Shown here: piece by piece, positions 1 through 64,000 of the stretch
How the letters are laid out: each line of letters begins with the position of its first letter
Numbering within the stretch: position 1 is the stretch's first letter
From: Massalongia carnosa
Lineage: Eukaryota
NCBI GenBank assembly: GCA_965645245.1
Contig: OZ287070.1
Coordinates: forward strand, 1,364,001-1,428,000
DNA length: 64,000 nt
Reading direction: 5' to 3'
The notes under the pieces: generated by a model
Databases searched by the model: none
What the model saw: the letters and a program-made list of their open reading frames with translations, nothing else
Told to the model about the DNA's origin: nothing
Position numbers and translations under genes: made by a program

Positions 1-1461
1 GACCATTATACCAAATTTCTGAGCCGTAGTCCGAAATAGGAATAATGCATGACATATAGAGCTGTCTGCATGCGGTCGGTTTCAGACCCCATTCGGATTT
101 CATCAAATTCTGAATTGCAAAAAACGATCGATTCGCAGAAGAGATCCGCGTTTCGACGTGTTTTTTGAAATTTAGTTTTCGGTCTAACCAGACGCCCAAC
201 CATTTGACTACATTTTTCGGTTCTAGTACTGTCCCGTTTGGTAATTCCAATGTGTCTTTCGATACATTTCTTGTCTTTTCGAAGTGAATCAGCTCGGATT
301 TATCGTCATCAAATTTGACATTATTCGATGCGGCCCAATCAAAGGCCGTTTTGACTATGATTTCGATTTCTTTGCAATTCTGTTTTGCAGTTTTATTTTC
401 GACATATATTGCAACATCGTCAATAAAACTGGAAGAATGTGCATTGAATTTCATTCGTATTTTCGGAAACAAGTGACGAATGTAAATCAGAAATAGAATA
501 GGCGAGATTGGTGAGCCTTGTGGAATTCCTGATTCGACATAATATGTTTTGCTTAAATTTTCATCAAATATCAAATTGATCGATCGCTTTGTCATGAAAT
601 GCTTGACCCATTGAATTATTATGCGAGATAATTTCAGCTTTTTCATAACATTTAGCAGTTGATTAATCGAGACAAAGTCAAATGCGCCTTTGACATCGAG
701 TAATAAACATGATAAGACGTTTTTATTTCTATTTGCAATTTCAATATCATGAACAACGTTCATTACTGCGTCAATTGCAGAATGATTTTTGCGTCCGCCC
801 ATCTGTTCGATATCGAGTAAATTCGAATTTTCGCCGAAGTAGGCTAGTCGATTTGCAACGATTTTCTCAGCAATTTTACCAAGACAATTTAATAATATGA
901 TAATTCGATATGATTTTGGAAACGAATAGTCCGATTTATTAGGTTTTTTCAGAACTGCACCGAGTCCTGTCCGCCAGCATAACGGGTGATAACCGATTCG
1001 AATGAATTTCGAATAAATCATGAAAAACACGTTTTTCAACGATTGAAACGATTTTTGAACAATTGTAAAATTGATTGCATCAGGTCCACATGCTTTCTTC
1101 GGATTAAATAAACTAATCGCATTTTTCAACTCGTTTTCGGTCAAATCTGGCCAATTATCATCATTTACGCTGTCTTGATTTGATAAATCTTCCTCATTAT
1201 CGTCAATAAATGGGTTTTTTGTATACATTGCTGACACAAATGCATCGCATTTGTCATCAAACTGAACATTTAGCTTGTTTTCATGTAAAATCGGCGGTAT
1301 TTTTTCGAATATTCGCGGTTTAGTGTATTTATACGCGGTAAATACATCTTTATTTGCTGCATTTTCAAGAAAAGTAAACCATGTTTGTTGTTTTGCTTTT
1401 CGAATTGCATGAAAATACTCGATTCGACTATGTTTAAACGTCCGATGACTAAAATCGGACG
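1..1461 (-). mobile_element. 5'-truncated Tad1-like LINE (ORF2 RT region); 3' end lies outside the window
   Basis: Near-identical to 3968-5428; stops abruptly at ...aaaatcggacg. Confidence 0.9.
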
Positions 1462-2215
1462 TAGATTTTCTGATCAAATTGCATTTTGATTCTTCGAATT
1501 CCACCAGCTATGATGTGTATTGAAATCTCCACATATGACAAATTGATCAGTTGATATAGGTTAATATTTTATTAAAATCTTTTATTATTTTATTTATTCA
1601 TTAAGTGTATTCAACTTAAGGTTATGACACTAAACTATTTTAAGATATGTTTTTATTTTACAAATAAATCAACCCTTTATAACCCAACTATGTATCGTCA
1701 ATATTGCCCCGTTTTTACTCCGTGTTAGTAACAACCTTTAGTAATCGAAATATCAATTTTACAATTTTTTTTTGTAAAGCTCGTGAATATTCCAGCGTAA
1801 ATCATTTCTAATTTTACTGTTCGATCTCTCCCCAATCTCCCGTTTCGATATTTTGGTCATCGAGCTGACCTAGCATCCATTTTCTAGACGCGATTTTGTT
1901 ATCAATAAAAAATTTAATCAAAATATTATTTCCGATCCTAGTATTAAACGACATTTTTAAAGTAATTGTGGTATCGATATTTTGTTTCATGTTTAGGATT
2001 TCATTGGAACAATGTATGCAATTCATCAATAAGTGTTCTGGCGTTTGACGTTCGTTGCAGCGCCCTGTGCGTTTTGACGAGTTATAGTCTTTCAATCGGT
2101 GCAGATATGATCGAAAATAACCGTGTCCGAATTCATATGCATAATAGTCGCAAATATCAATTTTCGAACAATTATTCGACAGATAATAAAAACTCGATTT
2201 GCCCGGCAGCATTTC
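1462..2215 (-). mobile_element. Degenerate LINE pieces: endonuclease fragment (1462-1579) and a 3'-end fragment with poly(A) tail (copy H, ~1580-2215)
   Basis: Similar to 18769-18885 and 14445-15086; ORF 1814-2212 is a mutated ORF2 C-terminus. Confidence 0.85.
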
Positions 2216-2454
2216 TTTTTTTTTTTTTTTTTTTTATTCATTAAGTGTATTCAACCTAAGGTTATGACACTAAACTATTTTAGGATATGTTTCTATATTA
2301 CAAATAAATCAACCCTTTATAACCCATCTATGTATTGTCAATTTTTCCCCATTTTTACTCCGTGTTAGTAACAACCTATAGTAATCGAAGAATATCGATT
2401 TTAAAATTTGTCTTTGTAAGTTCGTGAATGTTTCAGCATAAATCGTTTCTGATT

Positions 2455-5400
2455 TTACTGTTCGATCTCTCCCCAACCTCCAGTTTCGAAAATCTCGTCA
2501 TCAAGCTGACCTAGTATCCATTTTCTAGTCGCGATTTTGTTATTGACAATGAATTTAATCAAAATGTCATTTCCGATTTTTGTATTAAACAACATATTCA
2601 AGTTGATCGTAGTATCGATGGTTTGTTTCATGTTTTGAATTTCATCGAAATAGTGAATGCAATTCAATAACAAGTGTTCTGGCGTTTGTCGTTGATTGCA
2701 TCGATTTGAGCATTTTGACGAATTATAATCTTTCAATCGATGTAAATATGATCGAAAATAGCCGTGTCCGAATTTTAATTGCATAATAGTAGCAAATATC
2801 AATTTGGAACAGTTGTTTGATAAATAATAAATCTCGATATGCCAGGTTTCATTTCGAATTTCTCGTAGTATTTGCCTTTTGATTTGCATTGTTGCCATTG
2901 ATTCGTCCATGTGGTTAGCATATTTTGATTTATTTGATCTTTTATATAATCAAATGTTATAGCCGAGGACTCGACTAGGATTTGATTATGGCCCGTCTTT
3001 GCTATTTTGTCTGCAATTTCGTTTTCGGTAATATTCGAATGACTCGGAACCCATTGCAAAATCACCTGATAATTGCTTTCAAATAAGCGTTTTGCGAGCT
3101 TTCGAATTTGTCTTGCGAAAATATGATTTTTCAAGTTCTGAATTTCGTTTATCGCGTTTATACTATCAGAAAAAATCCAAATCGTTTTTTCCAAGTTCGA
3201 TAAAATATTAGTATTAGACAATTTATAGACCCATTTCATTGCTTGTAAAATTGCATGCAGTTCAGCATTTTTAATGCTTGACTGTTTGCTTAATTTCCAG
3301 CTTTTCGAAATCGTATGATACTTGATCAGACAATCTTTTTCGATAAATCGATCAAAATTATTGATAATACTACTCCAATTCCTCATAATTGGCGCAAATG
3401 TGACTGCAGACGTTGCAAATTCGATTTTCGATCCATCTGTATAAAGTAAAACTCGGGATTTATCGGAGTTCATTGATTTAATTTTGGATAAGGTCGAATA
3501 ATAACTTGATTTAGCAGATTCCTTTGTATTTTCGATTTGAAATTTGATTTTGCAAGGCGGTTTCCAAGGTTTAATAAAATGATTTGATTGTTCAAATTCA
3601 TCAGTTTTGTGAACTATATCGGAAACGGAATGAAGAACGCGAATAAGCTGACTAGGATGTCGTTTATTTGTTTGTTTTTCGTCTTCGTTCCATTCGGCAT
3701 ATTTGTTGTTCCATAAACTTGTGTCAAAACCGATATTTTCGAATTTTATCGAATATGTGTTTGGAATTCTTTGACAAATAGGGTTATTTTCGGCAATCTT
3801 CAATAATCGAATTGCGTATTTTTGATTTTTCATTAATAATCGAAGTTTAACTGGTAAAACATGTGATTCAATTTCCATCGCCTGAATAGGTGTGGTTTTG
3901 AAAGTTCCTAAAATCTTTCGAATCATTTGATTTTGTAGGTTCTGAAATAGTTTTTCATATTTCTTTTGACCATTATACCAAATTTCTGAGCCGTAGTCCG
4001 AAATAGGAATAATGCATGACATATAGAGCTGTCTGCATGCGGTCGGTTTCAGACCCCATTCGGATTTCATCAAATTCTGAATTGCAAAAAACGATCGATT
4101 CGCAGAAGAGATCCGCGTTTCGACGTGTTTTTTGAAATTTAGTTTTCGGTCTAACCAGACGCCCAACCATTTGACTACATTTTTCGGTTCTAGTACTGTC
4201 CCGTTTGGTAATTCCAATGTGTCTTTCGATACATTTCTTGTCTTTTCGAAGTGAATCAGCTCGGATTTATCGTCATCAAATTTGACATTATTCGATGCGG
4301 CCCAATCAAAGGCCGTTTTGACTATGATTTCGATTTCTTTGCAATTCTGTTTTGCAGTTTTATTTTCGACATATATTGCAACATCGTCAATAAAACTGGG
4401 AGAATGTGCATTGAATTTCATTCGTATTTTCGGAAACAAGTGACGAATGTAAAGCAGAAATAGAATAGGCGAGATTGGTGAGCCTTGTGGAATTCCTGAT
4501 TCGACATAATATGTTTTGCTTAAATTTTCATCAAATATCAAATTGATCGATCGCTTTGTCATGAAATGCTTGACCCATTGAATTATTATGCGAGATAATT
4601 TCAGCTTTTTCATAACATTTAGCAGTTGATTAATCGAGACAAAGTCAAATGCGCCTTTGACATCGAGTAATAAACATGATAAGACGTTTTTATTTCTATT
4701 TGCAATTTCAATATCATGAACAACGTTCATTACTGCGTCAATTGCAGAATGATTTTTGCGTCCGCCCATCTGTTCGATATCGAGTAAATTCGAATTTTCG
4801 CCGAAGTAGGCTAGTCGATTTGCAACGATTTTCTCAGCAATTTTACCAAGACAATTTAATAATGTGATAATTCGATATGATTTTGGAAACGAATAGTCCG
4901 ATTTATTAGGTTTTTTCAGAACTGCACCGAGTCCTGTCCGCCAGCATAACGGGTGATAACCGATTCGAATGAATTTCGAATAAATCATGAAAAACACGTT
5001 TTTCAACGATTGAAACGATTTTTGAACAATTGTAAAATTGATTGCATCAGGTCCACATGCTTTCTTCGGATTAAATAAACTAATCGCATTTTTCAACTCG
5101 TTTTCGGTCAAATCTGGCCAATTATCATCATTTACGCTGTCTTGATTTGATAAATCTTCCTCATTATCGTCAATAAATGGGTTTTTTGTATACATTGCTG
5201 ACACAAATGCATCGCATTTGTCATCAAACTGAACATTTAGCTTGTTTTCATGTAGAATCGGCGGTATTTTTTCGAATATGCGCGGTTTAGTATATTTATA
5301 CGCGGTAAACACGTCTTTATTCGCTGCATTTTCTAGAAAAGTCAACCAGGTTTGTTGTTTTGCTTTTCGAATTGCATGAAAATACTCGATTCGACTATGT

Positions 5401-6467
5401 TTAAACGTCCGATGACTAAAATCGGACGGATAATTCTTCCATTCTCGACGATGTCTGCACATGGTTTTTCGAAGTTCAGTTAAATCATGCGACCACCAAT
5501 TTTTCGATTTTGCACAAATTTTCGTTTTCGGAATAAACATTTCAGCCGCGTTTTTGATAATGTTTTGCAAATATATCGCTGATTCGTCGAATTGATGATT
5601 ATTTAATAAACTTTGAACTTGTGATTCGTAGATGGTTGAATTTTCGTCTAGATACTTCGCGAATTTATTCCAATCAGCTTTATTGCAATTGTATTTATTC
5701 GATAATGCGGTTGCATGTGACCTCAAGTTTTTGAAAGATGCGATTAGTTCAAATCGGATGACTTCATGATCTGAACCTGTGACTGCGTTTTCATCGATTG
5801 ACCAATTTGTAATTGCATTTTCGATTTTAGAATTTGCAAAAGTTAAATCAATAACAGATGAAGAACTTCCAGAATGGGCGTAGTATGTACATAAGTCAGG
5901 TGTGTTTATCAAGCTACACCTGTTTAATTTCAACCATTTGACAAGATTTTCTGATCGAATTGCTCGTTGAATTTTCGAATTCCACCAGTTATGATGTGCA
6001 TTGAAATCTCCACAGATGACGAATTGATCAGTTGATTTTGGTTGTAATTGGATTAAAAGTCGATCGATCGTGTATGTTTCTCGATCACTTTGACTTTTTT
6101 CGTAATAAATATTGAAAATCTGCACTTTTCGAACTTCATCAATTGTAATTTCAATAATTTGCATATCGGAATCGTCAATAAGATCCGTTCTAGGCGTGCA
6201 TTGCAGTTTGGAATTGCCATTTGTGACAAATATAGCTACTCTCGAGCGATAAGTCGCTATTTTTGGCATAATACATGTAAATGACGGATGTGATATTGTT
6301 TTTTGATCTCGTGTCCATGGTTCCTGAAACAAAACAATATCAATTTGATTTGATAAAGCATATTCCAAACACGATATCATTGCATTCGTTGACTTTGCAC
6401 AATTATGTTGAATAAATTTAACATTTTGTGTATTTTCGATGTTTGTCAACGAATGCTGTCCTGCCAT
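2455..6467 (-). pseudogene. LINE ORF2 (APE endonuclease, reverse transcriptase, RNase H, CCHC) with a 1-nt frameshift near 2830
   Basis: Motifs GDFNAHH, SDH, PQGSPISP, FIDD, YTDGS/AEL/SDS; C-terminus lies in a second frame (2455-2910) but is contiguous in copy E. Confidence 0.92.
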
Positions 6468-8125
6468 TACAAAGCGGCTAATTCGTCAGTCGATTTTCGA
6501 ACATTTAACGATATAACCATTTCACAATTTTCATCATTGGATTGATGATTCTTGTTGCAATTCGCGCATTTGACGACGGCGTGTGCACAAGCAATTTTTG
6601 ACTTGCATGTTGTGCATTCATGATTGCGTGTTTCATGGTTTTGCGCACATATGCTGCATTTCGCTTGACTTTTGCATTGATAATGCTTGTGTCCAAATTT
6701 TTGACAATTAATGCATTGTGTGTTTGGACGAACGGAGGTAAATATTTCCGTGTCACAATGTCGGCCCGCGATATTGACTCCTTTTAACGCGTTCAAGGCC
6801 ATATTTCGATCATTGAATGTCAAAACAACGGATGATTTGATCTTGTTATGACGATCACGTGCTAGCCATCTGGGAACATCGCATAATTGCATGTTCGAAT
6901 TGAACTTTTGAATTTCGTCTTGCAAATATTGCATGTTTTCATCAAATGTTGCAATATTTACACCGTGTGCGACGACTTTGAACCACGATTCGTCCTTTCG
7001 AACTGTTCGTGGGTCGAATAAATGCTCCCATATTGATTTATTGTTCAATAAATCTTCAGCAGTGTTATCAGGACTAGTAGTCAGAACGATGTTTTGACCC
7101 GTTTTGGACTTTTCGACCGTGTTAACAACGATAGTCAATTTCGCGTCTTTAAAAAGCGAATTGATTTGGTTTCGAAGCAACAGTGAATCGATATCGCCGA
7201 TTTGAGCTTTCGGTGTGATTATCAATCGTCGAGATTTGATCGCCTTGAAATCGTCAGTATTATCGAATTTGTTCGCATTCGAATTATTGTTGTTGTTCTT
7301 GTTTGTTTTTTTGGATCGAGGAACGGTAGTCCAATTTTCGGAATTGACAGTCGCTTTTCCGAGCATTTGGCTCCATGTTCTAGCTGTATCGTTGACCTGC
7401 GGCCCTGGGACTCCGGCGGTTTCGCTCCGAATTTCTGGGTTGACGTTTTGAGTCAAATTCGAATTTCCATTTGAATTTCCCTTCGATTTTGTCTGTATAG
7501 GATGCACCGATTGTCTCTTTGTTTCTGGAATTTGGCTAGTTTGTTCTAGCACCCTATTCAATTTCCAATCAATCATTTCTAACGTTGCTTTTGGCTTGAT
7601 CGATTTCTTTGCCAGTAGAGAATTGACGTGATCGATGACCATAGCCGTTTCGGGGTTTTGATCTATTACGAATGACTCTAATAATGCATTTTTTGCCGTA
7701 TTCAATAGTTGAATCGATTTTGATCGATTGATGACTTCTTGACTCTCAATCGAATGTTCGTCAAATGTTCGTCTTTTGTTGCGTTTAATTGGTGGACTCA
7801 GTCGAATATCAGAATTCAATGATGGCATGGGCAGATTGGTATTGAATTCACCAGATGGCGCGACAAAAGGTTTCGTTTTTGGGGTGGGTGTGGACGGTGC
7901 GGACGAAAATTCTCGCGTTTGGTCCATGGCCTCCGTGGATTCTACGGTTAGGGGGTTGCTCCCAATTATCGCTACCGAAGATGGCGTGGGGGAGTCGGTT
8001 CGGGGGGGGCACGGGGGAGTACTCGGGGGGACCCATAGATGTTGTGGAGGGGGGCCTGGGGGAGGAGTTGTTGGTATCAATCGATTTGGTCTATGACCTA
8101 TCGGGTTAAATCTTCGATTGAGCAT
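6467..8125 (-). CDS. LINE ORF1 (gag-like; Pro-rich N-terminus, C-terminal Cys/His knuckles), 552 aa
   Basis: CINCQKFGHKHYQC and further knuckles; stop overlaps ORF2 start (TAATG). Confidence 0.92.
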   Translation of the reverse strand: MLNRRFNPIGHRPNRLIPTTPPPGPPPQHLWVPPSTPPCPPRTDSPTPSSVAIIGSNPLTVESTEAMDQTREFSSAPSTPTPKTKPFVAPSGEFNTNLPMPSLNSDIRLSPPIKRNKRRTFDEHSIESQEVINRSKSIQLLNTAKNALLESFVIDQNPETAMVIDHVNSLLAKKSIKPKATLEMIDWKLNRVLEQTSQIPETKRQSVHPIQTKSKGNSNGNSNLTQNVNPEIRSETAGVPGPQVNDTARTWSQMLGKATVNSENWTTVPRSKKTNKNNNNNSNANKFDNTDDFKAIKSRRLIITPKAQIGDIDSLLLRNQINSLFKDAKLTIVVNTVEKSKTGQNIVLTTSPDNTAEDLLNNKSIWEHLFDPRTVRKDESWFKVVAHGVNIATFDENMQYLQDEIQKFNSNMQLCDVPRWLARDRHNKIKSSVVLTFNDRNMALNALKGVNIAGRHCDTEIFTSVRPNTQCINCQKFGHKHYQCKSQAKCSICAQNHETRNHECTTCKSKIACAHAVVKCANCNKNHQSNDENCEMVISLNVRKSTDELAAL

Positions 8126-11100
8126 AGTGTTTTTGCCTTTGCAATATCCCTTTTATCGCCACCAAATAATTTATTCTGACTTTCCCCGGACGTACTAGTC
8201 AGAATAGAATTTACACCTGTTTGTTTACTGGTCAAATGACTCTTTCTTTCCTATCCCTATTTATTTGACTATAACGCGTCAAATAAATCCTAATCGGGTT
8301 AAAATAGACCGTTCCTCGCTAAGGCAGTAAGTCTTATTTAACCCTTTACCAGACACTACAATAGGTGAAAATAATGAAAGTTTTTTTTTTGCTTTTTTCA
8401 ATAAAGATAAATTTTAATGCAATGTAAGACAATAGGAGACTTCCTATTCTGATTAATCTGAAACAGGACCTTTGGTATAATCCTATTCCAGACGTTTTTC
8501 CCCTTCTTTTCAGTGATCTGTTGACCGGCCGTTCAACGAAGATCTATAAAGCCGAAAATGGAATGTGCAAAAATTATACGTGAAATATGCTATGAAAATT
8601 TGTGCTTGCGGAAGTTCCCGTAACCTTAAATGAGGAATGAACTTTAGAAGACTCTGACGTCGCGACAGTTGTTGTACAGTCCCGCGAGAGTAGATAATTT
8701 TTGTAGATAATTTTTATAGTAATAATTGAAGGTCATGCGACAACAGAACAGAAGAAAACAAGAAAAAAGAGCGATTTTTGGTGAGGTTGTTGGTATTTGT
8801 TGTTTTTTCCAACTTCTAGAGCGCGCTTTATCACGTCGGTCGCGTGCGACCAGCAGAAAAACTCTGCTGGAGCTTTGCTAGAGCTCTCCTACACTCAATC
8901 TGTGAGCGTTTTAACTCTGGAGGAGCGCAAATGACTGAGAAATAGAGGCTCAATTGACTGTTAAAGTTATAGTGTATCAAAAGTTGCGGTACTTGTGTTT
9001 CTTGTTGTTCAGGCGTGGGATGTCAATGCAACTATTGTAGTGTCTGGTAAAGGGTTAAATAAGATTTACTGCCTAAGCGAGGAACGGTCTATTTTAACCC
9101 GATTAGGATTTATTTGACGAGTTATTGTCATATAAATAGGGATAGGAAAGCAAGAGTCGTTAGACCTGTAAATTGGTGTAAATTTCTATTCTGATTAGTA
9201 CGTCCGGGGAACATCAGAATAAATTATTTGGTGGTGATAAAAGGGATATTGAAAAGGCATATCGATTTATTTATTAAATCATGTTCAATCCGGTACTCCC
9301 TAGGACTCGACGAATTATATCGAGAGCCTCCCCGGGAACACCCCTGAGCACTCCTCAAAACCCTCCCCAAATGGAATCTCCGGGGCTCTCGTCAGTAGGA
9401 CTTATAGAAAAATCTCCTGTACTTGACGAGCCTATGGATCAATCACATGAATATTCGTCCTCCCCGACTACGCCGACCCCAAAAGCAACCAATTCCCATC
9501 TGGACAATTTACTACCAATCTACCCATGCCATCGTTAAATTCTAATATAGAATTAAGCCCGCCTATCAAACGTAACAAACGAAAAACATTCGACGAACGA
9601 GTAGAGGAAAGCCAAGAAGCAATCAATCGAGCACAATCGATTGGATTACTCAAAACGGCTAAAACCGCGTTATTGAAGTCATTTGTCTTAGATCAAAATC
9701 CAGAAACAGCAATAGTCATTGATAATGTCAATTCCTTATTGACAAAAAAATCAATTAATATAAAAACAACACTAGATATGATGAATTGGAAATTGGACAA
9801 GGTAATTGATCAGACTAGTAATCGAACCTCAGAAACAACGCGAAAATCGACTCGGGTTCAACAAGTCAATACGACTGAAAATCCAAATAAAGTCGTCAAC
9901 ACGAACGCACGAAAGGAAACCGCCGGGGTTACGAGTACAAAGGTCAATAACACGCCTCCATCCTGGAGTCAAATGCTTGGAAAAGCAACTGCGAATTCCG
10001 AAAATTGGACCACTGTTTCCAGATCGAAAAATTCGAGTCAAACCTCGAACAAATTCGACAAAACCTCGAACAAATTCGACAAAACCGACGAATTAAATGC
10101 AATCAAACTCAGACGACTGATAATTACACCAAAAAGTCAAATCGGCGATATCGACTCATTGAAACTTCGAGATCAAATCAACGCGCAATTCAGCAACGCG
10201 AAGTTAGATATCGGAATCAACACGGTCGAAAAATCGGAAACCGGTCAGAATATCGTTCTCACTACTAGTTCGAAAAACACTGCTGCAGAATTGTTGGAAA
10301 ACAAGTCTATATGGGAACATATGTTCGATGCACAAAGAATTCGAAAAGACGAATCCTGGTTTAAAGTGATCGCACATGGAGTAAATATTGCAACGTTTGA
10401 TCAAAATATGCAATATTTGCAAAATGAAATCCAGAAATTCAACCTTAACATGGAATTATGCGAATTGCCCAGATGGCTAGCGCGAGACCGCGAAAATAAA
10501 GTCAATTCTTCGGTCGTTTTGACTTTTAACGATCGAAATCAGGCCTTAAACGCGTTTTTTTTTATTATTTATTCATTGAGTGTATTCAACCTAAGGTTAT
10601 GACACTCAACTATTTTAAGATATATTTCTATAATACAAATAAATGAACCCTTTATAACCCATCTATGAATCTTCAATTTTTCCCCGTTTTTACTCCGTGT
10701 TAGTAACAACCTATAGTAATCGAATTTTCGATTTTACAATTTGTCTTTGTAAAGTTCGTAAGTGTTTCAGGATAAATCAATTCTGATTTTACTGTTCGAT
10801 CTCTCCCCAACCTCCCGTTTCGAAAATTTCGTCTTCTAGCTGACCTAGTATCCATTTTCTAGTAGCGATATTGTTTTTGGCAATAAACTTTATCAAAATG
10901 TCATTTCCAATTTTGGTATTGAATAAAATGTTCAAATTGATTGTAGTATCGATACTTTGTTTCATTATTTGAATTTCTTCAAAATAGTGATTGCAGTTCA
11001 ACAATAGATGTTCTTGCGTTTGACTTTCGTTGCATCTATTCGTGCATTTTGACGAATTGTAATCTTTCAATCGATATAGATATGAACGAAAATAACCGTG

Positions 11101-12970
11101 TCCGAATTTCAGCTGCATAATGGTAGCAAATATCATTTTCGAACAATTGTTTGACAAATGATAAAAGCTCGATTTGCCAGGTTGCCTATCAAATTTCTCG
11201 TAATGTTTGCCTTTTGACCTGCATCGTTGCCATTGATTCGTCCATGTGTTTAGCGTATTTTGATGAATTTGACTTTTCAAGTAGTCAAATGTGATCGCCG
11301 AGGACTCCGCTATGATTTGACTGTGTCCTGCTTTCGCCGTTTTGTCTGCAATTTCATTTTCGATAACTTTCGAATGACTAGGAATCCATTGCAGAATTAT
11401 CTGATAGTTGTTTTCGAATAAACATTTTGCAATCTTTCGGATTTGCTTCGCATAAATATGATTTGTTAAATGTTGAATTTCGTTTATCACGTTCAAACTA
11501 TCGGAAAAAATCTAAATTGTTTTTTCTAAATTCGATAATATATTCTCGTTCGTTAACTTGTATACCCATTTGACTGCTTGTAAAATCGCATGAAGTTCAG
11601 CATTTTTAATGCTTGACTGTTTGCTCAATTTCCAGCTTTTCGAAAATGTATGATGTTGGATAAGGCAATCTTTTTCGATAAAGTGATCGAAATCATCGAT
11701 AAAATTGTTCCATTTTCGCATAATTGGTGCGAATGTGACCGCAGAAGTTGCAAATTCTACTTTTGATCCATCCGTATAAAGTAATATTCGTGATATTTCG
11801 GAATTCATAGATTGAATTTTGGACAAAGTCGAATAATAACTTGATTTTGCTGTTTCTTTTGACTTTTCGATTTGAAATTCGATTTTACACGACGACTTCC
11901 ATGGTTTTATGAAGTTATTTGATTGTTCGAATTCATCAGTTTTGTGAACTATGTCCGAAACGGAGTGCAAAACACGAATAAGCTGACTAAGATGTCGTTT
12001 ATTTGTTTGTTTTTCGTCTTCGTTCCATTCGGCATATTTCTTGTTCCATAAGCTAGTATCAAAACCGATGTTTTCAAATTTCATCGAATATGTGTTTGGA
12101 ATTCTGTGACAAATGGGATTATTTTCGGCAATCTTCAACAATCGAATAGCATATTTTTGATTTTTCATAAATAATCGTAGTTTGACTGGTAGAATATGTG
12201 ATTCAATTTCCATCGCCTGAACAGGTGTGGTTTTGAATGTTCCTAAAATCTTTCGAATAATACGATTTTGCAAATTCTGAAATAGTTTCTCATATTTCTG
12301 TTGACCATTGTACCAAATTTCTGAACCATAATCCGAAATAGGAACGATGCATGACAAATAAAGCTGTCTACATGCAGTCGGTTTAAGACCCCACTCTGAT
12401 TTCATCAAATTTTGAATCCCAAAGAATGACCGATTTGCAGAAGAAATTCGAGTTTCGACGTGTTTTTTGTAATTCAGTTTTCGATCTAGCCAGATTCCCA
12501 ACCATTTGACTACATTTTTCGGTTCCAGTATAGTTCCGTTTGGTAATTGCAGTGTGTCTTTCGATGCATTTCTTGTCTTTTCGAAGTGAATCAGTTCGGA
12601 TTTTTCGTCATCAAATTTGACATTATTCGATGCGGCCCAATCAAATGCAGTTTTTACTATGATTTCGATTTCTTTGCAATTCTGTTTTGCAGTTTTATTT
12701 TCGACATATATTGCAACATCGTCTATAAAACTAGGAGAATGTGCATTGAATTTCATTCGTACTTTCGGAAATAAGTGACGAATGTAGATCGAAAATAATA
12801 TAGGCGAAATAGGTGAGCCTTGTGGAATTCCTGATTCGACATAATAGGTTTTGCTTTTATTTTCATCGAATATTAGATTGACCGATCGTTTTGTCATAAA
12901 ATTTTTGACCCATTGAATAACTATACGAGATAATTTCAGATTTTTCATGACATTTAACAGCTGATTAATC

Positions 12971-14139
12971 TGAGGAATTGGAGTAGTATTATCAATAATT
13001 TTGATCGATTTATCGAAAAAGATTGTCTGATCAAGTATCATACGATTTCGAAAAGCTGGAAATTAAGCAAACAGTCAAGCATTAAAAATGCTGAACTGCA
13101 TGCAATTTTACAAGCAATGAAATGGGTCTATAAATTGTCTAATACTAATATTTTATCGAACTTGGAAAAAACGATTTGGATTTTTTCTGATAGTATAAAC
13201 GCGATAAACGAAATTCAGAACTTGAAAAATCATATTTTCGCAAGACAAATTCGAAAGCTCGCAAAACGCTTATTTGAAAGCAATTATCAGGTGATTTTGC
13301 AATGGGTTCCGAGTCATTCGAATATTACCGAAAACGAAATTGCAGACAAAATAGCAAAGACGGGCCATAATCAAATCCTAGTCGAGTCCTCGGCTATAAC
13401 ATTTGATTATATAAAAGATCAAATAAATCAAAATATGCTAACCACATGGACGAATCAATGGCAACAATGCAAATCAAAAGGCAAATACTACGAGAAATTC
13501 GAAATGAAACCTGGCATATCGAGATTTATTATTTATCAAACAACTGTTCCAAATTGATATTTGCTACTATTATGCAATTAAAATTCGGACACGGCTATTT
13601 TCGATCATATTTACATCGATTGAAAGATTATAATTCGTCAAAATGCTCAAATCGATGCAATCAACGACAAACGCCAGAACACTTGTTATTGAATTGCATT
13701 CACTATTTCGATGAAATTCAAAACATGAAACAAACCATCGATACTACGATCAACTTGAATATGTTGTTTAATACAAAAATCGGAAATGACATTTTGATTA
13801 AATTCATTGTCAATAACAAAATCGCGACTAGAAAATGGATACTAGGTCAGCTTGATGACGAGATTTTCGAAACTGGAGGTTGGGGAGAGATCGAACAGTA
13901 AAATCAGAAACGATTTATGCTGAAACATTCACGAACTTACAAAGACAAATTTTAAAATCGATATTCTTCGATTACTATAGGTTGTTACTAACACGGAGTA
14001 AAAATGGGGAAAAATTGACAATACATAGATGGGTTATAAAGGGTTGATTTATTTGTAATATAGAAACATATCCTAAAATAGTTTAATGTCATAACCTTAG
14101 GTTGAATACACTTAATGAATAAATAAAAAAATAAAAAAA
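12971..14139 (+). mobile_element. 5'-truncated LINE (copy I) inserted in A
   Basis: Poly(A) tail; TSD AACAGCTGATTAATC at 12956-12970 and 14140-14154. Confidence 0.93.
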
Positions 14140-14444
14140 AACAGCTGATTAATCGATACAAAGTCAAATGCGCCTTTGATGTCGAGTAATAAACATGATA
14201 AAACGTTCTTTTTTCGGTTCGCTATTTCGATATCATGAACGACGGTCATTACTGCGTCAATTGCAGAGTGATTTTTGCGTCCGCCCATCTGTTCGATGTC
14301 TAATAAATTCGAATTTTCGCCGAAGTAGGCAAGGCGATTTGCAACGATTTTCTCAGCAATTTTACCAAGACAGTTAAGTAAAGTGATAATCCGATATGAT
14401 TTTGGCAGCGAATAATCTGATTTATTAGGTTTTTTCAAAACTGC

Positions 14445-17400
14445 TTTTTTTTATTTTTTTTTATTTATTCATTAAGTGTATTCAACCTAAGGTTATGAAA
14501 CTAAACTATTTTAAGATATGGTTTTATTTTACAAATAAATCAACCCTTTATAACCCAACTATCTATCGTCAATATTGCCCCGTTTTTACTCCGTGTTAGT
14601 AACAACCTTTAGTAATCGAAATATCGATTTTAAAATTTGTTTTTGTAAAGCTCGTAAATATTCCAGCATAAATCATTTCTAATTTTACTGTTCGATCTCT
14701 CCCCAACCTCCCGTTTCGATTTTTTCTTCATCGAGCTGACCTAGCATCCATTTTCTAGTCGCGATTTTGTTATCAACAATAAATTTAATCAAAATATTAT
14801 TTCCGATCCTAGTATTAAACAACATTTTTAAAGTAATTGTGGTATCGATATTTTGTTTCATGTTTAGGATTTCATTTGAATAATGTATGCAATTCATCAA
14901 TAAGTGTTCTGGCGTTTGACGTTCGTTGCAGCGCCCTGTGCATTTTGACGAATTATAATCTTTCAATCGGTGCAGATATGATCGAAAATAACCGTGTCCG
15001 AATTTCATTTGCATAATAGTTGCAAATATTAATTTAGAACAATTATTCGACAGATAATAAAAACTCGATTTGCCCGGCTGCATTTCGAATTTCTCATAGT
15101 ATTTGCCTTTTGACTTGCATTGTTGCCATTGATTCGCCCATGTTGCTAACATATTTCGATTTATTTGACCCTTCACATAATCAAATGTTATTATCGAAGA
15201 CTCGACTAGGATTCGACTATGTCCCGCTTTTGCTGCTTTATCTGCAATTTCATTTTCGACGATTTTCGAATGACTAGGAATCCATTGTAGAACCACCTGA
15301 TAATTATTTCCGAATAAGCATTTCGAGAATTTTCGAATTTGTTTTGCGTAAGTATGTTTTGTCAAGTTCTGAATTTCGTTTATCGCGTTTATGCTATCGG
15401 AAAAAATCCAAATCGTTTTTTCCAAATTGAAGAGAATATTCGCAATTGTCAATTTGTATGCCCATTTTATTGCTTGTAGTATCGCATACAGTTCAGCGTT
15501 TTTAACGCTTGACTGTTTGTTTAATTTCCAGCTTTTCGAAATCGTATGATGTTTAAGGAGACAATCTTTTTCGATAAAACGATTGAAGTTATCGGTGAAA
15601 TTGTTCCAATTTCGCGTAATTGGTGCAAATGTGACAGCGCAAGTTGAAAACTCGGTTTTTGATCCATCGGTATAGAGTAAAATTTGCGATTTATCGGCGT
15701 TTATTGATTGAATTTTTGATAAAGTCGAATAATAACTTGACTTTGCTGTTTCTTTTGATCTTTCGATTTGGAACTTGATTTTACAAGACGGCTTCCATGG
15801 TTTGATGAAATTATTTACTGATTCGAATTCATCAGTTTTGTGAACTATATCCGAAACGGAATGAAGAATACGGATAAGCTGACTAGGATGAGGTTTACTC
15901 GATTTTTTCTCGTCTTCGTTCCATTCAGCATATCTGTTGTTCCATAAACTAGTGTTAAAACCAATGTTTTCAAATTTCACCGTATAGGTACTGGGAATTC
16001 TTTGACAAATAGGATTATTTTCGGCAATCTTCAATAATCGAATGGCGTATTTTTGATTTTTCATCAACAATCGTAGCTTGGCTGGTAAAATATGCGATTC
16101 AATTTCCATCGCCTGAACAGGCGTCGTTTTGAATGTGCCTAAAATCTTTCGAATCATTCGATTTTGCAGATTCTGAAATAGCTTTTCATATTTCTTTTGA
16201 CCGTTATACCAGATTTCTGAGCCATAGTCCGAAATAGGAATAATGCATGACAAATAGAGCTGTCTGCATGCAGTTGGCTTTAGTCCCCATTCAGACTTCA
16301 TCAAATTTTGAATTGCGAAAAACGATCGATTTGCAGAAGCAATTCGCGTTTCGACGTGTTTTTTGTAATTTAGTTTTCGGTCTAACCAGACTCCTAACCA
16401 TTTGAAAGAATTTTTCGGTTCTAGTATTGTCCCGTTTGGTAATTGCACTTTGTCTTTTGATGCATTTCTTGACTTTTCGAAGTGAATCAACTCAGATTTG
16501 TCGTCATCAAATTTGACATTATTCGTTGCGGCCCAATCAAAAGTTGTTTTGACGATAATTTCGATTTCTTTGCAATTCTGTGTAGCAGTTTTATTTTCGA
16601 CATATATTGCAACATCGTCTATAAAGCTAGGTGAATGAGCATTGAATTTCATTCGTATTTTCGGAAATAAGTAACGAATATAAATCAGAAATAGAATTGG
16701 CGAAATAGGTGAACCTTGTGGAATTCCAGATTCGATATAGTACGTTTTGCTTTTGTGTTCATCGAATATCAAATTGATCAATCGTTTTGTCATAAAATGC
16801 TTGACCCATTGAATAACTATGCGAGATAAATGCAGCTTTTTCATGACATTTTTTTTTTTTTTATTTATTCATTAAGTGTATTCAACCTAAGGTTATGACA
16901 CTAAACTATTTTAGGATATGTTTCTATATTACAAATAAATCAACCCTTTATAACCCATCTATGTATTGTCAATTTTTCCCCATTTTTACTCCGTATTAGT
17001 AACAACCTATAATAATCGAAAATTATCGATTTTACAATTTATCTTTGTAAGTTCGTAACTGTTTCAGCATAAATCGTTTCTGATTTTACTGTTCGATCTC
17101 TCCCCAACCTCCAGTTTCGAAAATATCGTCATCAAGCTGACCTAGTATCCATTTTCTAGTCGCGATTTTGTTATTGACAATGAATTTAATCAAAATGTCA
17201 TTTCCGATTTTTGTATTAAACAACATATTCAAGTTGATCGTAGTATCGATGGTTTGTTTCATGTTTTGAATTTCATCGAAATAGTGAATGCAATTCAATA
17301 ACAAGTGTTCTGGCGTTTGTCGTTGATTGCATCGATTTGAGCATTTTGACGAATTATAATCTTTCAACCGATGTAAATATGATCGAAAATAGCCGTGTCC

Positions 17401-20400
17401 GAATTTTAATTGCATAATAGTGGCAAATATCAATTTCATGACATTTAGCAATTGATTAATCGAAACAAAGTCAAATGCTCCTTTGACATCGAGTAATAGA
17501 CATGATAAAACGTTTTTGTTTCGGTTTGCGATTTCAATATCATAAACGACGTTCATTACCGCATCGATTGCAGAATGATTTTTCCGTCCGCCCATTTGTT
17601 CGGTATCTAACAAGCTCGAATTTTCGCCGAGGTAGGCTAGTCGATTAGCAACTATTTTCTCCGCAATTTTACCAAGACAATTCAGTAAGGTAATAATTCG
17701 ATATGATTTTGGCAGCGAGTAATCTGGTTTATTAGGTTTTTTTAAAACAGCTCCGATTCCTGTTCGCCAACATAACGGGTGATAACCGATTTGTATAAAT
17801 TTAGAATAAATAGTAAAAAACACGTTTTTCAATGGTTGAAACGATTTTTGAATTATTGTAAAATTGATTGCATCAGGTCCACATGATTTCTTTGGATTAA
17901 ACAAACTAATCGCATTTTGCAATTCATTTTCGGTTAAATTCGGCCAATTGTTGTCATTTTCGCTGTCTTGATTCGTTAAATCTTCAATATTATCATCCGT
18001 GAACGGGTTTTTTGTGTACATTGCTGACACAAACGCATCGCATTTGTGATCGAATTGAACATTTAACTTATTTTCATATTGAATAGGTGGTATTTTTTCG
18101 AACATGCGCGGTTTACTGTATTTATAAGCTGTAAATACGTCTTTATTCGCTGCGTTTTCGAGGAAAGCCAACCAAGTTTGCTGTTTCGCTTTTCGAATTG
18201 CATGAAAGTACTCGATTCGACTATGTCTAAATGTTTGATGACTAAAATAGGACGGATTATTCTTCCATTCTCGACGATTTCTACACATGATTTTTCGAAG
18301 TCTGGATAAATCTTGCGACCACTAATTTTTCGATTTTGCGCATATTTTTGTCTTCGGAATAAACATTTCAGCCGCGTTTTTGATAACGTTTTGCAAATAT
18401 AACGCTGATTCATCAAATTGATAATTGTTCAATAGACTTTGTATTTGGGACTCGTAGTTTATTGCATTTTCGTCTAGAAACTTCGCGAATTTATCCCAAT
18501 CGGCTATATTGCAGTTGTATTTATTCGATAATGCGGTTGCGTGTGACGTCAAGTTCTTGAAAGACGCGATAAGTTCAAATCGAATAACTTCATGATCTGA
18601 ACCCGTGACTGCGTTTTCATCGATTGGCCAATTTGTAATTGCGTTTTCGATTTTAGAATTTGCAAATGTTAAATCAATAATAGATGAAGAGTTTCCTGAA
18701 TGAGCAAAAAATGTATATAGATCAGGCGTATTTATCAAACTACATTTGTTTAATTTTAACCATTTGACTAGATTTTCTGATCGAATTGCATTTTGAATCT
18801 TCGAATTCCACCAGCTATGATGTGCATTGAAATCTCCACATATGACAAATTGATCAGTTGATATAGGTTGATATTTAACTAAAAGTCGATCGATTGTATA
18901 TGTTTCTCGATCGTTTAGACTTTTTTAATTGTAAAGGTTAAAGATCTGCACTTTTCGAACTTCATCAATTGTAATTTCGATAATTTGCAGATCAGTATCG
19001 TTTATAAGATCCGTTCTAGGCGTGCATTGTAATTTTGGATTGCATTTTGTAACGAATATAGCTACTCTCGGCCGATAAGTCGCTATTTTCGGCATAATAC
19101 ATGTGAATGACGGATGGGAAATTGTTTTTTGATCTCGCGTCCATGGTTCCTGAAATAAAACAATATCAACACGATTTAATACTGCATATTCCAGACACGA
19201 AATCAATGCATTCGTTGACTTTGCACAATTATGTTGAATAAATTTGACATTTTGTGTATTTTCGATATTTGTCAACGAATGTTGTCCCGCCATTAACCTA
19301 GCATTAATTCATCATTCGATTTTCTAGGATTTAGCGAGATAAACATTTCGCAACCTATATCGTTCGATTGATGATTTTTGTTGCAATTGACGCATTTCAG
19401 AATTGCATGTGCGCATGCGATTTTAGACTTGCATGTTGTGCATTCATGATTATGCGTTTCATGACTTTGTGCGCATATATTGCATTTTGCCGGACTTTTG
19501 CATTGATAATGCTTATGTCCAAATTTCTGACAATTAATACATTGCGTGTTTGGACGAACGGAAGCAAATATTTCCGTGTCACAATGTCTACCCGCGATAT
19601 TCACGCCTCTTAACGCGTTTGACGCTTGATTTTGATTATTGAAAGTCAAAACTACCGACGACGTGACTTTTTTGACGATCCCGAGCAAGCCATCTTGGTA
19701 AATCGCATAGTTGCATATTCGAATTGTATTTTTCGATTTCGGTTTGCAAATATTGCATGTTATTATCGAATAACGAGATATTTACTCCGTGTGCTATGAC
19801 TTTAAACCAGGATTCGTCTTTTCGAATTCTTTGTGATTCGAAAATGTGTTCCCATGAAGATTTATTTTTCAACAATTCTTCGGCATTGTTGTCAGGGCTA
19901 GTGGTGAGAACGATATTCTGACCGGTTTTGGACTTTTCAACAGTATTGACGATGATGTTTAAATTTGCGTTTTTTAATAGCGCGTTAATTTGATCACGCA
20001 GCTTCATAGAGTCGATTTGAGCGTCAGGATTTTTCGGTGAAATCACGAGTCGTCTGGCCTTGATTACATCAAATCGATCGACTTTGTTCGAATTATGATT
20101 CGAACTTTTCCTTTGAATAGTAGTCCAATTTTCGGAGTTTTCGGTTGCTTTTCCAAGCATTTGACTCCATGTACCGGTTGTGCTAACATTGTTACCAGAG
20201 ACCCCGGTGGCTCCTTTGCGAATGGTCTGATTTTCGATATTTGAATTTTCGTTCAATTTAACAACAAGTTTTTGGATTTTTGGACCATTCTGTAGTGGAG
20301 TCGTTTGTTATTGTGACGTTTTTGAGGAAAGATGACTAGTTTGATCAAGTACTATGCCCATTTTATAGTTAATCATATCTAAGGATGTTTGTAAATTGAT

Positions 20401-21161
20401 TGATTTTTTCGAAATCAACGAATTAACGTTGTCAATTACGATAGCCGTTTGTGGATTTTGGTCCAGTTCAAATGATTGCAATAATGCTTTTTTGGCCGAC
20501 TTTAGAAGCTCAATTGAATTTGCCCGATTGATCGCTTCTTGGCTATCTCTCGAATGTTCGTCAAATGTGCGTCTTTTATTTCGTTTGATTGGTGGACTTG
20601 ATCCAATGTTTAAGTTCAATGAAGGCATCGGCAAGATAATGGAAAATGGACCCGATGGGAATTTCGTTGCCTTTGGTGTCGGTGTTGACGGGGCTGATGC
20701 ATATTCGCGAGTTTGATCCATAGGTTCAAGACGGGGAGAGCTCCCTATCAACGCCACCGGAGATGGTCCGGGGGAGTGTCGGGGGGGGGCCGGGTAAGGG
20801 GTCGATAGGGGGGCGGGACCGGCTGGGGGTGGTGTCCTTGGTATATTCCGGCGGTTCATTACCGCGTTAAACATGGATTTATAAATAAATCGATGTTGCC
20901 TTTGCTATATCCCCTTTATCGCCACCAAATAATTTATTCTGACGTTCCCCGGACGTAATAGTCAGAATAGAGAGTTTTTACGCCGATTTACTGGTCTAAA
21001 GACTCTTGCTTTCCAAACCCTATTTATTTGACAATAACAAGTCAAATAAATCCTAGTCGAGTTAAAATAGACCGTTCCTCGCTTAGGCAATAGATCTTAT
21101 TTAACTCTTTACCTTGACACTACGATATATGGAATATAATAAGAATTTTACGATCGAACAG

Positions 21162-21192
<31 letters not shown>

Positions 21193-21794
21193 TTTGATCC
21201 AGAAATAAAAATCAAGTACAATGAGAGAGAGGAGACTTCCTATTTTGGTTAGCCTGAAACAGGGCCTTTTGTTTAACCCTATTTCAGACGTTTTTCCCCT
21301 TCGTTTCAGCAGATTGTTGGTCGGCAGTTCAACGAAAATCAAAAAATCCCAAAATGGAATAGTGTATACGGTACCGGTAACCTTAAATTTCAAATGAACA
21401 CCAAGAAGTTTTGTTGTCTCGAGAACAGGTTGTACAGTTACGCGACAGTGATGATATTTTGTAGATAATTTTTGTGATAATAGATGAGATCTATGCGAAA
21501 ATTAAACCGAAGAAATATCGAAAATCGAGCGATTTTTGTTGTTGTTGTTGGTGTTTTTGTGTTTTGTAGATTTTTTGGACGCGCTTTTTGGTGAAGGGGC
21601 GGACAGACTGCGAGGAAAACTCTGCAGGAGCAGTGGAAGAGCTCTCCTGTACCCAATTCTGATGGGTTTTAGCTTCTGGTAGGCTCAAATGAATGAGAAG
21701 AATGAGGAGAATAAGTTGGGAAAGTTTCAGTATATCAAAATATAGGGTACCGATGTTTTGGGGGTTGGCTTTTTGCTGATAGTCACTGAAAACG
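14445..21794 (-). mobile_element. Full-length divergent LINE subfamily copy B inserted in A; ORF1 (19293-20874) and ORF2 (14685-19293) disrupted
   Basis: Poly(T); TSD TTTTCAAAACTGC at 14432-14444 and 21795-21807; several stops and frameshifts. Confidence 0.92.
16852..17433 (-). mobile_element. ~580-bp 5'-truncated LINE (copy C) inserted in B
   Basis: TSD TTTCATGACATTT at 16839-16851 and 17434-17446. Confidence 0.92.
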
Positions 21795-21883
21795 TTTTCA
21801 AAACTGCACCGAGTCCTGTCCGCCAGCATAACGGATGATAACCGGTTTGAATGAATTTTGAATAAATCATAAAAAACACGTTT

Positions 21884-21931
21884 CAGTCTCCGACGAGAGA
21901 GTTGAGAGAGTCAGAGCCGGCTGACCGTCTG
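21884..21931. other. 48-bp foreign insertion with a 5-bp duplication CGTTT in ORF2 of A
   Basis: Other copies read aaaaacacgtttttcaacg; here cgttt[CAG...CTG]cgttt. Confidence 0.8.
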
Positions 21932-23480
21932 CGTTTTTCAACGATTGAAACGATTTTTGAACAATTGTAAAATTGATTGCATCAGGGCCACATGCTTTTT
22001 TCGGATTAAACAAACTAATCGCATTTTGCAACTCGTTTTCGGTCAAATCCGGCCAATTATTGTCATCTTCGTTGTCTTGATTCGATAAGTCTTCGACATT
22101 ATCGTCTATAAATGGGTTTTTTGTGTACATTGCTGCAACAAATGCATCGCATTTGTCATCGAATTGAACATTTAACTTATTTTCATTTTGAATTGGTGGT
22201 ATTTTTTCGAATATGCGCGGTTTAGTGTATTTATACGCTGTAAATACGTCTTTATTCGCTGCATTTTCTAGAAAAGTCAACCAAGTTTGTTGTTTTGCTT
22301 TTCGAATTGCATGAAAATATTCGATTCGGCTATGTTTAAAGGTTCTATGACCAAAATCGGAGGGATAATTCTTCCATTCTCGACGATGTCTAGACATAAT
22401 TTTTCGGAGTTCAGTTAAATCTTGCGACCACCAATTTTTTGATTTTGCACATATTTTGGTCTTCGGAATAAACATTTTAGCTGCGTCTTTAATAATATCT
22501 TGCAAATAGATCGCTGATTCGTCGAATTGATGATTATTCAATAAACTTTGAACCTGTGTTTCGTAGTTTATTGAATTTTCAACTAAAAACTTCGCGAACT
22601 TGTCCCAATCGGCTTTATTGCAATTGTATTTGTTTGATAATGCGGTTGCATGTGTCGTCAAATTCTTGAAAGATGCGATTAATTCAAATCGAATGACTTC
22701 ATGATCTGAACCTGTGACTGCGTTTTCATCGATTGACCAATTTGTTATTGCATTTTCGATTTTAGAATTTGCAAATGTTAAATCAATAACAGATGAAGAA
22801 CTTCCAGAATGGGCGTAAAATGTAAATAAATCAGACGTATTAATCAAACTACACTTTTTTGATTTTAACCATTTCACTAGATTTTCAGATTGAATTGCAT
22901 GCTGAATTTTCGAATTCCACCAGTTATGATGTGCATTGAAATCTCCACATATTACAAATTGATCATTGAATGTAGGTTGATATTTGACTATTAGTCGGTC
23001 GATTGTATATGTTTCCCGATCGTTTTGACTTTTTTCATTGTAAATGTTGATAATCTGTACTTTTCGAATATCATCAATTGTAATCTGGATAATTTGCATA
23101 TCGGGATCGTCAATAAGATCCGTTCTAGGCGTGCATTGAAGTTTCGAATTGCATTTAGTGACAAATACAGCTACTCTCGAGCGATAAGCTGCTATTTTCG
23201 GCATAATGCATGTGAATGACGGATGAGAAATAGTTTTTTGATCGCGTGTCCAAGGTTCCTGAAATAAAACAATATCAATTTGATTTAATACTGCGTATTC
23301 CAGACACGAAATCATTGCATTCGTTGACTTTGCACAATTGTGTTGAATAAATTTGAGATTTTGTGTATTTTCGATGTTTGTCAACGAATGTTGTCCTGCC
23401 ATTACAACACGGACAATTCGTCAGTCGATTTTCGAACGTTTAACGATGCAATCATTTCACATCGTTCATCATTTGACTGA

Positions 23481-25233
23481 CTAAGAATGATAAAATAGAG
23501 TTGACATCTCCTTCGTGAAGTCTCTATCCCAGTTTTCGTTCATCTCACTGGTGCGTTTTACGGCCCAAGACTATTGATGAATTCTACGATTGGGGTGAAC
23601 GACGTCCCTTTCGCCCAGGTCAAACCCAGTTTACTCCTTAAGCATATATCAAGGGCGAGTCTAGCCGTAGCCCATGCGCCGGCGAACCGACGGGGTCTCG
23701 TTACGAGCGAGATAGACATTCCCTGCTCTATATACACCGACATGCGCATACTATCCTCTCGGGCTATGCAGACGGTCTCCGTACGGTGGCCGCCATTGCA
23801 TACCACGCCTCACGGGTTTTTTACGCCCACTTCGCGTTATTCATAAAGGTCTCCCGTTTATGAACCGACCATGTCTCGCAAGGATTTCGACAGCTATGCT
23901 TCTGACCAGGCAGTATAGTATCGATTTTCCGTCCCTACTAACCAAAACAAGTCGAGGACAACTCGGAGTGGTGCTCGTTTGAAATTCGTCTATTAGCTCA
24001 GGGCCTAGACTGTTATCAATTAACGGGTTCCTCGTATATTGCCCTCTTCTTGTCCCAAGGGTGTCCTATTTGATGACTAGGTTGCCTCCACCATCCCCGG
24101 TACGACTCCGGTTCGGGCCGTGTTGCTCACGGTAGCCATCAATCGGATGGTTTTCATAACCCAAATCCCTTGTATCGTGTAGGGTGTGACCCTACACTAT
24201 GTGTCTATATGTTTTATTTCTTTCAGCCGGAGGGCTCCGTGTTGTAGACGAAGGAGACCCGTGTGATAGACATAGCTGACCCGTGTCGTACGTCTTTAGC
24301 TCTCAGCCGATTACTGCATGAAAGGACTTGAACCTTTAAGAGTATGACCGAACGTTGTTAACGAGATCTATGAAAATCTTATTAACGAGGTCTTCGAGAA
24401 CAATATTAACGATGTTCCGCTGAACTCTTTTCATTCGATTTGTGATCCATCGAGGTCTACCCGTGTCAAATCCACACCATGCCCGTGTCAAAATACATTA
24501 TTTTCAGCTGATGACTGCTAGAAAGGACTTGAACCTCTAAAAATATGTACTCCGATATTAACGGGGTGCAGATCTGTCTTAACGAGCCCCCGCAGAACCC
24601 CCTTCACAGGGACGTGTTATTGATTTGTGACTGTGTTTTTTGTGACTGTATGTTTGTGACTGTGTGATTTGTGAGTGTGTGCTTTGTACAACGTGTGATT
24701 GATGACTATGTGTTTTGTGACTTTGTTTTCCTGGATTTTATTTAACAGGCCGGGCCTATTAAATGGGATATTGTTATTCTGCTCCGAGATAGAGTTTTCT
24801 TGAGGTGACAGCATTCGCCCCGGTGCCTTTACGCGTTCTGTTGATCCCAGCTGATGACTGCATAGGGAGACTTGAACTCTCAGGAGCTAGAACGCGTGTC
24901 GACAGTGCCCGGGTGGGGGATGATGCGGCTCCTTTGGTCCACATCTTCTTCCAGCTGATGACTGCATGAAGGGACTTGAACCCTTAGAAGCATGGTGCAG
25001 GGACGCGCGCATTCTACCCCCCGGCGGTTGGCCTTCGTATCCTCTTCCGTACGTACGTCTGCGACGCGTGTGAACGCGTTAAATTAGCATTGTTTTGATG
25101 CGAAGAGATAGGAGCAAATCTATGTTTGACGGTCGCCCCACGGTGAGGCCTTTGGCGTCTCCGTGGTGAGTACCGATGGTAACTTGTTCATTTAACAATC
25201 ATGAATTGTAATGATACTGTCACGCGAATGATC
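23481..25233 (-). ncRNA. Putative retrocopied structured non-coding RNA of unknown origin
   Basis: Not homologous to the LINE, no ORF over 90 aa, many hairpins, four conserved 35-nt modules; lies inside the TSD of insertion A. Confidence 0.55.
24304..24986. repeat. Four dispersed 35-nt modules, consensus CAGCTGATGACTGCATGAAGGGACTTGAACCCTTA (24304, 24505, 24848, 24952)
   Basis: Direct sequence comparison; minus strand reads GGTTCAAGTCC (T-loop/B-box). Confidence 0.9.
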
Positions 25234-25960
25234 CCTTAAACGCGTTAAAAGGCGTAAATATCGCGGGAAAACACTGTGACACGGAAATATTTACTTCCGT
25301 TCGTCCGAATATACAATTTATTAATTGTCAAAAATTCGGACACAAGCATTATCAGTGTCGAAACAAATCAAAATGCAATATTTGTGCACAAAATCATGAA
25401 ACACGTAATCATGAATGCATAACATGCAAATCGAAAACTGCGTGTGCACACGTTGTTGTAAAATGTGCAAACTGCAATAAAAATCATCAATCAAATGATG
25501 AACATTGTGAAATGTTTACTGCATTGAATCCACGAAAATCGGCTGACGAATTATCCGCCTTATAATGGCAGGACAGCATTCGTTGGTAAATATAGAAAAT
25601 ACTCACAATGTCAAATTTATTCAACACAACTGTGGAAGGTCAACGAATGCAATGACTTCGTGTTTGGAATATGCTTTATCAAATCAAATTGATATTGTTT
25701 TATTTCAGGAACCATGGACACGAGATCAAAAAACAATATCACATCCGTCATTTACATGCATTTTGCCGAAAATAGCGACTTATCGCTCGAGAGTAGCTAT
25801 ATTTGTCACAAAATGCAATCCCAAACTGCAATGCACGCCTAGAACGGATCTTATTGACGATTCCGATATGCAAATTATTGAAATTACAATTGATGAAGTT
25901 CGCAAAGTGCAGATTTTCAATATTTATAACGAAAAAAGTCAAAATGATCGAGAAATATAC

Positions 25961-28705
25961 GGTTATCACCCGTTATGCTGGCGGACAGGACTCGGTGCAG
26001 TTCTGAAAAAACCTAATAAATCGGACTATTCGTTTCCAAAATCATATCGAATTATCACATTATTAAATTGTCTTGGTAAAATTGCTGAGAAAATCGTTGC
26101 AAATCGACTAGCCTACTTCGGCGAAAATTCGAATTTACTCGATATCGAACAGATGGGCGGACGCAAAAATCATTCTGCAATTGACGCAGTAATGAACGTT
26201 GTTCATGATATTGAAATTGCAAATAGAAATAAAAACGTCTTATCATGTTTATTACTCGATGTCAAAGGCGCATTTGACTTTGTCTCGATTAATCAACTGC
26301 TAAATGTTATGAAAAAGCTGAAATTATCTCGCATAATAATTCAATGGGTCAAGCATTTCATGACAAAGCGATCGATCAATTTGATATTTGATGAAAATTT
26401 AAGCAAAACATATTATGTCGAATCAGGAATTCCACAAGGCTCACCAATCTCGCCTATTCTATTTCTGATTTACATTCGTCACTTGTTTCCGAAAATACGA
26501 ATGAAATTCAATGCACATTCTCCCAGTTTTATTGACGATGTTGCAATATATGTCGAAAATAAAACTGCAAAACAGAATTGCAAAGAAATCGAAATCATAG
26601 TCAAAACGGCCTTTGATTGGGCCGCATCGAATAATGTCAAATTTGATGACGATAAATCCGAGCTGATTCACTTCGAAAAGACAAGAAATGTATCGAAAGA
26701 CACATTGGAATTACCAAACGGGACAGTACTAGAACCGAAAAATGTAGTCAAATGGTTGGGCGTCTGGTTAGACCGAAAACTAAATTTCAAAAAACACGTC
26801 GAAACGCGGATCTCTTCTGCGAATCGATCGTTTTTTGCAATTCAGAATTTGATGAAATCCGAATGGGGTCTGAAACCGACCGCATGCAGACAGCTCTATA
26901 TGTCATGCATTATTCCTATTTCGGACTACGGCTCAGAAATTTGGTATAATGGTCAAAAGAAATATGAAAAACTATTTCAGAACCTACAAAATCAAATGAT
27001 TCGAAAGATTTTAGGAACTTTCAAAACCACACCTATTCAGGCGATGGAAATTGAATCACATGTTTTACCAGTTAAACTTCGATTATTAATGAAAAATCAA
27101 AAATACGCAATTCGATTATTGAAGATTGCCGAAAATAACCCTATTTGTCAAAGAATTCCAAACACATATTCGATAAAATTCGAAAATATCGGTTTTGACA
27201 CAAGTTTATGGAACAACAAATATGCCGAATGGAACGAAGACGAAAAACAAACAAATAAACGACATCCTAGTCAGCTTATTCGCGTTCTTCATTCCGTTTC
27301 CGATATAGTTCACAAAACTGATGAATTTGAACAATCAAATCATTTTATTAAACCTTGGAAATCGCCTTGCAAAATCAAATTTCAAATCGAAAATACAAAG
27401 GAATCTGCTAAATCAAGTTATTATTCGACCTTATCCAAAATTAAATCAATGAACTCCGATAAATCCCGAGTTTTACTTTATACAGATGGATCGAAAATCG
27501 AATTTGCAACGTCTGCAGTCACATTTGCGCCAGTTATAAGGAACTGGAGTAATATTATCAATAATTTTAATCGATTTATCGAAAAAGATTGTCTGATCAA
27601 GTATCATACGATTTCGAAAAGCTGGAAATTAAGCAAAAAGTCAAGCATTAAAAATGCTGAACTGCATGCGATTTTACAAGCAATGAAATGGGTCTATAAA
27701 TTGTCGAATACTAATATTTTATCGAACTTAGAAAAAACGATTTGGATTTTTTCTGATAGTATAAACGCGATAAACGAAATTCAGAACTTGACAAATCATA
27801 TTTTCGCCAGACAAATTCGAAAGCTCGCAAAAATCTTATTTGAAAGCAATTTTCAGGTGATTTTGCAATGGGTTCCGAGTCATTCAAATATTACCGAAAA
27901 CGAAATTGCAGACAAAATAGCAAAGACGGGCCATAATCAAATCCTAGTCGAGTCCTCGGCGATAACATTTGATTATGTAAAAGATCAAATAAATCAAAAT
28001 ATGCTAACCACATGGACGAATCAATGGCAACAATGCAAATCAAAAGGCAAATACTACGAGAAATTCGAAATGAAACCTGGCATATCGAGATTTTATTATT
28101 TATCAAACAACTTTTCCAAATTGATATTTGCTACTATTATGCAATTAAAATTCGGACACGGCTATTTTCGATCTTATTTACAGCGATTGAAAGATTATAA
28201 TTCGTCAAAATGCACAAATCGATGCAATCAACGACAAACGCCAGAACACTTGTTATTGAATTGCATTCACTATTTCGATGAAATTCAAAACATGAAACAA
28301 AATATCGATACTACCATCAACTTGAATATGTTGTTTAATACAAAAATCGGAAATGACATTTTGATTAAATTCATTGTCAATAACAAAATCGCGACAAGAA
28401 AATGGATACTAGGTCAGCTTGATGACGAGATTTTCGAAACTGGAGGTTGGGGAGAGATCGAACAGTAAAATCATAAACGATTTATGCTGAAACATTCACG
28501 AACTTACAAAGACAAATTTTAAAATCGATATTCTTCGATTACTATAGGTTGTTACTAACACGGAGTAAAAATGGGGAAAAATTGACAATACATAGATGGG
28601 TTATAAAGGGTTGATTTATTTGTAATATAGAAACATATCCTAAAATAGTTTAGTGTCATAACCTTAGGTTGAATACACTTAATGAATAAATAAAAAAAAA
28701 AAAAA
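25961..28705 (+). mobile_element. 5'-truncated LINE (copy E) inserted in D, fused in frame to D's ORF2 start
   Basis: Poly(A); TSD GATCGAGAAATATAC at 25946-25960 and 28706-28720. Confidence 0.93.
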
Positions 28706-29096
28706 GATCGAGAAATATACACGATCGATCGACTTTTAATCAAATATCAACCTACATCAACTAATCAATTCGTCAATTGTGGAGATTTCAATGCACATCG
28801 TAACTGGTGGAATTCAAAAATTCAACACGCATTTCGATCAGAAAATTTAGTCAAATGGTTGAAAATAAACAAATGTAGTTTGATAAACACACCTGATTTA
28901 TGCACATTCTACGCCCATTCTGGAAGTTCATCATCTGTTATTGATTTAACATTTGCAAATTCCAAAATCGAAAATGCAATTACAAACTGGGCAATCGATG
29001 GAAACGCAGTCACAGGTTCAGATCATGAAGTCATCCGATTTGAACTAATCGCATCTTTCAAGAATTTGACGTCACATGCAACCGCATTATCGAATA

Positions 29097-30919
29097 ACGT
29101 AATTTACCCTCATTCGGGTCAGCCCCCCATTCGGGTCACCCCATTAAAATCTAGCGACCGAAAAGATTTCTATCCTGTTTATCTACTACCACCATATATT
29201 TATCTATTAATCGTAGATAAAATGTCCATTAATATGCCTACAATTGACTCTGCTACTAGATTACAGTTGGCTATCGAAGAATTAGCCAAAAATCCGGGCA
29301 TTTCGCAGCGGGAAATAGCGCGCCTTTACGGAGTTCCTCAGTCGACTTTACAGGCCCGGCTCAAAGGCAGGCGGGCCGCAAAACACTATCATCAAGCCGC
29401 CCAAAGGCTATTCGTCCACGAAGAACAGGCTCTGATTGATTGGATAGAGCGGATGACCTCATGGGGTTGGCCGCCTCGTACCCAACATTTGGAAGGCATG
29501 GCCAGAAGTCTCCTGAACGCCAAAGGGGACAAAAATCCGTTGGGTCGTCATTGGTATCAAAAGTTCCTGAAAAGGCATCCCGATTTCAAAATCAAATACA
29601 ATAGAAACCTCGATCAATCCAGAAAGGACGCTGGTAGTCCCAAAATTTTGCGTGATTGGTTCGAATTGTACACGACCACCTTGGTCAAATATGGGATTTC
29701 AGATGAAGATACTTACAACATGGATGAAAAAGGCTTTGCTATGGGCATCGCTGACAGTTCGAAGGTCATAATCAAAGGAACAACAATACCATTCAATGTG
29801 CATCCGGGAAATAGGGACTGGGTTTCTCTTATTGAGTGCATATTATCCCGCGGAACAGTTCTTCCGGCTATTATCATTTTCCAAGGTGCCCAAGTTCAAC
29901 CTGCATGGTATGATGCCATGGAGACGAAGGCAGATACCGTTCGGGTCAGTCCCAATGGTTGGGCGGATGCGGAGATAGTCCTTCATTGGTTGCAAACGGT
30001 GTTCAATAAGTATACAAAACCTGAACGAGGCATGTATATAGGATGCTAATTGTAGATGGCCATGAGAGTCACGTCTCCATTCCTTTTATGGAGTTTTGTA
30101 CCCAAGCGAAAATCATACCCCTTTGTTTGCCACCATATTCAACTCATTTATTGCAGCCCCTGGATGTCGGTGTTTTTGGCCCTTTATCTAAGGCCTTTAA
30201 ACAACTCGTTTCCAGCCAATCACGTTACGGGGCTGTGACTATTTCTAAGCTAGATTTTTTGCGCCTTATTCAGGTGGCTAGGAAACAGGCCATTACTACT
30301 ACTAACATCATAAGTGCATGGCGGGGGGCAGGCCTCATCCCATTTAATCCAGGGCATGTTCTAGGCGAGTTGCCTAGGCCTATCACACCTCCTATCTATC
30401 CAAACACCGTCACCGATGCCCCCCAAACGGAGCAGCGAATCCAGGAAGTCAGCGATGCCCTTAAAACCTGTATAACTCCATCTCTTCGCGCGCATGTTGA
30501 GTTGCTTAAAACAACTGCTTTGAATGCCGTCGCTGATAGGGTTATTCTAAGACACACCAATCAAGAACTGATTGATAAAAGGCTCAGGGACGTCAAAAAG
30601 CATCCAGAAAGGGGGGTGTTAAAGCGAGGGTGCTGACTGTGGGTGAAGGGCAGGCGATTGCGGAGGAAAAACAGAGGAAGGAAGAAGCATTGGCCAAACA
30701 AAAGGAACGGTACCATGCTTTAAATGGGAAAGTAAAGTTCGCAAAGGCCATATGGAAGGAAATGCAGATGGATAGTGGTGTTTTTAGTTAGTTTTGGGGA
30801 TGGTGGAAGCAATGTAATATTTTTCTTTGGTGTAGGGCGAAGGTTTTTTTTTTGGTGGGGTGACCCGATTGGGTGGCTGACCCGAATGGGGGGCTGACCC
30901 GAATGAGGGTAAATTACGT
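29097..30919 (+). mobile_element. Fot1/pogo-like DNA transposon (1.82 kb); transposase ~29222-30790 with frameshifts
   Basis: TIR ACGTAATTTACCCTCATTCGGGTCAGCCCCCCATTCGGGTCA, TA duplication; motifs YNMDEKGF, LIVDGH, QPLDVG. Confidence 0.95.
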
Positions 30920-31731
30920 TAAATATAATTGCAATAAAGCCGATTGGAATAAATTCGCGAAGTTTCTAGACGAAAATTCAATCAACTACGAATCAAAAGT
31001 TCAAAGTTTATTGAATAATTATCAATTCGACGAATCAGCGATACATTTGCAAAAAATTATCAAAAACGCGGCTGAAATGTTTATTCCGAAAACAAAAATA
31101 TGTGCAAAATCGAAAAATTGGTGGTCGCAAGATTTAACCGAACTTCGAAAAATCATGTGCAGGCATCGTCGAGAATGGTGAATTATCCGTCCGATTTTAG
31201 TCATCGGACGTTTAAACATAGTCGAATCGAGTATTTTCATGCAATTCGAAAAGGAAAACAACAAACCTGGTGGACTTTTCTAGAAAATGCAGCGAATAAA
31301 GACGTTTTTACCGCGTATAAATATACTAAACCGCGCATATTCGAAAAAATCCCGCCAATTCTACATGAAAATAAGCTTAATGTTCAGTTTGATGTCAAAT
31401 GCGATGCGTTTGTGTCAGCAATGTACAATAAAAACCCATTTATAGACGATAATGTGGAAGATTTACCAAATCAAGACAGCGAAAATGATGATAACTGGCC
31501 AGATTTGACAGAAAACGAGCTGCAAAATGCGATTAATTTATTTAATCCAAAGAAAGCATGTGGACCTGATGCAATCAATTTTACAATTGTTCAAAAATCG
31601 TTTCAATCGTTGAAAAACGTGTTTTTCATGATTTATTCGAAATTCATTCGAATCGGTTATCACCCGTTATGCTGGCGGACAGGACTCGGTACAGTTCTGA
31701 AAAAACCTAATAAATCAGACTATTCGCTACC

Positions 31732-34700
31732 ATAATAGCCGGAAGAACTGTTCCGCGGGATAATATGCACTCAATAAGAGAAACCCAGTCCCTATTTCCC
31801 GGATGCACATTGAATGGTATTGTTGTTCCTTTGATTATGACCTTCGAACTGTCAGCGATGCCCATAGCAAAGCCTTTTTCATCCATGTTGTAAGTATCTT
31901 CATCTGAAATCCCATATTTGACCAAGGTGGTCGTGTACAATTCGAACCAATCACGCAAAATTTTGGGACTACCAGCGTCCTTTCTGGATTGATCGAGGTT
32001 TCTATTGTATTTGATTTTGAAATCGGGATGCCTTTTCAGGAACTTTTGATACCAATGACGACCCAACGGATTTTTGTCCCCTTTGGCGTTCAGGAGACTT
32101 CTGGCCATGCCTTCCAAATGTTGGGTACGAGGCGGCCAACCCCATGAGGTCATCCGCTCTATCCAATCAATCAGAGCCTGTTCTTCGTGGACGAATAGCC
32201 TTTGGGCGGCTTGATGATAGTGTTTTGCGGCCCGCCTGCCTTTGAGCCGGGCCTGTAAAGTCGACTGAGGAACTCCGTAAAGGCGCGCTATTTCCCGCTG
32301 CGAAATGCCCGGATTTTTGGCTAATTCTTCGATAGCCAACTGTAATCTAGTAGCAGAGTCAATTGTAGGCATATTAATGGACATTTTATCTACGATTAAT
32401 AGATAAATATATGGTGGTAGTAGATAAACAGGATAGAAATCTTTTCGGTCGCTAGATTTTAATGGGGTGACCCGAATGGGGGGCTGACCCGAATGAGGGT
32501 AAATTACGTTATTCGATAATGCGGTTGCATGTGACGTCAAATTCTTGAAAGATGCGATTAGTTCAAATCGGATGACTTCATGATCTGAACCTGTGACTGC
32601 GTTTCCATCGATTGCCCAGTTTGTAATTGCATTTTCGATTTTGGAATTTGCAAATGTTAAATCAATAACAGATGATGAACTTCCAGAATGGGCGTAGAAT
32701 GTGCATAAATCAGGTGTGTTTATCAAACTACATTTGTTTATTTTCAACCATTTGACTAAATTTTCTGATCGAATTGCGTGTTGAATTTTTGAATTCCACC
32801 AGTTATGATGTGCATTGAAATCTCCACAAATGACGAATTGATTAGTTGATGTAGGTTGATATTTGATTAAAAGTCGATCGATCGTGTATATTTCTCGATC
32901 ATTTTGACTTTTTTCGTTATAAATATTGAAAATCTGCAATTTGCGAACTTCATCAATTGTAATTTCAATAATTTGCATATCGGAATCGTCAATAAGATCC
33001 GTTCTAGGCGTGCATTGCAGTTTGGGATTGCATTTTGTGACAAATATAGCTACTCTCGAGCGATAAGTCGCTATTTTCGGCAAAATGCATGTAAATGACG
33101 GATGTGATATTGTTTTTTGATCTCGTGTCCATGGTTCCTGAAACAAAACAATATCAATTTGATTTGATAAAGCATATTCCAAACACGAAATCATTGCATT
33201 CGTTGACCTTCCACAGTTGTGTTGAATAAATTTGACATTGTGAGTATTTTCTATATTTGCCAACGAATGCTGTCCTGCCATTATAAGGCGGATAATTCGT
33301 CAGCCGATTTTCGTGGATTTAATGCAGTAAACATTTCACAATGTTCATCATTTGATTGATGATTTTTATTGCAGTTTGCACATTTCACAACAACGTGTGC
33401 ACACGCAGTTTTCGATTTGCATGTTATGCATTCATGATTACGTGTTTCATGATTTTGTGTACAAATATTGCATTTTGATTTGTTTCGACACTGATAATGC
33501 TTGTGTCCGAATTTTTGACAATTAATACATTGTGTATTCGGACGAACGGAAGTAAATATTTCCGTGTCACAGTGTTTTCCCGCGATATTTACGCCTTTTA
33601 ACGCGTTTAAGGCCTGATTTCGATCGTTAAAAGTCAAAACGACCGAAGAATTGACTTTATTTTCGCGCTCTCGCGCTAGCCATCTGGGCAAATCGCATAA
33701 TTCCATGTTAAGGTTGAATTTCTGGATTTCATTTTGCAAATATTGCATATTTTGATCAAACGTTGCAATATTTACTCCATGTGCGATCACTTTAAACCAG
33801 GATTCGTCTTTTCGAATTCTTTGTGCATCGAACATATGTTCCCATATAGACTTGTTTTCCAACAATTCTGCAGCAGTGTTTTTCGAACTAGTAGTGAGAA
33901 CGATATTCTGACCGGTTTCCGATTTTTCGACCGTGTTGATTCCGATATCTAACTTCGCGTTGCTGAATTGCGCGTTGATTTGATCTCGAAGTTTCAATGA
34001 GTCGATATCGCCGATTTGACTTTTTGGTGTAATTATCAGTCGTCTGAGTTTGATTGCATTTAATTCGTCGGTTTTGTCGAACTTGTTCGAGGTTTGACTC
34101 GAATTTTTCGATCTGGAAACAGTGGTCCAATTTTCGGAATTCGCAGTTGCTTTTCCAAGCATTTGACTCCAGGATGGAGGCGTGTTATTGACCTTTGTAC
34201 TCGTAACCCCGGCGGTTTCCTTTCGTGCGTTCGTGTTGACGACTTTATTTGGATTTTCAGTCGTATTGACTTGTTGAACCCGAGTCGATTTTCGCGTTGT
34301 TTCTGAGGGTCGATTACTAGTCTGATCAATTACCTTGTCTAATTTCCAATTCATCATATCTAGTGTTGTTTTTATATTAATTGATTTTTTTGTCAATAAG
34401 GAATTGACATTATCAATGACTATTGCTGTTTCTGGATTTTGATCTAAGACAAATGACTTCAATAACGCGGTTTTAGCCGTTTTGAGTAATCCAATCGATT
34501 GTGCTCGATTGATTGCTTCTTGGCTTTCCTCTACTCGTTCGTCGAATGTTTTTCGTTTGTTACGTTTGATAGGCGGGCTTAATTCTATATTAGAATTTAA
34601 CGATGGCATGGGTAGATTGGTAGTAAATTGTCCAGATGGGAATTGGTTGCTTTTGGGGTCGGCGTAGTCGGGGAGGACGAATATTCATGTGATTGATCCA

Positions 34701-35735
34701 TAGGCTCGTCAAGTACAGGAGATTTTTCTATAAGTCCTACTGACGAGAGCCCCGGAGATTCCATTTGGGGAGGGTTTTGAGGAGTGCTCAGGGGTGTTCC
34801 CGGGGAGGCTCTCGATATAATTCGTCGAGTCCTAGGGAGTACCGGATTGAACATGATTTAATAAATAAATCGATATGCCTTTTCAATATCCCTTTTATCA
34901 CCACCAAATAATTTATTCTGATGTTCCCCGGACGTACTAATCAGAATAGAAATTTACACCAATTTACAGGTCTAACGACTCTTGCTTTCCTATCCCTATT
35001 TATATGACAATAACTCGTCAAATAAATCCTAATCGGGTTAAAATAGACCGTTCCTCGCTTAGGCAGTAAATCTTATTTAACCCTTTACCAGACACTACAA
35101 TAGTTGAAAATAATGAAAGGTTTTTTTTTTGCTTTTTTGCGATAAAAATAGATCTAAGGCAAGGTAAGATAATAAGAGACTTCCTATTCTGATTGAAATA
35201 GGATCTTTGGTATAATCCTATTCCAGACGTTTTTCCCCTTCTTTTCATTGATCTGTTGACCGGCCGTTCAATGGAGATCGATAAAGCCTAAAATGGTATA
35301 TGCAGAAATTATACGTGAAATATACTGTGAAAATTTGTGCTTGCGGAAGTTCCCGTAACCTTAAATGAGAAATGAACTTCAAAAAAGTTGGTCGTCGCGA
35401 CAGTTGTTGTACAGTACCGCGACAGTAGATATTTTTTGTAGATAATTCTTGTAGTAATAATTGAGGGTAATGCGACAACAGAACAGAAGAAAGTGAGAAA
35501 AAAGAGCGATTTTTGGTGATATTGTTGGTATTTGTTGTTTTTATAACTTCTTGAGCGCGCTTTATCACGTCTGTCGCGTGCGACCAGCAGAAAATCTCTG
35601 CTGGAGCTTTGCTAGAGCTCTCCTACACTCAATCTGAGTCCGTTTTTGCTCTGGTGGAGCTCAAATGACTGAGAAAGAGATGTTCAATTGACTATGAAAG
35701 TTATAGAGTATCAAAAGTTGCGGTACTTGTGTTTC
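31732..35735 (-). mobile_element. LINE copy F (5'UTR, ORF1, endonuclease) ending in the 5' part of the same Fot1-like element (31732-32508); inverted duplicate of D
   Basis: Same Fot1 insertion site and same ORF1 frameshift as D. Confidence 0.9.
33281..34854 (-). pseudogene. LINE ORF1 with a 1-nt frameshift near 34640 (442 aa remain open downstream)
   Basis: Homologue reads TPKATKFPSG in one frame; here it is split between two ORFs. Confidence 0.8.
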
Positions 35736-35779
35736 GATAGGTGGTCTTTTGGCCTTTTCCAATCTTTCCATGGGGTTGA

Positions 35780-36210
35780 ACGACGTTGTTGATATCAGCT
35801 TTGTCTTGCATGAATGATGAGACGTATAGTATCCTCTCTTGATCGTCTGAGAATGATACTCTGTTGAATCGAATGTAAAAGTTCAGCTGAATCAGAAAGT
35901 GTTTGATCTTTTCTAACCCTTTCTTGAATAGGTTCGGTGTCAATAGTTTGAGTTGTTTAACTGTAACTTTCCTTTCTTCGTAGAGAGGTTCCTGAATGAT
36001 GTCTATCATGCTGAATATGATTTCAGTAATTAAGTGATGCTCTTTAAGGAGTGTTCCAAGTGTAAGATTCCAAGGTGCTGTCTTTTCGCCACAGGGAACT
36101 GAGGGCTTGACAAAGATGAGAGCAGACTTCAGTGCGATTATCTTTGCTAAGACTCTATACGAGCTATTGATAAGTTATAGTAGTTGAAAACTGCTGTTTC
36201 TTTCTAGACA
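35780..36210 (-). pseudogene. Degenerate Ty3/Gypsy gag fragment, possibly with an LTR remnant (36061-36210)
   Basis: FLIQLNFYIRFN...ERILYVSSFM resembles a retrotransposon capsid; TGT...ACA segment upstream. Confidence 0.45.
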
Positions 36211-36363
36211 TAACGAGCGTATATAACCTATTTTATCACTGGATGAACTTTATCACCGGATGAACACCCCTCCAGAAATGGTAATTACGACCTAAAACTA
36301 GAATATCTCGATGAACAATAAATTTAAAGCTATAAAAATCATATGAAAGGGTAATAGCATTGT

Positions 36364-37390
36364 TGTAATACGGATGGCGCTAGAAGGATACGTGATCGCC
36401 TACGGCGGTTGCGGGATTAACTAGCATGAGCCAGGCCGTAGTACTTAGTCGCACAGCCGTCGAGGTTGACACGACGCCACCTTGCCACACAACTCCGAAT
36501 TAATTGTTACTACGTTCTAGACTGCTTACAGATTAAACACCTGTCGAGGCCGTGGTGGTAGATTGCAATGGAGTAAGGCGAACTCCTGTGGAGAAGCCGT
36601 GAACTCTATATGGAATCTACTGGCCTACTCGGAGCTACTCGATCTCTTGATAGATCAAGAGTTGTAGCAGGAGGCACGGCTAGCTGGACGCAGCTTGAGC
36701 TCGGCCTCTCTGGTGTAAACTTCAGCTTCCACCTTTATTGCTACGTTGGTAGTGATGTTGGCTGAGTGAACCTATATGACCTTGTAGTCTAGACCTTGTG
36801 TCTAGAGGCAGGTCCGCAGTGTAGATAGAGATTTAGTCGGAGGTAACCTTCCATCGCTACGTTGGTAGTGGTGACGGCGAAATGAAGCTACATAGCCTCG
36901 GCGTCTAGACTTTATTTTTAGAGGCAGGCTAGCAATATAGTGAGGGATCTAGCCGGAGGTAGAAGTGTTCTACCTTGCAAGGGAAGGTCTAGAAGGCTGC
37001 TCGAGGCTAACTAGATGATCCAGCGAACGCCGAGTTCGTAGATGGATCCTGAGGGATGGTTAGATGTAAGGCGATAAGGTCAGAAGTGGGTTGCAAGGCT
37101 CCTAAGGTTCCAAGGCTCCCAAGGCTAAAGGCTTGGGGTGAGTAGGATAAATACCAGAACGAATCCTGTAGTATTCGTTAGCAATTAGTCTTTATTCTAT
37201 GAATAACCTACGTTTGAGTCTCGGACGAGATCTCTTGGTTTAATCACTTCCACATCTATTAGTTCTTTTGATCACATAAACTCTCGGAGACTAGCACGTA
37301 GTAGCTATCTTCCACCTCTCACGCTGAGCGTTTCCCTTTTCGAGATCAGTGTCGCTCGTGATTAGCTTACTGGTCTCGTAGCCCATTACA
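36364..37390. mobile_element. Probable solo LTR (~1.03 kb) with an internal ~110-bp imperfect duplication
   Basis: TGTAAT...ATTACA termini, TSD ATTGT. Confidence 0.75.
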
Positions 37391-38010
37391 ATTGTACGAA
37401 CACGATACAGCTATTTTCAACTCCTTAAACTTAGAAGGAATCAATACAGTTCGCCCGCTGCGAGCTACACTCGTTTCGGGCAGTTTCGGCTCTATAGGTG
37501 GTGGATCCTCCAGTTTTCGCTTTCTAGCTATAGTAGCTTGCTTCTTTTGATCCTTTTCTGACTGCTCTTCAAGCCTAAGCTGCTTGTTAAGCTTCTTCTG
37601 CTTCGTACGAGCTTCTTTTTCGCGCTGCTTCTGCTCCAGCTTTTAAGCCCGAGTCTTCTGCCTAGTTTCGCGCCGTTCCTGAGCTTCCTGAGCTTTGCGC
37701 TCCCTCTCAGCAGCCCGATTTTGACGCTCTACTTCCTTTTCAAGCTTCTCCTGTTCTTTCTGAGCCTCGAGCTCCTCTTGACGGGTCCGAATCGTAGCAA
37801 TTTTAGCCGGAGAAAAGAATATAGCCTACCCGGGCTCATCTTTGACAAATAGACCTATCGGTTTCCCCCTTCTCCGGCGGTTTTTTTTCGTCTACTAGTG
37901 CTGTACGAAGTCCAATAATCTCGTGTTCTAGTATATCATTTTTAATTGCTAGTTTCTCGCTTGCTCGAATCATTAAATCCAGTCCTGCAGCTATGTCGGT
38001 CGATTCGGAT

Positions 38011-38181
38011 TGTGACGAAGCGAGATAGTGACTAGATTTCTACCATTGCGCCATCTGTCCTTCCCGACCAAAAGGCACAATACTTAGTCCGCAGACCAAG
38101 CTCTATTCTACTATAACTGGGACTCCTGTTATGTTTGCTGTAGGTCCTGCCGTCAGTACCACGCTTGGTCGAACCGTTACA
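38011..38181 (-). mobile_element. Solo LTR of the TRIM
   Basis: 171 bp, TG...CA, TSD CGGAT; matches 40871-41041. Confidence 0.92.
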
Positions 38182-40870
38182 CGGATCGAATCGCTTTGAC
38201 TACTCTTCGTACACCTCGTACGGAGCCCAGAGTCTTTTTCTTAGATTCGCTATCGCTTTGAATTGGTGATGGAGTCTTTCTTTTGAGCTGGTTTATAACC
38301 TTTTCGGGGTATAGTGAGTAAACCGCAGTAGTAGCGAAAGCTGAGCGCATATTTTCGAAGCTTAGGGCTGTTTTTCATGCCGTACGGAACATAGACCTAA
38401 AGTTACGCTTAGTAACTCGAGAGAAGCCCTGGCTCGACTGGATCAAATTGTCAATTTGGTTCGAATAGGCGGTAGAGAGCGGTGAGAAGATTCCAACATC
38501 CAGGGGCTGTAACCGATGTATAGAGTGCGGGGGCAAAATAACTAGAATAATCCCATGATTATCGCATAATTCGATAAACTTCATGTTTACATAGCTCGAA
38601 TGACCATCCATAATCAATAGACGCCTAGCGTTAGCTGCCTTTTTACGCGTAATCGGTTCGAAAAGCTTTGAAAGCCAGGAAAGCCCCAGTTCTTCATTGG
38701 TCCAGCCTATTTTAGATACAGCAAAGTAAGCTTTATCTGATAAGCAGTCATAATCTTCGAGCCAGGTATCTTGTAGATCGTACGAATCCCCCTGGTAGAT
38801 CAAAGCTGGTGTTAGAGCGCTACCGTCGGCGCAAATCGTAGCCAAAAGAGAGATAAACTCACGAGATCCGTCCTGACTCGAACCGAGCGTCTTTTTGCTT
38901 CGAAGGTGATCATCGGTACGATAGGCTTCATAGTACGACATATATCATAGGAAGCCTTTTTTATCGAAGCTGTATATATTCGAGGGCTTAATGTGGTATT
39001 TTTCGATCTTCTCCTGGAGCTAACGTAACTCACTGGGCAACGGGACAAACTGGGCAACGAGACTAACTAAATTTCGCTTAATTTCTACTGCCTCCCTCTC
39101 ACCCGTTTTACATACAAATTCGGCTTCAATGTCTATTAGACGTGAAATTGATATTTTGTCTGCATGAAACCTAATCACATTTTACGTGGTTGACGTACAA
39201 TTCGACCCCGTCTGGTAGTTTGAATGTTCTTCACCTCCTCCACCACCTCTACCTCTACCTCCACCTCTACCCCCCCACTCACCTCCACCTCCTCCACCCC
39301 CTCTACCTATTCTATCATTGGTTGAAGCACGGGAGGAGGTAGTAATCGTCTTTGAAAAGAACAAATAGTCTAATTTGTGAACTATCATATGCTTTCTGAG
39401 GACTTTTCTGAGGACTTTTCGTCGAAGATGCAGTAGACGTTTGTCCTAGTAAATCAGGTTCAAATCGACACATTTCCCTGAAAGTTTGATAAGGTACTGC
39501 TCAGCTCGTTTCAGCTGAGCGGCCTTCTTTTTTTCGTCTTTCACTTTTTGTTTATCTTTAGCCCATTGCTGTCTTTGTTGAACGTCTTCAAGGCTTAGAA
39601 CTCGAGCCTTTCCTCCATAGTTAGCCCCGCTACGATTGGCTCGATAATGGCGCCGTACATTGGCCTGAAGAAGCTCGTTGTTGGTGATACGTAATAAGGT
39701 AGAGTCTGCGAAGGCATATTTAGCGCTCGAACGGGAGTCGTGTCTGATTCTTCAGTATTTCGAATTCGACGAATCAGTTGATTTATTTGATCGATATTTG
39801 CAGGTGTCTTTTCAATTTCGTGAGAGTTTTGAAGGGTTGTCGGAGTGTTAGGATGAGAGGAGGTGATATTCGTGGTGGTGGTAGTAGTAGTGGTGGTAGT
39901 GGTGGTAATGATGCTATCAGTCTTTCGCAATACCGATTGTTTATTAGTGAGTTTTTAAAGAACTGATGACGGATTGTATGGTACTAATCCGGTTGCTCTC
40001 TATGCAGTCAACACGTTTTTTGTATTGATTGCTTCTTTTCATGCTTTTTGAATGATCTTCAGAAAATCCACCTTGTCAACTGAATAGACGTTGAATCGGG
40101 TGACGACCTCTAATTGTTTTTTGTACTCCCGTGATAAGGGCCCAAAAACACTCACGTCCAGAGGTTGCAAAATATGGGTAGTATGTAGAGGTAGACACAA
40201 AAGAATGATATTCTTTTCGTTGCAAAACTTGATGAATTCGGTAGAAATATGGGAAGCATGATCATCTACTATAAGAAGTCGATATTCACCGTGTAGATAT
40301 TTTGCAGTAGCAGGTTCAAAATACTTTTTCAACCAATCAAGACCTAGTTTATTGTCTGTCAATCCGTTTTCGCTGGTAGCTATTTCAGTATCAATGTCCT
40401 CCAGTGCATCGTACCAGGCCATTTGCTTGTTGACTCCTTTGAAGATGACGAAAAGAGGTAAACTTCGACCGGTAGTACAAATGGACTCGATCAATAACAC
40501 CTATTCTCGATTACCTGACTATGCTGAAAAGGCTTGCTTTTCGTGCTTAGAAATTACTACTTTAGCACTAGCAGCTACCCCTATCATGAATCCCTTCTCG
40601 TCCATATTGTAGATGTCTTCATCAAGAATTCCGTGATTTTCTTTCATGGAAAGGAAAAGGTCAAACCAGTGATGAAATATCTCTTCATTCTCAGCGAATA
40701 ATCGTTCTTGATCTAGTGTGCGACTGTATTTAGCCTGCAGATCGGGATGACGATATAAAAAATACTGTTGCCAATTGACTCCTAGCACAGTATGATTCCC
40801 CCTTGCTCGTAGTAATTCTATGTCTATCTGACGTAGCTGAGCTATTTTAGCAGGCCAGCCCTAGGCGTAC

Positions 40871-41441
40871 TGTGACGAAGCGAGATAGTGAATAGATTTC
40901 TACCATTGCGCCACCTGTCCTTCCCGACCAAAAGGCACAATACTTAGTCCGCAGACCAAGCTCTATTCTACTATAACTGGGTATCCTGCTATGTTTGCTG
41001 TAGGTCCTGCCGTCCGCACCACGCTTGGTCGAACCGTTACACTACCGCCCGTCTAGCTGCGGCTAGCCCCTAGCCGCTTCCAGTTATAGTTAGCCCCGAA
41101 GAATGGGCTCTTCTTAGCGTACCGCCCTCGCCGATCCGACTTAGAGAGTTTTCATCCAACGCTTTCCCGTTTCGTCCTAGCTTCAGTCCGTCGAAGCAAG
41201 GCGAAAAAGCGAGGAACTCATGTCAGGAATCGAACTCACGACTAGTACACCGATTGATGACTAAGTATTCTGTGACGAAGCGAGATAGTGAATAGATTTC
41301 TACCATTGCGCCACCTGTCCTTCCCGACCAAAAGGCACAATACTTAGTCCGCAGACCAAGCTCTATTCTACTATAACTGGGTATCCTGCTATGTTTGCTG
41401 TAGGTCCTGCCGTCCGCACCACGCTTGGTCGAACCGTTACA
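40871..41441 (-). mobile_element. TRIM-like non-autonomous LTR element (171-bp LTRs, 229-bp internal region)
   Basis: LTRs 40871-41041 and 41271-41441 appear identical; TSD CGTAC; purine-rich tract before the 3' LTR on the minus strand. Confidence 0.93.
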
Positions 41442-41729
41442 CGTACAGTTGTAAAATCCAGTTGTTTAAAGCGTCTTCCTCTTCGGGGGTCAGCAGTTGT
41501 TTAGTTTAATCAGACGTAAATCGTGATTGACGACCCTGAATGCGGGTATAAAGGGTAGACTTTGAAATATCATATAGAAAAGCTGCCTTCGTAATAGAAA
41601 GAGCTCTATCGGCCTGTTTCCAGGCCAAAAAGGCTGACTGTAATCGTTGTTGATAGGTAGAGGTGGGGTGAAAACATGAAGGAATGGAGGTCTCGTGGGA
41701 GGTGGTTTTTTTACCTACACCCATGATTA

Positions 41730-42017
41730 TGTCAGGTCACGCACGTCCTGATATAAGCGAATCGGTAGTTATAACCGATCTCCGATCTCCGACTAGGACA
41801 CGGCTCGTGTTCGTATTCTTCTTTTCATTGTACAAATCATAATCACTGTACTTAAACCAACGGACTTGCGACCCGAAGAAGTGGGGCTATAGGATAAAGA
41901 CCTGATTGCCTACTTCTTTCGAGGGGTCTCTGATTAATTTATTGATTTACTACTCTCTATTTGTATATTCATCAAGAATCCATATAGTAGTCACGCTGTT
42001 AGACTTGACCCATTACA
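41730..42017 (+). mobile_element. Solo LTR (288 bp)
   Basis: TG...CA, TSD GATTA; homologous to 51899-52708. Confidence 0.88.
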
Positions 42018-42146
42018 GATTATAAAGTTTCAAAATGATGAATATAATCTACTGTAATGTCTGAAGCTGAATTTGTATGTTATATGTATGTAATAAAGGC
42101 TTCATCACCTAGAGTGGTCAAAAAGTGATGATTTCGGAATCACTTA

Positions 42147-42263
42147 GTCCCGTTGCCTAGTTTGTCCCGTTGCCCAGTTTGTCCCGTTACCCAGTTTGTC
42201 CCGTTGCCCAGTTTGTCCCGTTGCCCAGTTTGTCCCGTTGCCCAGTTTGTCCCGTTGCCCAGT
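42147..42263 (+). repeat. 7 x 17-bp tandem repeat GTCCCGTTGCCCAGTTT in the pogo-2 terminus
   Basis: Direct reading; only two units at the other end. Confidence 0.92.
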
Positions 42264-42754
42264 GAGTTAAGTTAGGGGGTCTATGGTCAGTTCAGCGGCA
42301 TAAGCATAGTCTATAGAGAAATGAGGGTAAATAGGCTAGTACGACTGTAAAGTAATGTTTAAAATGCTTAAAATTATCCGCAATATACCTAGATCGGTCG
42401 ATATTGCGTAGATATACGCTTGTAAGCTCATTTTCGTAGCGCTCTAGAAATCGATAGACCCAGCACTTCCCGAGGTGCTTTCTCACGAACTCCACAACCA
42501 GATTTTCGATTATTTGAGGAGTGGTATAAATACCCCGGTCCGAAAGCTTTCGAATATGCCCAATGAGGACCGATTATTGAGCATTGGTTAGTAGCTTATG
42601 ATTTCAAGAGTGAGCTTCGGCGCTCGAGACGGTTTCGCCTTTGAAGCGACGCGTTAAGGTCAAACGAGGTACGCTATGCTTTTTAGCAGTAGTAGCAAAA
42701 TTAGGAGCTTTCTGGGCTTTTAAATCAATAATCGCTTCCTGAATAGCTACTTCG

Positions 42755-43273
42755 TATTGGAATTTGCCGAGATACCTGAATATTTGCGACCGAGGTTCTT
42801 CTGCCTCCTGCTTACTAATTTCCAGATTAGGCAATCATATGTTATATGCGAAAAGCTTAGGATATCAGCACGACTTCGGAAACCACGAGGAGGCAAATGT
42901 ATGTAGCAAAAATGCTACATATCGGAGGCAATTCAGCTGTTTATTATTATTAAGTGTCTCGATCTCTCCGGTCAGCAATAAGGTGTATTTTTCCCAGCTG
43001 AAAAAGTTCAAAGGAAGCAGGTTTATGTATTTTATATAGGCCGAGATGGAAAACTTCAAGCAGTATAAAGAGACGATGATTCCTTATATAATTTAGCTAT
43101 TTAGTCGTTCAAAATTCAGTTCAGCAGATAGCTGAATTTGGAGTAGCTTCACTGGAAATACAGAGTACCTGCATCACGTTTGCCAAGCACTTCTCTTTAT
43201 CTATCCTTGATAGCCCTAGACCCTCTTCTCTAGCATCCCGCTGCCGTATGCCTGGTTGATTTTTTGTTTAATA
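42755..43273. mobile_element. Solo LTR (519 bp; copia-type TGTTG...CAACA ends, mutated)
   Basis: TSD CTTCG; inverted homologue at 52085-52603. Confidence 0.85.
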
Positions 43274-44544
43274 CTTCGTTGACCATATTAGACCAATTGG
43301 AATATTATGGGTTAATTTTGGTGGGTGTATTTATCCGGTGATAAGAATACGTTATAGGAGTTCAAGTCCTATTCAAAAAAAGATACAGGGTACAGGAGAT
43401 CAGAGGTTATCACAGATGATCAGACTATGTCGACCGTAGCGATATCCCGTATCGCTAAATATATCGAGGTAGATGTCAGGGTTCTAGCCTAATATAAGGC
43501 TGAGATTGAAATGGCGATCGCGGGAGAGCGCGAGGCTACGCGACACTCGGTGCAGATATTTCTAGCGAGTTGCACACAATGATTCTTTTTCTTCTTTGTA
43601 GATATATTTTGGTTTAATACCGGTTGTTTAGAATCGACGACAGCTTCCTTACAGTAGATTTCCTCTTCAGGTAGACTGATCACGTCTGATCACGTCTGAT
43701 TACTCTTCCTTAACATCAACGCTGATGTGTTCATAATATTTAATAAGATTCTCCAGTCCTACTCCTTCTTGTATTGTCTGTCAGGACTCGGGTGTGGGAG
43801 CAATAAATCCAACGGCTCTTTCCGACCGAAGCTTCGGAGATAAGCTTCTAGAGCCGGATAGAAACTTCGAGAAGAAGGGCAAACGAGGCATATAGATTTC
43901 ACATTCTTCTTTGTAGATAGATTTCTCTTCTTCATGCTTAGTCTCTTAATATGACGAAGCGAGATAGTAAATAGATTTCTACTATTCCGCCACCTGTCCT
44001 TCCCGACCATAAGGCACAATTGTAATAGGGTAGGCCTAGTATGCGTTCATTGAACGTAAGACTGGCCTATGTGGCTATGTGGGATACGTACAGCCAAAAC
44101 AACCACCAAGACAATAAGGTCCCGCCTAACCCAGTTAGGCATAGTGTGGGGACTTAACTTATTATGGAGGTGTTTTCGTAGTACACGAAGTATCCCCTCG
44201 CCTCGCCTCACCTCCCCTAGCTCACCTGCCTAGTCTTATCTACCCGTGTCTTTCGGTGTCCGAAGTATTTCGGAGTCCGAAAATACCAGATTGTATAGGC
44301 AAGGTATGGAAGAAGAGCTTAGGTTATGGATTGTCCTATCCTATATAGATCAATGATCAAGCACTTTAAAAGGGTAGCATTAAGTCTACCCTTTGACCCG
44401 ACCCAACCTATTTGTACCTCTATTGTGACCATCACGTTGTGTAGCCCCTGTGGATCCCATCTTCCAGTAGTGAATGCCTGCTGGGAGAAGGTCTCCCCGT
44501 TTCAATTCTAAATGCTCTATATATCTCCGGATTAGCACGATCCG

Positions 44545-45891
44545 GTGGTCGCAATAAGGGTGCTGCTTTTTACCGCTTTCGCCATCCAGCACCATTTGGC
44601 CTTTCGTCGTTCAGGCCAAACTTCCTCATCGATTCTTCCATGGCCACCCGCAGCCAGTCCGCTGCAATTAGGGCCTCAATGGATCCTTCTCTCCTCGGCA
44701 CCTCCGGTGCTTCAGCTAAATTCAGCCAATGCATCTGGTGCTCCGCCGTCTAGTGGCCCACTTCCTGTCGGCCCGCACGGCTCCTCCCGTCCTTCCTCTG
44801 GCACGTCAGCTACCACAGTGACTCTGACTGCCGAGCAATGGGCTGCTATCCAGTCTACCCTGGACCAAATCAACCAGGGCCAGGGCCGAACTCCCTCTCG
44901 GTCTGCTCGCCGATCTCGATCGGCCCCACGATCTCCTCGGGCACCCCAGTCGCCTGAGAGGTCATCCAGGCGGAATAGTCATCATACCCGCCGGGACTCT
45001 CGCTCTCGCTCGCCCGGCCATTACCATCGCCGCCGGTCACCTTCGCGTGACTACTCAAACCGCCGTTATGACGGCGCTTCTCGTCCCTTACTGAAACCCA
45101 AGGTTCCTGACATATACAAGGGAAGTAGTCACAAGGAGCTGCATGAGTTCGCTCGTCAGTGTCACGAGTACTTCAAGACTGCACGGGCGCATCCCGACGA
45201 TTCTTCCTCCGTCTCTTTCGCGGCTTCCTTTCTTCGCGGAGAGACTGTTGGCCATGTATGGTCAGAATACGTCAAGACATTGCCGCTTGATTACGACCCA
45301 CCCTGGGCCGAATTCTTAAAGGTCCTCCGGGATGACCTTGGCAACGAGAAGACCTTCGTGAACAAAACCTGGGGAAAGTTCTTTAGTTTTGTTCAGCGCC
45401 CTGGAGACAACGTACGCACATTTAGCGTACAGCTTCAACAATTGTGCTCCGTTCTTCAGGAGTATGACCTTCATTTCCCCCGCGAGTCCGACATGATTCG
45501 CCGCGCTCGAGATGCTCTGCGTCCTGAGATTAAGTCAGCCCTTTACAACATGGTTGACAATGCGAGCACCTACTCGCAATTCGTCGCTCTCGCAATGCAG
45601 GCCGAGGCATCCGTTAATATGCACACCTCGACCAAGAACTCCTCACATCGCGACTCTCGTCGCGATAAGTCAAGGGATGCCTCGCAAACTCGATCGTCGA
45701 AGACTCAGGGTAAGAATCACAGACGTGGCAAGGGTAACAACAAGCCTACCGAATCTTCCGGCACCTCTGCCAACAAGACGCCTGCCACTGGCGCCAACGC
45801 AGAGCCTCCTGCCGAAGTCACCTGCTATAGATGCGGTGAAAAAGGGCATATCTCTACCCACTGCACCAATCCTCCCAAGCCAAAAAACTAG
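44545..45891 (+). CDS. gag: Gypsy 1 Gag with CCHC knuckle (start uncertain)
   Basis: CYRCGEKGHISTHC. Confidence 0.88.
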   Translation: MVAIRVLLFTAFAIQHHLAFRRSGQTSSSILPWPPAASPLQLGPQWILLSSAPPVLQLNSANASGAPPSSGPLPVGPHGSSRPSSGTSATTVTLTAEQWAAIQSTLDQINQGQGRTPSRSARRSRSAPRSPRAPQSPERSSRRNSHHTRRDSRSRSPGHYHRRRSPSRDYSNRRYDGASRPLLKPKVPDIYKGSSHKELHEFARQCHEYFKTARAHPDDSSSVSFAASFLRGETVGHVWSEYVKTLPLDYDPPWAEFLKVLRDDLGNEKTFVNKTWGKFFSFVQRPGDNVRTFSVQLQQLCSVLQEYDLHFPRESDMIRRARDALRPEIKSALYNMVDNASTYSQFVALAMQAEASVNMHTSTKNSSHRDSRRDKSRDASQTRSSKTQGKNHRRGKGNNKPTESSGTSANKTPATGANAEPPAEVTCYRCGEKGHISTHCTNPPKPKN

Positions 45892-48800
45892 CTGTCGCCG
45901 GCGTTACTTCCGAACCGGTGACTGACCCTAGGGAGGCAATTGCCAAGCATGCGCCCCGTTTGCAAAGAGAACCCTATATGTTGTACGACATCCAGATGGT
46001 GAAGGATCTTTCTAGTCGGAAAGCCTTGATCGATTCTGGTAGCGAAGTCAATGCTATCGCTCCAGAGTTGGTTCGATCTTTAGGTCTTCCGACCCTGCAT
46101 ACCAATTGGGGTGCGGCTACGATAGATGGCTCTCGGTTGACTACCCATGGCATGGTGTTAGCCAAATTCTCTGTTGATGACAAGCTCGAACGAACTCGCT
46201 GGTTCGAGGAGACTTTTCTAATAGCAAACGTCTCTCATGATGTTGTGTTGGGGATGCCTTTTCTGAAACTCGGCAACCCGGACGTCCACTTCGCTGAAGG
46301 GTCTCTCACTTGGAGAGATTATTCTGTCTCGACTTCTTTGCCGACCGAAAGGCGCATTGAGTTAGTTGAGCCGGAGACCTTCGCAGAGGATGCTCGGGAT
46401 GATAAGTCCGCTTGCTTTGTCGTACAAGTAGCCGCCATTCTTGATGCGTTGGACGACGCTAGGCGCGTGAACCTACAGGCTATTTCGACTACGGAGGAGA
46501 TCAAGCTCCCTGTGGAATACGCCGATTATGAAGGGGTATTCTCTGCGGAGAAAGCTGACGAGTTGCCGTCGCTGACCCCGGATGATCACAGAATCGTCCT
46601 AGAGGAGGGCAAGTCGCATCCTCATGGGCCTATCTATAGCCTCGGTCCCACGGAGTTAGAAGCTCTAAGGGGTTATATCGAAGTTAACCTCAATAACGGG
46701 TTCATCAGACCGTCGACTTCTCCTGCGGGGGCGCCTATCCTCTTTATTAGGAAGCCCAGCGGAGGATTGCGGCTATGCGTCGACTACAGGGGTCTCAACA
46801 ATATAACGATTAATAACCGTTACCCCCTGCCGTTAGTAGGCGAGGCCCTAGATAGGCTCGGCCGAGCGAAGGAGTATACCCAGCTTGATCTCATCCATGC
46901 GTACCATAGGGTGCGAATAGCAAAGGGAGACGAGTGGAAGACTGCCTTTCGAACTCGCTATGGCCATTTCGAATATCAGGTTATGCCCTTTGGGCTTTCC
47001 AATGCACCAGCGACGTTTCAAGCTTTGATTAACAAGGTACTCGCTGAAAAACTTGATGTTTTTTGCATTGTCTATTTAGACGATATTCTCATTTACACTG
47101 AAGAGACTGGTTCAGCGCACACTGATGCGGTTAAGTGGGTGGTTGAACAGTTACGAAAGCACGGCCTGTATGCCAATTTGCAGAAGTGCCGTTTCAGTCA
47201 GAAAGAGGTTCGCTTTCTTGGGTATATTATTTCACCTGAAGGTATTCGGATGGAGAATGATAGGATAGAGAGCGTGCGCAGCTGGCCTAGACCCCAGTGC
47301 GTTCGCGATATTCAAGTCTTTATAGGCTTTGCCAATTTTTACCGCCGGTTCATCAAAGGGTTCAGTAAGATCGCTAGGCCTTTGACCGCGATGCTGAAGA
47401 CGACGGGCCCTAAGATGCCGAAATCGGACCCGTTTCTGACTGCTGAGGCGTTAGTAGCGTTCGATCAACTGAAGGGGGCCTTTGTCACGGCCCCAGTCCT
47501 CAGGCATTTCGATGCGGAGCGACATATACGCGTGGAGACTGATGCATCTGGGTATGCCATCGGTGGGATACTATCACAAAAGGACGATGAGAGTCATTGG
47601 CATCCAGTAGCCTACTTTTCTAGGAAGATGATTCCCGCGGAGCGTAATTATGAAACGCATGACGCGGAGTTGCTGGCCATTGTCGAGGCTTTTAGGCATT
47701 GGAGGCATTATCTCGAAGGCAGCACTCATGAAGTCCTAGTTCTCACCGACCACAACAACCTAAAACGGTTCATGGATACCAAACGACTCGGCGGACGCCA
47801 GATCCGTTGGGCGCAGGAGCTCTCCCGGTATAACTTTCGGATTGACTATCGTCAGGGTTCTCACAACCCCGCACACGCCTTATCTCGCCCCGCCCAGGCT
47901 GAGGCGGATGACGATGAGTTAATAGTTGAGAATAGGCAGATATTGCACCGCTTGCAGGATTCTTTGCTGTTGAACGAGCCCGTGACCATTCGGGCCTGCA
48001 AGGCATTAAGCCAACCTAAGAAGCCCCGCGAGCGTGACTACTCGCAGGTGTATAGGAAAATGATGTTAGAGGTGATTATCTGTGGGACTGCGGTGGTCCC
48101 GGACCTCGTCAAGTCATGGGCTGTTATAAGGGCAGTCGTGGCTGAAGAGGGTCCCTACACTGCAATCGGTTCATTACTTCCACGTCTTCCTGAGTTGCTT
48201 GCGGAAGACAAGGGCGCCCAGGCTGTACGGAAGAGGCTAGCTACCTCCGAAGTTAATGCGTTTTCTGGTGTTTCGGGCGAGCCCTGGAAGGAGTCCGGGG
48301 ATGTCTTATATTATGAAGGCAAGCCTTATATCCCCGAGACGTTACGAACTGAGATAATGGCGCGCCATCATGATGACCCCTTGGCGGGGCCTTTAGGCAT
48401 TGAAAAGACCCAGGAGTTGCTGACTCGGAAATACCACTGGGACACTATCAAGGTGGACGTTGAAAAGTACGTGGATGCGTGTGACGTATGCATGAGGTCG
48501 AAGTCGCAGCGGCATAAGCCGTATGGGAGTCTCCAGTCCCTGCCGATTCCCTCGCATAAGTGGAAAGACATTACGATGGACTTCGTTACAGGGCTCCCGC
48601 GCAGTTGCGACTGGCGTGGAGTAGGATATGACTCCATCCTCGTCATTGTTGACTGCCTGGCGAAGATGGTCCATTACGAAGCAGTGATGAAAACGCTGAC
48701 GGCTGAAGGCCTCGCGGAAGTAATTATGGATTCGGTCGTGAGATACCATGGGCTCCCTGACTCTATAGTTACAGACCGTGGCTCCCTGTTCACATCGCAG

Positions 48801-49706
48801 TTCTGGCCCTCGCTGTGCTATTTTGTTAGCATTAAGAGGCGTCTCAGCACTGCTTTTCACCCACAAACTGACGGCCATACAGAGCGTCAGAATAGCACGT
48901 TGGAGGCGTACCTCCGGTCCTTTGTCTCATTCGAGCAGGACAACTGGGTGCAGTATCTGCCCATGGCTGAGTTCGCCTTCAATAACTCCAAGCACTCTAG
49001 CACCGGGTTGACTCCTTTCGAGTTGAACTGCGGTTATCATCCGCGGATGAGCTATGAGGATGAGCTGGAGCCCCGTTCGCGGTCTAGGGCGGCGGGGGCT
49101 GAGGTCGCGGAACTCAAAGAGCTTATGGACCTGTGCAAGGCAAACCTTAGAGGTGCACAAGAGTCTCAAGCTCGCTACCATAACAAGGCTACAAAGGATC
49201 GTGTGTACAGCCCCGGCGAGTCAGTTTGGTTGGATGGCAAGCACTTTAACACGAAGAGGAATAGGAAGCTTGGACACAAGTTCCTAGGTCCATTCATGGT
49301 TATTGAGCCGATTGGCAAGCAAGCCTATCGCATCCAACTGCCGCCGCGTTGGCGAATCCACGATGTCTTTCTTGTGTCTCTTCTGGAGAAGAATGGCACT
49401 AAGAAGGGGGGAGTCGATAAAGAATTAGCGGAGCAGATAGAGTTCAATGAAAATGAACCAAAGGAGTACGAGGTCGAGAGTATTCAAGATTCGGCTGTCT
49501 ATGCTAGGGAGTCGGAGGACGGGAGACCTGTAGGGCTTTATTATCTGATCCATTGGAAAGGATACCCTGAGTCTGAGGATAGCTGGGAACCGTATGCGGC
49601 CATCAAGCATTTACGCAAGATGGTGAGGTTATTCCATAGGATAATCCTTCAAAATCCACCGCAAGCGGAACCCCAGTCGATTCAGGTCCTCCACGTCCTC
49701 CTCTAG
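45885..49706 (+). CDS. pol: Gypsy 1 Pol (PR-RT-RNaseH-IN-chromodomain), in the -1 frame relative to Gag
   Basis: LIDSGS, YLDD, TDAS, HHCC, GPF, chromodomain YLIHWKGY. Confidence 0.95.
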   Translation, partial: KLAVAGVTSEPVTDPREAIAKHAPRLQREPYMLYDIQMVKDLSSRKALIDSGSEVNAIAPELVRSLGLPTLHTNWGAATIDGSRLTTHGMVLAKFSVDDKLERTRWFEETFLIANVSHDVVLGMPFLKLGNPDVHFAEGSLTWRDYSVSTSLPTERRIELVEPETFAEDARDDKSACFVVQVAAILDALDDARRVNLQAISTTEEIKLPVEYADYEGVFSAEKADELPSLTPDDHRIVLEEGKSHPHGPIYSLGPTELEALRGYIEVNLNNGFIRPSTSPAGAPILFIRKPSGGLRLCVDYRGLNNITINNRYPLPLVGEALDRLGRAKEYTQLDLIHAYHRVRIAKGDEWKTAFRTRYGHFEYQVMPFGLSNAPATFQALINKVLAEKLDVFCIVYLDDILIYTEETGSAHTDAVKWVVEQLRKHGLYANLQKCRFSQKEVRFLGYIISPEGIRMENDRIESVRSWPRPQCVRDIQVFIGFANFYRRFIKGFSKIARPLTAMLKTTGPKMPKSDPFLTAEALVAFDQLKGAFVTAPVLRHFDAERHIRVETDASGYAIGGILSQKDDESHWHPVAYFSRKMIPAERNYETHDAELLAIVEAFRHWRHYLEGSTHEVLVLTDHNNLKRFMDTKRLGGRQIRWAQELSRYNFRIDYRQGSHNPAHALSRPAQAEADDDELIVENRQILHRLQDSLLLNEPVTIRACKALSQPKKPRERDYSQVYRKMMLEVIICGTAVVPDLVKSWAVIRAVVAEEGPYTAIGSLLPRLPELLAEDKGAQAVRKRLATSEVNAFSGVSGEPWKESGDVLYYEGKPYIPETLRTEIMARHHDDPLAGPLGIEKTQELLTRKYHWDTIKVDVEKYVDACDVCMRSKSQRHKPYGSLQSLPIPSHKWKDITMDFVTGLPRSCDWRGVGYDSILVIVDCLAKMVHYEAVMKTLTAEGLAEVIMDSVVRYHGLPDSIVTDRGSLFTSQFWPSLCYFVSIKRRLSTAFHPQTDGHTERQNSTLEAYLRSFVSFEQDNWVQYLPMAEFAFNNSKHSSTGLTPFELNCGYHPRMSYEDELEPRSRSRAAGAEVAELKELMDLCKANLRGAQESQARYHNKATKDRVYSPGESVWLDGKHFNTKRNRKLGHKFLGPFMVIEPIGKQAYRIQLPPRWRIHDVFLVSLLEKNGTKKGGVDKELAEQIEFNENEPKEYEVESIQDSAVYARESEDGRPVGLYYLIHWKGYPESEDSWEPYAAIKHLRKMVRLFHRIILQNPPQAEPQSIQVLHVLL

Positions 49707-51898
49707 CGAAGAAATCGACGTACTCCGCGCTGCAGCCGGACTCCCCGCCTGGCCCTGTCGATGAGGCTTTGCCTTTAACCTCGCAAGTGGGGGTCGACTT
49801 GGTAACACCGCTGCGTCTAGGACGTCCCACGAGGGGTCGTCGGCAGTTAGGTATAGATGACGCTGGCGCGGCTGGGACGGTCCATACGCGCAAGAAGCCG
49901 CGAGTCTGGTCCTAAGGGACAGTCGAAGAAGTCCAATGCTGCGGCATTGGCAGTGAGTATGTAAGTCGGTGCCTAATGGCCGGAAGGGGCTGCATACTCA
50001 CAAGGGGACCGTCGGCGCAGTGGATCATTCGGCTAGGCCGTACCTGTCATGACAGCGATGCCTTTTTGCCTCTGTCCCAAAGGGTCAGAGGGTTTTTATG
50101 GAGTTGTCTAGGTACGCACCCTAGGTCGTCATGAGGCTATCTTTTGCAGTGCATGTCTCGGATGGGACTCGACCATAGGAGGGAGGCAGTTGTAATAGGG
50201 TAGGCCTAGTATGCGTTCGTTGAACGTAAGACTGGCCTATGTGGCTATGTGGGATACGTACAGCCAAAACAACCACCAAGACAATAAGGTCCCGCCTAAC
50301 CCAGTTAGGCATAGTGTGGGGACTTAACTTATTATGGAGGTGTTTTCGTAGTACACGAAGTATCCCCTCGCCTCGCCTCACCTCCCCTAGCTCACCTGCC
50401 TAGTCTTATCTACCCGTGTCTTTCGGTGTCCGAAGTATTTCGGAGTCCGAGAATACCAGATTGTATAGGCAAGGTATCGAAGAAGAGCTTAGGTTATGGA
50501 TTGTCCTATCCTATATAGATCAATGATCAAGCACTTTAAAAGGGTAGCATTAAGTCTACCCTTTGACCCGACCCAACCTATTTGTACATCTATTGTGACC
50601 ATCACGTTGTGTAGCCCCTGTGGATCCCATCTTCCAGTAGTGAATGCCTGCTGGGAGAAGGTCTCCCCGTTTCAACAATACTTAGTCCGCAGACCAAGCT
50701 CTATTCTACTATAACTGGGACTCCTGCTATGTTCGCTGTAGGTCCTGCCGTCCGCACCACGCTTAGTCGAACCGTTATACTACCGCCCTTCTAGCTGCGG
50801 CTAGCCCCTATCCGCTTCCAGTTTAGTTAGCCCCGAAGAATAGGCTCTTCTGAGCGTACGGCCCTCGCCGATCCGACTTAGATAGTTTTTATCGAACGCT
50901 TTCCCGTTTCGTCCTAGCCTAGCTTCAGTCCGTCGAAGCAAGGCAAAAAAGCGAGGAACTCAGGTCAGGAATCGAACTCACGACTAGTACACCGATTGAC
51001 GACTAAGTATTCTGTGACGAAGCGAGATAGTGAATAGATTTCTACTATTGCGCCACCTGTCCTTCCCGACTAAAAGGCACAATACTTAGTCCGCAGACCA
51101 AGCTCTATTCTACTATAACTGGGACTCCTCCTATGTTCGCTGCCGTCCGCACCACGCTTGGTCGAACCGTTATACTGAGGTAGCCGACTACTATTCGTCT
51201 TCCCTGAATAGTGGTATTTATATTGTCATCGCTTGTCCGTTGAGTCATACTCTCCCGACTCGTTCTGTGCTCGCAGATGCGGATATCAGAGTAGTCATGT
51301 CCGCGATAGCGTATTAGGCTAGCAGGTGGCACTAGACCTAACTGAGCTCTCGTAACGGTATGCCGAAGGGGGATCGTAACAATTTCGGTCTTTTAAAAGC
51401 AGACCAAATGATGAAAACTGTAAAAGTTTTGTCTCGTATTTGATGAGGTCTTGATAAAATCGAGTTAATGAATACTCGATGTTGAATTCTGCAAGAACAT
51501 TTTGAATAGTCCTATTATATCAATGCTTATAGAATTGAAATACGTTTACATCTGTTGAATGTTCAACTTCTACCAGCACAACAGATTCGATTCGATTCGA
51601 TCAGATCCAGTCTAACCGTATCGGTTACTTAAGACCTTTAGCGGTATGGCGGTATCTTAAGTAACCTAGGCTCGGATAAAGTATTATTACTTCGCTTAGT
51701 AGAGGGTGACCACTTAAAAGGAGAAGACTGCTTCATAGCAACTCTTTATCTTATACATCAGGGTTATACACATTGTAATTTATTATATAGCCATATAGTC
51801 ATAATCATATACCTATTTTAACAACATTAAGAAATTGCATATTATGAATCGGATATGATATCAAAAGAAAAGAACAAGTATTATTTTTATTGACAAGT

Positions 51899-52745
51899 TG
51901 TAAGGGGTCAAGTCTAACAGCGTGACTACTATATAGATTCGTGATGAATATACGAATAGAATAGTAAATCAATAAATTGATCAGTAACCCCTCGAAAGAA
52001 GTGAGCGATTAGGTCTTTATCCTATAGCCCTACTTCTTCGGGTCGCGAGTCCGTTGATTTAATTACAGTGATTATGATTGGTACTGTTGAACAAAAAACC
52101 AACCAGGCATACGGCAGCGGGATGCAGGAGAAGAGGGTCTAGAACTATCAAGGATATGCAAAGAGAAGTGTATGGCAAACGTGATGCAGGTACTCCGTAT
52201 TTCCAGTGAAGATACTCCAAATTTAGCTATCTGCTGAACTGAATTCTGAACGACTGAATAGCTAAATTACATGAGAAATCACCGTCTCTTTATACTGCTT
52301 GAGGGCCTCCATCTCGGCCTATATAAAATACATGAACCTGCTTCCTTTGAACCTTTTCAGCTGGGCAAAATACACCTCATTGCTGACCGGAGACACCGAG
52401 ACACTCAGTGATCATGAACAGCTGAATTGCCTCCGAAATGTAGCATTCTTGCTGCATACCTTTGCCTCCTCGTAGTTGCCGAAATCGTGCCGATATCTGA
52501 AGCTTTTGGCATATAGCATATGATTGCCTAATCTGGAAATTAGTAAGCAGGAGGCAAAAGAACCTCGGTCGCAAATATTCAGGTATCTCGGCAAATTCCA
52601 ATAGGTATAATGAAAAGAATAATACGAACACGAGCCGTGTCCTAGTCGGAGATCGGAGATCGGTTATAACTACCGATTCGCTTATGTCAGGACGTGCGTG
52701 ACCTGACATTACCCTCCGTCTAGGGCTCATGTCCTCAGGAGCCGG
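51899..52745 (-). mobile_element. Gypsy-type 3' LTR (51899-52708) with PPT remnant, split by a solo LTR
   Basis: Homologous to 41730-42017; gacggagggtaa precedes TG on the minus strand. Confidence 0.8.
52085..52603. mobile_element. Solo LTR (519 bp)
   Basis: TGTTG...CAATA, TSD GGTAC/GGTAT. Confidence 0.85.
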
Positions 52746-52746
52746 T

Positions 52747-53080
52747 TGTAGAAGTTCTGTATAACTTCATGTCGCAAGTGGTGTCAGGACAGCTTCCTAC
52801 AAGATATGAAGCGGTCGCATCCTTCTACAGGGGATGCGCGGGAAGACACCCATACGATAGTCTCAACCGGTCCAATCATGTAATAGTAATTAGTTTGACG
52901 AACGTGGCCTGATCAAGGTGGGGCTATAGGATAAAGAGCCCTTCGCCTACCTCTTTCGGATGGCCACTGATCAATCTATTGATTACACTCCACCTACTGC
53001 TATTCCATAGCGACTCCTATTCTATTGTCCTACCACTACTGTAGAGCCATATAGTCACACTGTTCGTACTTCGCCTCACA
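52747..53080 (+). mobile_element. Possible LTR related to the 41730 family
   Basis: 3' half shares gtggggctataggataaaga...atagtcacactgtt; TG...CA ends but no TSD. Confidence 0.45.
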
Positions 53081-53105
53081 AGTGGTTCCGGGTACTGCCC
53101 GAGTA

Positions 53106-54451
53106 CGAGGTTAGCGCGAAAAGTATTGACGGGTTTTCACTTATTTTGCATTTTTCCCCTCATCTTCTCCATATCATCATCATGAATCACCCCTCCCATC
53201 AGCCCAATTCCGAATGGGAAACTCCTACACGTCAGTAAGTACTAGATCTATATCATGATAGTCATATGCCAGCTGCTCAAATATTTAGAGCAACTAGTGT
53301 ACCTACACAACTGTGCGAAGATGGATCAAATCTGGAGAGCCTCGGCACGATGCACATCCTCGCTCGGGACGACCTGTCAAACTCAACCCCAGAGACGTGC
53401 GACATCTTGTACGTGCAGTGACGAGTTCTAAAGATGGTAGACAAGTATCCTATATGAAGATAGCCAAAGATCTTGGAATTCAAGCTTCAATGTCGACTAT
53501 TCGAAAGGCGCTTCGAAAAGCAGGCTTTCGTCGCTTTGTGGCCTGTCCCAAGCCCCTGGTTTCCTGGATCAATCGTCGCAAACGTCTCAAATGGGCACGA
53601 GAGCATCTGTCTTGGCAAGAAGAATACTGGTTACGTATTATTTTTACCGATGAGAGCACGTTAGAAACGGGACAGAGAGCTCATCAGTTCGTTACCCGAA
53701 GGTCAGGGGAAAAGAACTGTCCTGATTGTCTGAATAGTTTTAAGCACTCGGGTCGACAGTCAGCCATGGTTTGGGGAGGCATATGTGGACAGCAGGCCAG
53801 CAAATTGGTGGAGTTTAAGAAGACTTTGAAGAAGATGAAGAGGGGAAAAAAAAAGACATCTTGAAGGACTCGATCACCACCACTGATTACATCAATCAGA
53901 TCTTGGAACCATGCCTTTTTCCTTGGTACGAAGCTCTCAAACCACAAGGCCACCGTCCCATCTTTATGCAAGACAATGCGAGCATTCACGATTCCAAAGA
54001 GGCTCGTTTGTGGCTACGACAACATCAGATAGAGGTCATGACCTGGCCCCCTTCGAGTCCTGATCTCAACCCCATCGAGTACATGTGGAGGGGCTGCAAG
54101 CAGAAGATCAAACGATATCCTCGTTTAGTCACGAATGCAAAAGACATATTCATAGCAGGAACGAACGGATAGAACGGGTTGGTGGTGGAAAATAAGCATC
54201 TGAAATGGATCAACACGATGCGAGATCGTTGTCGGGCTGTGATTAAAAATCATGATTTTTCCACCAAATATTGAGTGTAAAACATGCTTCAAATTTTCAG
54301 ATCAACTACTTCATATATACATCTGACTTCGACATCAATTGTAGAAATCATCGTGTTGAATTGAAGGTTTAGTATTTTTGATTGTGGAGGTGATTGGAAG
54401 ATCAGTTTTGATTTTCTCGCTTAATCCGTCAATACTTTTCACCCGAACCTA
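53106..54451 (+). mobile_element. Tc1-like transposon 1 (DD34E); transposase ~53182-54274 disrupted
   Basis: TIR core GAAAAGTATTGACGG; FTDES, QDNA, WPPSSPDLNPIE; last TIR bases displaced to 62531-62533. Confidence 0.9.
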
Positions 54452-55126
54452 GCACGCGGGGGACAAAAAAAAAACTACACCAAAATTTAACCGGGTTCAA
54501 CCCCCCACCAAAACACAAGCAATTTCCATACAATTTTGATGGGATAATGTGAGAGTGACTCTGGACTAGGAGTAGTGTAGTGGGTTAAGAGTAGAACAAT
54601 TTAGTACGGAGTAGTTAAATTGTAAGATGATCTATCTAGGTGGGCCTAACACCATATTATATAGATTAGTGGGAATAGTCGAGGTCGAGTTTCTTCAGTA
54701 CTCTGCCAACTATGCCAACTAAGGGCGGACGTTCCTCCGTGGGCTCAGACCTTCTGTCCCGTCCCATTAGTCATCGCTTGACCTGACTATAGTATGACTG
54801 TGTTCAGCACCGCTGAGTCATCAGGCTTAGTAATAATCAGCCTTATACGGCGGCGCTGTAACAATAGGCCTCCCCTTAGGGCTACTGTCCTCAGGAGCCG
54901 CATTATCGCGAGTTGGGAATAACCTCACTCTTAGAAGACTAAAATCCTAACTCTCGTAACAACTCCGCTTTTTTTGAGCCGGACTGTGCGCCATTTCGCG
55001 CCAGACGTACAAGTGTTGTTACCCCGCTTCCCCGTAGAATCTTCTTCCAAGTAACATCAACAATCTTACTTTCCATCATTGCTCGCTTTAAGCTGGATTG
55101 ATTGTGACCTGAAGTGAGTCTGCATC

Positions 55127-58100
55127 TTAGTTGAGTCGTCGTCGTTTCTTGGGTGGCCCACCACTTGGTGGTTTATTTGGATACCTCTCATGAAACGACG
55201 AGGTCAATTCTCTTGCTCCCTCCATTTCCCCGGCCGGTAGCCACTGGTTATCCGTATCTGGGTAACCCAACCACTTTACTAAGTATTGTATTTTCCCATA
55301 ATAGAAGCGGCTGTCTAGTACATCTTCTATTTCCCATTGTTCTTCGCCGTCAACTTCCATTGGCGGCGGCTGAGGCTCTTCTCTATCGGCGGATACCTTA
55401 TAAGGTTCCAATAGAGACACATGAAAAACATCATGTATGCCTTTCGCTGTGGTGGGAAGCCGGAGCCTGTACGCCTGCTTACCTATGGGTTCTATGATTT
55501 CACAAGGTCCAAAGAATTTGAAGTCCAACTTCTTGGAAGGTCTAATGGTGCGGATGTTCTTTCCATTCAACCATACCTTTTCTCCTTTGTTGAAGTTGTG
55601 AGGGACATGTTTTTTGTCATAATTCTTGGCTTGTTTCTCCATGATGGATTTCCATCTTGCTTCGAGCATGCGTCTCATCTCTGTGAGTCCCTCTGCCCGC
55701 ACCCTGGCCGCCGGGATGTCTGTATTTACGTCCTTGATTTCTTCTTCCCATCTGGGATGACGGCCATAGGCGGCGAAGAATGGACTCACCCCGGTAGTCG
55801 TGTGAACGCTATTATTGTAAGCAAATGCAGCAACAATTAACCATTGTGCCCAGTCATCTTGCTGATAATTGACAAAGGTACGAAGATATTGTTCCAAGGT
55901 CTGATTTTGTCTTTCTGTCTGCCCGTCAGTTTGCGGGTGAAACGCGCTGCTGTAGCGGCACAGTATCGACAGGTGTGCGCAAAAAGTTTCCCAGAAATGA
56001 GAGGTAAACAGACTGCCTCTGTCAGTGACCCAATTCTCAGGCATTCCATGCTGACCATAGACTAGGTCAAACACAGCATCGGCCATTATTTCGGCTGACC
56101 AGTCCATTCTTGAGGGAATATAAATGGCGAACTTTGTATAACGATCGACGGCCACAAGTATCGAGTCTGATACGAGGCCTCTCCGCATGCTGGGCGGAAG
56201 ATCGGTGATAAAGTCCATTGTCATATCACTGAATGGGGCTCTAGGAAGGGGAAGGGAAGATAATTGTCCCCAGGGCTTGTGCCTTACGGCTTTTGCCCGA
56301 TGACATTTTGCGCACGTCTCGACATAATGCTTTACGTCTTTGTACATACCTGGCCAATAATACTTTCTTCTTATCAAGTCAAGAGTTCTATCGAATCCGA
56401 AATGGCCCGCAAAGGGATCGTCATGATTACGTTCAAGTAAGCGTCTTCTCAAAAGACCAGCAGGAACATACCATTTCTCATTATAACATAAGAGTTCTCC
56501 ATCCATATGCCACTTTCTTTTGGTCATGGAGTTAACATATTTTTGCCTAGCCGTCTCTGCACCTTCGGGTTGCCTGAGCTGGGCCGGCGGTGTGTCGCTT
56601 TGCACAGAGTCTCTTCTTACCAGTCTATCGTCCGTACTCTCTCTGTCCTCACGCTCCCACAACTCCGACTGTGCGGTGAGGGGCCGTTTTTCCTGCACAA
56701 GGTGATCAGCCTCCTGTAAGATTTGTAAAACGGTGCGCAATTCTAAAGAGGGCACAGCATAGGCCGTTTCATACTGAGTTACTTCTTTCACAGTATCTTT
56801 TGACGCCAGGGTCTGCGGTCCTGCAACGTCCGCGAGCTGGAACGACCACGCTTCCTCAGCGGGCTCGCGAAGATCAGTCAGGGTAGTGGAATTTTCTCCC
56901 TTAAGACTGGAATCTCTTCTCGTTGTGAGTTCGGAAGGACTCCGTGTAGTGCCCGCAGAAGGCACAGAAGATCCTTCCTTCGGAACTAACGAGGCAAATG
57001 CGCTTCGGGATATATCCCACGGTGTTTGAGCACCGTTCCTAAGCAGTTCCTCCGATACGATGCCGGGCTTAGGATGGGGCCTGCTTGTTGCGGTCAGCAA
57101 GGCTCCTCCCCCTGTATTAAGGGATGGAATAATTATTGTTTGACTGCTTCCTGACAGCGTGGCCAGAAGCGTCTCTGCCTCACCGAGAGGGGCGTAGTCG
57201 CTCCGTCGGGAGGGCGCATCCGCAGGATTAAGTTTCCCCGGGCGGTATATTATTTGAAGATCTAGGCCGGAGAGTCTCTCCCACCACCTAGCCTCTCTTC
57301 TATTGAGATTTTTGCTAGTAAGAAAAGTTCTCAAGTTTGCATGGTCGGTAATGACTTCAATAGGATGAGCCGCGCCTTCTACGTAGTGTCTCCACTGCCG
57401 GCACGCTCCTACGATGGCCAGCATTTCGGCTTCGCCGATGCCATAATTTCTCTCAGGATCAGTCATTTTCCTGGACCAGTATGCAATAGGATGCCATTGT
57501 CCTGTCTCTGGATTTAATTGAGTAATGATCGCAGAGACAGCAAATCCCGATGCGTCCGTTTCAATCCTTATCTTCAGACTGGGATCGAAATGACGAAGCA
57601 TGGGTGCCGTCATAAACGCGGCCTTTAGACGGTGAAAGGCCTTTCGACCCTCTTCTGTTAGGATAAATTTGGTTGTAAATTTTCCTTTCGTACTTCCTTT
57701 CAACAGATCGGATAGTGCGGATACTATGCGGGCAAACGCCTCAATGAATCTGCGATAGAAATTGGCAAAGCCTAAAAAGACCTGCACGTCTCTATGTGTT
57801 CCCGGTTCAGGCCAGCTCCGAATAGTCTCGACGCGGCTGGGGTCCATAGAAATTCCATCCGCGCCTACTAAGAACCCAAGGAACAGGGTTTCTAACACAT
57901 GAAACTCGCACTTTGATAACTTCGCGAAGAGTTTGAACTTCCGCAGCCTCCCGAGTACTTTTCGTACGTGTTCCACATGTTCATCGAACGTCTCCGAGAA
58001 GATGAGAATATCATCTAGGAATGCAATTGCGAACAGATCAAGAAACTCGCGCAGCGTGTTATTAATATATGCTTGAAATGTCGCTGGGGCATTTGCTAGT

Positions 58101-59545
58101 CCGAATGGCATGACCTTATATTCGAAGTGTCCATAACGGGTTCTAAACGCCGTCTTCCATTCGTCACCTGCCCGGATGCGTATCAGATTGTATGCGGCAC
58201 GCAGGTCTATCTTTGTAAAGAACTTTGCTCCCACCAGTCGATCTAATACTTCTGCGATTAAAGGCAGAGGATGTCGATTCTTAATGGTGATGGAGTTTAG
58301 TCCTCGATAGTCTACGCATAAACGCAACTCTCCATCGCTCTTCTTTACAAAGAGTATGGGTGCTCCCGCTGGAGACACGGATGGGGTGATGAAGCCTTTC
58401 GCGAGGTGCTCGTCTATGTACTTTCTCAAGACCTCTAATTCTACAATGGAAAGAGGATAGATAGGCCCGTACGGGGGTTGACTACCTTCCGTTTCTATTG
58501 CATGATCATGAGATGCATGAGCGGGAAGCTTGTTTGCTTTCTCTTCAGAAAAGACATCGAGGAAGTCTTGATACTCCTCAGGAAGAATGACTTCAACGGT
58601 CGCACCGAGTACGGGACTATCACGGGTCACATCCGTTACTTCGATGGCAAAGAGATAAGCACCAACTTCTGTGATACATTCATCAAACTCCTCTGCACTA
58701 AGTAATGCTATGTTTATAGATACGGGTTCGTCACGCGCATTATACGGTTCTTTCCTAGTAGAAGAACTCATCAAGATATCTTCCGAAGTAAGACTTCTCT
58801 TGGTCTCATGTACATTATTCGGGTTCACGAAAGAAGACTCCGATGACAACTGTACATTCTTTGCAACGATCGATGTCGCTGACCTCTTCTCTGGACTCAC
58901 AGAGCGTCCGACTGAACTTCTACGGCTCCTAAGCGGAGCAGGTATGGGCAGTTGCTTTCTTCTTTTTGCCAAGGCTCTTTGCCTCACGAGCTTGTACCGC
59001 CCTTTAGGTAGCGTGGGTCCATTCATTAAATGACTTCCAGGTACCGGTGGCAACTCCGTGGCTTTATGAACCTGTATTTTTTGCAACGGTGAAAGTGGGA
59101 TCGGTGGTAACGCAGGCCCTAGCCGATACCACCACTTCCGCTGACCCCATGCTATCTCGGGATCTTCCCGTATTAGCCATGGTAGGCCCAGAATAACATC
59201 GAATCCAGCGAAGTCTGCTGCGATGAAGTCCGCCTTGGTAACACGCTCATTCTCTATCGAGTCCACAACTTTGGCGTACAAAGTATGAAGCTGATAGGTC
59301 CTGAGCGCAGTACCGTCAATGGTCCGAACCCCATGCGGGAGATCAACGCCAGGCTCACAACCCAACCTCTTAATTAGGATCTGGGTGATAAAGTTCAAAG
59401 TTGCACCACAATCTATGAGACCTCTTACCGTCAACTTGAACTTACCGCATATCATAGTAACCGGCGTCACTATGTGGTTGACATTTTGCCCCCTAGCAGA
59501 ACGGGTCAATAGAAGGGTTGCGATGTCTACTGGCCCCTGCCGTTT
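55127..59545 (-). CDS. pol: Gypsy 2 Pol (PR-RT-RNaseH-IN-chromodomain), in the -1 frame relative to Gag
   Basis: LIDCGA, FLDD, TDAS, HHCC, chromodomain YLVKWLGY. Confidence 0.95.
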   Translation of the reverse strand, partial: KRQGPVDIATLLLTRSARGQNVNHIVTPVTMICGKFKLTVRGLIDCGATLNFITQILIKRLGCEPGVDLPHGVRTIDGTALRTYQLHTLYAKVVDSIENERVTKADFIAADFAGFDVILGLPWLIREDPEIAWGQRKWWYRLGPALPPIPLSPLQKIQVHKATELPPVPGSHLMNGPTLPKGRYKLVRQRALAKRRKQLPIPAPLRSRRSSVGRSVSPEKRSATSIVAKNVQLSSESSFVNPNNVHETKRSLTSEDILMSSSTRKEPYNARDEPVSINIALLSAEEFDECITEVGAYLFAIEVTDVTRDSPVLGATVEVILPEEYQDFLDVFSEEKANKLPAHASHDHAIETEGSQPPYGPIYPLSIVELEVLRKYIDEHLAKGFITPSVSPAGAPILFVKKSDGELRLCVDYRGLNSITIKNRHPLPLIAEVLDRLVGAKFFTKIDLRAAYNLIRIRAGDEWKTAFRTRYGHFEYKVMPFGLANAPATFQAYINNTLREFLDLFAIAFLDDILIFSETFDEHVEHVRKVLGRLRKFKLFAKLSKCEFHVLETLFLGFLVGADGISMDPSRVETIRSWPEPGTHRDVQVFLGFANFYRRFIEAFARIVSALSDLLKGSTKGKFTTKFILTEEGRKAFHRLKAAFMTAPMLRHFDPSLKIRIETDASGFAVSAIITQLNPETGQWHPIAYWSRKMTDPERNYGIGEAEMLAIVGACRQWRHYVEGAAHPIEVITDHANLRTFLTSKNLNRREARWWERLSGLDLQIIYRPGKLNPADAPSRRSDYAPLGEAETLLATLSGSSQTIIIPSLNTGGGALLTATSRPHPKPGIVSEELLRNGAQTPWDISRSAFASLVPKEGSSVPSAGTTRSPSELTTRRDSSLKGENSTTLTDLREPAEEAWSFQLADVAGPQTLASKDTVKEVTQYETAYAVPSLELRTVLQILQEADHLVQEKRPLTAQSELWEREDRESTDDRLVRRDSVQSDTPPAQLRQPEGAETARQKYVNSMTKRKWHMDGELLCYNEKWYVPAGLLRRRLLERNHDDPFAGHFGFDRTLDLIRRKYYWPGMYKDVKHYVETCAKCHRAKAVRHKPWGQLSSLPLPRAPFSDMTMDFITDLPPSMRRGLVSDSILVAVDRYTKFAIYIPSRMDWSAEIMADAVFDLVYGQHGMPENWVTDRGSLFTSHFWETFCAHLSILCRYSSAFHPQTDGQTERQNQTLEQYLRTFVNYQQDDWAQWLIVAAFAYNNSVHTTTGVSPFFAAYGRHPRWEEEIKDVNTDIPAARVRAEGLTEMRRMLEARWKSIMEKQAKNYDKKHVPHNFNKGEKVWLNGKNIRTIRPSKKLDFKFFGPCEIIEPIGKQAYRLRLPTTAKGIHDVFHVSLLEPYKVSADREEPQPPPMEVDGEEQWEIEDVLDSRFYYGKIQYLVKWLGYPDTDNQWLPAGEMEGARELTSSFHERYPNKPPSGGPPKKRRRLN

Positions 59546-60891
59546 CCCTCCATCTTTGGATTATTGGGTTTGAGACAAGTCTTTGCCATGTGGCCGTAAT
59601 CGCCGCAGTTATAGCACTTGATGGTACTGTCGTTGTTACCATTGTTGCCACGGCGTTCCCGCTGACGGCCCGGATCTATCCTGTCACGATTGAAGGACCT
59701 CATAGGCTCCTTACCGTTTGATCCGTGTCGATTATACTTTCCTCCCTCGTTATATGTGCGATGGGAAGATACGGACCTCTTGCGACGCTGACCTTGATGG
59801 AAACCGTCCTTGTTCCTCTTGTCATGAGTAGGGGTTTGATGAAAGCCAGATCGGTAATCATTCCCCGAGTCCGATTTCCAGACGTTCCATCCAGATGTGG
59901 CATCGCTATCCCGTGTGGGTCGCGATGGTGCCTCTCTTCGGCCATTCGCCTTGGTACGGTTATAGTTGTTGTCAATGGCCTCGAGCTTCTGAGCTAAGGG
60001 TTCAAGGAGTTCCCGGGTGGTTACCGAAGAATTGTGCTTGATTATTTCTTCCCGGAGGGTAGGCTTCAGAGCTCCTAGGAGTGTGTTCATTCTCATGGAT
60101 GGCTCTTGTGGGGGTAGGATGTCTTCTATGCTCCTGATGTACGCGATCAGCTGGGCGACGGTTTGTCCTTCCCGTTGTCGCACTGAGCGGTACTTCAAGA
60201 ATCCGTCATGAATTCGGAGGTGTGGCGGCCATACATCGTCTCTCAACCATGTAACGTATGTTTCCCAGGTAATATTATCGAGACCTACCGCTTCCTCGTG
60301 GGTCTGCCACTTGATAACGACGTCTCCTCGCTTGAAGGCTTTGGCAAAAAGGATCTGTCCCTTGGCCGTATCATATGTGGCAGGCTTTTGCTGAAAAGCC
60401 TGGAGACACTGGGCTATAAAGATGACACATTTAGCATACGTATCAGCTGTGTACAGATCTACCTTGATGACGTTCAGCCGAGCCTCAACCTTTCGATTGT
60501 TCTCTAGCTTCTTCTCGAGTATCTCTTCACTGGACGGCAACCTGCTGCTGCGGCCCCGGTGAGACAACGTCATTGGACTGGTATCAGCGAGAGGAAAACC
60601 GTCCTGTTCTTCTTGCTCCATGATGGCAAGCTGTCGGCTAAGGTGAGCCTCAGCTTTCTTTGCCATGATGGTATCTATACGCGCTTGCATCTGCTCCTTG
60701 GTTAACGTTATCCCAGGAGAAGGAATGCTTAGGCTTGAGTCAGTTAAGCCCGACACGGTGCCGATGTCTGGCCCGATGTCCATCTGGCTGTCTACCACAA
60801 TCCCTATACTAGGATGTTGGGCCTCTGGCTCCAGTTCAGACTCCGAGGGTTGGACGCCTACGGAACGACTTCGGAGGGTGTAAGAGGTCAT
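59527..60891 (-). CDS. gag: Gypsy 2 Gag with CCHC knuckle
   Basis: CYNCGDYGHMAKTC; first ATG at 60891. Confidence 0.9.
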   Translation of the reverse strand: MTSYTLRSRSVGVQPSESELEPEAQHPSIGIVVDSQMDIGPDIGTVSGLTDSSLSIPSPGITLTKEQMQARIDTIMAKKAEAHLSRQLAIMEQEEQDGFPLADTSPMTLSHRGRSSRLPSSEEILEKKLENNRKVEARLNVIKVDLYTADTYAKCVIFIAQCLQAFQQKPATYDTAKGQILFAKAFKRGDVVIKWQTHEEAVGLDNITWETYVTWLRDDVWPPHLRIHDGFLKYRSVRQREGQTVAQLIAYIRSIEDILPPQEPSMRMNTLLGALKPTLREEIIKHNSSVTTRELLEPLAQKLEAIDNNYNRTKANGRREAPSRPTRDSDATSGWNVWKSDSGNDYRSGFHQTPTHDKRNKDGFHQGQRRKRSVSSHRTYNEGGKYNRHGSNGKEPMRSFNRDRIDPGRQRERRGNNGNNDSTIKCYNCGDYGHMAKTCLKPNNPKMEGNGRGQ

Positions 60892-61336
60892 AATAATAGA
60901 CGATAAATGTCGTTGAGAGGACAGGATAGGGTAGAGTTCCCACTGGACCACTCGTCGTAATGGATCTTACAATATGTGAGAGTGACTCTGGACTAGGAGT
61001 AGTGTAGTGGGTTAAGAGTAGAACAATTTAGTACGGAGTAGTTAAATTGTAAGATGATCTATCTAGGTGGGCCTAACACCATATTATATAGATTAGTGGG
61101 AATAGTCGAGGTCGAGTTTCTTCAGTACTCTGCCAACTATGCCAACTAAGGGCGGACGTTCCTCCGTGGGCTCAGACCTTCTGTCCCGTCCCATTAGTCA
61201 TCGCTTGACCTGACTATAGTATGACTGTGTTCAGCACCGCTGAGTCATCAGGCTTAGTAATAATCAGCCTTATACGGCGGCGCTGTAACAGATAATCACC
61301 ATTTCAACAACCAGTCATCCAATTCATTCAATCTAT

Positions 61337-62422
61337 TCAATAACCAGTCATTTTACCCTCACCATCCAAAACAGCTCTCAATCTATCTGGCATAGTAGAC
61401 ACCCGTTCATTGATAAATGCCTGGGAAACGTTCGCCCACCCCTCATAAATTAGCCCCTTGGTCGTATCATCATCCCAATGAGGATATTTTTTTAAATATT
61501 GCTTCGGGGCCTGCCAGCAATTTTCTATGGGGGCCAAATCAGGTGAACATGGACAGTTGAAATAGTGCTTCAGATCGTTGTTCTGCTTCCAAGTGCGTAC
61601 AATGTTTGATTTGCCTGGTCCATGTCCAGAATCACCGTCTTCTTCTAAGACGAAATCGTGTTTTGCTTCAATCCAGGGCTTCACAATAGGCTCCAATATA
61701 GAGTCGATATAGACTCGTTGACTAATCTTTCCATTGGAGTTTCCAGGAACTCTGTAAAAGTAGATATCTGACTTGAAGTCATGACCTGCAGCAGCCCAAC
61801 AGTGATGTCTCTTCTTGACGGCCTCGTCTGGTTCATCTGCTTCTTGAATACAATCATGACAATAACGTTCACCTAATCTTCGTATGATGCGTAATTTGCC
61901 CTGAGGTCCCCATCCAAAGTGCACTTCGTCACTAAATCGAACTTGTTTCCAGTCTTCTGCATTTGGATATCTAGAAAGCATAGCATCTGACCACTTCATA
62001 CGAAGCTTTCTTGTCTTCTCGTTTACCCATCCCTTTCTGCACGCAATGCATTTGTGATAATCCATGGTGCCCATGATTCGTTGAATGGTTTTGCCACTGC
62101 AGTCTAGGCCTACTTCGAAGCCCAATTGCTCCCATGTAAGAGCGCGCGCCTCCATACCTTCTTCTTCCAATAGCCGTTCCATTTCTCTAATCAATTTAGG
62201 CGTAACAATTTTGTGACGCCCACGAGCTTCAGAAACATCGGAATTATTATGATGACGGCGTGATGAGGCTCCTTCACGCAGGTATGCATAGCCCCTCGTA
62301 CGTTCCACATCAAATGTGCGAAAAACATCCTCTTTGTGATAAGAAATGCCTTGCTTTTCGCAAAATTCAACGGCTCCCTGAATTTTAGCTTTGGTAGGAG
62401 TCTCGATATGTTTAGAATTCAT
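61337..62422 (-). CDS. Intact Tc1-family transposase (361 aa, DD37E spacing)
   Basis: FSDE, EEDGD, SPDLAPIEN; first ATG inside the TIRs. Confidence 0.9.
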   Translation of the reverse strand: MNSKHIETPTKAKIQGAVEFCEKQGISYHKEDVFRTFDVERTRGYAYLREGASSRRHHNNSDVSEARGRHKIVTPKLIREMERLLEEEGMEARALTWEQLGFEVGLDCSGKTIQRIMGTMDYHKCIACRKGWVNEKTRKLRMKWSDAMLSRYPNAEDWKQVRFSDEVHFGWGPQGKLRIIRRLGERYCHDCIQEADEPDEAVKKRHHCWAAAGHDFKSDIYFYRVPGNSNGKISQRVYIDSILEPIVKPWIEAKHDFVLEEDGDSGHGPGKSNIVRTWKQNNDLKHYFNCPCSPDLAPIENCWQAPKQYLKKYPHWDDDTTKGLIYEGWANVSQAFINERVSTMPDRLRAVLDGEGKMTGY

Positions 62423-63194
62423 AATAATGATAATTATCCCATCAAAATCGTATGTAAATTGCTTGTGTTTTGGTGGGGAGTTGAGCCCGGTTAAATTTTG
62501 GTGTAGTTTTTTTTTTGTCCCCCGCGTGCCTAGTACTAGGGATAGCATCTTCAGACACACGTTATCCATGTTCAGTCTAGAAGTCATGCTTGCTGTCATG
62601 AGTCCAAGTCTCAACTCTTTCTTATTTGTTTGTTGACGTCTCATCAATCTTAACCCTTTGTTGTTATTGAGCGTACCTTGCTGGCGGTGCCAAATTTATT
62701 GGGCTTAGTGTCTTCTTTCTTTTCATATCTACAGGTAGGGTTCGTTGTTTCTTTCTCTTCAAATATCACCCCACCCAACTCCGTACTCCATATTTTCATC
62801 AATCTTTTATCACTTTACCATCAATCACTCTATAATCAACTCTCAAGTCGAGGTCTAAATAACCTCGGAGTGTTGTTCCGGTTTCTGCCCGTTCATCGCG
62901 GGCCAAGCGGTCCCACCCGGCCGTTTCTCCCCCTCCTCGCCCCCGCCGCCCTACCACTCCTGGTCCGCAGGACCATGTTTTCCTGGGTGTCGTGGTTTCC
63001 CCCGCCGCGCCACCCGTTTCCGCCCCAGTTCGTGGCGGTTCCCCTCTGCCTCCCCCTTTTCCGCTCCTCTACCCGCCCATTTGGGTGGGGCCTACCCCGG
63101 AGGTAAGCGTTTGCCTCCGGTATGCCAAGCAGACCCTTGGGGGCGACCCTGTCGCCTGTGAGTAGTCCGAGGAGTCGGGGAAGTGTGGGGAGTG

Positions 63195-64000
63195 TGTAAG
63201 AACCACTATCCAGGGAAGACGAATAGTAGTCAGCTACCTAAGAGACTAAGCATGAAGAAGAGAAATCTATCTACAAAGAAGAATGTGAAATCTATATGCC
63301 CGTTTGCCCTTCTTCTCGAAGTTTCCATCCGGCTCTAGAAGCTTATCTCCGAAGCTTCGGTCGGAAAGAGCCGTTGGATTTAGCGCTCCCACACCCGAGT
63401 CCTGACACTACCCCCCCTCTTGGTTAGCGAGCTCCTGATCGCTGTCATGTGATTAGCTTCGGTCGCGGCTTCTTTGGATATTTCCGATGATATTCTTCCA
63501 CAGTTTCTTTTGAATTCGCAAAATCTTCGGCCGGATACCATGTGTTATCCGGTGGGTAATTGCTCCATTTTACCTTGTATTGTAGCTTCTTGTTGAAAGT
63601 TCTTGAATCCAAAATATCATCAATTTCAAATTCTTCCTCGTTGTCAATAATTACTGGTGGTGGAGGCGGGGGTATTTGTCCGGGCAATGGGTCTTTACTT
63701 GCTGGTCGGAGTAATGATGAATGGAAAACATCGTGTATTTTCATCGATGCTGGAAGATCTAACTTATAGCTATTCCCCAAAGCTTTTAATATCTTGTACG
63801 GTCCGATCATCTTATGATCTAGCTTTTTCGAAGGCCTTTCCGTTTTGATATTTTTGGTTGATAGCCAAACTTCATCTCCTTCTTTATAGGTTGGTGCCTC
63901 CTCCCGATGATTGTCCGCGAATCTCTTCTGACTTTCTTGGCTTCGTACTAGGTTTTCTTTTCCGAATTCCCAGATTTTCTCCATTGCTTGGCCGATATTT
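63195..64000 (-). mobile_element. 3' end of Gypsy chromovirus 3: integrase C-terminus/chromodomain (63445-64000), PPT, 213-bp LTR (63195-63407)
   Basis: GPY motif, YKVKWSNY chromodomain, PPT aagagggggggtag. Confidence 0.93.

Follow-up and report, generated by a model that had tools for sequence, protein, structure and literature searches.

Does a LINE that inserts repeatedly into its own copies, and whose copies end at a sharp border, seek out centromere-type chromatin, or does it accumulate in a region where transposons of every kind are tolerated? This question is raised by a 64,000-nucleotide stretch of DNA (hereafter the window), the left part of which (1-35735) is a nested LINE array. 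As set out below, the LINE nest is genuine but of an ordinary sort and is located in a transposon compartment, which may possibly be a centromere.

The whole window was mapped onto E1, the reverse complement of 2216-9001 (6786 bp) and the sole full-length intact copy. This yielded 17 LINE segments in 1-35735. Together they represent 11 copies or fragments (8 minus-strand, 3 plus-strand), in which four LINE subfamilies (E1, W, Z, and X/Y) can be distinguished. A first-pass annotation had claimed about eleven copies or fragments from several subfamilies, in both orientations and nested four layers deep, and the mapping bears it out: j lies in W, W in Z and Z in X, with a perfect target-site duplication (TSD) at every step, while g is also located in Z and n also in X. 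The five TSDs that it listed are equally real, as five insertions (Z, g, W, j, and n) are flanked by perfect duplications of 13-15 bp; no TSD was found inside the window at the LINE junctions of a, c, and d. Similarly, tblastn with ORF1 and ORF2 gave no match right of 35735 (E <= 1e-3), in agreement with the reported LINE absence from the next 28 kb. Two further features of the array are to be added to this description, namely a pogo/Fot1-like DNA transposon and a LINE-pogo block duplicated in inverted orientation.

Table 1. Coordinates of the LINE copies and other elements in the 64-kb window (element positions refer to E1).
Feature	Position	Strand	Remarks
LINE copy a, E1-type	1..1461	-	5'-truncated at element position 3574; continues past left window end; 99.2% identity to E1 across 1461 bp; RVT_1 domain present
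LINE fragment b, W-type, remnant of host copy V	1462..1579	-	element positions about 2944-3058; 94.8% identity to W vs 85% to E1, Z, X
LINE copy c, W-type 3' end	1580..2215	-	element positions 6147-6782; degenerate A-tail adjoining b; 95.6% identity to W 3' end
LINE copy d = E1, full length, intact	2216..9001	-	6786 bp; A-tail 20 nt (2216-2235); ORF2 2799-6467, 1222 aa; ORF1 6467-8125, 552 aa
27-bp spacer between E1 5' end and truncated X 5' end	9002..9028	.	sequence remainder; no match >= 11 bp anywhere else in window
LINE copy X, outermost host, four pieces	9029..31736	+	element positions 635-4122; pieces 9029-10556, 25234-25960, 28706-29096, 30921-31736; interrupted by Z, n, pogo
LINE copy Z with nested inserts	10557..25233	-	own pieces 10557-12970, 14155-14444, 21795-23480; TSD CCTTAAACGCGTT at 10544-10556 and 25234-25246; non-homologous 5' module 23481-25233, no ORF1 homology
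LINE copy g, E1-type, in Z	12971..14139	+	5'-truncated at element position 5617; 99.9% identity to E1; TSD AACAGCTGATTAATC at 12956-12970 and 14140-14154
LINE copy W, full length, in Z	14445..21794	-	TSD TTTTCAAAACTGC; interrupted by j; 36 additional bases at 5' end (21759-21794)
LINE copy j, E1-type 3' end, in W	16852..17433	-	~580 bp; fourth layer; 98.1% identity to E1; TSD TTTCATGACATTT at 16839-16851 and 17434-17446
LINE copy n, E1-type, in X	25961..28705	+	5'-truncated at element position 4040; 99.0% identity to E1; TSD GATCGAGAAATATAC at 25946-25960 and 28706-28720
pogo/Fot1-like DNA transposon, in X	29097..30919	+	1823 bp; ITRs ~42 bp; TA duplication; domains HTH_psq, HTH_Tnp_Tc5, DDE_1
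Inverted copy of pogo first 777 bp	31732..32508	-	joined to X at 31732-31736 (5-bp overlap); inverted duplication 28686-29874 vs 32920-31732, 99.2% match
LINE copy Y, 5' part	32509..35735	-	element positions 1-3307; 5' terminus intact; ORF1 442 aa, intact; 5' end is right limit of LINE array
Transposon-only, LINE-free right part	35736..64000	.	from Pfam matches, repeat pairs, LTR identities
pogo-like DDE_1 remnants	38378-38944, 40042-40500		
Ty3 chromovirus 1	44004-50675		LTRs 98.0% identical
Tc1 remnant	53298-54169		
Ty3 chromovirus 2	54547-61290		LTRs 100% identical; 5-bp duplication GATAA
Tc1/mariner ORF, intact	61337-62647		
Third chromovirus, end only	63448-64000		

At least eight successive insertions went into older LINE copies. 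The youngest subfamily is E1, with five copies (a, d, g, j, and n) that are 98-99.9% alike (98.1-99.9% identity to E1), form the uppermost layer in every case and are uninterrupted throughout the segment map. The W-type set consists of W, b, and c, the latter two both ~95% identical to W. Whereas E1 is intact, W, Z, and X are broken even after insert removal: both ORFs of W are disrupted with j taken out, and removing the inserts from Z in silico leaves its ORF2 in pieces of 511 and 603 aa. The pogo/Fot1-like transposase is also damaged, one frame change splitting its ORF into 316 and 203 aa; a LINE copy without this transposon is represented by a contig of run X4, which connects 29094 to 30920. 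Copy Y is an inverted, near-identical counterpart of X (98.8-99.7% identity) that lacks the Z and n insertions and preserves the empty site for n. Twin priming was considered as the origin of the X/Y inversion and rejected, as the overlap of the arms exceeds 3 kb and both lack an A-tail.

The element itself is ~6.8 kb long, with two ORFs. Pfam matches place an AP endonuclease (Exo_endo_phos, residues 28-234; Exo_endo_phos_2, 116-237) ahead of the reverse transcriptase (RVT_1, 520-771) in the 1222-aa ORF2, as in AP-endonuclease-type non-LTR retrotransposons, and an RNase_H domain downstream of both (1005-1159; E = 2e-11). PF13966 (zf-RVT), found in the L1 clade and Grem-LINE1, is absent from ORF2. 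No Pfam family matches ORF1 at E <= 0.01, and its Atlas look-alikes are Ascomycota 'Gag-like' clusters. RNase H downstream of the reverse transcriptase is a mark of the Tad1 and I clades, and we take the present set of AP endonuclease, reverse transcriptase and RNase H to match these clades. With an RNase H in ORF2, the element is thus I/Tad1-like, not L1/Grem/Zepp-like, by its predicted domain content, the nearest named ORF2 relatives (from Pleurotus and Fusarium) being only 25% identical. The LINE hallmarks are all present, namely an A-tail at every 3' end, 5' ends at variable element positions (1, 3574, 4040, 5617, 6147, and 6197) and TSDs of 13-15 bp; they are the marks of target-primed reverse transcription, by which the copies were inserted. 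The intact E1 copy is probably active.

The Tc1, Ty3, and LINE proteins have their named relatives mostly among fungi, above all Pezizomycotina (a few Ty3 matches are non-fungal), and a further protein search returned relatives from named Pezizomycotina at no more than 57% identity. A run labelled lichen metagenome contained 0.30 of the words sampled from 30001-40000, as against 0.09 in run X2 and 0.00 in runs X8 and X9, which were all set aside. The host is probably a filamentous, lichen-associated ascomycete. The LINE family is abundant: its ORF2 falls into clusters that number 204 and 126 members, and those listed (31) are distributed among at least 15 distinct contigs of 1.27-3.77 Mb. With these counts, each chromosome could carry about one nest of this kind. 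The conserved LINE 3' terminus had no exact match in metagenome_contigs.

The G+C content is 0.368 in the LINE part and 0.471 in the right part. Repeat-induced point mutation (RIP) was rejected as the cause of the low value in the LINE part: the composite index is negative throughout that part (-0.12 to -1.02), and the LINE substitutions show symmetric spectra in which transitions outnumber transversions about 1.5- to 1.9-fold. RIP is recognized by TpA/ApT >= 0.89 and (CpA+TpG)/(ApC+GpT) <= 1.03; these ratios range over 0.41-0.87 and 0.99-1.51 in 1-36000, unlike in RIP-mutated ascomycete centromeres of the Neurospora or Cladonia type. Weakly positive composite values occur only at 36-42 kb and 50-52 kb. 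A telomeric or subtelomeric array was also rejected within the window, which contains no TTAGGG run (<= 2 mismatches) and LINE copies in both orientations. Finally, the window was searched for signs of rDNA or tRNA gene targeting (no tRNA gene or Rfam family) and of a satellite-type centromere (long tandem arrays are missing, and no tandem repeat exceeds 222 bp).

What, then, accounts for the nesting? The sharp border had been regarded as the edge of a domain. The LINE does stop at 35735, but the right side is also pure transposon (Ty3, Tc1, and pogo), so that the border divides transposon types from one another and is no boundary between repeats and genes. Across all 64 kb, host genes are absent and young transposons of several classes are present. 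On balance, we favour the view that one LINE lineage has piled up in nested fashion within a wider compartment that is free of genes and shared by several transposon families, the nesting being put down to tolerance and site density. A compartment tolerating insertions of every transposon class would lead to nesting, and the A/T-rich LINE body (37% G+C, versus 47% in the adjoining DNA) would be richer in TTTAA-like nick sites by a factor of up to 2.7 (4.70 TTTAA per kb in the left part, 1.77 per kb in the right). The neighbouring Ty3 elements, being very young, would not yet have been present as LINE targets. LINE-specific recognition of centromeric chromatin would then be unnecessary, and, judging from published work on related fungi, we put the chances that the compartment itself is (peri)centromeric at roughly even. 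Insertion tolerance does not discriminate between the LINE part and the right part, which is just as free of genes, and this speaks against the explanation.

A centrophilic LINE would instead prefer CENP-A or kinetochore chromatin and form one self-nesting cluster per chromosome, with 35735 as the domain edge. We consider this possible but rather unlikely. All eight in-window LINE insertions fall within the LINE part, with P = 0.001 under a uniform model and P = 0.012 when the two young Ty3 elements are removed, but the values rise to 0.03-0.13 when TTTAA-like sites are weighted (0.13 for weighting combined with Ty3 removal). LINE-into-LINE insertions are thus in nominal excess within the window, and the P values are too favourable because the window was picked for its striking look. 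Much depends on the nick rule. In all five TSD-verified insertions, the first nick lies between a T and the purine that follows it (T/R, the slash marking the nick); two of the five sites are TT(T)/AA-like and a third is CT/AAA. The density of T/R is equal on both sides (ratio 1.04), so that the uniform model applies if the preference is for T/R only, in which case some preference for LINE DNA or LINE chromatin may be real. A centrophilic LINE would also fit the 64 kb without genes, the occurrence of family members on at least 15 Mb-scale contigs, in numbers that would allow about one nest for each, and the young nested copies of a single lineage, as predicted for transposon-cluster centromeres in the available text of a centromere atlas preprint (see below). 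LINE-based centromeres have been described in green algae, with Mucor pericentromeres a similar case, and large transposon regions of a lichen fungus have been interpreted as centromeres. However, genes are just as absent from the LINE-free right part, where Ty3 and Tc1 elements have inserted very recently; this argues against the border as the edge of a repeat domain, and the putative ascomycete centromeres compared here are, in the accessible portions of their descriptions, mainly LTR-rich or RIP-mutated and not LINE arrays.

Alternatively, the endonuclease or priming step could favour a few sites in the element's own sequence, independently of chromatin. The first-pass annotation had found no consensus among the TSDs, which holds beyond T/R but misses this context, shared by all five. 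It had also placed them at different positions; this needs qualification, as g (in Z) and j (in W) occupy the same homologous host site, nicked at one homologous inter-nucleotide position on opposite strands. Its conclusion that targeting is not sequence-specific is too strong, given the T/R context, the shared site and a weak clustering of positions. Indeed, the insertion points of n (X-type host) and c (W-type host) are only 28 bp apart, and seven insertion positions all lie in element coordinates 2210-4388, a range that also includes the X inversion junction (element position 4122); two short stretches (about 2900-3060 and 4080-4390) are hit recurrently. Clustering of the seven positions gives P = 0.009-0.022 across statistics (0.014 for the mean nearest-neighbour distance and 0.012 for two pairs within 30 bp), with statistics picked after data inspection and a tiny sample. 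When only the five TSD-verified events are considered, P is 0.06-0.09. Moreover, nothing beyond T/R is common to the five targets, and the W insertion site in Z is without any TTTAA-like motif. As each element contains about 30 TTTAA-like sites (4.7 per kb), one shared site among few events is not rare, and we regard self-targeting of this kind as distinctly improbable.

Lastly, it is hardly credible that mis-joined repeats or duplicated blocks mimic the nesting: the X/Y inverted pair, with its 5-bp overlap, might have arisen by fold-back duplication or by chimeric joining, and the contigs from four runs aligned to 20001-40000 are all short and cross no long junction (269 joints and 530 loose ends were counted, summed contig depths not being copy numbers, and the two contigs that reach the right border extend 14-15 bases into the LINE, versus 31 required for bridging), but mis-assembly does not yield five perfect duplications with correctly placed A-tails and a host element that resumes exactly beyond each insert, inserts and hosts belong to different subfamilies, and the empty site of n is kept in Y.

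We thus return to a LINE pile in a tolerant transposon compartment as our preferred explanation. More speculatively, an RNase H-bearing Tad1/I-like LINE could be the centrophilic element of a non-RIPping lichen-associated ascomycete, with the LINE core as the kinetochore chromatin of each chromosome, chromovirus-rich flanks as pericentromere, and the two recurrently hit stretches reflecting either the phasing of centromeric nucleosomes or the tethering of the integration complex to a kinetochore protein; this combination we hold to be doubtful. If the centrophilic interpretation were true, the array would represent the first described case, powdery mildews aside, of a centromere core built from LINEs in a filamentous ascomycete, and it would have originated separately from the L1-clade examples of green algae and Mucor. 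Centromeres made of self-nesting transposon clusters are now described in several lineages, and how a LINE without integrase or chromodomain finds centromeric chromatin is a standing question. With an intact E1 master copy and clean junctions, insertion-site choice could be studied directly at this locus. If the family is confined to one cluster per chromosome, it provides an independent, non-L1 example in an ascomycete; if its copies are scattered, the window simply documents, in good preservation, a succession of LINE bursts in a transposon compartment and is useful mainly for repeat annotation.

Several known systems invite comparison. According to the available text on Zepp and ZeppL of Chlorella, Coccomyxa, and Chlamydomonas (PMC8226300), these self-inserting LINEs form localized clusters, one per chromosome, that are thought to be centromeric; phylogenetically they fall in the L1 clade, with arrays composed mostly of tandem 3' ends. 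The LINE described here likewise inserts into its own copies in a localized cluster. However, it has an RNase H, lacks the L1-type C-terminal zinc domain and has fungal relatives, all of which argue against membership in Zepp/ZeppL, and its array contains full-length copies in both orientations instead of 3'-end arrays. An association of Zepp-type LINEs with CENH3 was reportedly described in a 2025 preprint.

Grem-LINE1 of Mucor, in the sections of the bioRxiv version at hand, is a LINE1-clade element located in gene-free regions of 15-75 kb around centromeres, with ORF1 zinc fingers (PF00098 and PF16588) and an ORF2 carrying AP, RVT, and zf-RVT (PF13966); nesting is unmentioned in that portion of the text ('nested' occurs 0 times). 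Both are fungal LINEs in a gene-free region, but here ORF1 has no Pfam match, an RNase H takes the place of zf-RVT in ORF2, and the host genome is ascomycete-like, not that of a member of the Mucorales. The Tad1 and I-type fungal LINEs share two ORFs, the ORF2 domain trio, an A-tail and variable duplications with the element described here, whose nearest named protein relatives are only 25% identical.

Among fungi more generally, the accessible part of the Darwin Tree of Life centromere atlas preprint reports transposon-cluster centromeres in 34 of 49 species, including the lichen fungus Ramalina siliquosa, with regions of 200-500 kb, and predicts young, nested insertions of a single centrophilic family in a gene-depleted region. 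The four-layer nest, the E1-type copies 98-99.9% alike and the lack of host genes in 64 kb correspond to this prediction. However, the nest is LINE-based, unlike the LTR-based examples in that part of the atlas, where LINEs figure solely as a small fraction (1.3%) of satellite arrays. Cladonia rangiformis, an ascomycete lichen fungus, has, in the available text of its description, a sharply compartmentalized genome with clustered, nested retrotransposons, each chromosome having one region of 100-500 kb in addition to smaller islands; the large transposon/RIP regions are interpreted as centromeres. Unlike those heavily RIP-mutated regions, as described there, the LINE nest shows no RIP and contains intact, probably active elements. 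A self-nesting LINE pile in a gene-free transposon stretch is thus an already familiar type of structure.

The left part of the window (1-35735) has a G+C content of 36.8%, against 47.1% in the remainder, and the whole sequence is free of N. By self-comparison and by mapping the window onto E1 (the reverse complement of 2216-9001), the sole full-length reference LINE of this mapping, we delimited 17 LINE segments. They represent 11 complete or partial copies, of which 8 lie on the minus strand and 3 on the plus strand, in agreement with the first-pass annotation, which had counted about eleven in both orientations. A Pfam search of E1 ORF1 matched no family; in the ESM Atlas, the clusters closest to it consist of proteins from Ascomycota, and one bears the automatic name 'Gag-like' (a lead only).

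Features of the LINE nest and of the adjoining right half, in window coordinates; letters are LINE copies or fragments, and element positions are counted along E1
Feature	Coordinates	Strand	Remarks
a, b, c, d	left end of window	minus	head to tail
E1 (= d)	2216-9001	minus	6786 bp
E1 ORF1	6467-8125	minus	552 aa
E1 ORF2	2799-6467	minus	1222 aa; AP endonuclease, reverse transcriptase and RNase H domains
X		plus	outermost host, four pieces; element positions 635-4122
Z	10557-25233		inserted in X
g	12971-14139		inserted in Z
W	14445-21794		inserted in Z
j	16852-17433		inserted in W
n	25961-28705		inserted in X
pogo/Fot1-like DNA transposon	29097-30919		within X; ~42 bp inverted terminal repeats, TA duplication; transposase with one frame break
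Y	32509-35735		inverted relative to X
LINE-pogo inverted repeat	28686-29874, 31732-32920		99.2% identical; spacer 1857 bp
~172 bp repeat	38011-38182, 40870-41042, 41270-41442, 51012-51176		89-100% alike
17-bp tandem repeat	42147-42263		6.9 copies, 97% matches
Pogo-like remnants	right half
Ty3 chromovirus	right half		LTRs 98.0% identical
Tc1 remnant	right half
Ty3 chromovirus 2	54547-61290		317-bp LTRs 100% identical; 5-bp duplication GATAA; gag (474 aa) and pol (1460 aa) open
Tc1/mariner ORF	right half		intact, 436 aa; adjoins chromovirus 2
Third chromovirus	right half		end only

The nested LINE array described in that annotation is real, and so are its four layers (X, Z, W, and j, from the outside in). 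The insertions of Z, W, g, j, and n each have a perfect 13-15 bp target-site duplication (TSD) and an A-tail on the correct side, and the host resumes exactly past each insert. For a, b, c, and d, duplications were sought within the window and none was found. After E1 come 27 unassigned bases (9002-9028), and W carries, within its TSD, 36 additional bases past the common LINE 5' terminus (21759-21794); the two stretches are dissimilar and neither has a match elsewhere in the window.

Four LINE subfamilies, 86-92% alike over one common stretch, are represented: E1-type (a, d, g, j, n), W-type (W, b, c), Z, and X/Y. Identity to E1 is 98.1-99.9% among the E1-type copies, none of which is interrupted; E1 itself is intact, while the ORFs of W, Z, and X are broken even with inserts excised in silico. 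Thus, the youngest lineage lies on top of older ones, and this layering is a record of successive bursts. Copy-to-copy differences gave no sign of repeat-induced point mutation (RIP), with a transition/transversion ratio of about 1.5-1.9 and symmetric directions, and the composite RIP index is negative everywhere across 1-36000; the low G+C content is therefore the element's own composition. The index is weakly positive (0.06-0.38) only at 36001-42000 and 50001-52000, which contain degenerate pogo-like remnants and may be older transposon relics hit by RIP, unlike the untouched LINE nest.

Y and the adjoining copy of the initial 777 bp of the pogo element (31732-32508) repeat X in inverted orientation (98.8-99.7% identity between Y and X). 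Y reaches the true LINE 5' end but has neither Z nor n inserted, so that it keeps their empty sites. X and Y look like a fold-back duplication older than these two insertions. An assembly chimera is possible and would be confined to the single X/Y join, where the arms overlap by 5 bp (31732-31736). Two long ORFs (28859-30049 and 31707-33281) place the LINE endonuclease in frame with the pogo transposase (HTH_psq, Tc5, DDE_1); they are accidental fusions from the pogo insertion, by which gene callers would be misled.

The 5' 1753 bp of Z (23481-25233) show no relation to ORF1 or 5' UTR sequences in the other subfamilies, and of ORF1 there remain just the final 25 aa (23405-23479). This module is non-coding, with 48% G+C, and contains four copies of a ~43 bp motif (near 24304, 24504, 24847, and 24951, at intervals of ~100-450 bp) and a 15-bp tandem repeat (24624-24726). 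As it is located inside Z's TSD, it came in together with Z. Either a chimeric sequence added at the 5' end or a substitute 5' UTR bearing promoter-like monomers could account for it. One contig from sequencing run X6 departs from the window sequence exactly at 23481.

Searching with ORF1 and ORF2 by tblastn detected no LINE to the right of 35735. The LINE-free 28 kb reported earlier therefore stand, but this stretch is full of other transposons rather than ordinary DNA, among them a very recent insertion (chromovirus 2). The whole 64 kb yielded no host gene and no tRNA gene, no match to Rfam, no telomere repeat, and no long tandem array, and the border is thus a switch of transposon type within a larger transposon compartment. 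Contigs from four sequencing runs were aligned to 20001-40000, but their short length does not allow them to confirm long junctions. The segment 36355-37390 (~1036 bp) is skipped by contigs of all four of these runs (36354 joined to 37391, with 5 other bases between). Its summed depth is high, and a short repeated element whose insertion is polymorphic probably accounts for it. The ~172 bp repeat may represent a solo terminal repeat or some small non-autonomous element; its first copy is also skipped in four of four runs (38005 joined to 38182).

The most likely account, which we favor by a modest degree, is an ordinary one: a putatively active I/Tad1-like LINE would pile into its own older A/T-rich copies, within a surrounding transposon compartment that would accept all transposon classes. 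Dedicated centromere targeting by the LINE, as proposed at first pass, is a live rival, though a distinctly less probable one. It draws on the one-sidedness of the eight LINE insertions with targets in the window: if the LINE part is allowed to grow from an initial 9.4 kb, all eight fall in it under uniform insertion with a probability of 0.001 given the present right part and of 0.012 without the two young Ty3 elements, but weighting by TTTAA density (4.70 versus 1.77 per kb) raises these values to 0.03 and 0.13, respectively. Under a preference for T/R only (T before and a purine after the first nick, oriented by the inserted LINE), whose density hardly differs between the two parts (ratio 1.04), the uniform figures apply. 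As the window was picked for its striking look, the evidence is at best as strong as these values indicate.

The earlier statement that targets share no consensus and hit different positions was too strong. The first nick is T/R in all five verified targets (CATTT/AACAG, TTGCT/AAATG, TCGGT/GCAGT, CTTTT/AACGC, and AAAAT/GATCG; chance 0.0002 among non-A steps, for a motif set after the data were seen). Moreover, g in Z and j in W share the identical inter-nucleotide nick position of the homologous site, on opposite strands, and the host entry points of n and c are 28 bp apart. All seven LINE-in-LINE positions fall within element coordinates 2210-4388, and tests of their clustering that allow for each host's extent give P = 0.009-0.022. 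This signal is only suggestive, and sequence-directed self-homing, which these coincidences favor, is an improbable reading, weaker than centromere targeting, the clustering of the five verified insertions alone giving P = 0.06-0.09.

For the proteins of the window, most named relatives are from fungi: Tc1 relatives (identity at most 57%) are Pezizomycotina in every named match, Ty3 relatives (43-53%) come mostly from ascomycetes, with others from a frog, a smut fungus, and a green alga, and those of LINE ORF2 (22-25%) come from Pleurotus, Fusarium, and a lancelet (the last with low coverage). The region 30001-40000 is partly present in seven of the nine listed sequencing runs, one labelled lichen metagenome (share 0.30); three organisms have shares of 0.20-0.60. 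Two clusters of ORF2-derived proteins (88-98% identity) comprise 204 and 126 members; those listed, 31 in all, lie on 15 distinct contigs (1.27-3.77 Mb, possibly from more than one assembly). The LINE family is thus abundant and on many chromosomes, a pattern compatible with a single nest on each chromosome as well as with dispersal.

The first-pass annotation credits wheat powdery mildew with LINE-dominated centromeres. According to the available text of a 2026 centromere atlas preprint, which presents the same model as that annotation (a centrophilic transposon whose insertions are young and nested and form a single cluster on each chromosome), 34 of 49 fungi have transposon-cluster centromeres, one of them a lichen fungus whose regions are rich in LTR elements. 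Available descriptions also report large RIP-mutated transposon regions read as centromeres, and smaller islands, in Cladonia rangiformis, and younger elements, mainly LTR with fewer non-LTR, in the putative centromeres of Erysiphe necator. Among L1-clade LINEs, Zepp/ZeppL form self-nesting clusters proposed as centromeres in green algae (PMC8226300), and Grem-LINE1 is pericentric in Mucor. The latter is described with zf-RVT and a zinc-finger ORF1, both absent from the present LINE, which has RNase H instead; on predicted domains, our element is thus not a member of the Grem-LINE1 family, and domain content likewise argues against membership in Zepp/ZeppL. It may nevertheless work like both.

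What the first reader, a model, noticed from the sequence alone, without database searches (positions are those of the whole stretch)
23481..25233. A 1.75-kb unknown non-coding sequence carried at the 5' end of a LINE insertion
Seen: one 13-bp TSD encloses the poly(A) tail, a LINE truncated at the end of ORF1, and this unrelated, higher-GC, ORF-less segment; the empty site exists in copy F. Known: LINE RT template switching yields such chimeras (U6-L1; Magnaporthe MINE, i.e. WEIRD fused to MGL). Inference: this is the cDNA of a separate RNA (host ncRNA, non-autonomous LINE parasite, or virus/satellite RNA) whose 5' end is GATCATTCGCG on the minus strand. I cannot assign it to a known family.
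Basis: partly seen in the sequence, partly recalled or inferred. Interest (0 to 1): 0.92.

Follow-up and report, generated by a model that had tools for sequence, protein, structure and literature searches.

The report
Structured RNA hitch-hiking on LINE insertions
The 1.75-kb piece is a DNA copy of a separate, highly folded non-coding RNA that was stitched onto the front of a jumping gene (LINE) while it was being copied, and related copies sit on differently shortened LINEs in other samples.

Summary
Observation confirmed. A 13-bp duplication (CCTTAAACGCGTT, 10544-10556 and 25234-25246) encloses one insertion. It consists of an A-tail, a minus-strand LINE cut off 78 nt before the end of ORF1 (later split by two nested LINEs), and the ORF-less segment 23481-25233. 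A 98-99% identical LINE copy at 32886-35106 has the target site intact.

The segment is not a one-off. Public runs labelled as four coded organisms hold it. Other copies stop at exactly 23481 but continue into LINE sequence at other positions: ORF1 codon ~46, ORF2 codon ~49, ORF2 residue ~535, and others unplaced.

Seven metagenome contigs carry 66-86% identical relatives. In 4 of the 4 contigs with downstream flank, the same 3' end abuts a different point of a distant LINE (25-29% protein identity to the window's).

The RNA reads on the minus strand and is strongly structured. The ~0.8-kb 3' domain has 57 of 170 predicted pairs with compensatory changes. Two to four tRNA-elbow-like modules also covary.

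It has no Rfam, tRNA or telomerase-template match.

Best reading: a MINE/WEIRD-like chimera made when the LINE reverse transcriptase jumps to the 3' end of a dedicated hitch-hiker RNA. The mechanism is known; this RNA family and its breadth appear undescribed.

The parts
10544..10556 (.). left copy of the 13-bp target-site duplication CCTTAAACGCGTT
10557..10563 (-). A7 tail of the inserted LINE (T7 on the + strand)
10557..12970 (-). 3' part of the inserted LINE (q4866-7281)
12971..14140 (+). later nested 5'-truncated LINE (not part of the chimera)
   Evidence: 13-nt overlap q4866-4878
14142..14444 (-). middle piece of the inserted LINE (q4576-4878)
14445..21794 (-). later nested LINE of a 77-86% subfamily, itself holding a 588-bp LINE fragment (not part of the chimera)
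   Evidence: 13-nt overlaps q4576-4588 and q4881-4893
21795..23480 (-). 5' part of the inserted LINE: last 78 nt of ORF1 and the start of ORF2 (ATG at 23402, open to 21867)
23481..24293 (-). 3' structured domain of the captured RNA. Its 3' end is ...CATTCTTAG at 23481, the boundary shared by copies in three other runs
24279..24367 (-). tRNA-elbow-like module 4 (T-arm-like hairpin with loop TTCAAGT, small CAGT/GCTG hairpin, closing helix)
24480..24568 (-). tRNA-elbow-like module 3
24621..24744 (-). TG-rich 15/29-nt tandem repeat; the copy in run X2 has one more 29-nt unit
24823..24911 (-). tRNA-elbow-like module 2
24927..25015 (-). tRNA-elbow-like module 1
25016..25233 (-). 5' leader of the captured RNA. 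The last 53 nt (25181-25233) are matched by the X2 contig (through 25232) but replaced by short tandem repeats in X4 and X7 copies
25234..25246 (.). right copy of the 13-bp target-site duplication
9029..10556 (+). host LINE, part left of the insertion (q1134-2715)
25234..28705 (+). host LINE, part right of the insertion (q2703-3429 and q4539-7283)
33600..33612 (-). uninterrupted target site in a 98-99% identical LINE copy (32886-35106)

Best explanation
The segment 23481-25233, read on the minus strand, is the cDNA of a discrete non-coding RNA of about 1.75 kb. That RNA has a large conserved fold and a fixed 3' end.

Proposed steps:
1. A Tad/I-like LINE began target-primed reverse transcription at the site CCTTAAACGCGTT inside another LINE.
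2. Its reverse transcriptase copied the LINE RNA from the A-tail up to 78 nt before the ORF1 stop.
3. It then jumped to the 3' end of this second RNA and copied it to, or near, its 5' end.
4. The whole product integrated as one unit with one 13-bp duplication.

The RNA belongs to a multi-copy family that recurs as a 5' cap on LINEs cut at many different points. This is seen in the window's own species group and in distant metagenome fungi-like contigs. It therefore behaves as a LINE-dependent hitch-hiker, the same kind of thing as MINE = WEIRD + MGL in Magnaporthe.

Shown: single insertion unit, constant 3' boundary, variable LINE breakpoints, same orientation, multi-copy state, covariation-supported fold, strand.

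Inferred: the template jump itself; that a free RNA with this 3' end exists; that the module carries its own promoter, so that chimeras such as this one (which at birth held a complete ORF2) are transcribed.
For: One insertion unit: a 13/13 duplication, host LINE collinear across it, and two intact empty sites in the window.

Constant 3' end with variable partner, in the window's species group:
- Loose ends 'before 23481' differ between X2, X4 and X7.
- X7's loose end resembles the window LINE's ORF2 region around 26060-26085 by eye; only the 18 nt shared with the window were located, at 26068.
- X2's loose end matches window 20707-20727(-) exactly, which places the breakpoint at ORF1 codon ~46 of a second LINE subfamily.
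- An X1 contig joins 23255 directly to 23481 (ORF2 codon ~49).

Distant relatives:
- 7 of 9 metagenome loci fetched with the module motif are collinear homologues over up to 1.2 kb, at 66-86% identity.
- In 4 of the 4 with downstream flank, the common end (...TTCTTGGC or a variant) is followed by LINE sequence in the same orientation. L005 breaks at the FMDD motif, L009 at about ORF2 residue 716, L002 at about residue 723, and L006 just before the ORF1 zinc knuckles.
- Those LINEs are only 25-29% identical in protein to the window's ORF2.

Structure, 3' domain (A4, 7 sequences, 170 predicted pairs):
- 57 pairs have changes on both sides, against 23.9 +/- 3.4 in shuffles (0 of 500 reach it).
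- 95.6% of cells are paired, against at most 43.5% when partners are slid.

Structure, module (A3, 22 instances, 13 pairs):
- 53 double-change cells against 19.0 in shuffles (0 of 500).
- 94.8% paired, against at most 58.5% when slid.

Strand: many invariant G.U pairs exist only on the minus strand. The folding-energy z-score is -2.53 for the minus strand and -0.95 for the plus strand, with 20 shuffles each.

Precedent: MINE/WEIRD has the same anatomy, with 10-20 bp repeats, 28 breakpoints and no solo copy (PMC2104539, parts 1-3 read).
Against: - No free RNA was observed: no run listed as holding the stretch is on record as RNA.
- No solo, LINE-free genomic copy was seen or excluded. Contigs are short and the whole genome is not held.
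- The 5' end is not uniform among copies. 'Full-length copy of one RNA' therefore holds only loosely.
- The consensus structures were predicted on the same alignments on which the pairs were counted. This inflates the share of paired cells, though less so the count of pairs with double changes.
- Many of the aligned modules are paralogues within one element.
- The junctions 23480/23481 and 25233/25234 of this particular copy were not seen bridged in the listed contig pieces.
Confidence: 0.8

Rival explanations
1. The module is an ordinary host non-coding RNA gene, with one or a few solo loci and a cellular function. The LINE machinery happens to capture its abundant transcript often, as mammalian L1 captures U6 snRNA.
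For: Strong purifying selection on sequence and fold: long invariant blocks and 57 covarying pairs. Meanwhile the partner LINEs have diverged to 25-29% protein identity. The authors of PMC2104539 proposed the same for WEIRD. In L001 a copy lies about 0.8 kb from a fructosamine-kinase-like gene.
Against: All 4 of the 4 informative metagenome copies, and every junction seen in the runs, are LINE fusions. The segment drew thousands of contig pieces in X1 (4608 laid, LINE flanks included). The number of modules (2-4) and the 5' repeats vary between copies, which is unusual for a housekeeping RNA. There is no Rfam family and no telomerase template.
Confidence: 0.15
2. The module is the native 5' UTR or promoter region of some LINE lineage, and the chimeras are mosaics formed between LINE RNAs.
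For: Tandem ~20-30-nt repeats at the 5' end resemble monomeric LINE promoters. The module always lies upstream of LINE sequence and in the same orientation.
Against: The module's 3' boundary is constant, while the LINE starts anywhere from ORF1 codon ~46 to the middle of the RT domain. No junction with a complete ORF1 start was seen. The two full-length LINE 5' regions in the window (8126-9000 and 20875-21758) do not resemble it.
Confidence: 0.06
3. The module RNA is an RNA-only replicon (satellite or viroid-like) with no DNA gene. Only its accidental cDNAs, made by LINE RT, are seen in genomes.
For: No solo DNA copy was seen here, and none in Magnaporthe for WEIRD. It is a large fold with no ORF.
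Against: There is no ribozyme or other Rfam hit on either strand. A conserved-core pattern has no match in 2.9 million viral contigs. Fixed tRNA-like modules and 5' tandem repeats look like promoter or RNP features of a nuclear transcript. Transcribed chimeras suffice to supply the RNA.
Confidence: 0.04
4. 5' transduction: a 5'-truncated source LINE sat downstream of this sequence, and a read-through transcript carried it along.
For: The anatomy of this single copy alone would allow it.
Against: At least eight other junctions join the same module end to other LINE positions and other LINE lineages.
Confidence: 0.02

Closest known systems
MINE (WEIRD + MGL LINE) of Magnaporthe grisea/oryzae
   Same: A non-coding RNA of about 1 kb or more is joined directly, in the same orientation, to 5'-truncated LINE copies at many different breakpoints. 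The unit is flanked by 10-20-bp duplications. No solo copy of the 5' RNA is known. The module's 3' boundary is constant (PMC2104539).
   Different: This copy is 1.75 kb against 1.1 kb for WEIRD. WEIRD was reported to have no similar sequence in other genomes, whereas this family spans the window's species group and distant metagenome contigs. Conserved structure and tRNA-elbow-like modules are not described for WEIRD. The two published WEIRD primers have no match at up to 5 mismatches. This is a weak test, so homology is untested.
U6 snRNA-L1 and other mammalian bipartite or tripartite chimeric retrogenes
   Same: An RT template jump from LINE RNA to the 3' end of a second RNA. The 5' part is a complete RNA, the 3' part a truncated LINE, and one duplication flanks the whole (as summarised in PMC2104539).
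   Different: There the captured RNA is a known small housekeeping RNA with its own genes. Here it is a large RNA of unknown function that is seen only as fusions.
tRNA-derived SINEs with a conserved core (CORE-SINE, V-SINE type; recalled, not from a call)
   Same: Three-part logic: tRNA-like 5' elements, a central domain conserved over long distances, and a LINE-derived 3' tail that gives access to the LINE machinery.
   Different: ARAGORN and Rfam detect no tRNA. It is three to ten times longer. The LINE tail is not a fixed short piece but a new, variable stretch of up to several kb in each copy. T4-T5 runs on the sense strand argue against Pol III making the whole RNA.
SVA and other composite non-autonomous elements mobilised by L1 (recalled)
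   Same: A composite, non-coding element moved in trans by a LINE.
   Different: SVA has a fixed composition and uses its own poly(A). It is not rebuilt by a fresh template jump in each copy.

Membership tests
LINE-made chimeric retroelement (criteria listed in PMC2104539) | 3' part is a 5'-truncated LINE with an A-rich end | tested here: met
   LINE q2956-7281 followed by A7
LINE-made chimeric retroelement (criteria listed in PMC2104539) | both parts directly joined in the same transcriptional orientation | tested here: met
   Joined at 23480/23481. The structure and its G.U pairs put the module on the minus strand, like the LINE. The orientation is the same in L002, L005, L006 and L009.
LINE-made chimeric retroelement (criteria listed in PMC2104539) | whole chimera flanked by one short direct repeat | tested here: met
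   13-bp repeat at 10544-10556 and 25234-25246; empty sites in two other LINE copies
LINE-made chimeric retroelement (criteria listed in PMC2104539) | LINE truncation points differ between copies while the 5' RNA's 3' end is constant | tested here: met
   Window q2956. X1 at 23255. X2 at the equivalent of 20736. X7 in the RT region. X4 unplaced. L002, L005, L006 and L009 at four further points.
LINE-made chimeric retroelement (criteria listed in PMC2104539) | 5' part is a full-length copy of the RNA (common 5' end) | tested here: inconclusive
   The X2 contig matches through 25232. Copies in X4 and X7 diverge at 25180 into tandem repeats. Metagenome contigs end inside 5' repeats.
WEIRD RNA of Magnaporthe (sequence family) | sequence similarity to WEIRD | not testable with these tools
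   The WEIRD sequence is not held and the supplements of PMC2104539 are unreadable. Only two 20-nt primers could be tried, and neither matched at up to 5 mismatches.
tRNA-derived SINE | tRNA-related head recognisable as tRNA | tested here: not met
   ARAGORN finds 0 genes in the window. There is no tRNA hit in Rfam at E up to 1. Only a T-arm-like hairpin is present.
tRNA-derived SINE | fixed short LINE-derived tail | tested here: not met
   The LINE parts vary in breakpoint and length.
5' transduction by a LINE | extra sequence is the genomic flank of one source LINE, so the junction to the LINE is the same in all offspring | tested here: not met
   At least nine different junctions
Any Rfam family (ribozymes, RNase P/MRP, SRP, snRNAs, introns) | covariance-model match | tested here: not met
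   One chance-level hit only (SpR10, 26.3 bits against a gathering score of 50) in the window region, and one (mir-582, 27.5 against 84) in the nine loci
Fungal telomerase RNA | template of at least 7 nt of the (CCCTAA)n permutations, conserved in position | tested here: not met
   No such 7-mer in the window copy, L004 or L007, and no shared position in the others

The most novel reading that the evidence does not exclude
The module is a new class of retro-hitch-hiker. It would be a large self-folding RNA, with a ~0.8-kb covarying core and 2-4 tRNA-elbow mimics, that has no gene of its own and spreads only by serving as the landing site for LINE RT template jumps. Transcripts of old chimeras would be cut or trimmed back to the module's fixed 3' end (...UUAG / ...UUGGC), by the fold itself or by a protein bound to it. 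That would regenerate a free acceptor RNA, so each new copy would acquire a new LINE breakpoint. On this reading the family is widespread in ascomycete-like fungi, partners with very different LINE lineages, and may include Magnaporthe's unexplained WEIRD.
Probability: 0.3. Interest if true: 0.88.

Novelty: new member of a known kind. Interest (0 to 1): 0.7.

Why it matters
Chimeras made by LINE template switching are known. The one prominent fungal case (MINE) rests on WEIRD, an RNA whose nature has been open since 2005-2007 and which was reported to have no relatives outside Magnaporthe.

Here a comparable 5' RNA shows three new things:
- It has relatives in separate, unidentified metagenome contigs.
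- It is far better conserved than its LINE partners.
- It carries a large fold supported by covariation.

That turns 'odd junk at the 5' end of a LINE' into a defined RNA family. Its 3'-end formation, promoter and interaction with LINE RT can be tested. It also gives a concrete model for how new non-autonomous elements, and new LINE 5' ends, arise.

Tried and rejected
- Whole-genome search: no genome is held for this window.
- RNA evidence: no RNA holder listed among the runs, so expression could not be examined.
- Rfam: nothing above chance in the window region or the nine loci.
- tRNA: none.
- Telomerase RNA: no template.
- Hammerhead idea, prompted by CTGATGA on the plus strand: no Rfam ribozyme hit on either strand. 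Dropped.
- Splicing idea, with the module's 3' end as a splice donor joined to cryptic acceptors in a LINE. The LINE bases just upstream of the breakpoints that could be read are not AG (window ...ATCA; X2-type ...TCT). Dropped.
- Origin of the 53-nt 5' terminus 25181-25233: no match of more than 15 nt elsewhere in the window. Unexplained.
- WEIRD homology: supplements unreadable and primers do not match. Left open.
- Viral and prokaryote collections: a 23-base conserved-core pattern gave 0 hits in each.
- Earlier notes of this scan: nothing by place, sequence or words.
- Pfam on the short LINE pieces of L002, L005, L006 and L009 gave no family. Their LINE nature rests on tblastn/blastp against the window's ORF2 and ORF1.
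- Literature: three full-text searches found no paper describing WEIRD-like RNAs outside Magnaporthe. Only listings were seen for most hits. PMC2104539 was read (parts 1-3 of 5), and passages of PMC3978060 were read.

Full report
SETTING. The window is a nest of retroelements. It holds several copies of a LINE with endonuclease, reverse transcriptase and RNase H domains and a CCHC ORF1. It also holds two chromodomain Gypsy elements and a Tc1-like transposase. No whole genome is held. Runs that contain the segment carry four coded organism labels and 'lichen metagenome', so the source is probably a fungus associated with lichens. I did not try to identify it further.

I used the full-length LINE (ORF1 8125-6467, ORF2 6467-2799, minus strand) as a ruler; 'q' denotes positions in the reverse complement of window 1501-9500.
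- The plus-strand host LINE covers q1134-2715 at 9029-10556 and resumes with q2703 at 25234. The 13 shared positions are the direct repeat CCTTAAACGCGTT, at 10544-10556 and 25234-25246.
- The site is uninterrupted in the full-length copy (A1).
- It is also uninterrupted in a copy at 32886-35106(-) that is 98.3% and 98.8% identical to the two host flanks. There the flanks overlap at 33600-33612.
- A contig of run X4 also reads straight from the 30 nt that equal window 10514-10543 into 25234-25687.
- Between the repeats lie, on the minus strand: an A7 tail; the LINE from its 3' end up to q2956; and then the segment.
- The LINE is split by two later nested LINE insertions, each with its own 13-nt overlap of host coordinates (q4866-4878 and q4576-4588). 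A third such overlap (q4881-4893) lies inside the nested element.
- At birth the insert carried the last 78 nt of ORF1 and a whole ORF2. The ORF2 start at 23402 is still open down to 21867.

The segment is unique in the window. It is richer in G+C than the LINEs and has no long frame.

THE SEGMENT IS ONE MEMBER OF A MULTI-COPY FAMILY WITH A FIXED 3' END. Ten runs from eight studies hold all or part of it, six of them half or more of its sampled words. I laid Logan contigs of four runs on 22900-25800.

Copy number:
- 4608 pieces were laid from X1 across 22900-25800, which includes about 1.1 kb of flanking LINE. Eight are listed, six of them within the segment.
- 118 pieces were laid from X4.
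- One contig was laid from X2 and five from X7.
- So the module is repeated in at least two of the samples.

Left boundary:
- Copies in X2, X4 and X7 match the window down to exactly 23481 and then run into three different sequences.
- X7's continuation looks by eye like the reverse complement of the LINE ORF2 region near window 26060-26085. Only the 18 nt shared with the window were located, at 26068.
- X2's continuation is an exact match to window 20707-20727(-). That lies inside ORF1 of the second LINE subfamily present in the window, and it puts the breakpoint at the equivalent of 20736, about codon 46.
- X4's continuation (two contigs) could not be placed.
- An X1 contig joins 23255 directly to 23481, about ORF2 codon 49.
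- With the window's own junction (q2956), that makes at least five breakpoints for one module end, which reads ...CATTCTTAG on the minus strand.
- Four of these five continuations begin with C and three with CC. The RNA may therefore end ...UUAGC(C).
- PMC2104539 reports GCC just upstream of MINE breakpoints. The resemblance is noted, not tested.

Right boundary (the RNA's 5' end):
- The X2 contig follows the window through 25232.
- Copies in X4 and X7 leave it at 25180 and continue with tandem units of about 20 nt.
- The window's last 53 nt match nothing else in the window.

DISTANT RELATIVES SHOW THE SAME ARCHITECTURE. Four copies of a 44-nt motif stand in the segment. A degenerate 30-nt version occurs 4 times in the window, against 0 expected, and in nine metagenome contigs.
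- Seven contigs (L001, L002, L004-L007, L009) are collinear with the segment over several blocks at 68-77% identity. They match each other over up to 1.2 kb at 66-86%.
- L003 and L008 share only one module.
- Aligned in the RNA's sense (A2), the homology ends at a common point...CCCTAC(A/G)(T/G)TT..AATTCTTGGC, or a variant of it.
- Four contigs extend beyond that point, and all four continue with LINE coding sequence in the same orientation, at four different places.
- L005 continues from the FMDD motif.
- L009 continues from about ORF2 residue 716.
- L002 continues from about residue 723. For these three, tblastn E-values are 2e-9 to 2e-19 at 25-29% identity to the window's ORF2.
- L006 continues from just before two CCHC knuckles that align with ORF1 residues 470-512 (pairwise E = 0.003).
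- L001, L004 and L007 are cut by contig ends before or at the boundary.
- The non-coding module is thus far better conserved than its LINE partners.

IT IS A STRUCTURED RNA READ ON THE MINUS STRAND.

The 3' domain (window 23481-24293 and six relatives, A4) has long invariant stretches and a consensus fold of 170 pairs. Counted with controls:
- 95.6% of cells pair, against 89.4% in column shuffles and at most 43.5% when partners are slid.
- 57 pairs show changes on both sides, against 23.9 +/- 3.4 in shuffles (0 of 500 reach it).
- Many pairs are invariant G.U. On the other strand these would be A.C mismatches.

The window copy folds better than its shuffles on the minus strand (z = -2.53, 0 of 20 shuffles as low) but not on the plus strand (z = -0.95, 3 of 20).

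The 5' half holds 2-4 modules per element. I found 23 instances and aligned 22, leaving out L004:734-822, which overlaps its neighbour. The consensus (A3) has three parts:
- a closing helix;
- a 5-bp hairpin with the invariant 7-nt loop TTCAAGT, which resembles a tRNA T-arm;
- a small CAGT/GCTG hairpin.

In the modules, 94.8% of cells pair and 53 cells have double changes, against 19.0 in shuffles (0 of 500). Slid versions reach at most 58.5%.

Caveats:
- The folds were predicted from the same alignments on which they were counted.
- Many modules are paralogues.

WHAT IT IS NOT.
- It is not in any Rfam family.
- It holds no tRNA.
- It has no telomerase template.
- It is not found in 2.9 million viral contigs or in the prokaryote genome set with a conserved-core pattern.
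- 5' transduction and an independent DNA insertion are excluded by the variable LINE breakpoints and the single duplication.
- A splice-donor model is not supported, because the LINE bases upstream of the readable breakpoints are not AG.

MECHANISM. The data fit the template-switch model described for MINE and for mammalian U6-L1 chimeras (PMC2104539). The LINE reverse transcriptase, part-way along a LINE RNA, moves to the 3' end of a second RNA and finishes on it.

The fixed module end implies a free RNA with that 3' end. The multi-copy, always-fused state suggests that this RNA is supplied by transcription of earlier chimeras and then trimmed or cleaved back to the module. I could not test that step.

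COMPARISON AND NOVELTY. By the listed criteria, this is a LINE-made chimeric retroelement of the MINE type. Four of five features are met and the 'full-length 5' part' is inconclusive.

Whether the RNA is homologous to WEIRD cannot be decided here.

New relative to what I could find in print:
- a family of such RNAs shared by separate, unidentified metagenome contigs and distinct LINE lineages;
- its covariation-supported fold;
- its tRNA-elbow-like modules.

I file it as a new member of a known kind, with a substantial chance (about 0.3) that it represents a distinct life-style of selfish RNA.

Noticed in passing
window 10557-23480 and coordinates: Three further nested LINE-into-LINE insertions each show a 13-nt overlap of host LINE coordinates (q4866-4878, q4576-4588, q4881-4893). 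This LINE family makes 13-bp duplications and inserts repeatedly into its own copies in this region.
   Followed up: partly
window 1580-2855: The last ~640 nt of the LINE (q6646-7281) occur twice in tandem (1580-2215 and 2220-2855, 84.5% alike). This looks like a 5'-truncated copy inserted right at another copy's 3' end.
   Followed up: no
window 9029-9500 and 34635-35106: 472 bp are 100% identical in inverted orientation between the host LINE and the LINE copy at 32509-35735, while the rest of these copies is 98-99% alike. This could be recent duplication, gene conversion or an assembly effect.
   Followed up: no
L003:1566-1654 and L008:495-583: Two metagenome contigs hold a single tRNA-elbow-like module, of the subtype that is 5'-most in L001, L004 and L006, without the 3' domain. 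The module may also exist on its own or within another element.
   Followed up: partly
window 24621-24744: The TG-rich 15/29-nt tandem repeat inside the module varies in length: the X2 copy has one extra 29-nt unit, and X1, X4 and X7 copies have small indels.
   Followed up: no
window 25181-25233: The 53-nt 5' terminus of this copy is absent from the X4 and X7 copies. Part of it (from 25197) turns up after unrelated sequence in X1 and X4 contigs. It could be a third captured piece or a variant leader.
   Followed up: partly
L002:1-100, L009:2600-2701, L006:1500-1762: The 5' ends of the metagenome relatives consist of ~30-nt tandem repeats, followed by a hairpin and a conserved ATATATAGAGCAG motif. 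This is reminiscent of monomeric LINE promoters.
   Followed up: no
window 44545-49706, 55127-60951, 61337-62647: Two apparently intact chromodomain Gypsy elements (gag-like ORF plus a pol of 1262 and 1460 aa) and a Tc1/mariner-type transposase ORF (436 aa) lie in the GC-richer right half of the window.
   Followed up: no
L001:1251-1865: A fructosamine-kinase-family ORF (Pfam E = 1e-27) lies about 0.8 kb from an internally deleted copy of the module. This is the only copy seen near an ordinary gene.
   Followed up: no

Follow-up and report, generated by a model that had tools for sequence, protein, structure and literature searches.

T-arm-like three-way-junction modules, a candidate new RNA motif, repeated in the leader of a putative MINE-like fungal LINE chimera

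The 64-kb stretch of Massalongia carnosa DNA analysed here (the window) is a transposon graveyard, in which some copies show RIP-like C-to-T decay. On its minus strand a 5'-truncated LINE is preceded by a non-coding leader, and a second truncated LINE in the opposite orientation abuts the leader on its 5' side (Table 1). The LINE part of the chimera (21795-23480) is 86% identical to 4913-6545 of the window's full-length LINE, which has its 5' end near 9000 and carries an 875-nt 5'UTR of its own (8125 to about 9000). The head of the leader holds four copies (A-D) of a three-way junction of about 45 nt each, all on the minus strand between 24300 and 24990.

Table 1. Features of the chimera and its immediate surroundings, in window positions
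Feature	Position	Strand	Description
5'-truncated LINE part of the chimera	21795..23480	-	last 78 nt of ORF1, then ORF2 endonuclease region (ORF 21867-23402); Pfam Exo_endo_phos_2 and Exo_endo_phos
Complete non-coding leader, the chimera's WEIRD-like 5' part	23481..25180	-	about 1.7 kb; single occurrence in the window
Leader blocks 3 and 4 with 3'-terminal domain	23481..23946	-	ends ...TCATTCTTAG at 23481
Leader block 2	24047..24198	-	conserved structured domain of about 150 nt, downstream of the modules
ACACGGG boxes downstream of modules C and D	24258..24488	-	24488-24482, 24466-24460, 24286-24280, 24264-24258; spacing 22 nt
Module D	24300..24342	-	closing CTCT/AGAG; T-arm-like AAAGG/CCTTT; variant hairpin CAGT-AATCG-GCTG; covariance model R1 57.2 bits
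CGTTAA boxes upstream of modules C and D	24358..24584	-	24584-24579, 24563-24558, 24411-24406, 24387-24382, 24363-24358; spacing 21-24 nt
Module C	24489..24555	-	closing ATTTT/AAAAT lengthened to about 17 bp; T-arm-like AGAGG/CCTTT with one G-U; R1 64.6 bits
Module B	24831..24897	-	inner closing TCC/GGA and outer 9-bp stem ACGCGTTCT/AGAACGCGT; R1 58.0 bits
Module A	24948..24990	-	closing CTTC/GAAG, U, AAGGG-TTCAAGT-CCCTT, linker CATG, hairpin CAGT-CATCA-GCTG; R1 64.6 bits
Neighbouring 5'-truncated LINE	25234..28705	+	opposite orientation, abuts the leader on its 5' side, outside the element; Pfam RVT_1 and RNase_H

Read 5' to 3', each module consists of a closing stem, a single U, a 5-bp T-arm-like stem with the loop TTCAAGT, a 4-nt linker whose last nucleotide is G (CATG, TATG, CTAG and CATG in the four copies), a second hairpin and the returning strand of the closing stem, which the second hairpin joins directly without a spacer; the closing stem varies in both sequence and length. 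A degenerate pattern, GTTCAAGTCYYYYNNNGCAGTMATCRGCTG, allowed up to 3 mismatches, matches at 24304-24333, 24505-24534, 24848-24877 and 24952-24981, its sole occurrences in the 64 kb, against a mean of 0.00 matches over 100 shuffles; the four minus-strand modules described in an earlier, sequence-only reading of this DNA are thus all present with the layout given there. Its details stand in part. The 5-bp stem, said to pair and covary in every copy, does so in A, C and D, but in copy B (GAGAG/CTCCC) there is one A-C mismatch in register, which leaves 4 of 5 positions paired. The second hairpin, drawn there as CAG-TCATCAG-CTG, has this form in copies A-C but not in D, where the loop would read TAATCGG; it is better drawn as 4 bp (C-G, A-U, G-C, U-G) with a 5-nt loop, the consensus being a CAGU/GCUG stem with the loop CAYCR. 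The closing stems, described as unlike in sequence yet paired, do pair in all four inner stems, whereas in copy D the outermost position sets A against C when read on the minus strand (G against T on the plus), outside a CTCT/AGAG stem that does pair.

Folded singly, the four copies give z scores of 0.54 (A), -1.55 (B), -2.45 (C) and 0.42 (D). The minimum-energy fold of module A is the predicted junction and that of module B is a different structure; A and D are thermodynamically unremarkable. Because two copies fold no better than chance on their own, the case for structure rests on covariation. The description of the module as having no D-arm, anticodon arm or CCA is borne out by ARAGORN, which called no tRNA gene in the window or in 33 homologous loci. 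Comparison with Rfam gave no match in the window at the gathering score, nothing on the modules within 23800-25500 at E up to 10, and no match in five leader loci at E up to 1, known ribozyme and xrRNA families included. A resemblance to SpR10 sRNA at 23922-23965 (26.3 bits against a gathering score of 50) was taken as chance. Two hammerhead-like strings were likewise set aside: around the plus-strand CTGATGA the helices are misplaced, GAAA is not conserved, there is no Rfam match and the strand is wrong, and CUGAAGA in the leader 3' domain is, by eye, without GAAA and without helix III. Inspection by eye revealed no loop-loop or loop-box complementarity of the kind expected for a kissing interaction or pseudoknot.

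The exact module core was found in 40 metagenome loci and was absent from the viral contigs and the 185,579 prokaryote genomes searched. A covariance model, the means of checking that the sequence-only reading had proposed, returned 115 matches corresponding to 67 distinct sequences. The module recurs in many soil and lichen fungal sequences. Two alignments were scored, one of 38 distinct ungapped modules (A1) and one of all 115 model matches with their 67 distinct sequences (A2). In A1, 84.2% of cells are paired, compared with 72.2% in shuffles, none of 500 of which reached the observed score, and controls with slid partners are paired in only 42-56% of cells; the source fungi of the loci may be few and related, so that compensatory events are fewer than the cells counted. 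The T-stem of A1 is 95.8% paired with both-sided changes in 4 of its 5 pairs, and the four inner closing pairs, every one of which covaries, are formed in 32, 35, 35 and 38 of the 38 modules. Among the 67 distinct sequences of A2, the T-stem is paired in 94.9% of cells and the second hairpin in 98.1%, with rare compensations to GAG/CTC and UAG/CUA and a fourth pair that also occurs as C-G and U-A. The pairing persists although the T-stem comes in 35 distinct sequences and the inner closing stem in 33, and it surrounds elements that hardly change: the loop is TTCAAGT in 60 of the 67 distinct modules, the junction U is present in 66 and the G-C pair closing the T-stem in all 67. Four copies could merely hint at structure; with 67 distinct homologues and three covarying helices, covariation is established. 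These alignments show that the fold is under purifying selection, as had been suspected, and together with the Rfam results they uphold the earlier suggestion of a new motif; the module stands as a candidate new structured RNA motif with good support.

The homologues also speak to the strand. Read on the minus strand, their mismatches comprise 33 G-U and 6 A-C, and from this excess it follows that the RNA is read from the minus strand; the earlier caution, that G-U pairs leave the strand undecided, was justified with four copies but is overturned by the larger set. In all 10 loci with a tblastn match among the 40 searched, LINE ORF2 fragments lie downstream of the modules on the same strand.

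One to four or more modules, often accompanied by CGTTAA and ACACGGG boxes, form the repeated head of the leader, in which they are arranged as tandem units of 116-183 bp. Of 64 distinct modules, 41 have GTTAA within 55 nt upstream, in 38 cases in the 25-29 nt bin, compared with 170 of 1823 background windows; AYAYRGG occurs within 60 nt downstream of 47 of the 64 (37 at 15-19 nt) and in 152 of 1665 background windows. One leader family has, upstream, a TATA-like box together with short tandem repeats. This context was overlooked in the earlier reading: the modules are parts of a leader head and not free-standing genes.

Across loci the leader is a structured, non-coding unit of about 1.1-2 kb. 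In the window its 5' limit lies at about 25180-25232. It is present at high copy in sequencing run X1, with 3173 contig pieces placed on it, and the loose ends of leader contigs in the sequencing runs fall at 25180 and 23481; a contig of run X2 carries 23481-25232 intact between different flanks, and contigs of X2 and X4 break exactly at 23481. The sequencing runs matched by this sequence include a lichen metagenome and, with small shares, freshwater and air samples; no RNA run is among those listed. Downstream of the modules, block 2 shows 71-77% identity in many loci, and RNAalifold on 10 sequences predicts 42 pairs in it, 23 of them with compensatory changes; the 3'-terminal hairpin covaries as well. 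About 800 nt separate the last module from the constant 3' end of the leader further downstream. At 23481 this end agrees with the ...CTTGGC terminus of other families, and in one family the leader ends in ...CTATCCTT(G/A)G(C/T/A) in 12 of 12 loci, after which the LINE begins from differing start points.

The same anatomy holds in every family examined, locus L007 included: the leader meets a truncated LINE at its own constant terminus and at differing internal points of the LINE. Locus by locus, the ORF2 match starts at residue 320, 495, 635, 692, 721, 723, 795 or 844, where 795 stands for two overlapping loci of one contig and 844 for two loci that are apparently one place. No locus was seen with the leader ahead of a complete ORF1, and no solo leader copy without a LINE was seen among the loci examined; the leader is apparently propagated only as chimeras. 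In Magnaporthe, the element MINE consists of the non-coding RNA WEIRD fused to a 5'-truncated MGL LINE, and its proposed origin is a template switch that takes the LINE reverse transcriptase on to the 3' end of this RNA (PMC2104539, available text). The present elements resemble MINE, as portrayed in that text, in several ways: the 5' part is multi-copy, non-coding and about 1-2 kb long, its 3' end is constant, the site of LINE truncation differs between copies, no solo 5' part was seen, and the terminal ...GGC of the leader parallels the GCC at the Magnaporthe switch sites; the likeness to WEIRD is one of anatomy and description, the leader being known here from genomic sequence. Judged by its junctions, the leader is thus best interpreted as the non-coding 5' part of a MINE-like chimera with a 5'-truncated Tad1-like LINE, in loci that span 1.5 kb and stop before the LINE 3' end and in a window copy interrupted by nested LINEs. 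Leader and LINE may have come together by template switching or by site-specific insertion, or the copies may be deletion derivatives of a LINE that bore the leader.

In comparison with tRNA, the module shares the T-arm: its 5-bp stem with an invariant G-C closing pair and its 7-nt loop UUCAAGU correspond to tRNA positions 53-61. Unlike a tRNA it has no D-arm, anticodon arm, acceptor end or CCA; its T-arm is attached to the 5' strand of the closing stem in a mirrored topology, whereas in tRNA the arm runs on into the 3' strand; this arm is partnered by a conserved 4-bp hairpin of the module's own, and the whole is repeated up to four or more times within a long RNA. With the T-arm on the 5' side and a closing stem of variable length, the module is not a canonical substrate of RNase P, RNase Z or the CCA enzyme. 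Viral tRNA-like structures and mascRNA-type elements are partial tRNA mimics. In the T-loop motif, U at position 1 and A at position 5 form a reverse-Hoogsteen pair and a stacking gap follows position 4; the loop UUCAAGU, with U at position 1 and A at position 5, is compatible with it. It also fits GUUCNANNC and GUUCRA, given as recognition motifs of T-loop-modifying enzymes in the accessible portion of PMC11019747, so that T-loop modifiers are candidate host factors.

The reading towards which we lean, with confidence only a little above even, is that the module imitates a tRNA T-arm and thereby brings in a factor of the host or of the LINE, in a WEIRD-like leader fused to truncated LINEs. 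Each repeat would be a cis-acting structured RNA module on the minus-strand transcript, a putative mimic of the T-arm or tRNA elbow, whose partner would be the LINE ribonucleoprotein or a host factor that recognises tRNA. The recruited partner might stabilise or localise the leader RNA, holding it near the reverse transcriptase, and the leader could thereby spread as a 5' hitch-hiker on LINE copies. A broader proposal, speculative and at present held with clearly less confidence, would make the leader a widespread and so far unrecognised non-autonomous class of fungal retroelements that ride the 5' end of LINE cDNA and not its 3' end, a kind of 'head-SINE' of which Magnaporthe WEIRD would be one member; its T-arm junctions would dock on a tRNA-binding surface (the ribosome, tRNA-modifying or tRNA-ligating enzymes, or the LINE ribonucleoprotein), and reverse transcriptase or an RNA ligase would do the joining at the defined 3' terminus.

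An unlikely alternative, though the strongest of those that set the preferred reading aside, takes the leader as the native 5'UTR of a Tad1-like LINE lineage, that is, a monomer-array promoter whose present copies are internal-deletion derivatives and whose module serves translation or packaging. The mouse L1 5'UTR is made of tandem monomers. With these, and with structured LINE 5' ends such as that of L1Tc as presented in the available part of PMC3185411, the leader head shares a tandem unit of about 100-200 bp and a structured 5' RNA heading a LINE-containing transcript; it differs in being no native UTR of the window LINE and in matching no ribozyme family. Tandem monomers do precede LINE ORFs in the same orientation, the TATA-like box and short repeats of one family would suit a promoter, and in L007 four modules are followed by an ORF1 tail and then the ORF2 endonuclease, L010 being a deletion derivative of an L007-like element. 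Against this stand the fixed leader terminus and differing internal LINE starts, in L007 as elsewhere, and a complete ORF1 that follows the leader in no locus; moreover, the full-length LINE of the window, close kin of the chimera's LINE part, has a different 5'UTR in which a search with the R1 model found no module.

It is also improbable, slightly more so, that the module acts chiefly as DNA, with the fold secondary: an array of TFIIIC B boxes (GGTTCAAGTCC) could act as a promoter element of Pol III type, serve as an extra-TFIIIC site or shield the leader promoter as a chromatin barrier. The B-box consensus is GGTTCGANTCC, which GGTTCAAGTCC matches at 10 of 11 positions; GGTTCAAGTCC is found in three of the window copies and GAGTTCAAGTCT in the fourth. 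Extra-TFIIIC sites and boundary elements are clustered B boxes, and the modules share with such arrays clustered near-consensus boxes without A boxes or tRNA genes. A DNA B box would account just as well for the invariant loop, the module core is constant across families, the CGTTAA and ACACGGG boxes at 21-24 nt resemble sites of DNA-binding proteins, and the tandem units of 116-183 bp are like promoter monomers. A DNA site, however, needs no complementarity outside itself, whereas covariation is seen in the T-stem beyond the box, in the closing stem and in the second hairpin alike; the strand-asymmetric mismatches, which a pure DNA site would not predict either, point to RNA. Neither an A box nor a tRNA was called in the window or the 33 loci, and Pol III transcription of 1-2 kb is unsupported. 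The 11 leaders checked for T-runs contain 0-3 runs of at least four T each and just two runs of five T, which is not clearly different from a rough composition-based estimate, and T-run depletion was dropped as a sign of Pol III. The DNA and RNA roles could coexist.

More doubtful again is a processing or nuclease-blocking signal, by which cleavage by RNase P, RNase Z or the tRNA splicing endonuclease, self-cleavage or an Xrn1 stall would set the leader ends or release small RNAs. T-arm mimicry would suit such a signal, some mechanism must yield the constant leader 3' end, and ribozymes have a precedent at LINE 5' ends in the HDV-like element of L1Tc (PMC3185411, in the text available). The topology mirrored relative to tRNA and the variable closing-stem length, however, leave RNase P and RNase Z without the ruler they use, and the Rfam comparisons yielded no ribozyme or xrRNA, whether in the module stretch at E up to 10 or in the five leader loci at E up to 1. 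In one family the 5' truncation points of the leader (L002 619-642, 790, 813, about 1095 and 1130) fall away from the modules, which start near 1300, and the constant 3' end lies some 800 nt beyond the last of them. That the modules are a neutral relic, decayed pieces of a tRNA-derived SINE or tRNA gene alike by recent common descent, is scarcely credible: the T-arm is tRNA-like and the graveyard setting has RIP-like decay, TTTAAGT loops among it, but flanks and stems have diverged beyond alignment with pairing kept through the 35 T-stems and 33 closing stems, the loops are constant, and ARAGORN detects no other tRNA part in the window or the 33 loci.

A T-arm-like three-way-junction module in a fungal retroelement leader appears to be undescribed. 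The exact string GCAGTCATCAGCTG had no occurrence in the literature searched; among the matches listed for GGTTCAAGTCC, apparently none concerns retroelement leaders; and no description of the motif was found in literature on tRNA-like or three-way-junction retrotransposon RNAs, fungal non-LTR UTRs or LINE template-switch chimeras. What makes the module worth attention is the combination of more than 60 distinct sequences, three covarying helices and invariant loops with no Rfam family, and the use, in an unusual topology, of the arm that is best conserved in tRNA. The 2007 paper on WEIRD, in the part available, reports no structure, repeats or homologues in other fungi (PMC2104539); MINE-like leaders that are conserved, highly structured and repeated in other fungi may help to explain how non-coding RNAs fuse with LINEs, and the module, the boxes, block 2 and the 3' terminus are concrete elements with which this fusion can be probed. 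Should the module recruit enzymes that recognise T-loops, or TFIIIC, it would show, in a natural setting, a transposon turning tRNA recognition to its own use. The mammalian U6/L1 and other small-RNA/LINE chimeras, as covered in the accessible text of PMC4476161, likewise carry a full-length non-coding RNA 5' of a variably truncated LINE; in comparison, the leader corresponds to no known housekeeping RNA by Rfam match, is 1-2 kb long and internally repetitive, and apparently occurs in chimeras only.

The sequence-only reading had placed four copies of the module, a three-way junction of about 45 nt with a T-arm-like hairpin, on the minus strand at 24290-25000; a degenerate 30-nt pattern finds exactly four matches there, designated A to D with A the most 5', inspection of the sequence agrees, and the same pattern finds no fifth module elsewhere in the 64-kb window (shuffles give a mean of 0.00 matches). 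Each module runs through a closing stem, one T, a 5-bp stem with a TTCAAGT loop, a 4-nt linker and a CAG...CTG hairpin that abuts the closing stem without a spacer. The pairing claimed for all copies stands in general, except for one A-C mismatch in the 5-bp stem of copy B and an A-C at the outer closing position of copy D; the second-hairpin loop, given as TCATCAG, is TAATCGG in copy D, and a 4-bp stem that includes a U-G pair, with a 5-nt loop, describes this hairpin better than CAG-7nt-CTG. ARAGORN calls no tRNA, and Rfam yields zero matches at gathering scores across the window and none on the modules at E values up to 10. Folding of single copies is unimpressive (z-scores of 0.54, -1.55, -2.45 and 0.42 for A to D), so that the four copies alone are insufficient as proof of a fold.

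An exact scan for homologues (GTTCAAGTC-N7-GCAGTCATCAGCTG) returns 40 module loci in metagenome contigs and none in viral contigs or in prokaryotes (185,579 species, one genome each). In an ungapped alignment of 38 distinct modules, 95.8% of the cells of the T-arm-like stem are paired, both sides have changed in four of its five pairs and the G-C pair closing the T-loop is invariant; the inner closing pairs are formed in 32, 35, 35 and 38 of the 38 sequences, and all four covary. The observed pairing or covariation score is reached in 0 of 500 shuffles, and shifting the partner by 1-3 columns lowers pairing from 84.2% to 42-56%. The covariance model R1 recovers only the four known copies in the window and 111 matches in the metagenome loci; these 115 matches represent 67 distinct sequences, with 94.9% of T-stem cells and 98.1% of the second hairpin paired in an alignment fitted to the model. 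The 67 sequences hold 35 versions of the T-stem and 33 of the inner closing stem. At the first pair of the second hairpin the compensations GAG/CTC and UAG/CUA occur in two sequences each, and C-G and U-A variants are present at the fourth pair; the loop is TTCAAGT in 60/67, C-to-T decay accounting for five exceptions, and the junction U is kept in 66/67. Whereas the G-U pairs had been said not to settle the strand, mismatches in the nine best pairs (33 G-U versus 6 A-C) now settle it: the RNA corresponds to the T-loop strand, the window's minus strand. Covariation shows that the module folds as RNA into a three-way junction and that purifying selection acts on this fold; the modules, one to four or more per copy, belong to the sense strand of a non-coding leader that is itself structured. 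The proposal of a selected structure and new RNA motif is thereby borne out by covariation in homologues lacking an Rfam match, and sharpened by the settled strand, the homologues and the leader-LINE context; the module is a solid candidate for a new RNA motif, with a putative function.

The leader (about 25180-23481, minus) lies in eukaryotic, transposon-rich DNA containing Tad1/I-type LINE copies (endonuclease, reverse transcriptase, RNase H), chromodomain Ty3/gypsy elements and pogo/Tc1 transposons; the window's LINE protein resembles Ascomycota clusters, and the sequencing runs containing the stretch include a lichen metagenome. The segment 23481-25233 occurs once in the window, flanked by two head-to-head 5'-truncated LINE copies, and 3173 contig pieces from a single run (X1) match, making the leader a high-copy repeat. 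Downstream of the modules, three blocks are conserved. The first folds into a domain of about 150 nt (24047-24198, minus), for which 42 pairs are predicted from 10 sequences, compensatory changes occurring in 23; it has no Rfam match and is, as modelled, an undescribed structured RNA in its own right.

Modules, flanking boxes and conserved leader blocks in the window
Feature	Position	Strand	Remarks
Module A	24952-24981	minus	match to degenerate 30-nt pattern
Module B	24848-24877	minus	match to degenerate 30-nt pattern
Module C	24505-24534	minus	match to degenerate 30-nt pattern
Module D	24304-24333	minus	match to degenerate 30-nt pattern
CGTTAA boxes (five)	within 24258-24584	minus	upstream of C and D, two or three each; spacing 21-24 nt
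ACACGGG boxes (four)	within 24258-24584	minus	downstream of C and D, two each; spacing 22 nt within pair
Conserved leader block	24204-24054	minus	downstream of modules; about 70-77% identity to metagenome loci
Conserved leader block	23946-23713	minus	downstream of modules; about 70-77% identity to metagenome loci
Conserved leader block	23645-23566	minus	downstream of modules; about 70-77% identity to metagenome loci

The 3' end of the leader is constant. Its last 60 nt or so (window 23481-23560, minus) fold into a hairpin that covaries and is enclosed by a terminal CCAAGG/CCTTGG helix, seen in L009, L016, L025, L040 and other metagenome loci (for example GTAGGGAC...GCCCTAC and GAAAGGAC...GCCTTTC), and the leader ends one base past this helix, which may set the constant leader-LINE junction. 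In one locus family the end nucleotide is identical in 12/12 copies (...CTATCCTTGGC), RIP-like variants included; a ...CTTGGC-type terminus is common to other families, the window version being ...TCATTCTTAG at 23481. Contigs of other runs stop precisely at 23481, and one contig of another run has 23481-25232 between different flanks. The 5' ends are variable, as expected of reverse-transcribed copies.

Beyond this end, a different stretch follows in each of the 12 copies: it is LINE ORF2, in sense with the leader and entered, depending on the locus, at residue 320, 495, 635, 692, 721, 723, 795 (two loci that overlap on one contig) or 844 (two loci looking like one place); in further copies the junction lies near the ORF2 C-terminus. 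By tblastn, ORF2 matches in 10/40 loci, forward in 10/10. In the window, LINE homology starts at 23480, next to the leader end. The window's full-length LINE, which matches the LINE portion of this chimera at 86% identity, has a separate 5' end near 9000 and an 875-nt 5'UTR free of modules. Leader modules share their position with LINE 5' monomers and 5' ribozymes; unlike these, the leader is not the native UTR of the window's LINE, and a family match is absent.

By anatomy, this arrangement is that of the Magnaporthe MINE elements, in which a 1.1-kb non-coding RNA, WEIRD, always full-length, is fused to an MGL LINE truncated at many sites; the chimeras are attributed to template switching by the LINE reverse transcriptase, and neither a solo copy nor known relatives of WEIRD were reported (PMC2104539). 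The likeness, drawn from the anatomy of the chimeras, unexpectedly connects the module with fungal LINE chimeras of an unexplained class. The junctions may also be explained as deletion derivatives of a leader-bearing LINE, a reading on which the metagenome loci L007 and L010 bear, or by site-specific insertion next to the leader.

The first hairpin appears to be a faithful T-arm, with its G-C closing pair and UUCAAGU loop, and it fits the motifs GUUCNANNC and GUUCRA, which T-loop-modifying enzymes use on non-tRNA targets (PMC11019747). On this basis the module is taken as a T-arm or tRNA-elbow mimic, which would recruit either the LINE ribonucleoprotein or a host protein that recognises tRNA; several modules per leader would raise avidity, and the leader could gain stability, localisation or closeness to reverse transcriptase, hence efficient capture into chimeras. 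We rate it as a putative cis element, tRNA-like or T-loop-based, belonging to a mobile element. It shares the hairpin with tRNA T-arms and partial tRNA mimics but differs in topology and lacks other tRNA parts; literature searches, among them one for the exact string, yield no description of it, and a repeat-library entry may exist.

An action on DNA as a TFIIIC B box may coexist with such an RNA role. The invariant core, the same as in B-box arrays, fits, as do the phased flanking boxes: GTTAA stands at a fixed distance from 41/64 distinct modules and AYAYRGG from 47/64, each against about 9% of background windows. B-box arrays, however, do not predict covariation, and both the covarying helices and the G-U asymmetry would go unexplained. 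Three features speak against a canonical tRNA-processing role: the T-arm is attached to the closing stem on its 5' strand, closing-stem length varies and the 5' truncation points of the leader are not at modules. As for a ribozyme, no Rfam family of that kind matches the module stretch (E up to 10) or five leader loci (E up to 1).

Modules A and B have no CGTTAA or ACACGGG boxes in their flanks; around C and D, proteins could bind these boxes either as DNA or as RNA. Modules often lie within repeated units of 116-183 bp, and one low-depth X1 contig joins module D straight to module A, skipping 643 nt (24347 to 24991), which suggests that module number changes through recombination between modules. 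Between B and C, 24600-24740 (minus) is a run of short CACAGTCACAAA-like repeats, length-polymorphic in contigs of other runs (29-nt insertion at 24638, 78-nt skip at 24647-24726). ACGCGT (MluI-type) palindromes close module B (24831-24897), and two copies precede module A (25064-25079); in L009 and L017, GAACGCGTC repeats take the corresponding place ahead of the modules. These two loci, with L023, L025 and L040, carry a TATA-like ATATATAGAGCAGTA that precedes the first module by about 190 nt and, upstream of it, short tandem repeats (roughly 28-35 nt, CCTCCACGCGC...-type); similar repeats are present on the loose ends that other runs show at window 25180, and the region with TATA-like box and tandem repeats may be the leader's promoter region. 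Near the 5' end of one leader family (L002, about 700-735, oriented) lies a second, canonical T-arm-like hairpin, AATAG-TTCGAAT-CTATT, at which ARAGORN finds no tRNA.

Past the end of the full-length LINE (about 9000), 7756-8367 is repeated in inverted orientation at 9029-9598 (72% identity); the inverted arrangement of 7756-9600 recurs at 34535-35106 and 20556-21127. The ORFs at 28859-30049 (+) and 31707-33281 (-) hold a LINE endonuclease fragment and pogo/Tc5 transposase domains; they are read as a pogo insertion into a LINE, the composite having then been duplicated.
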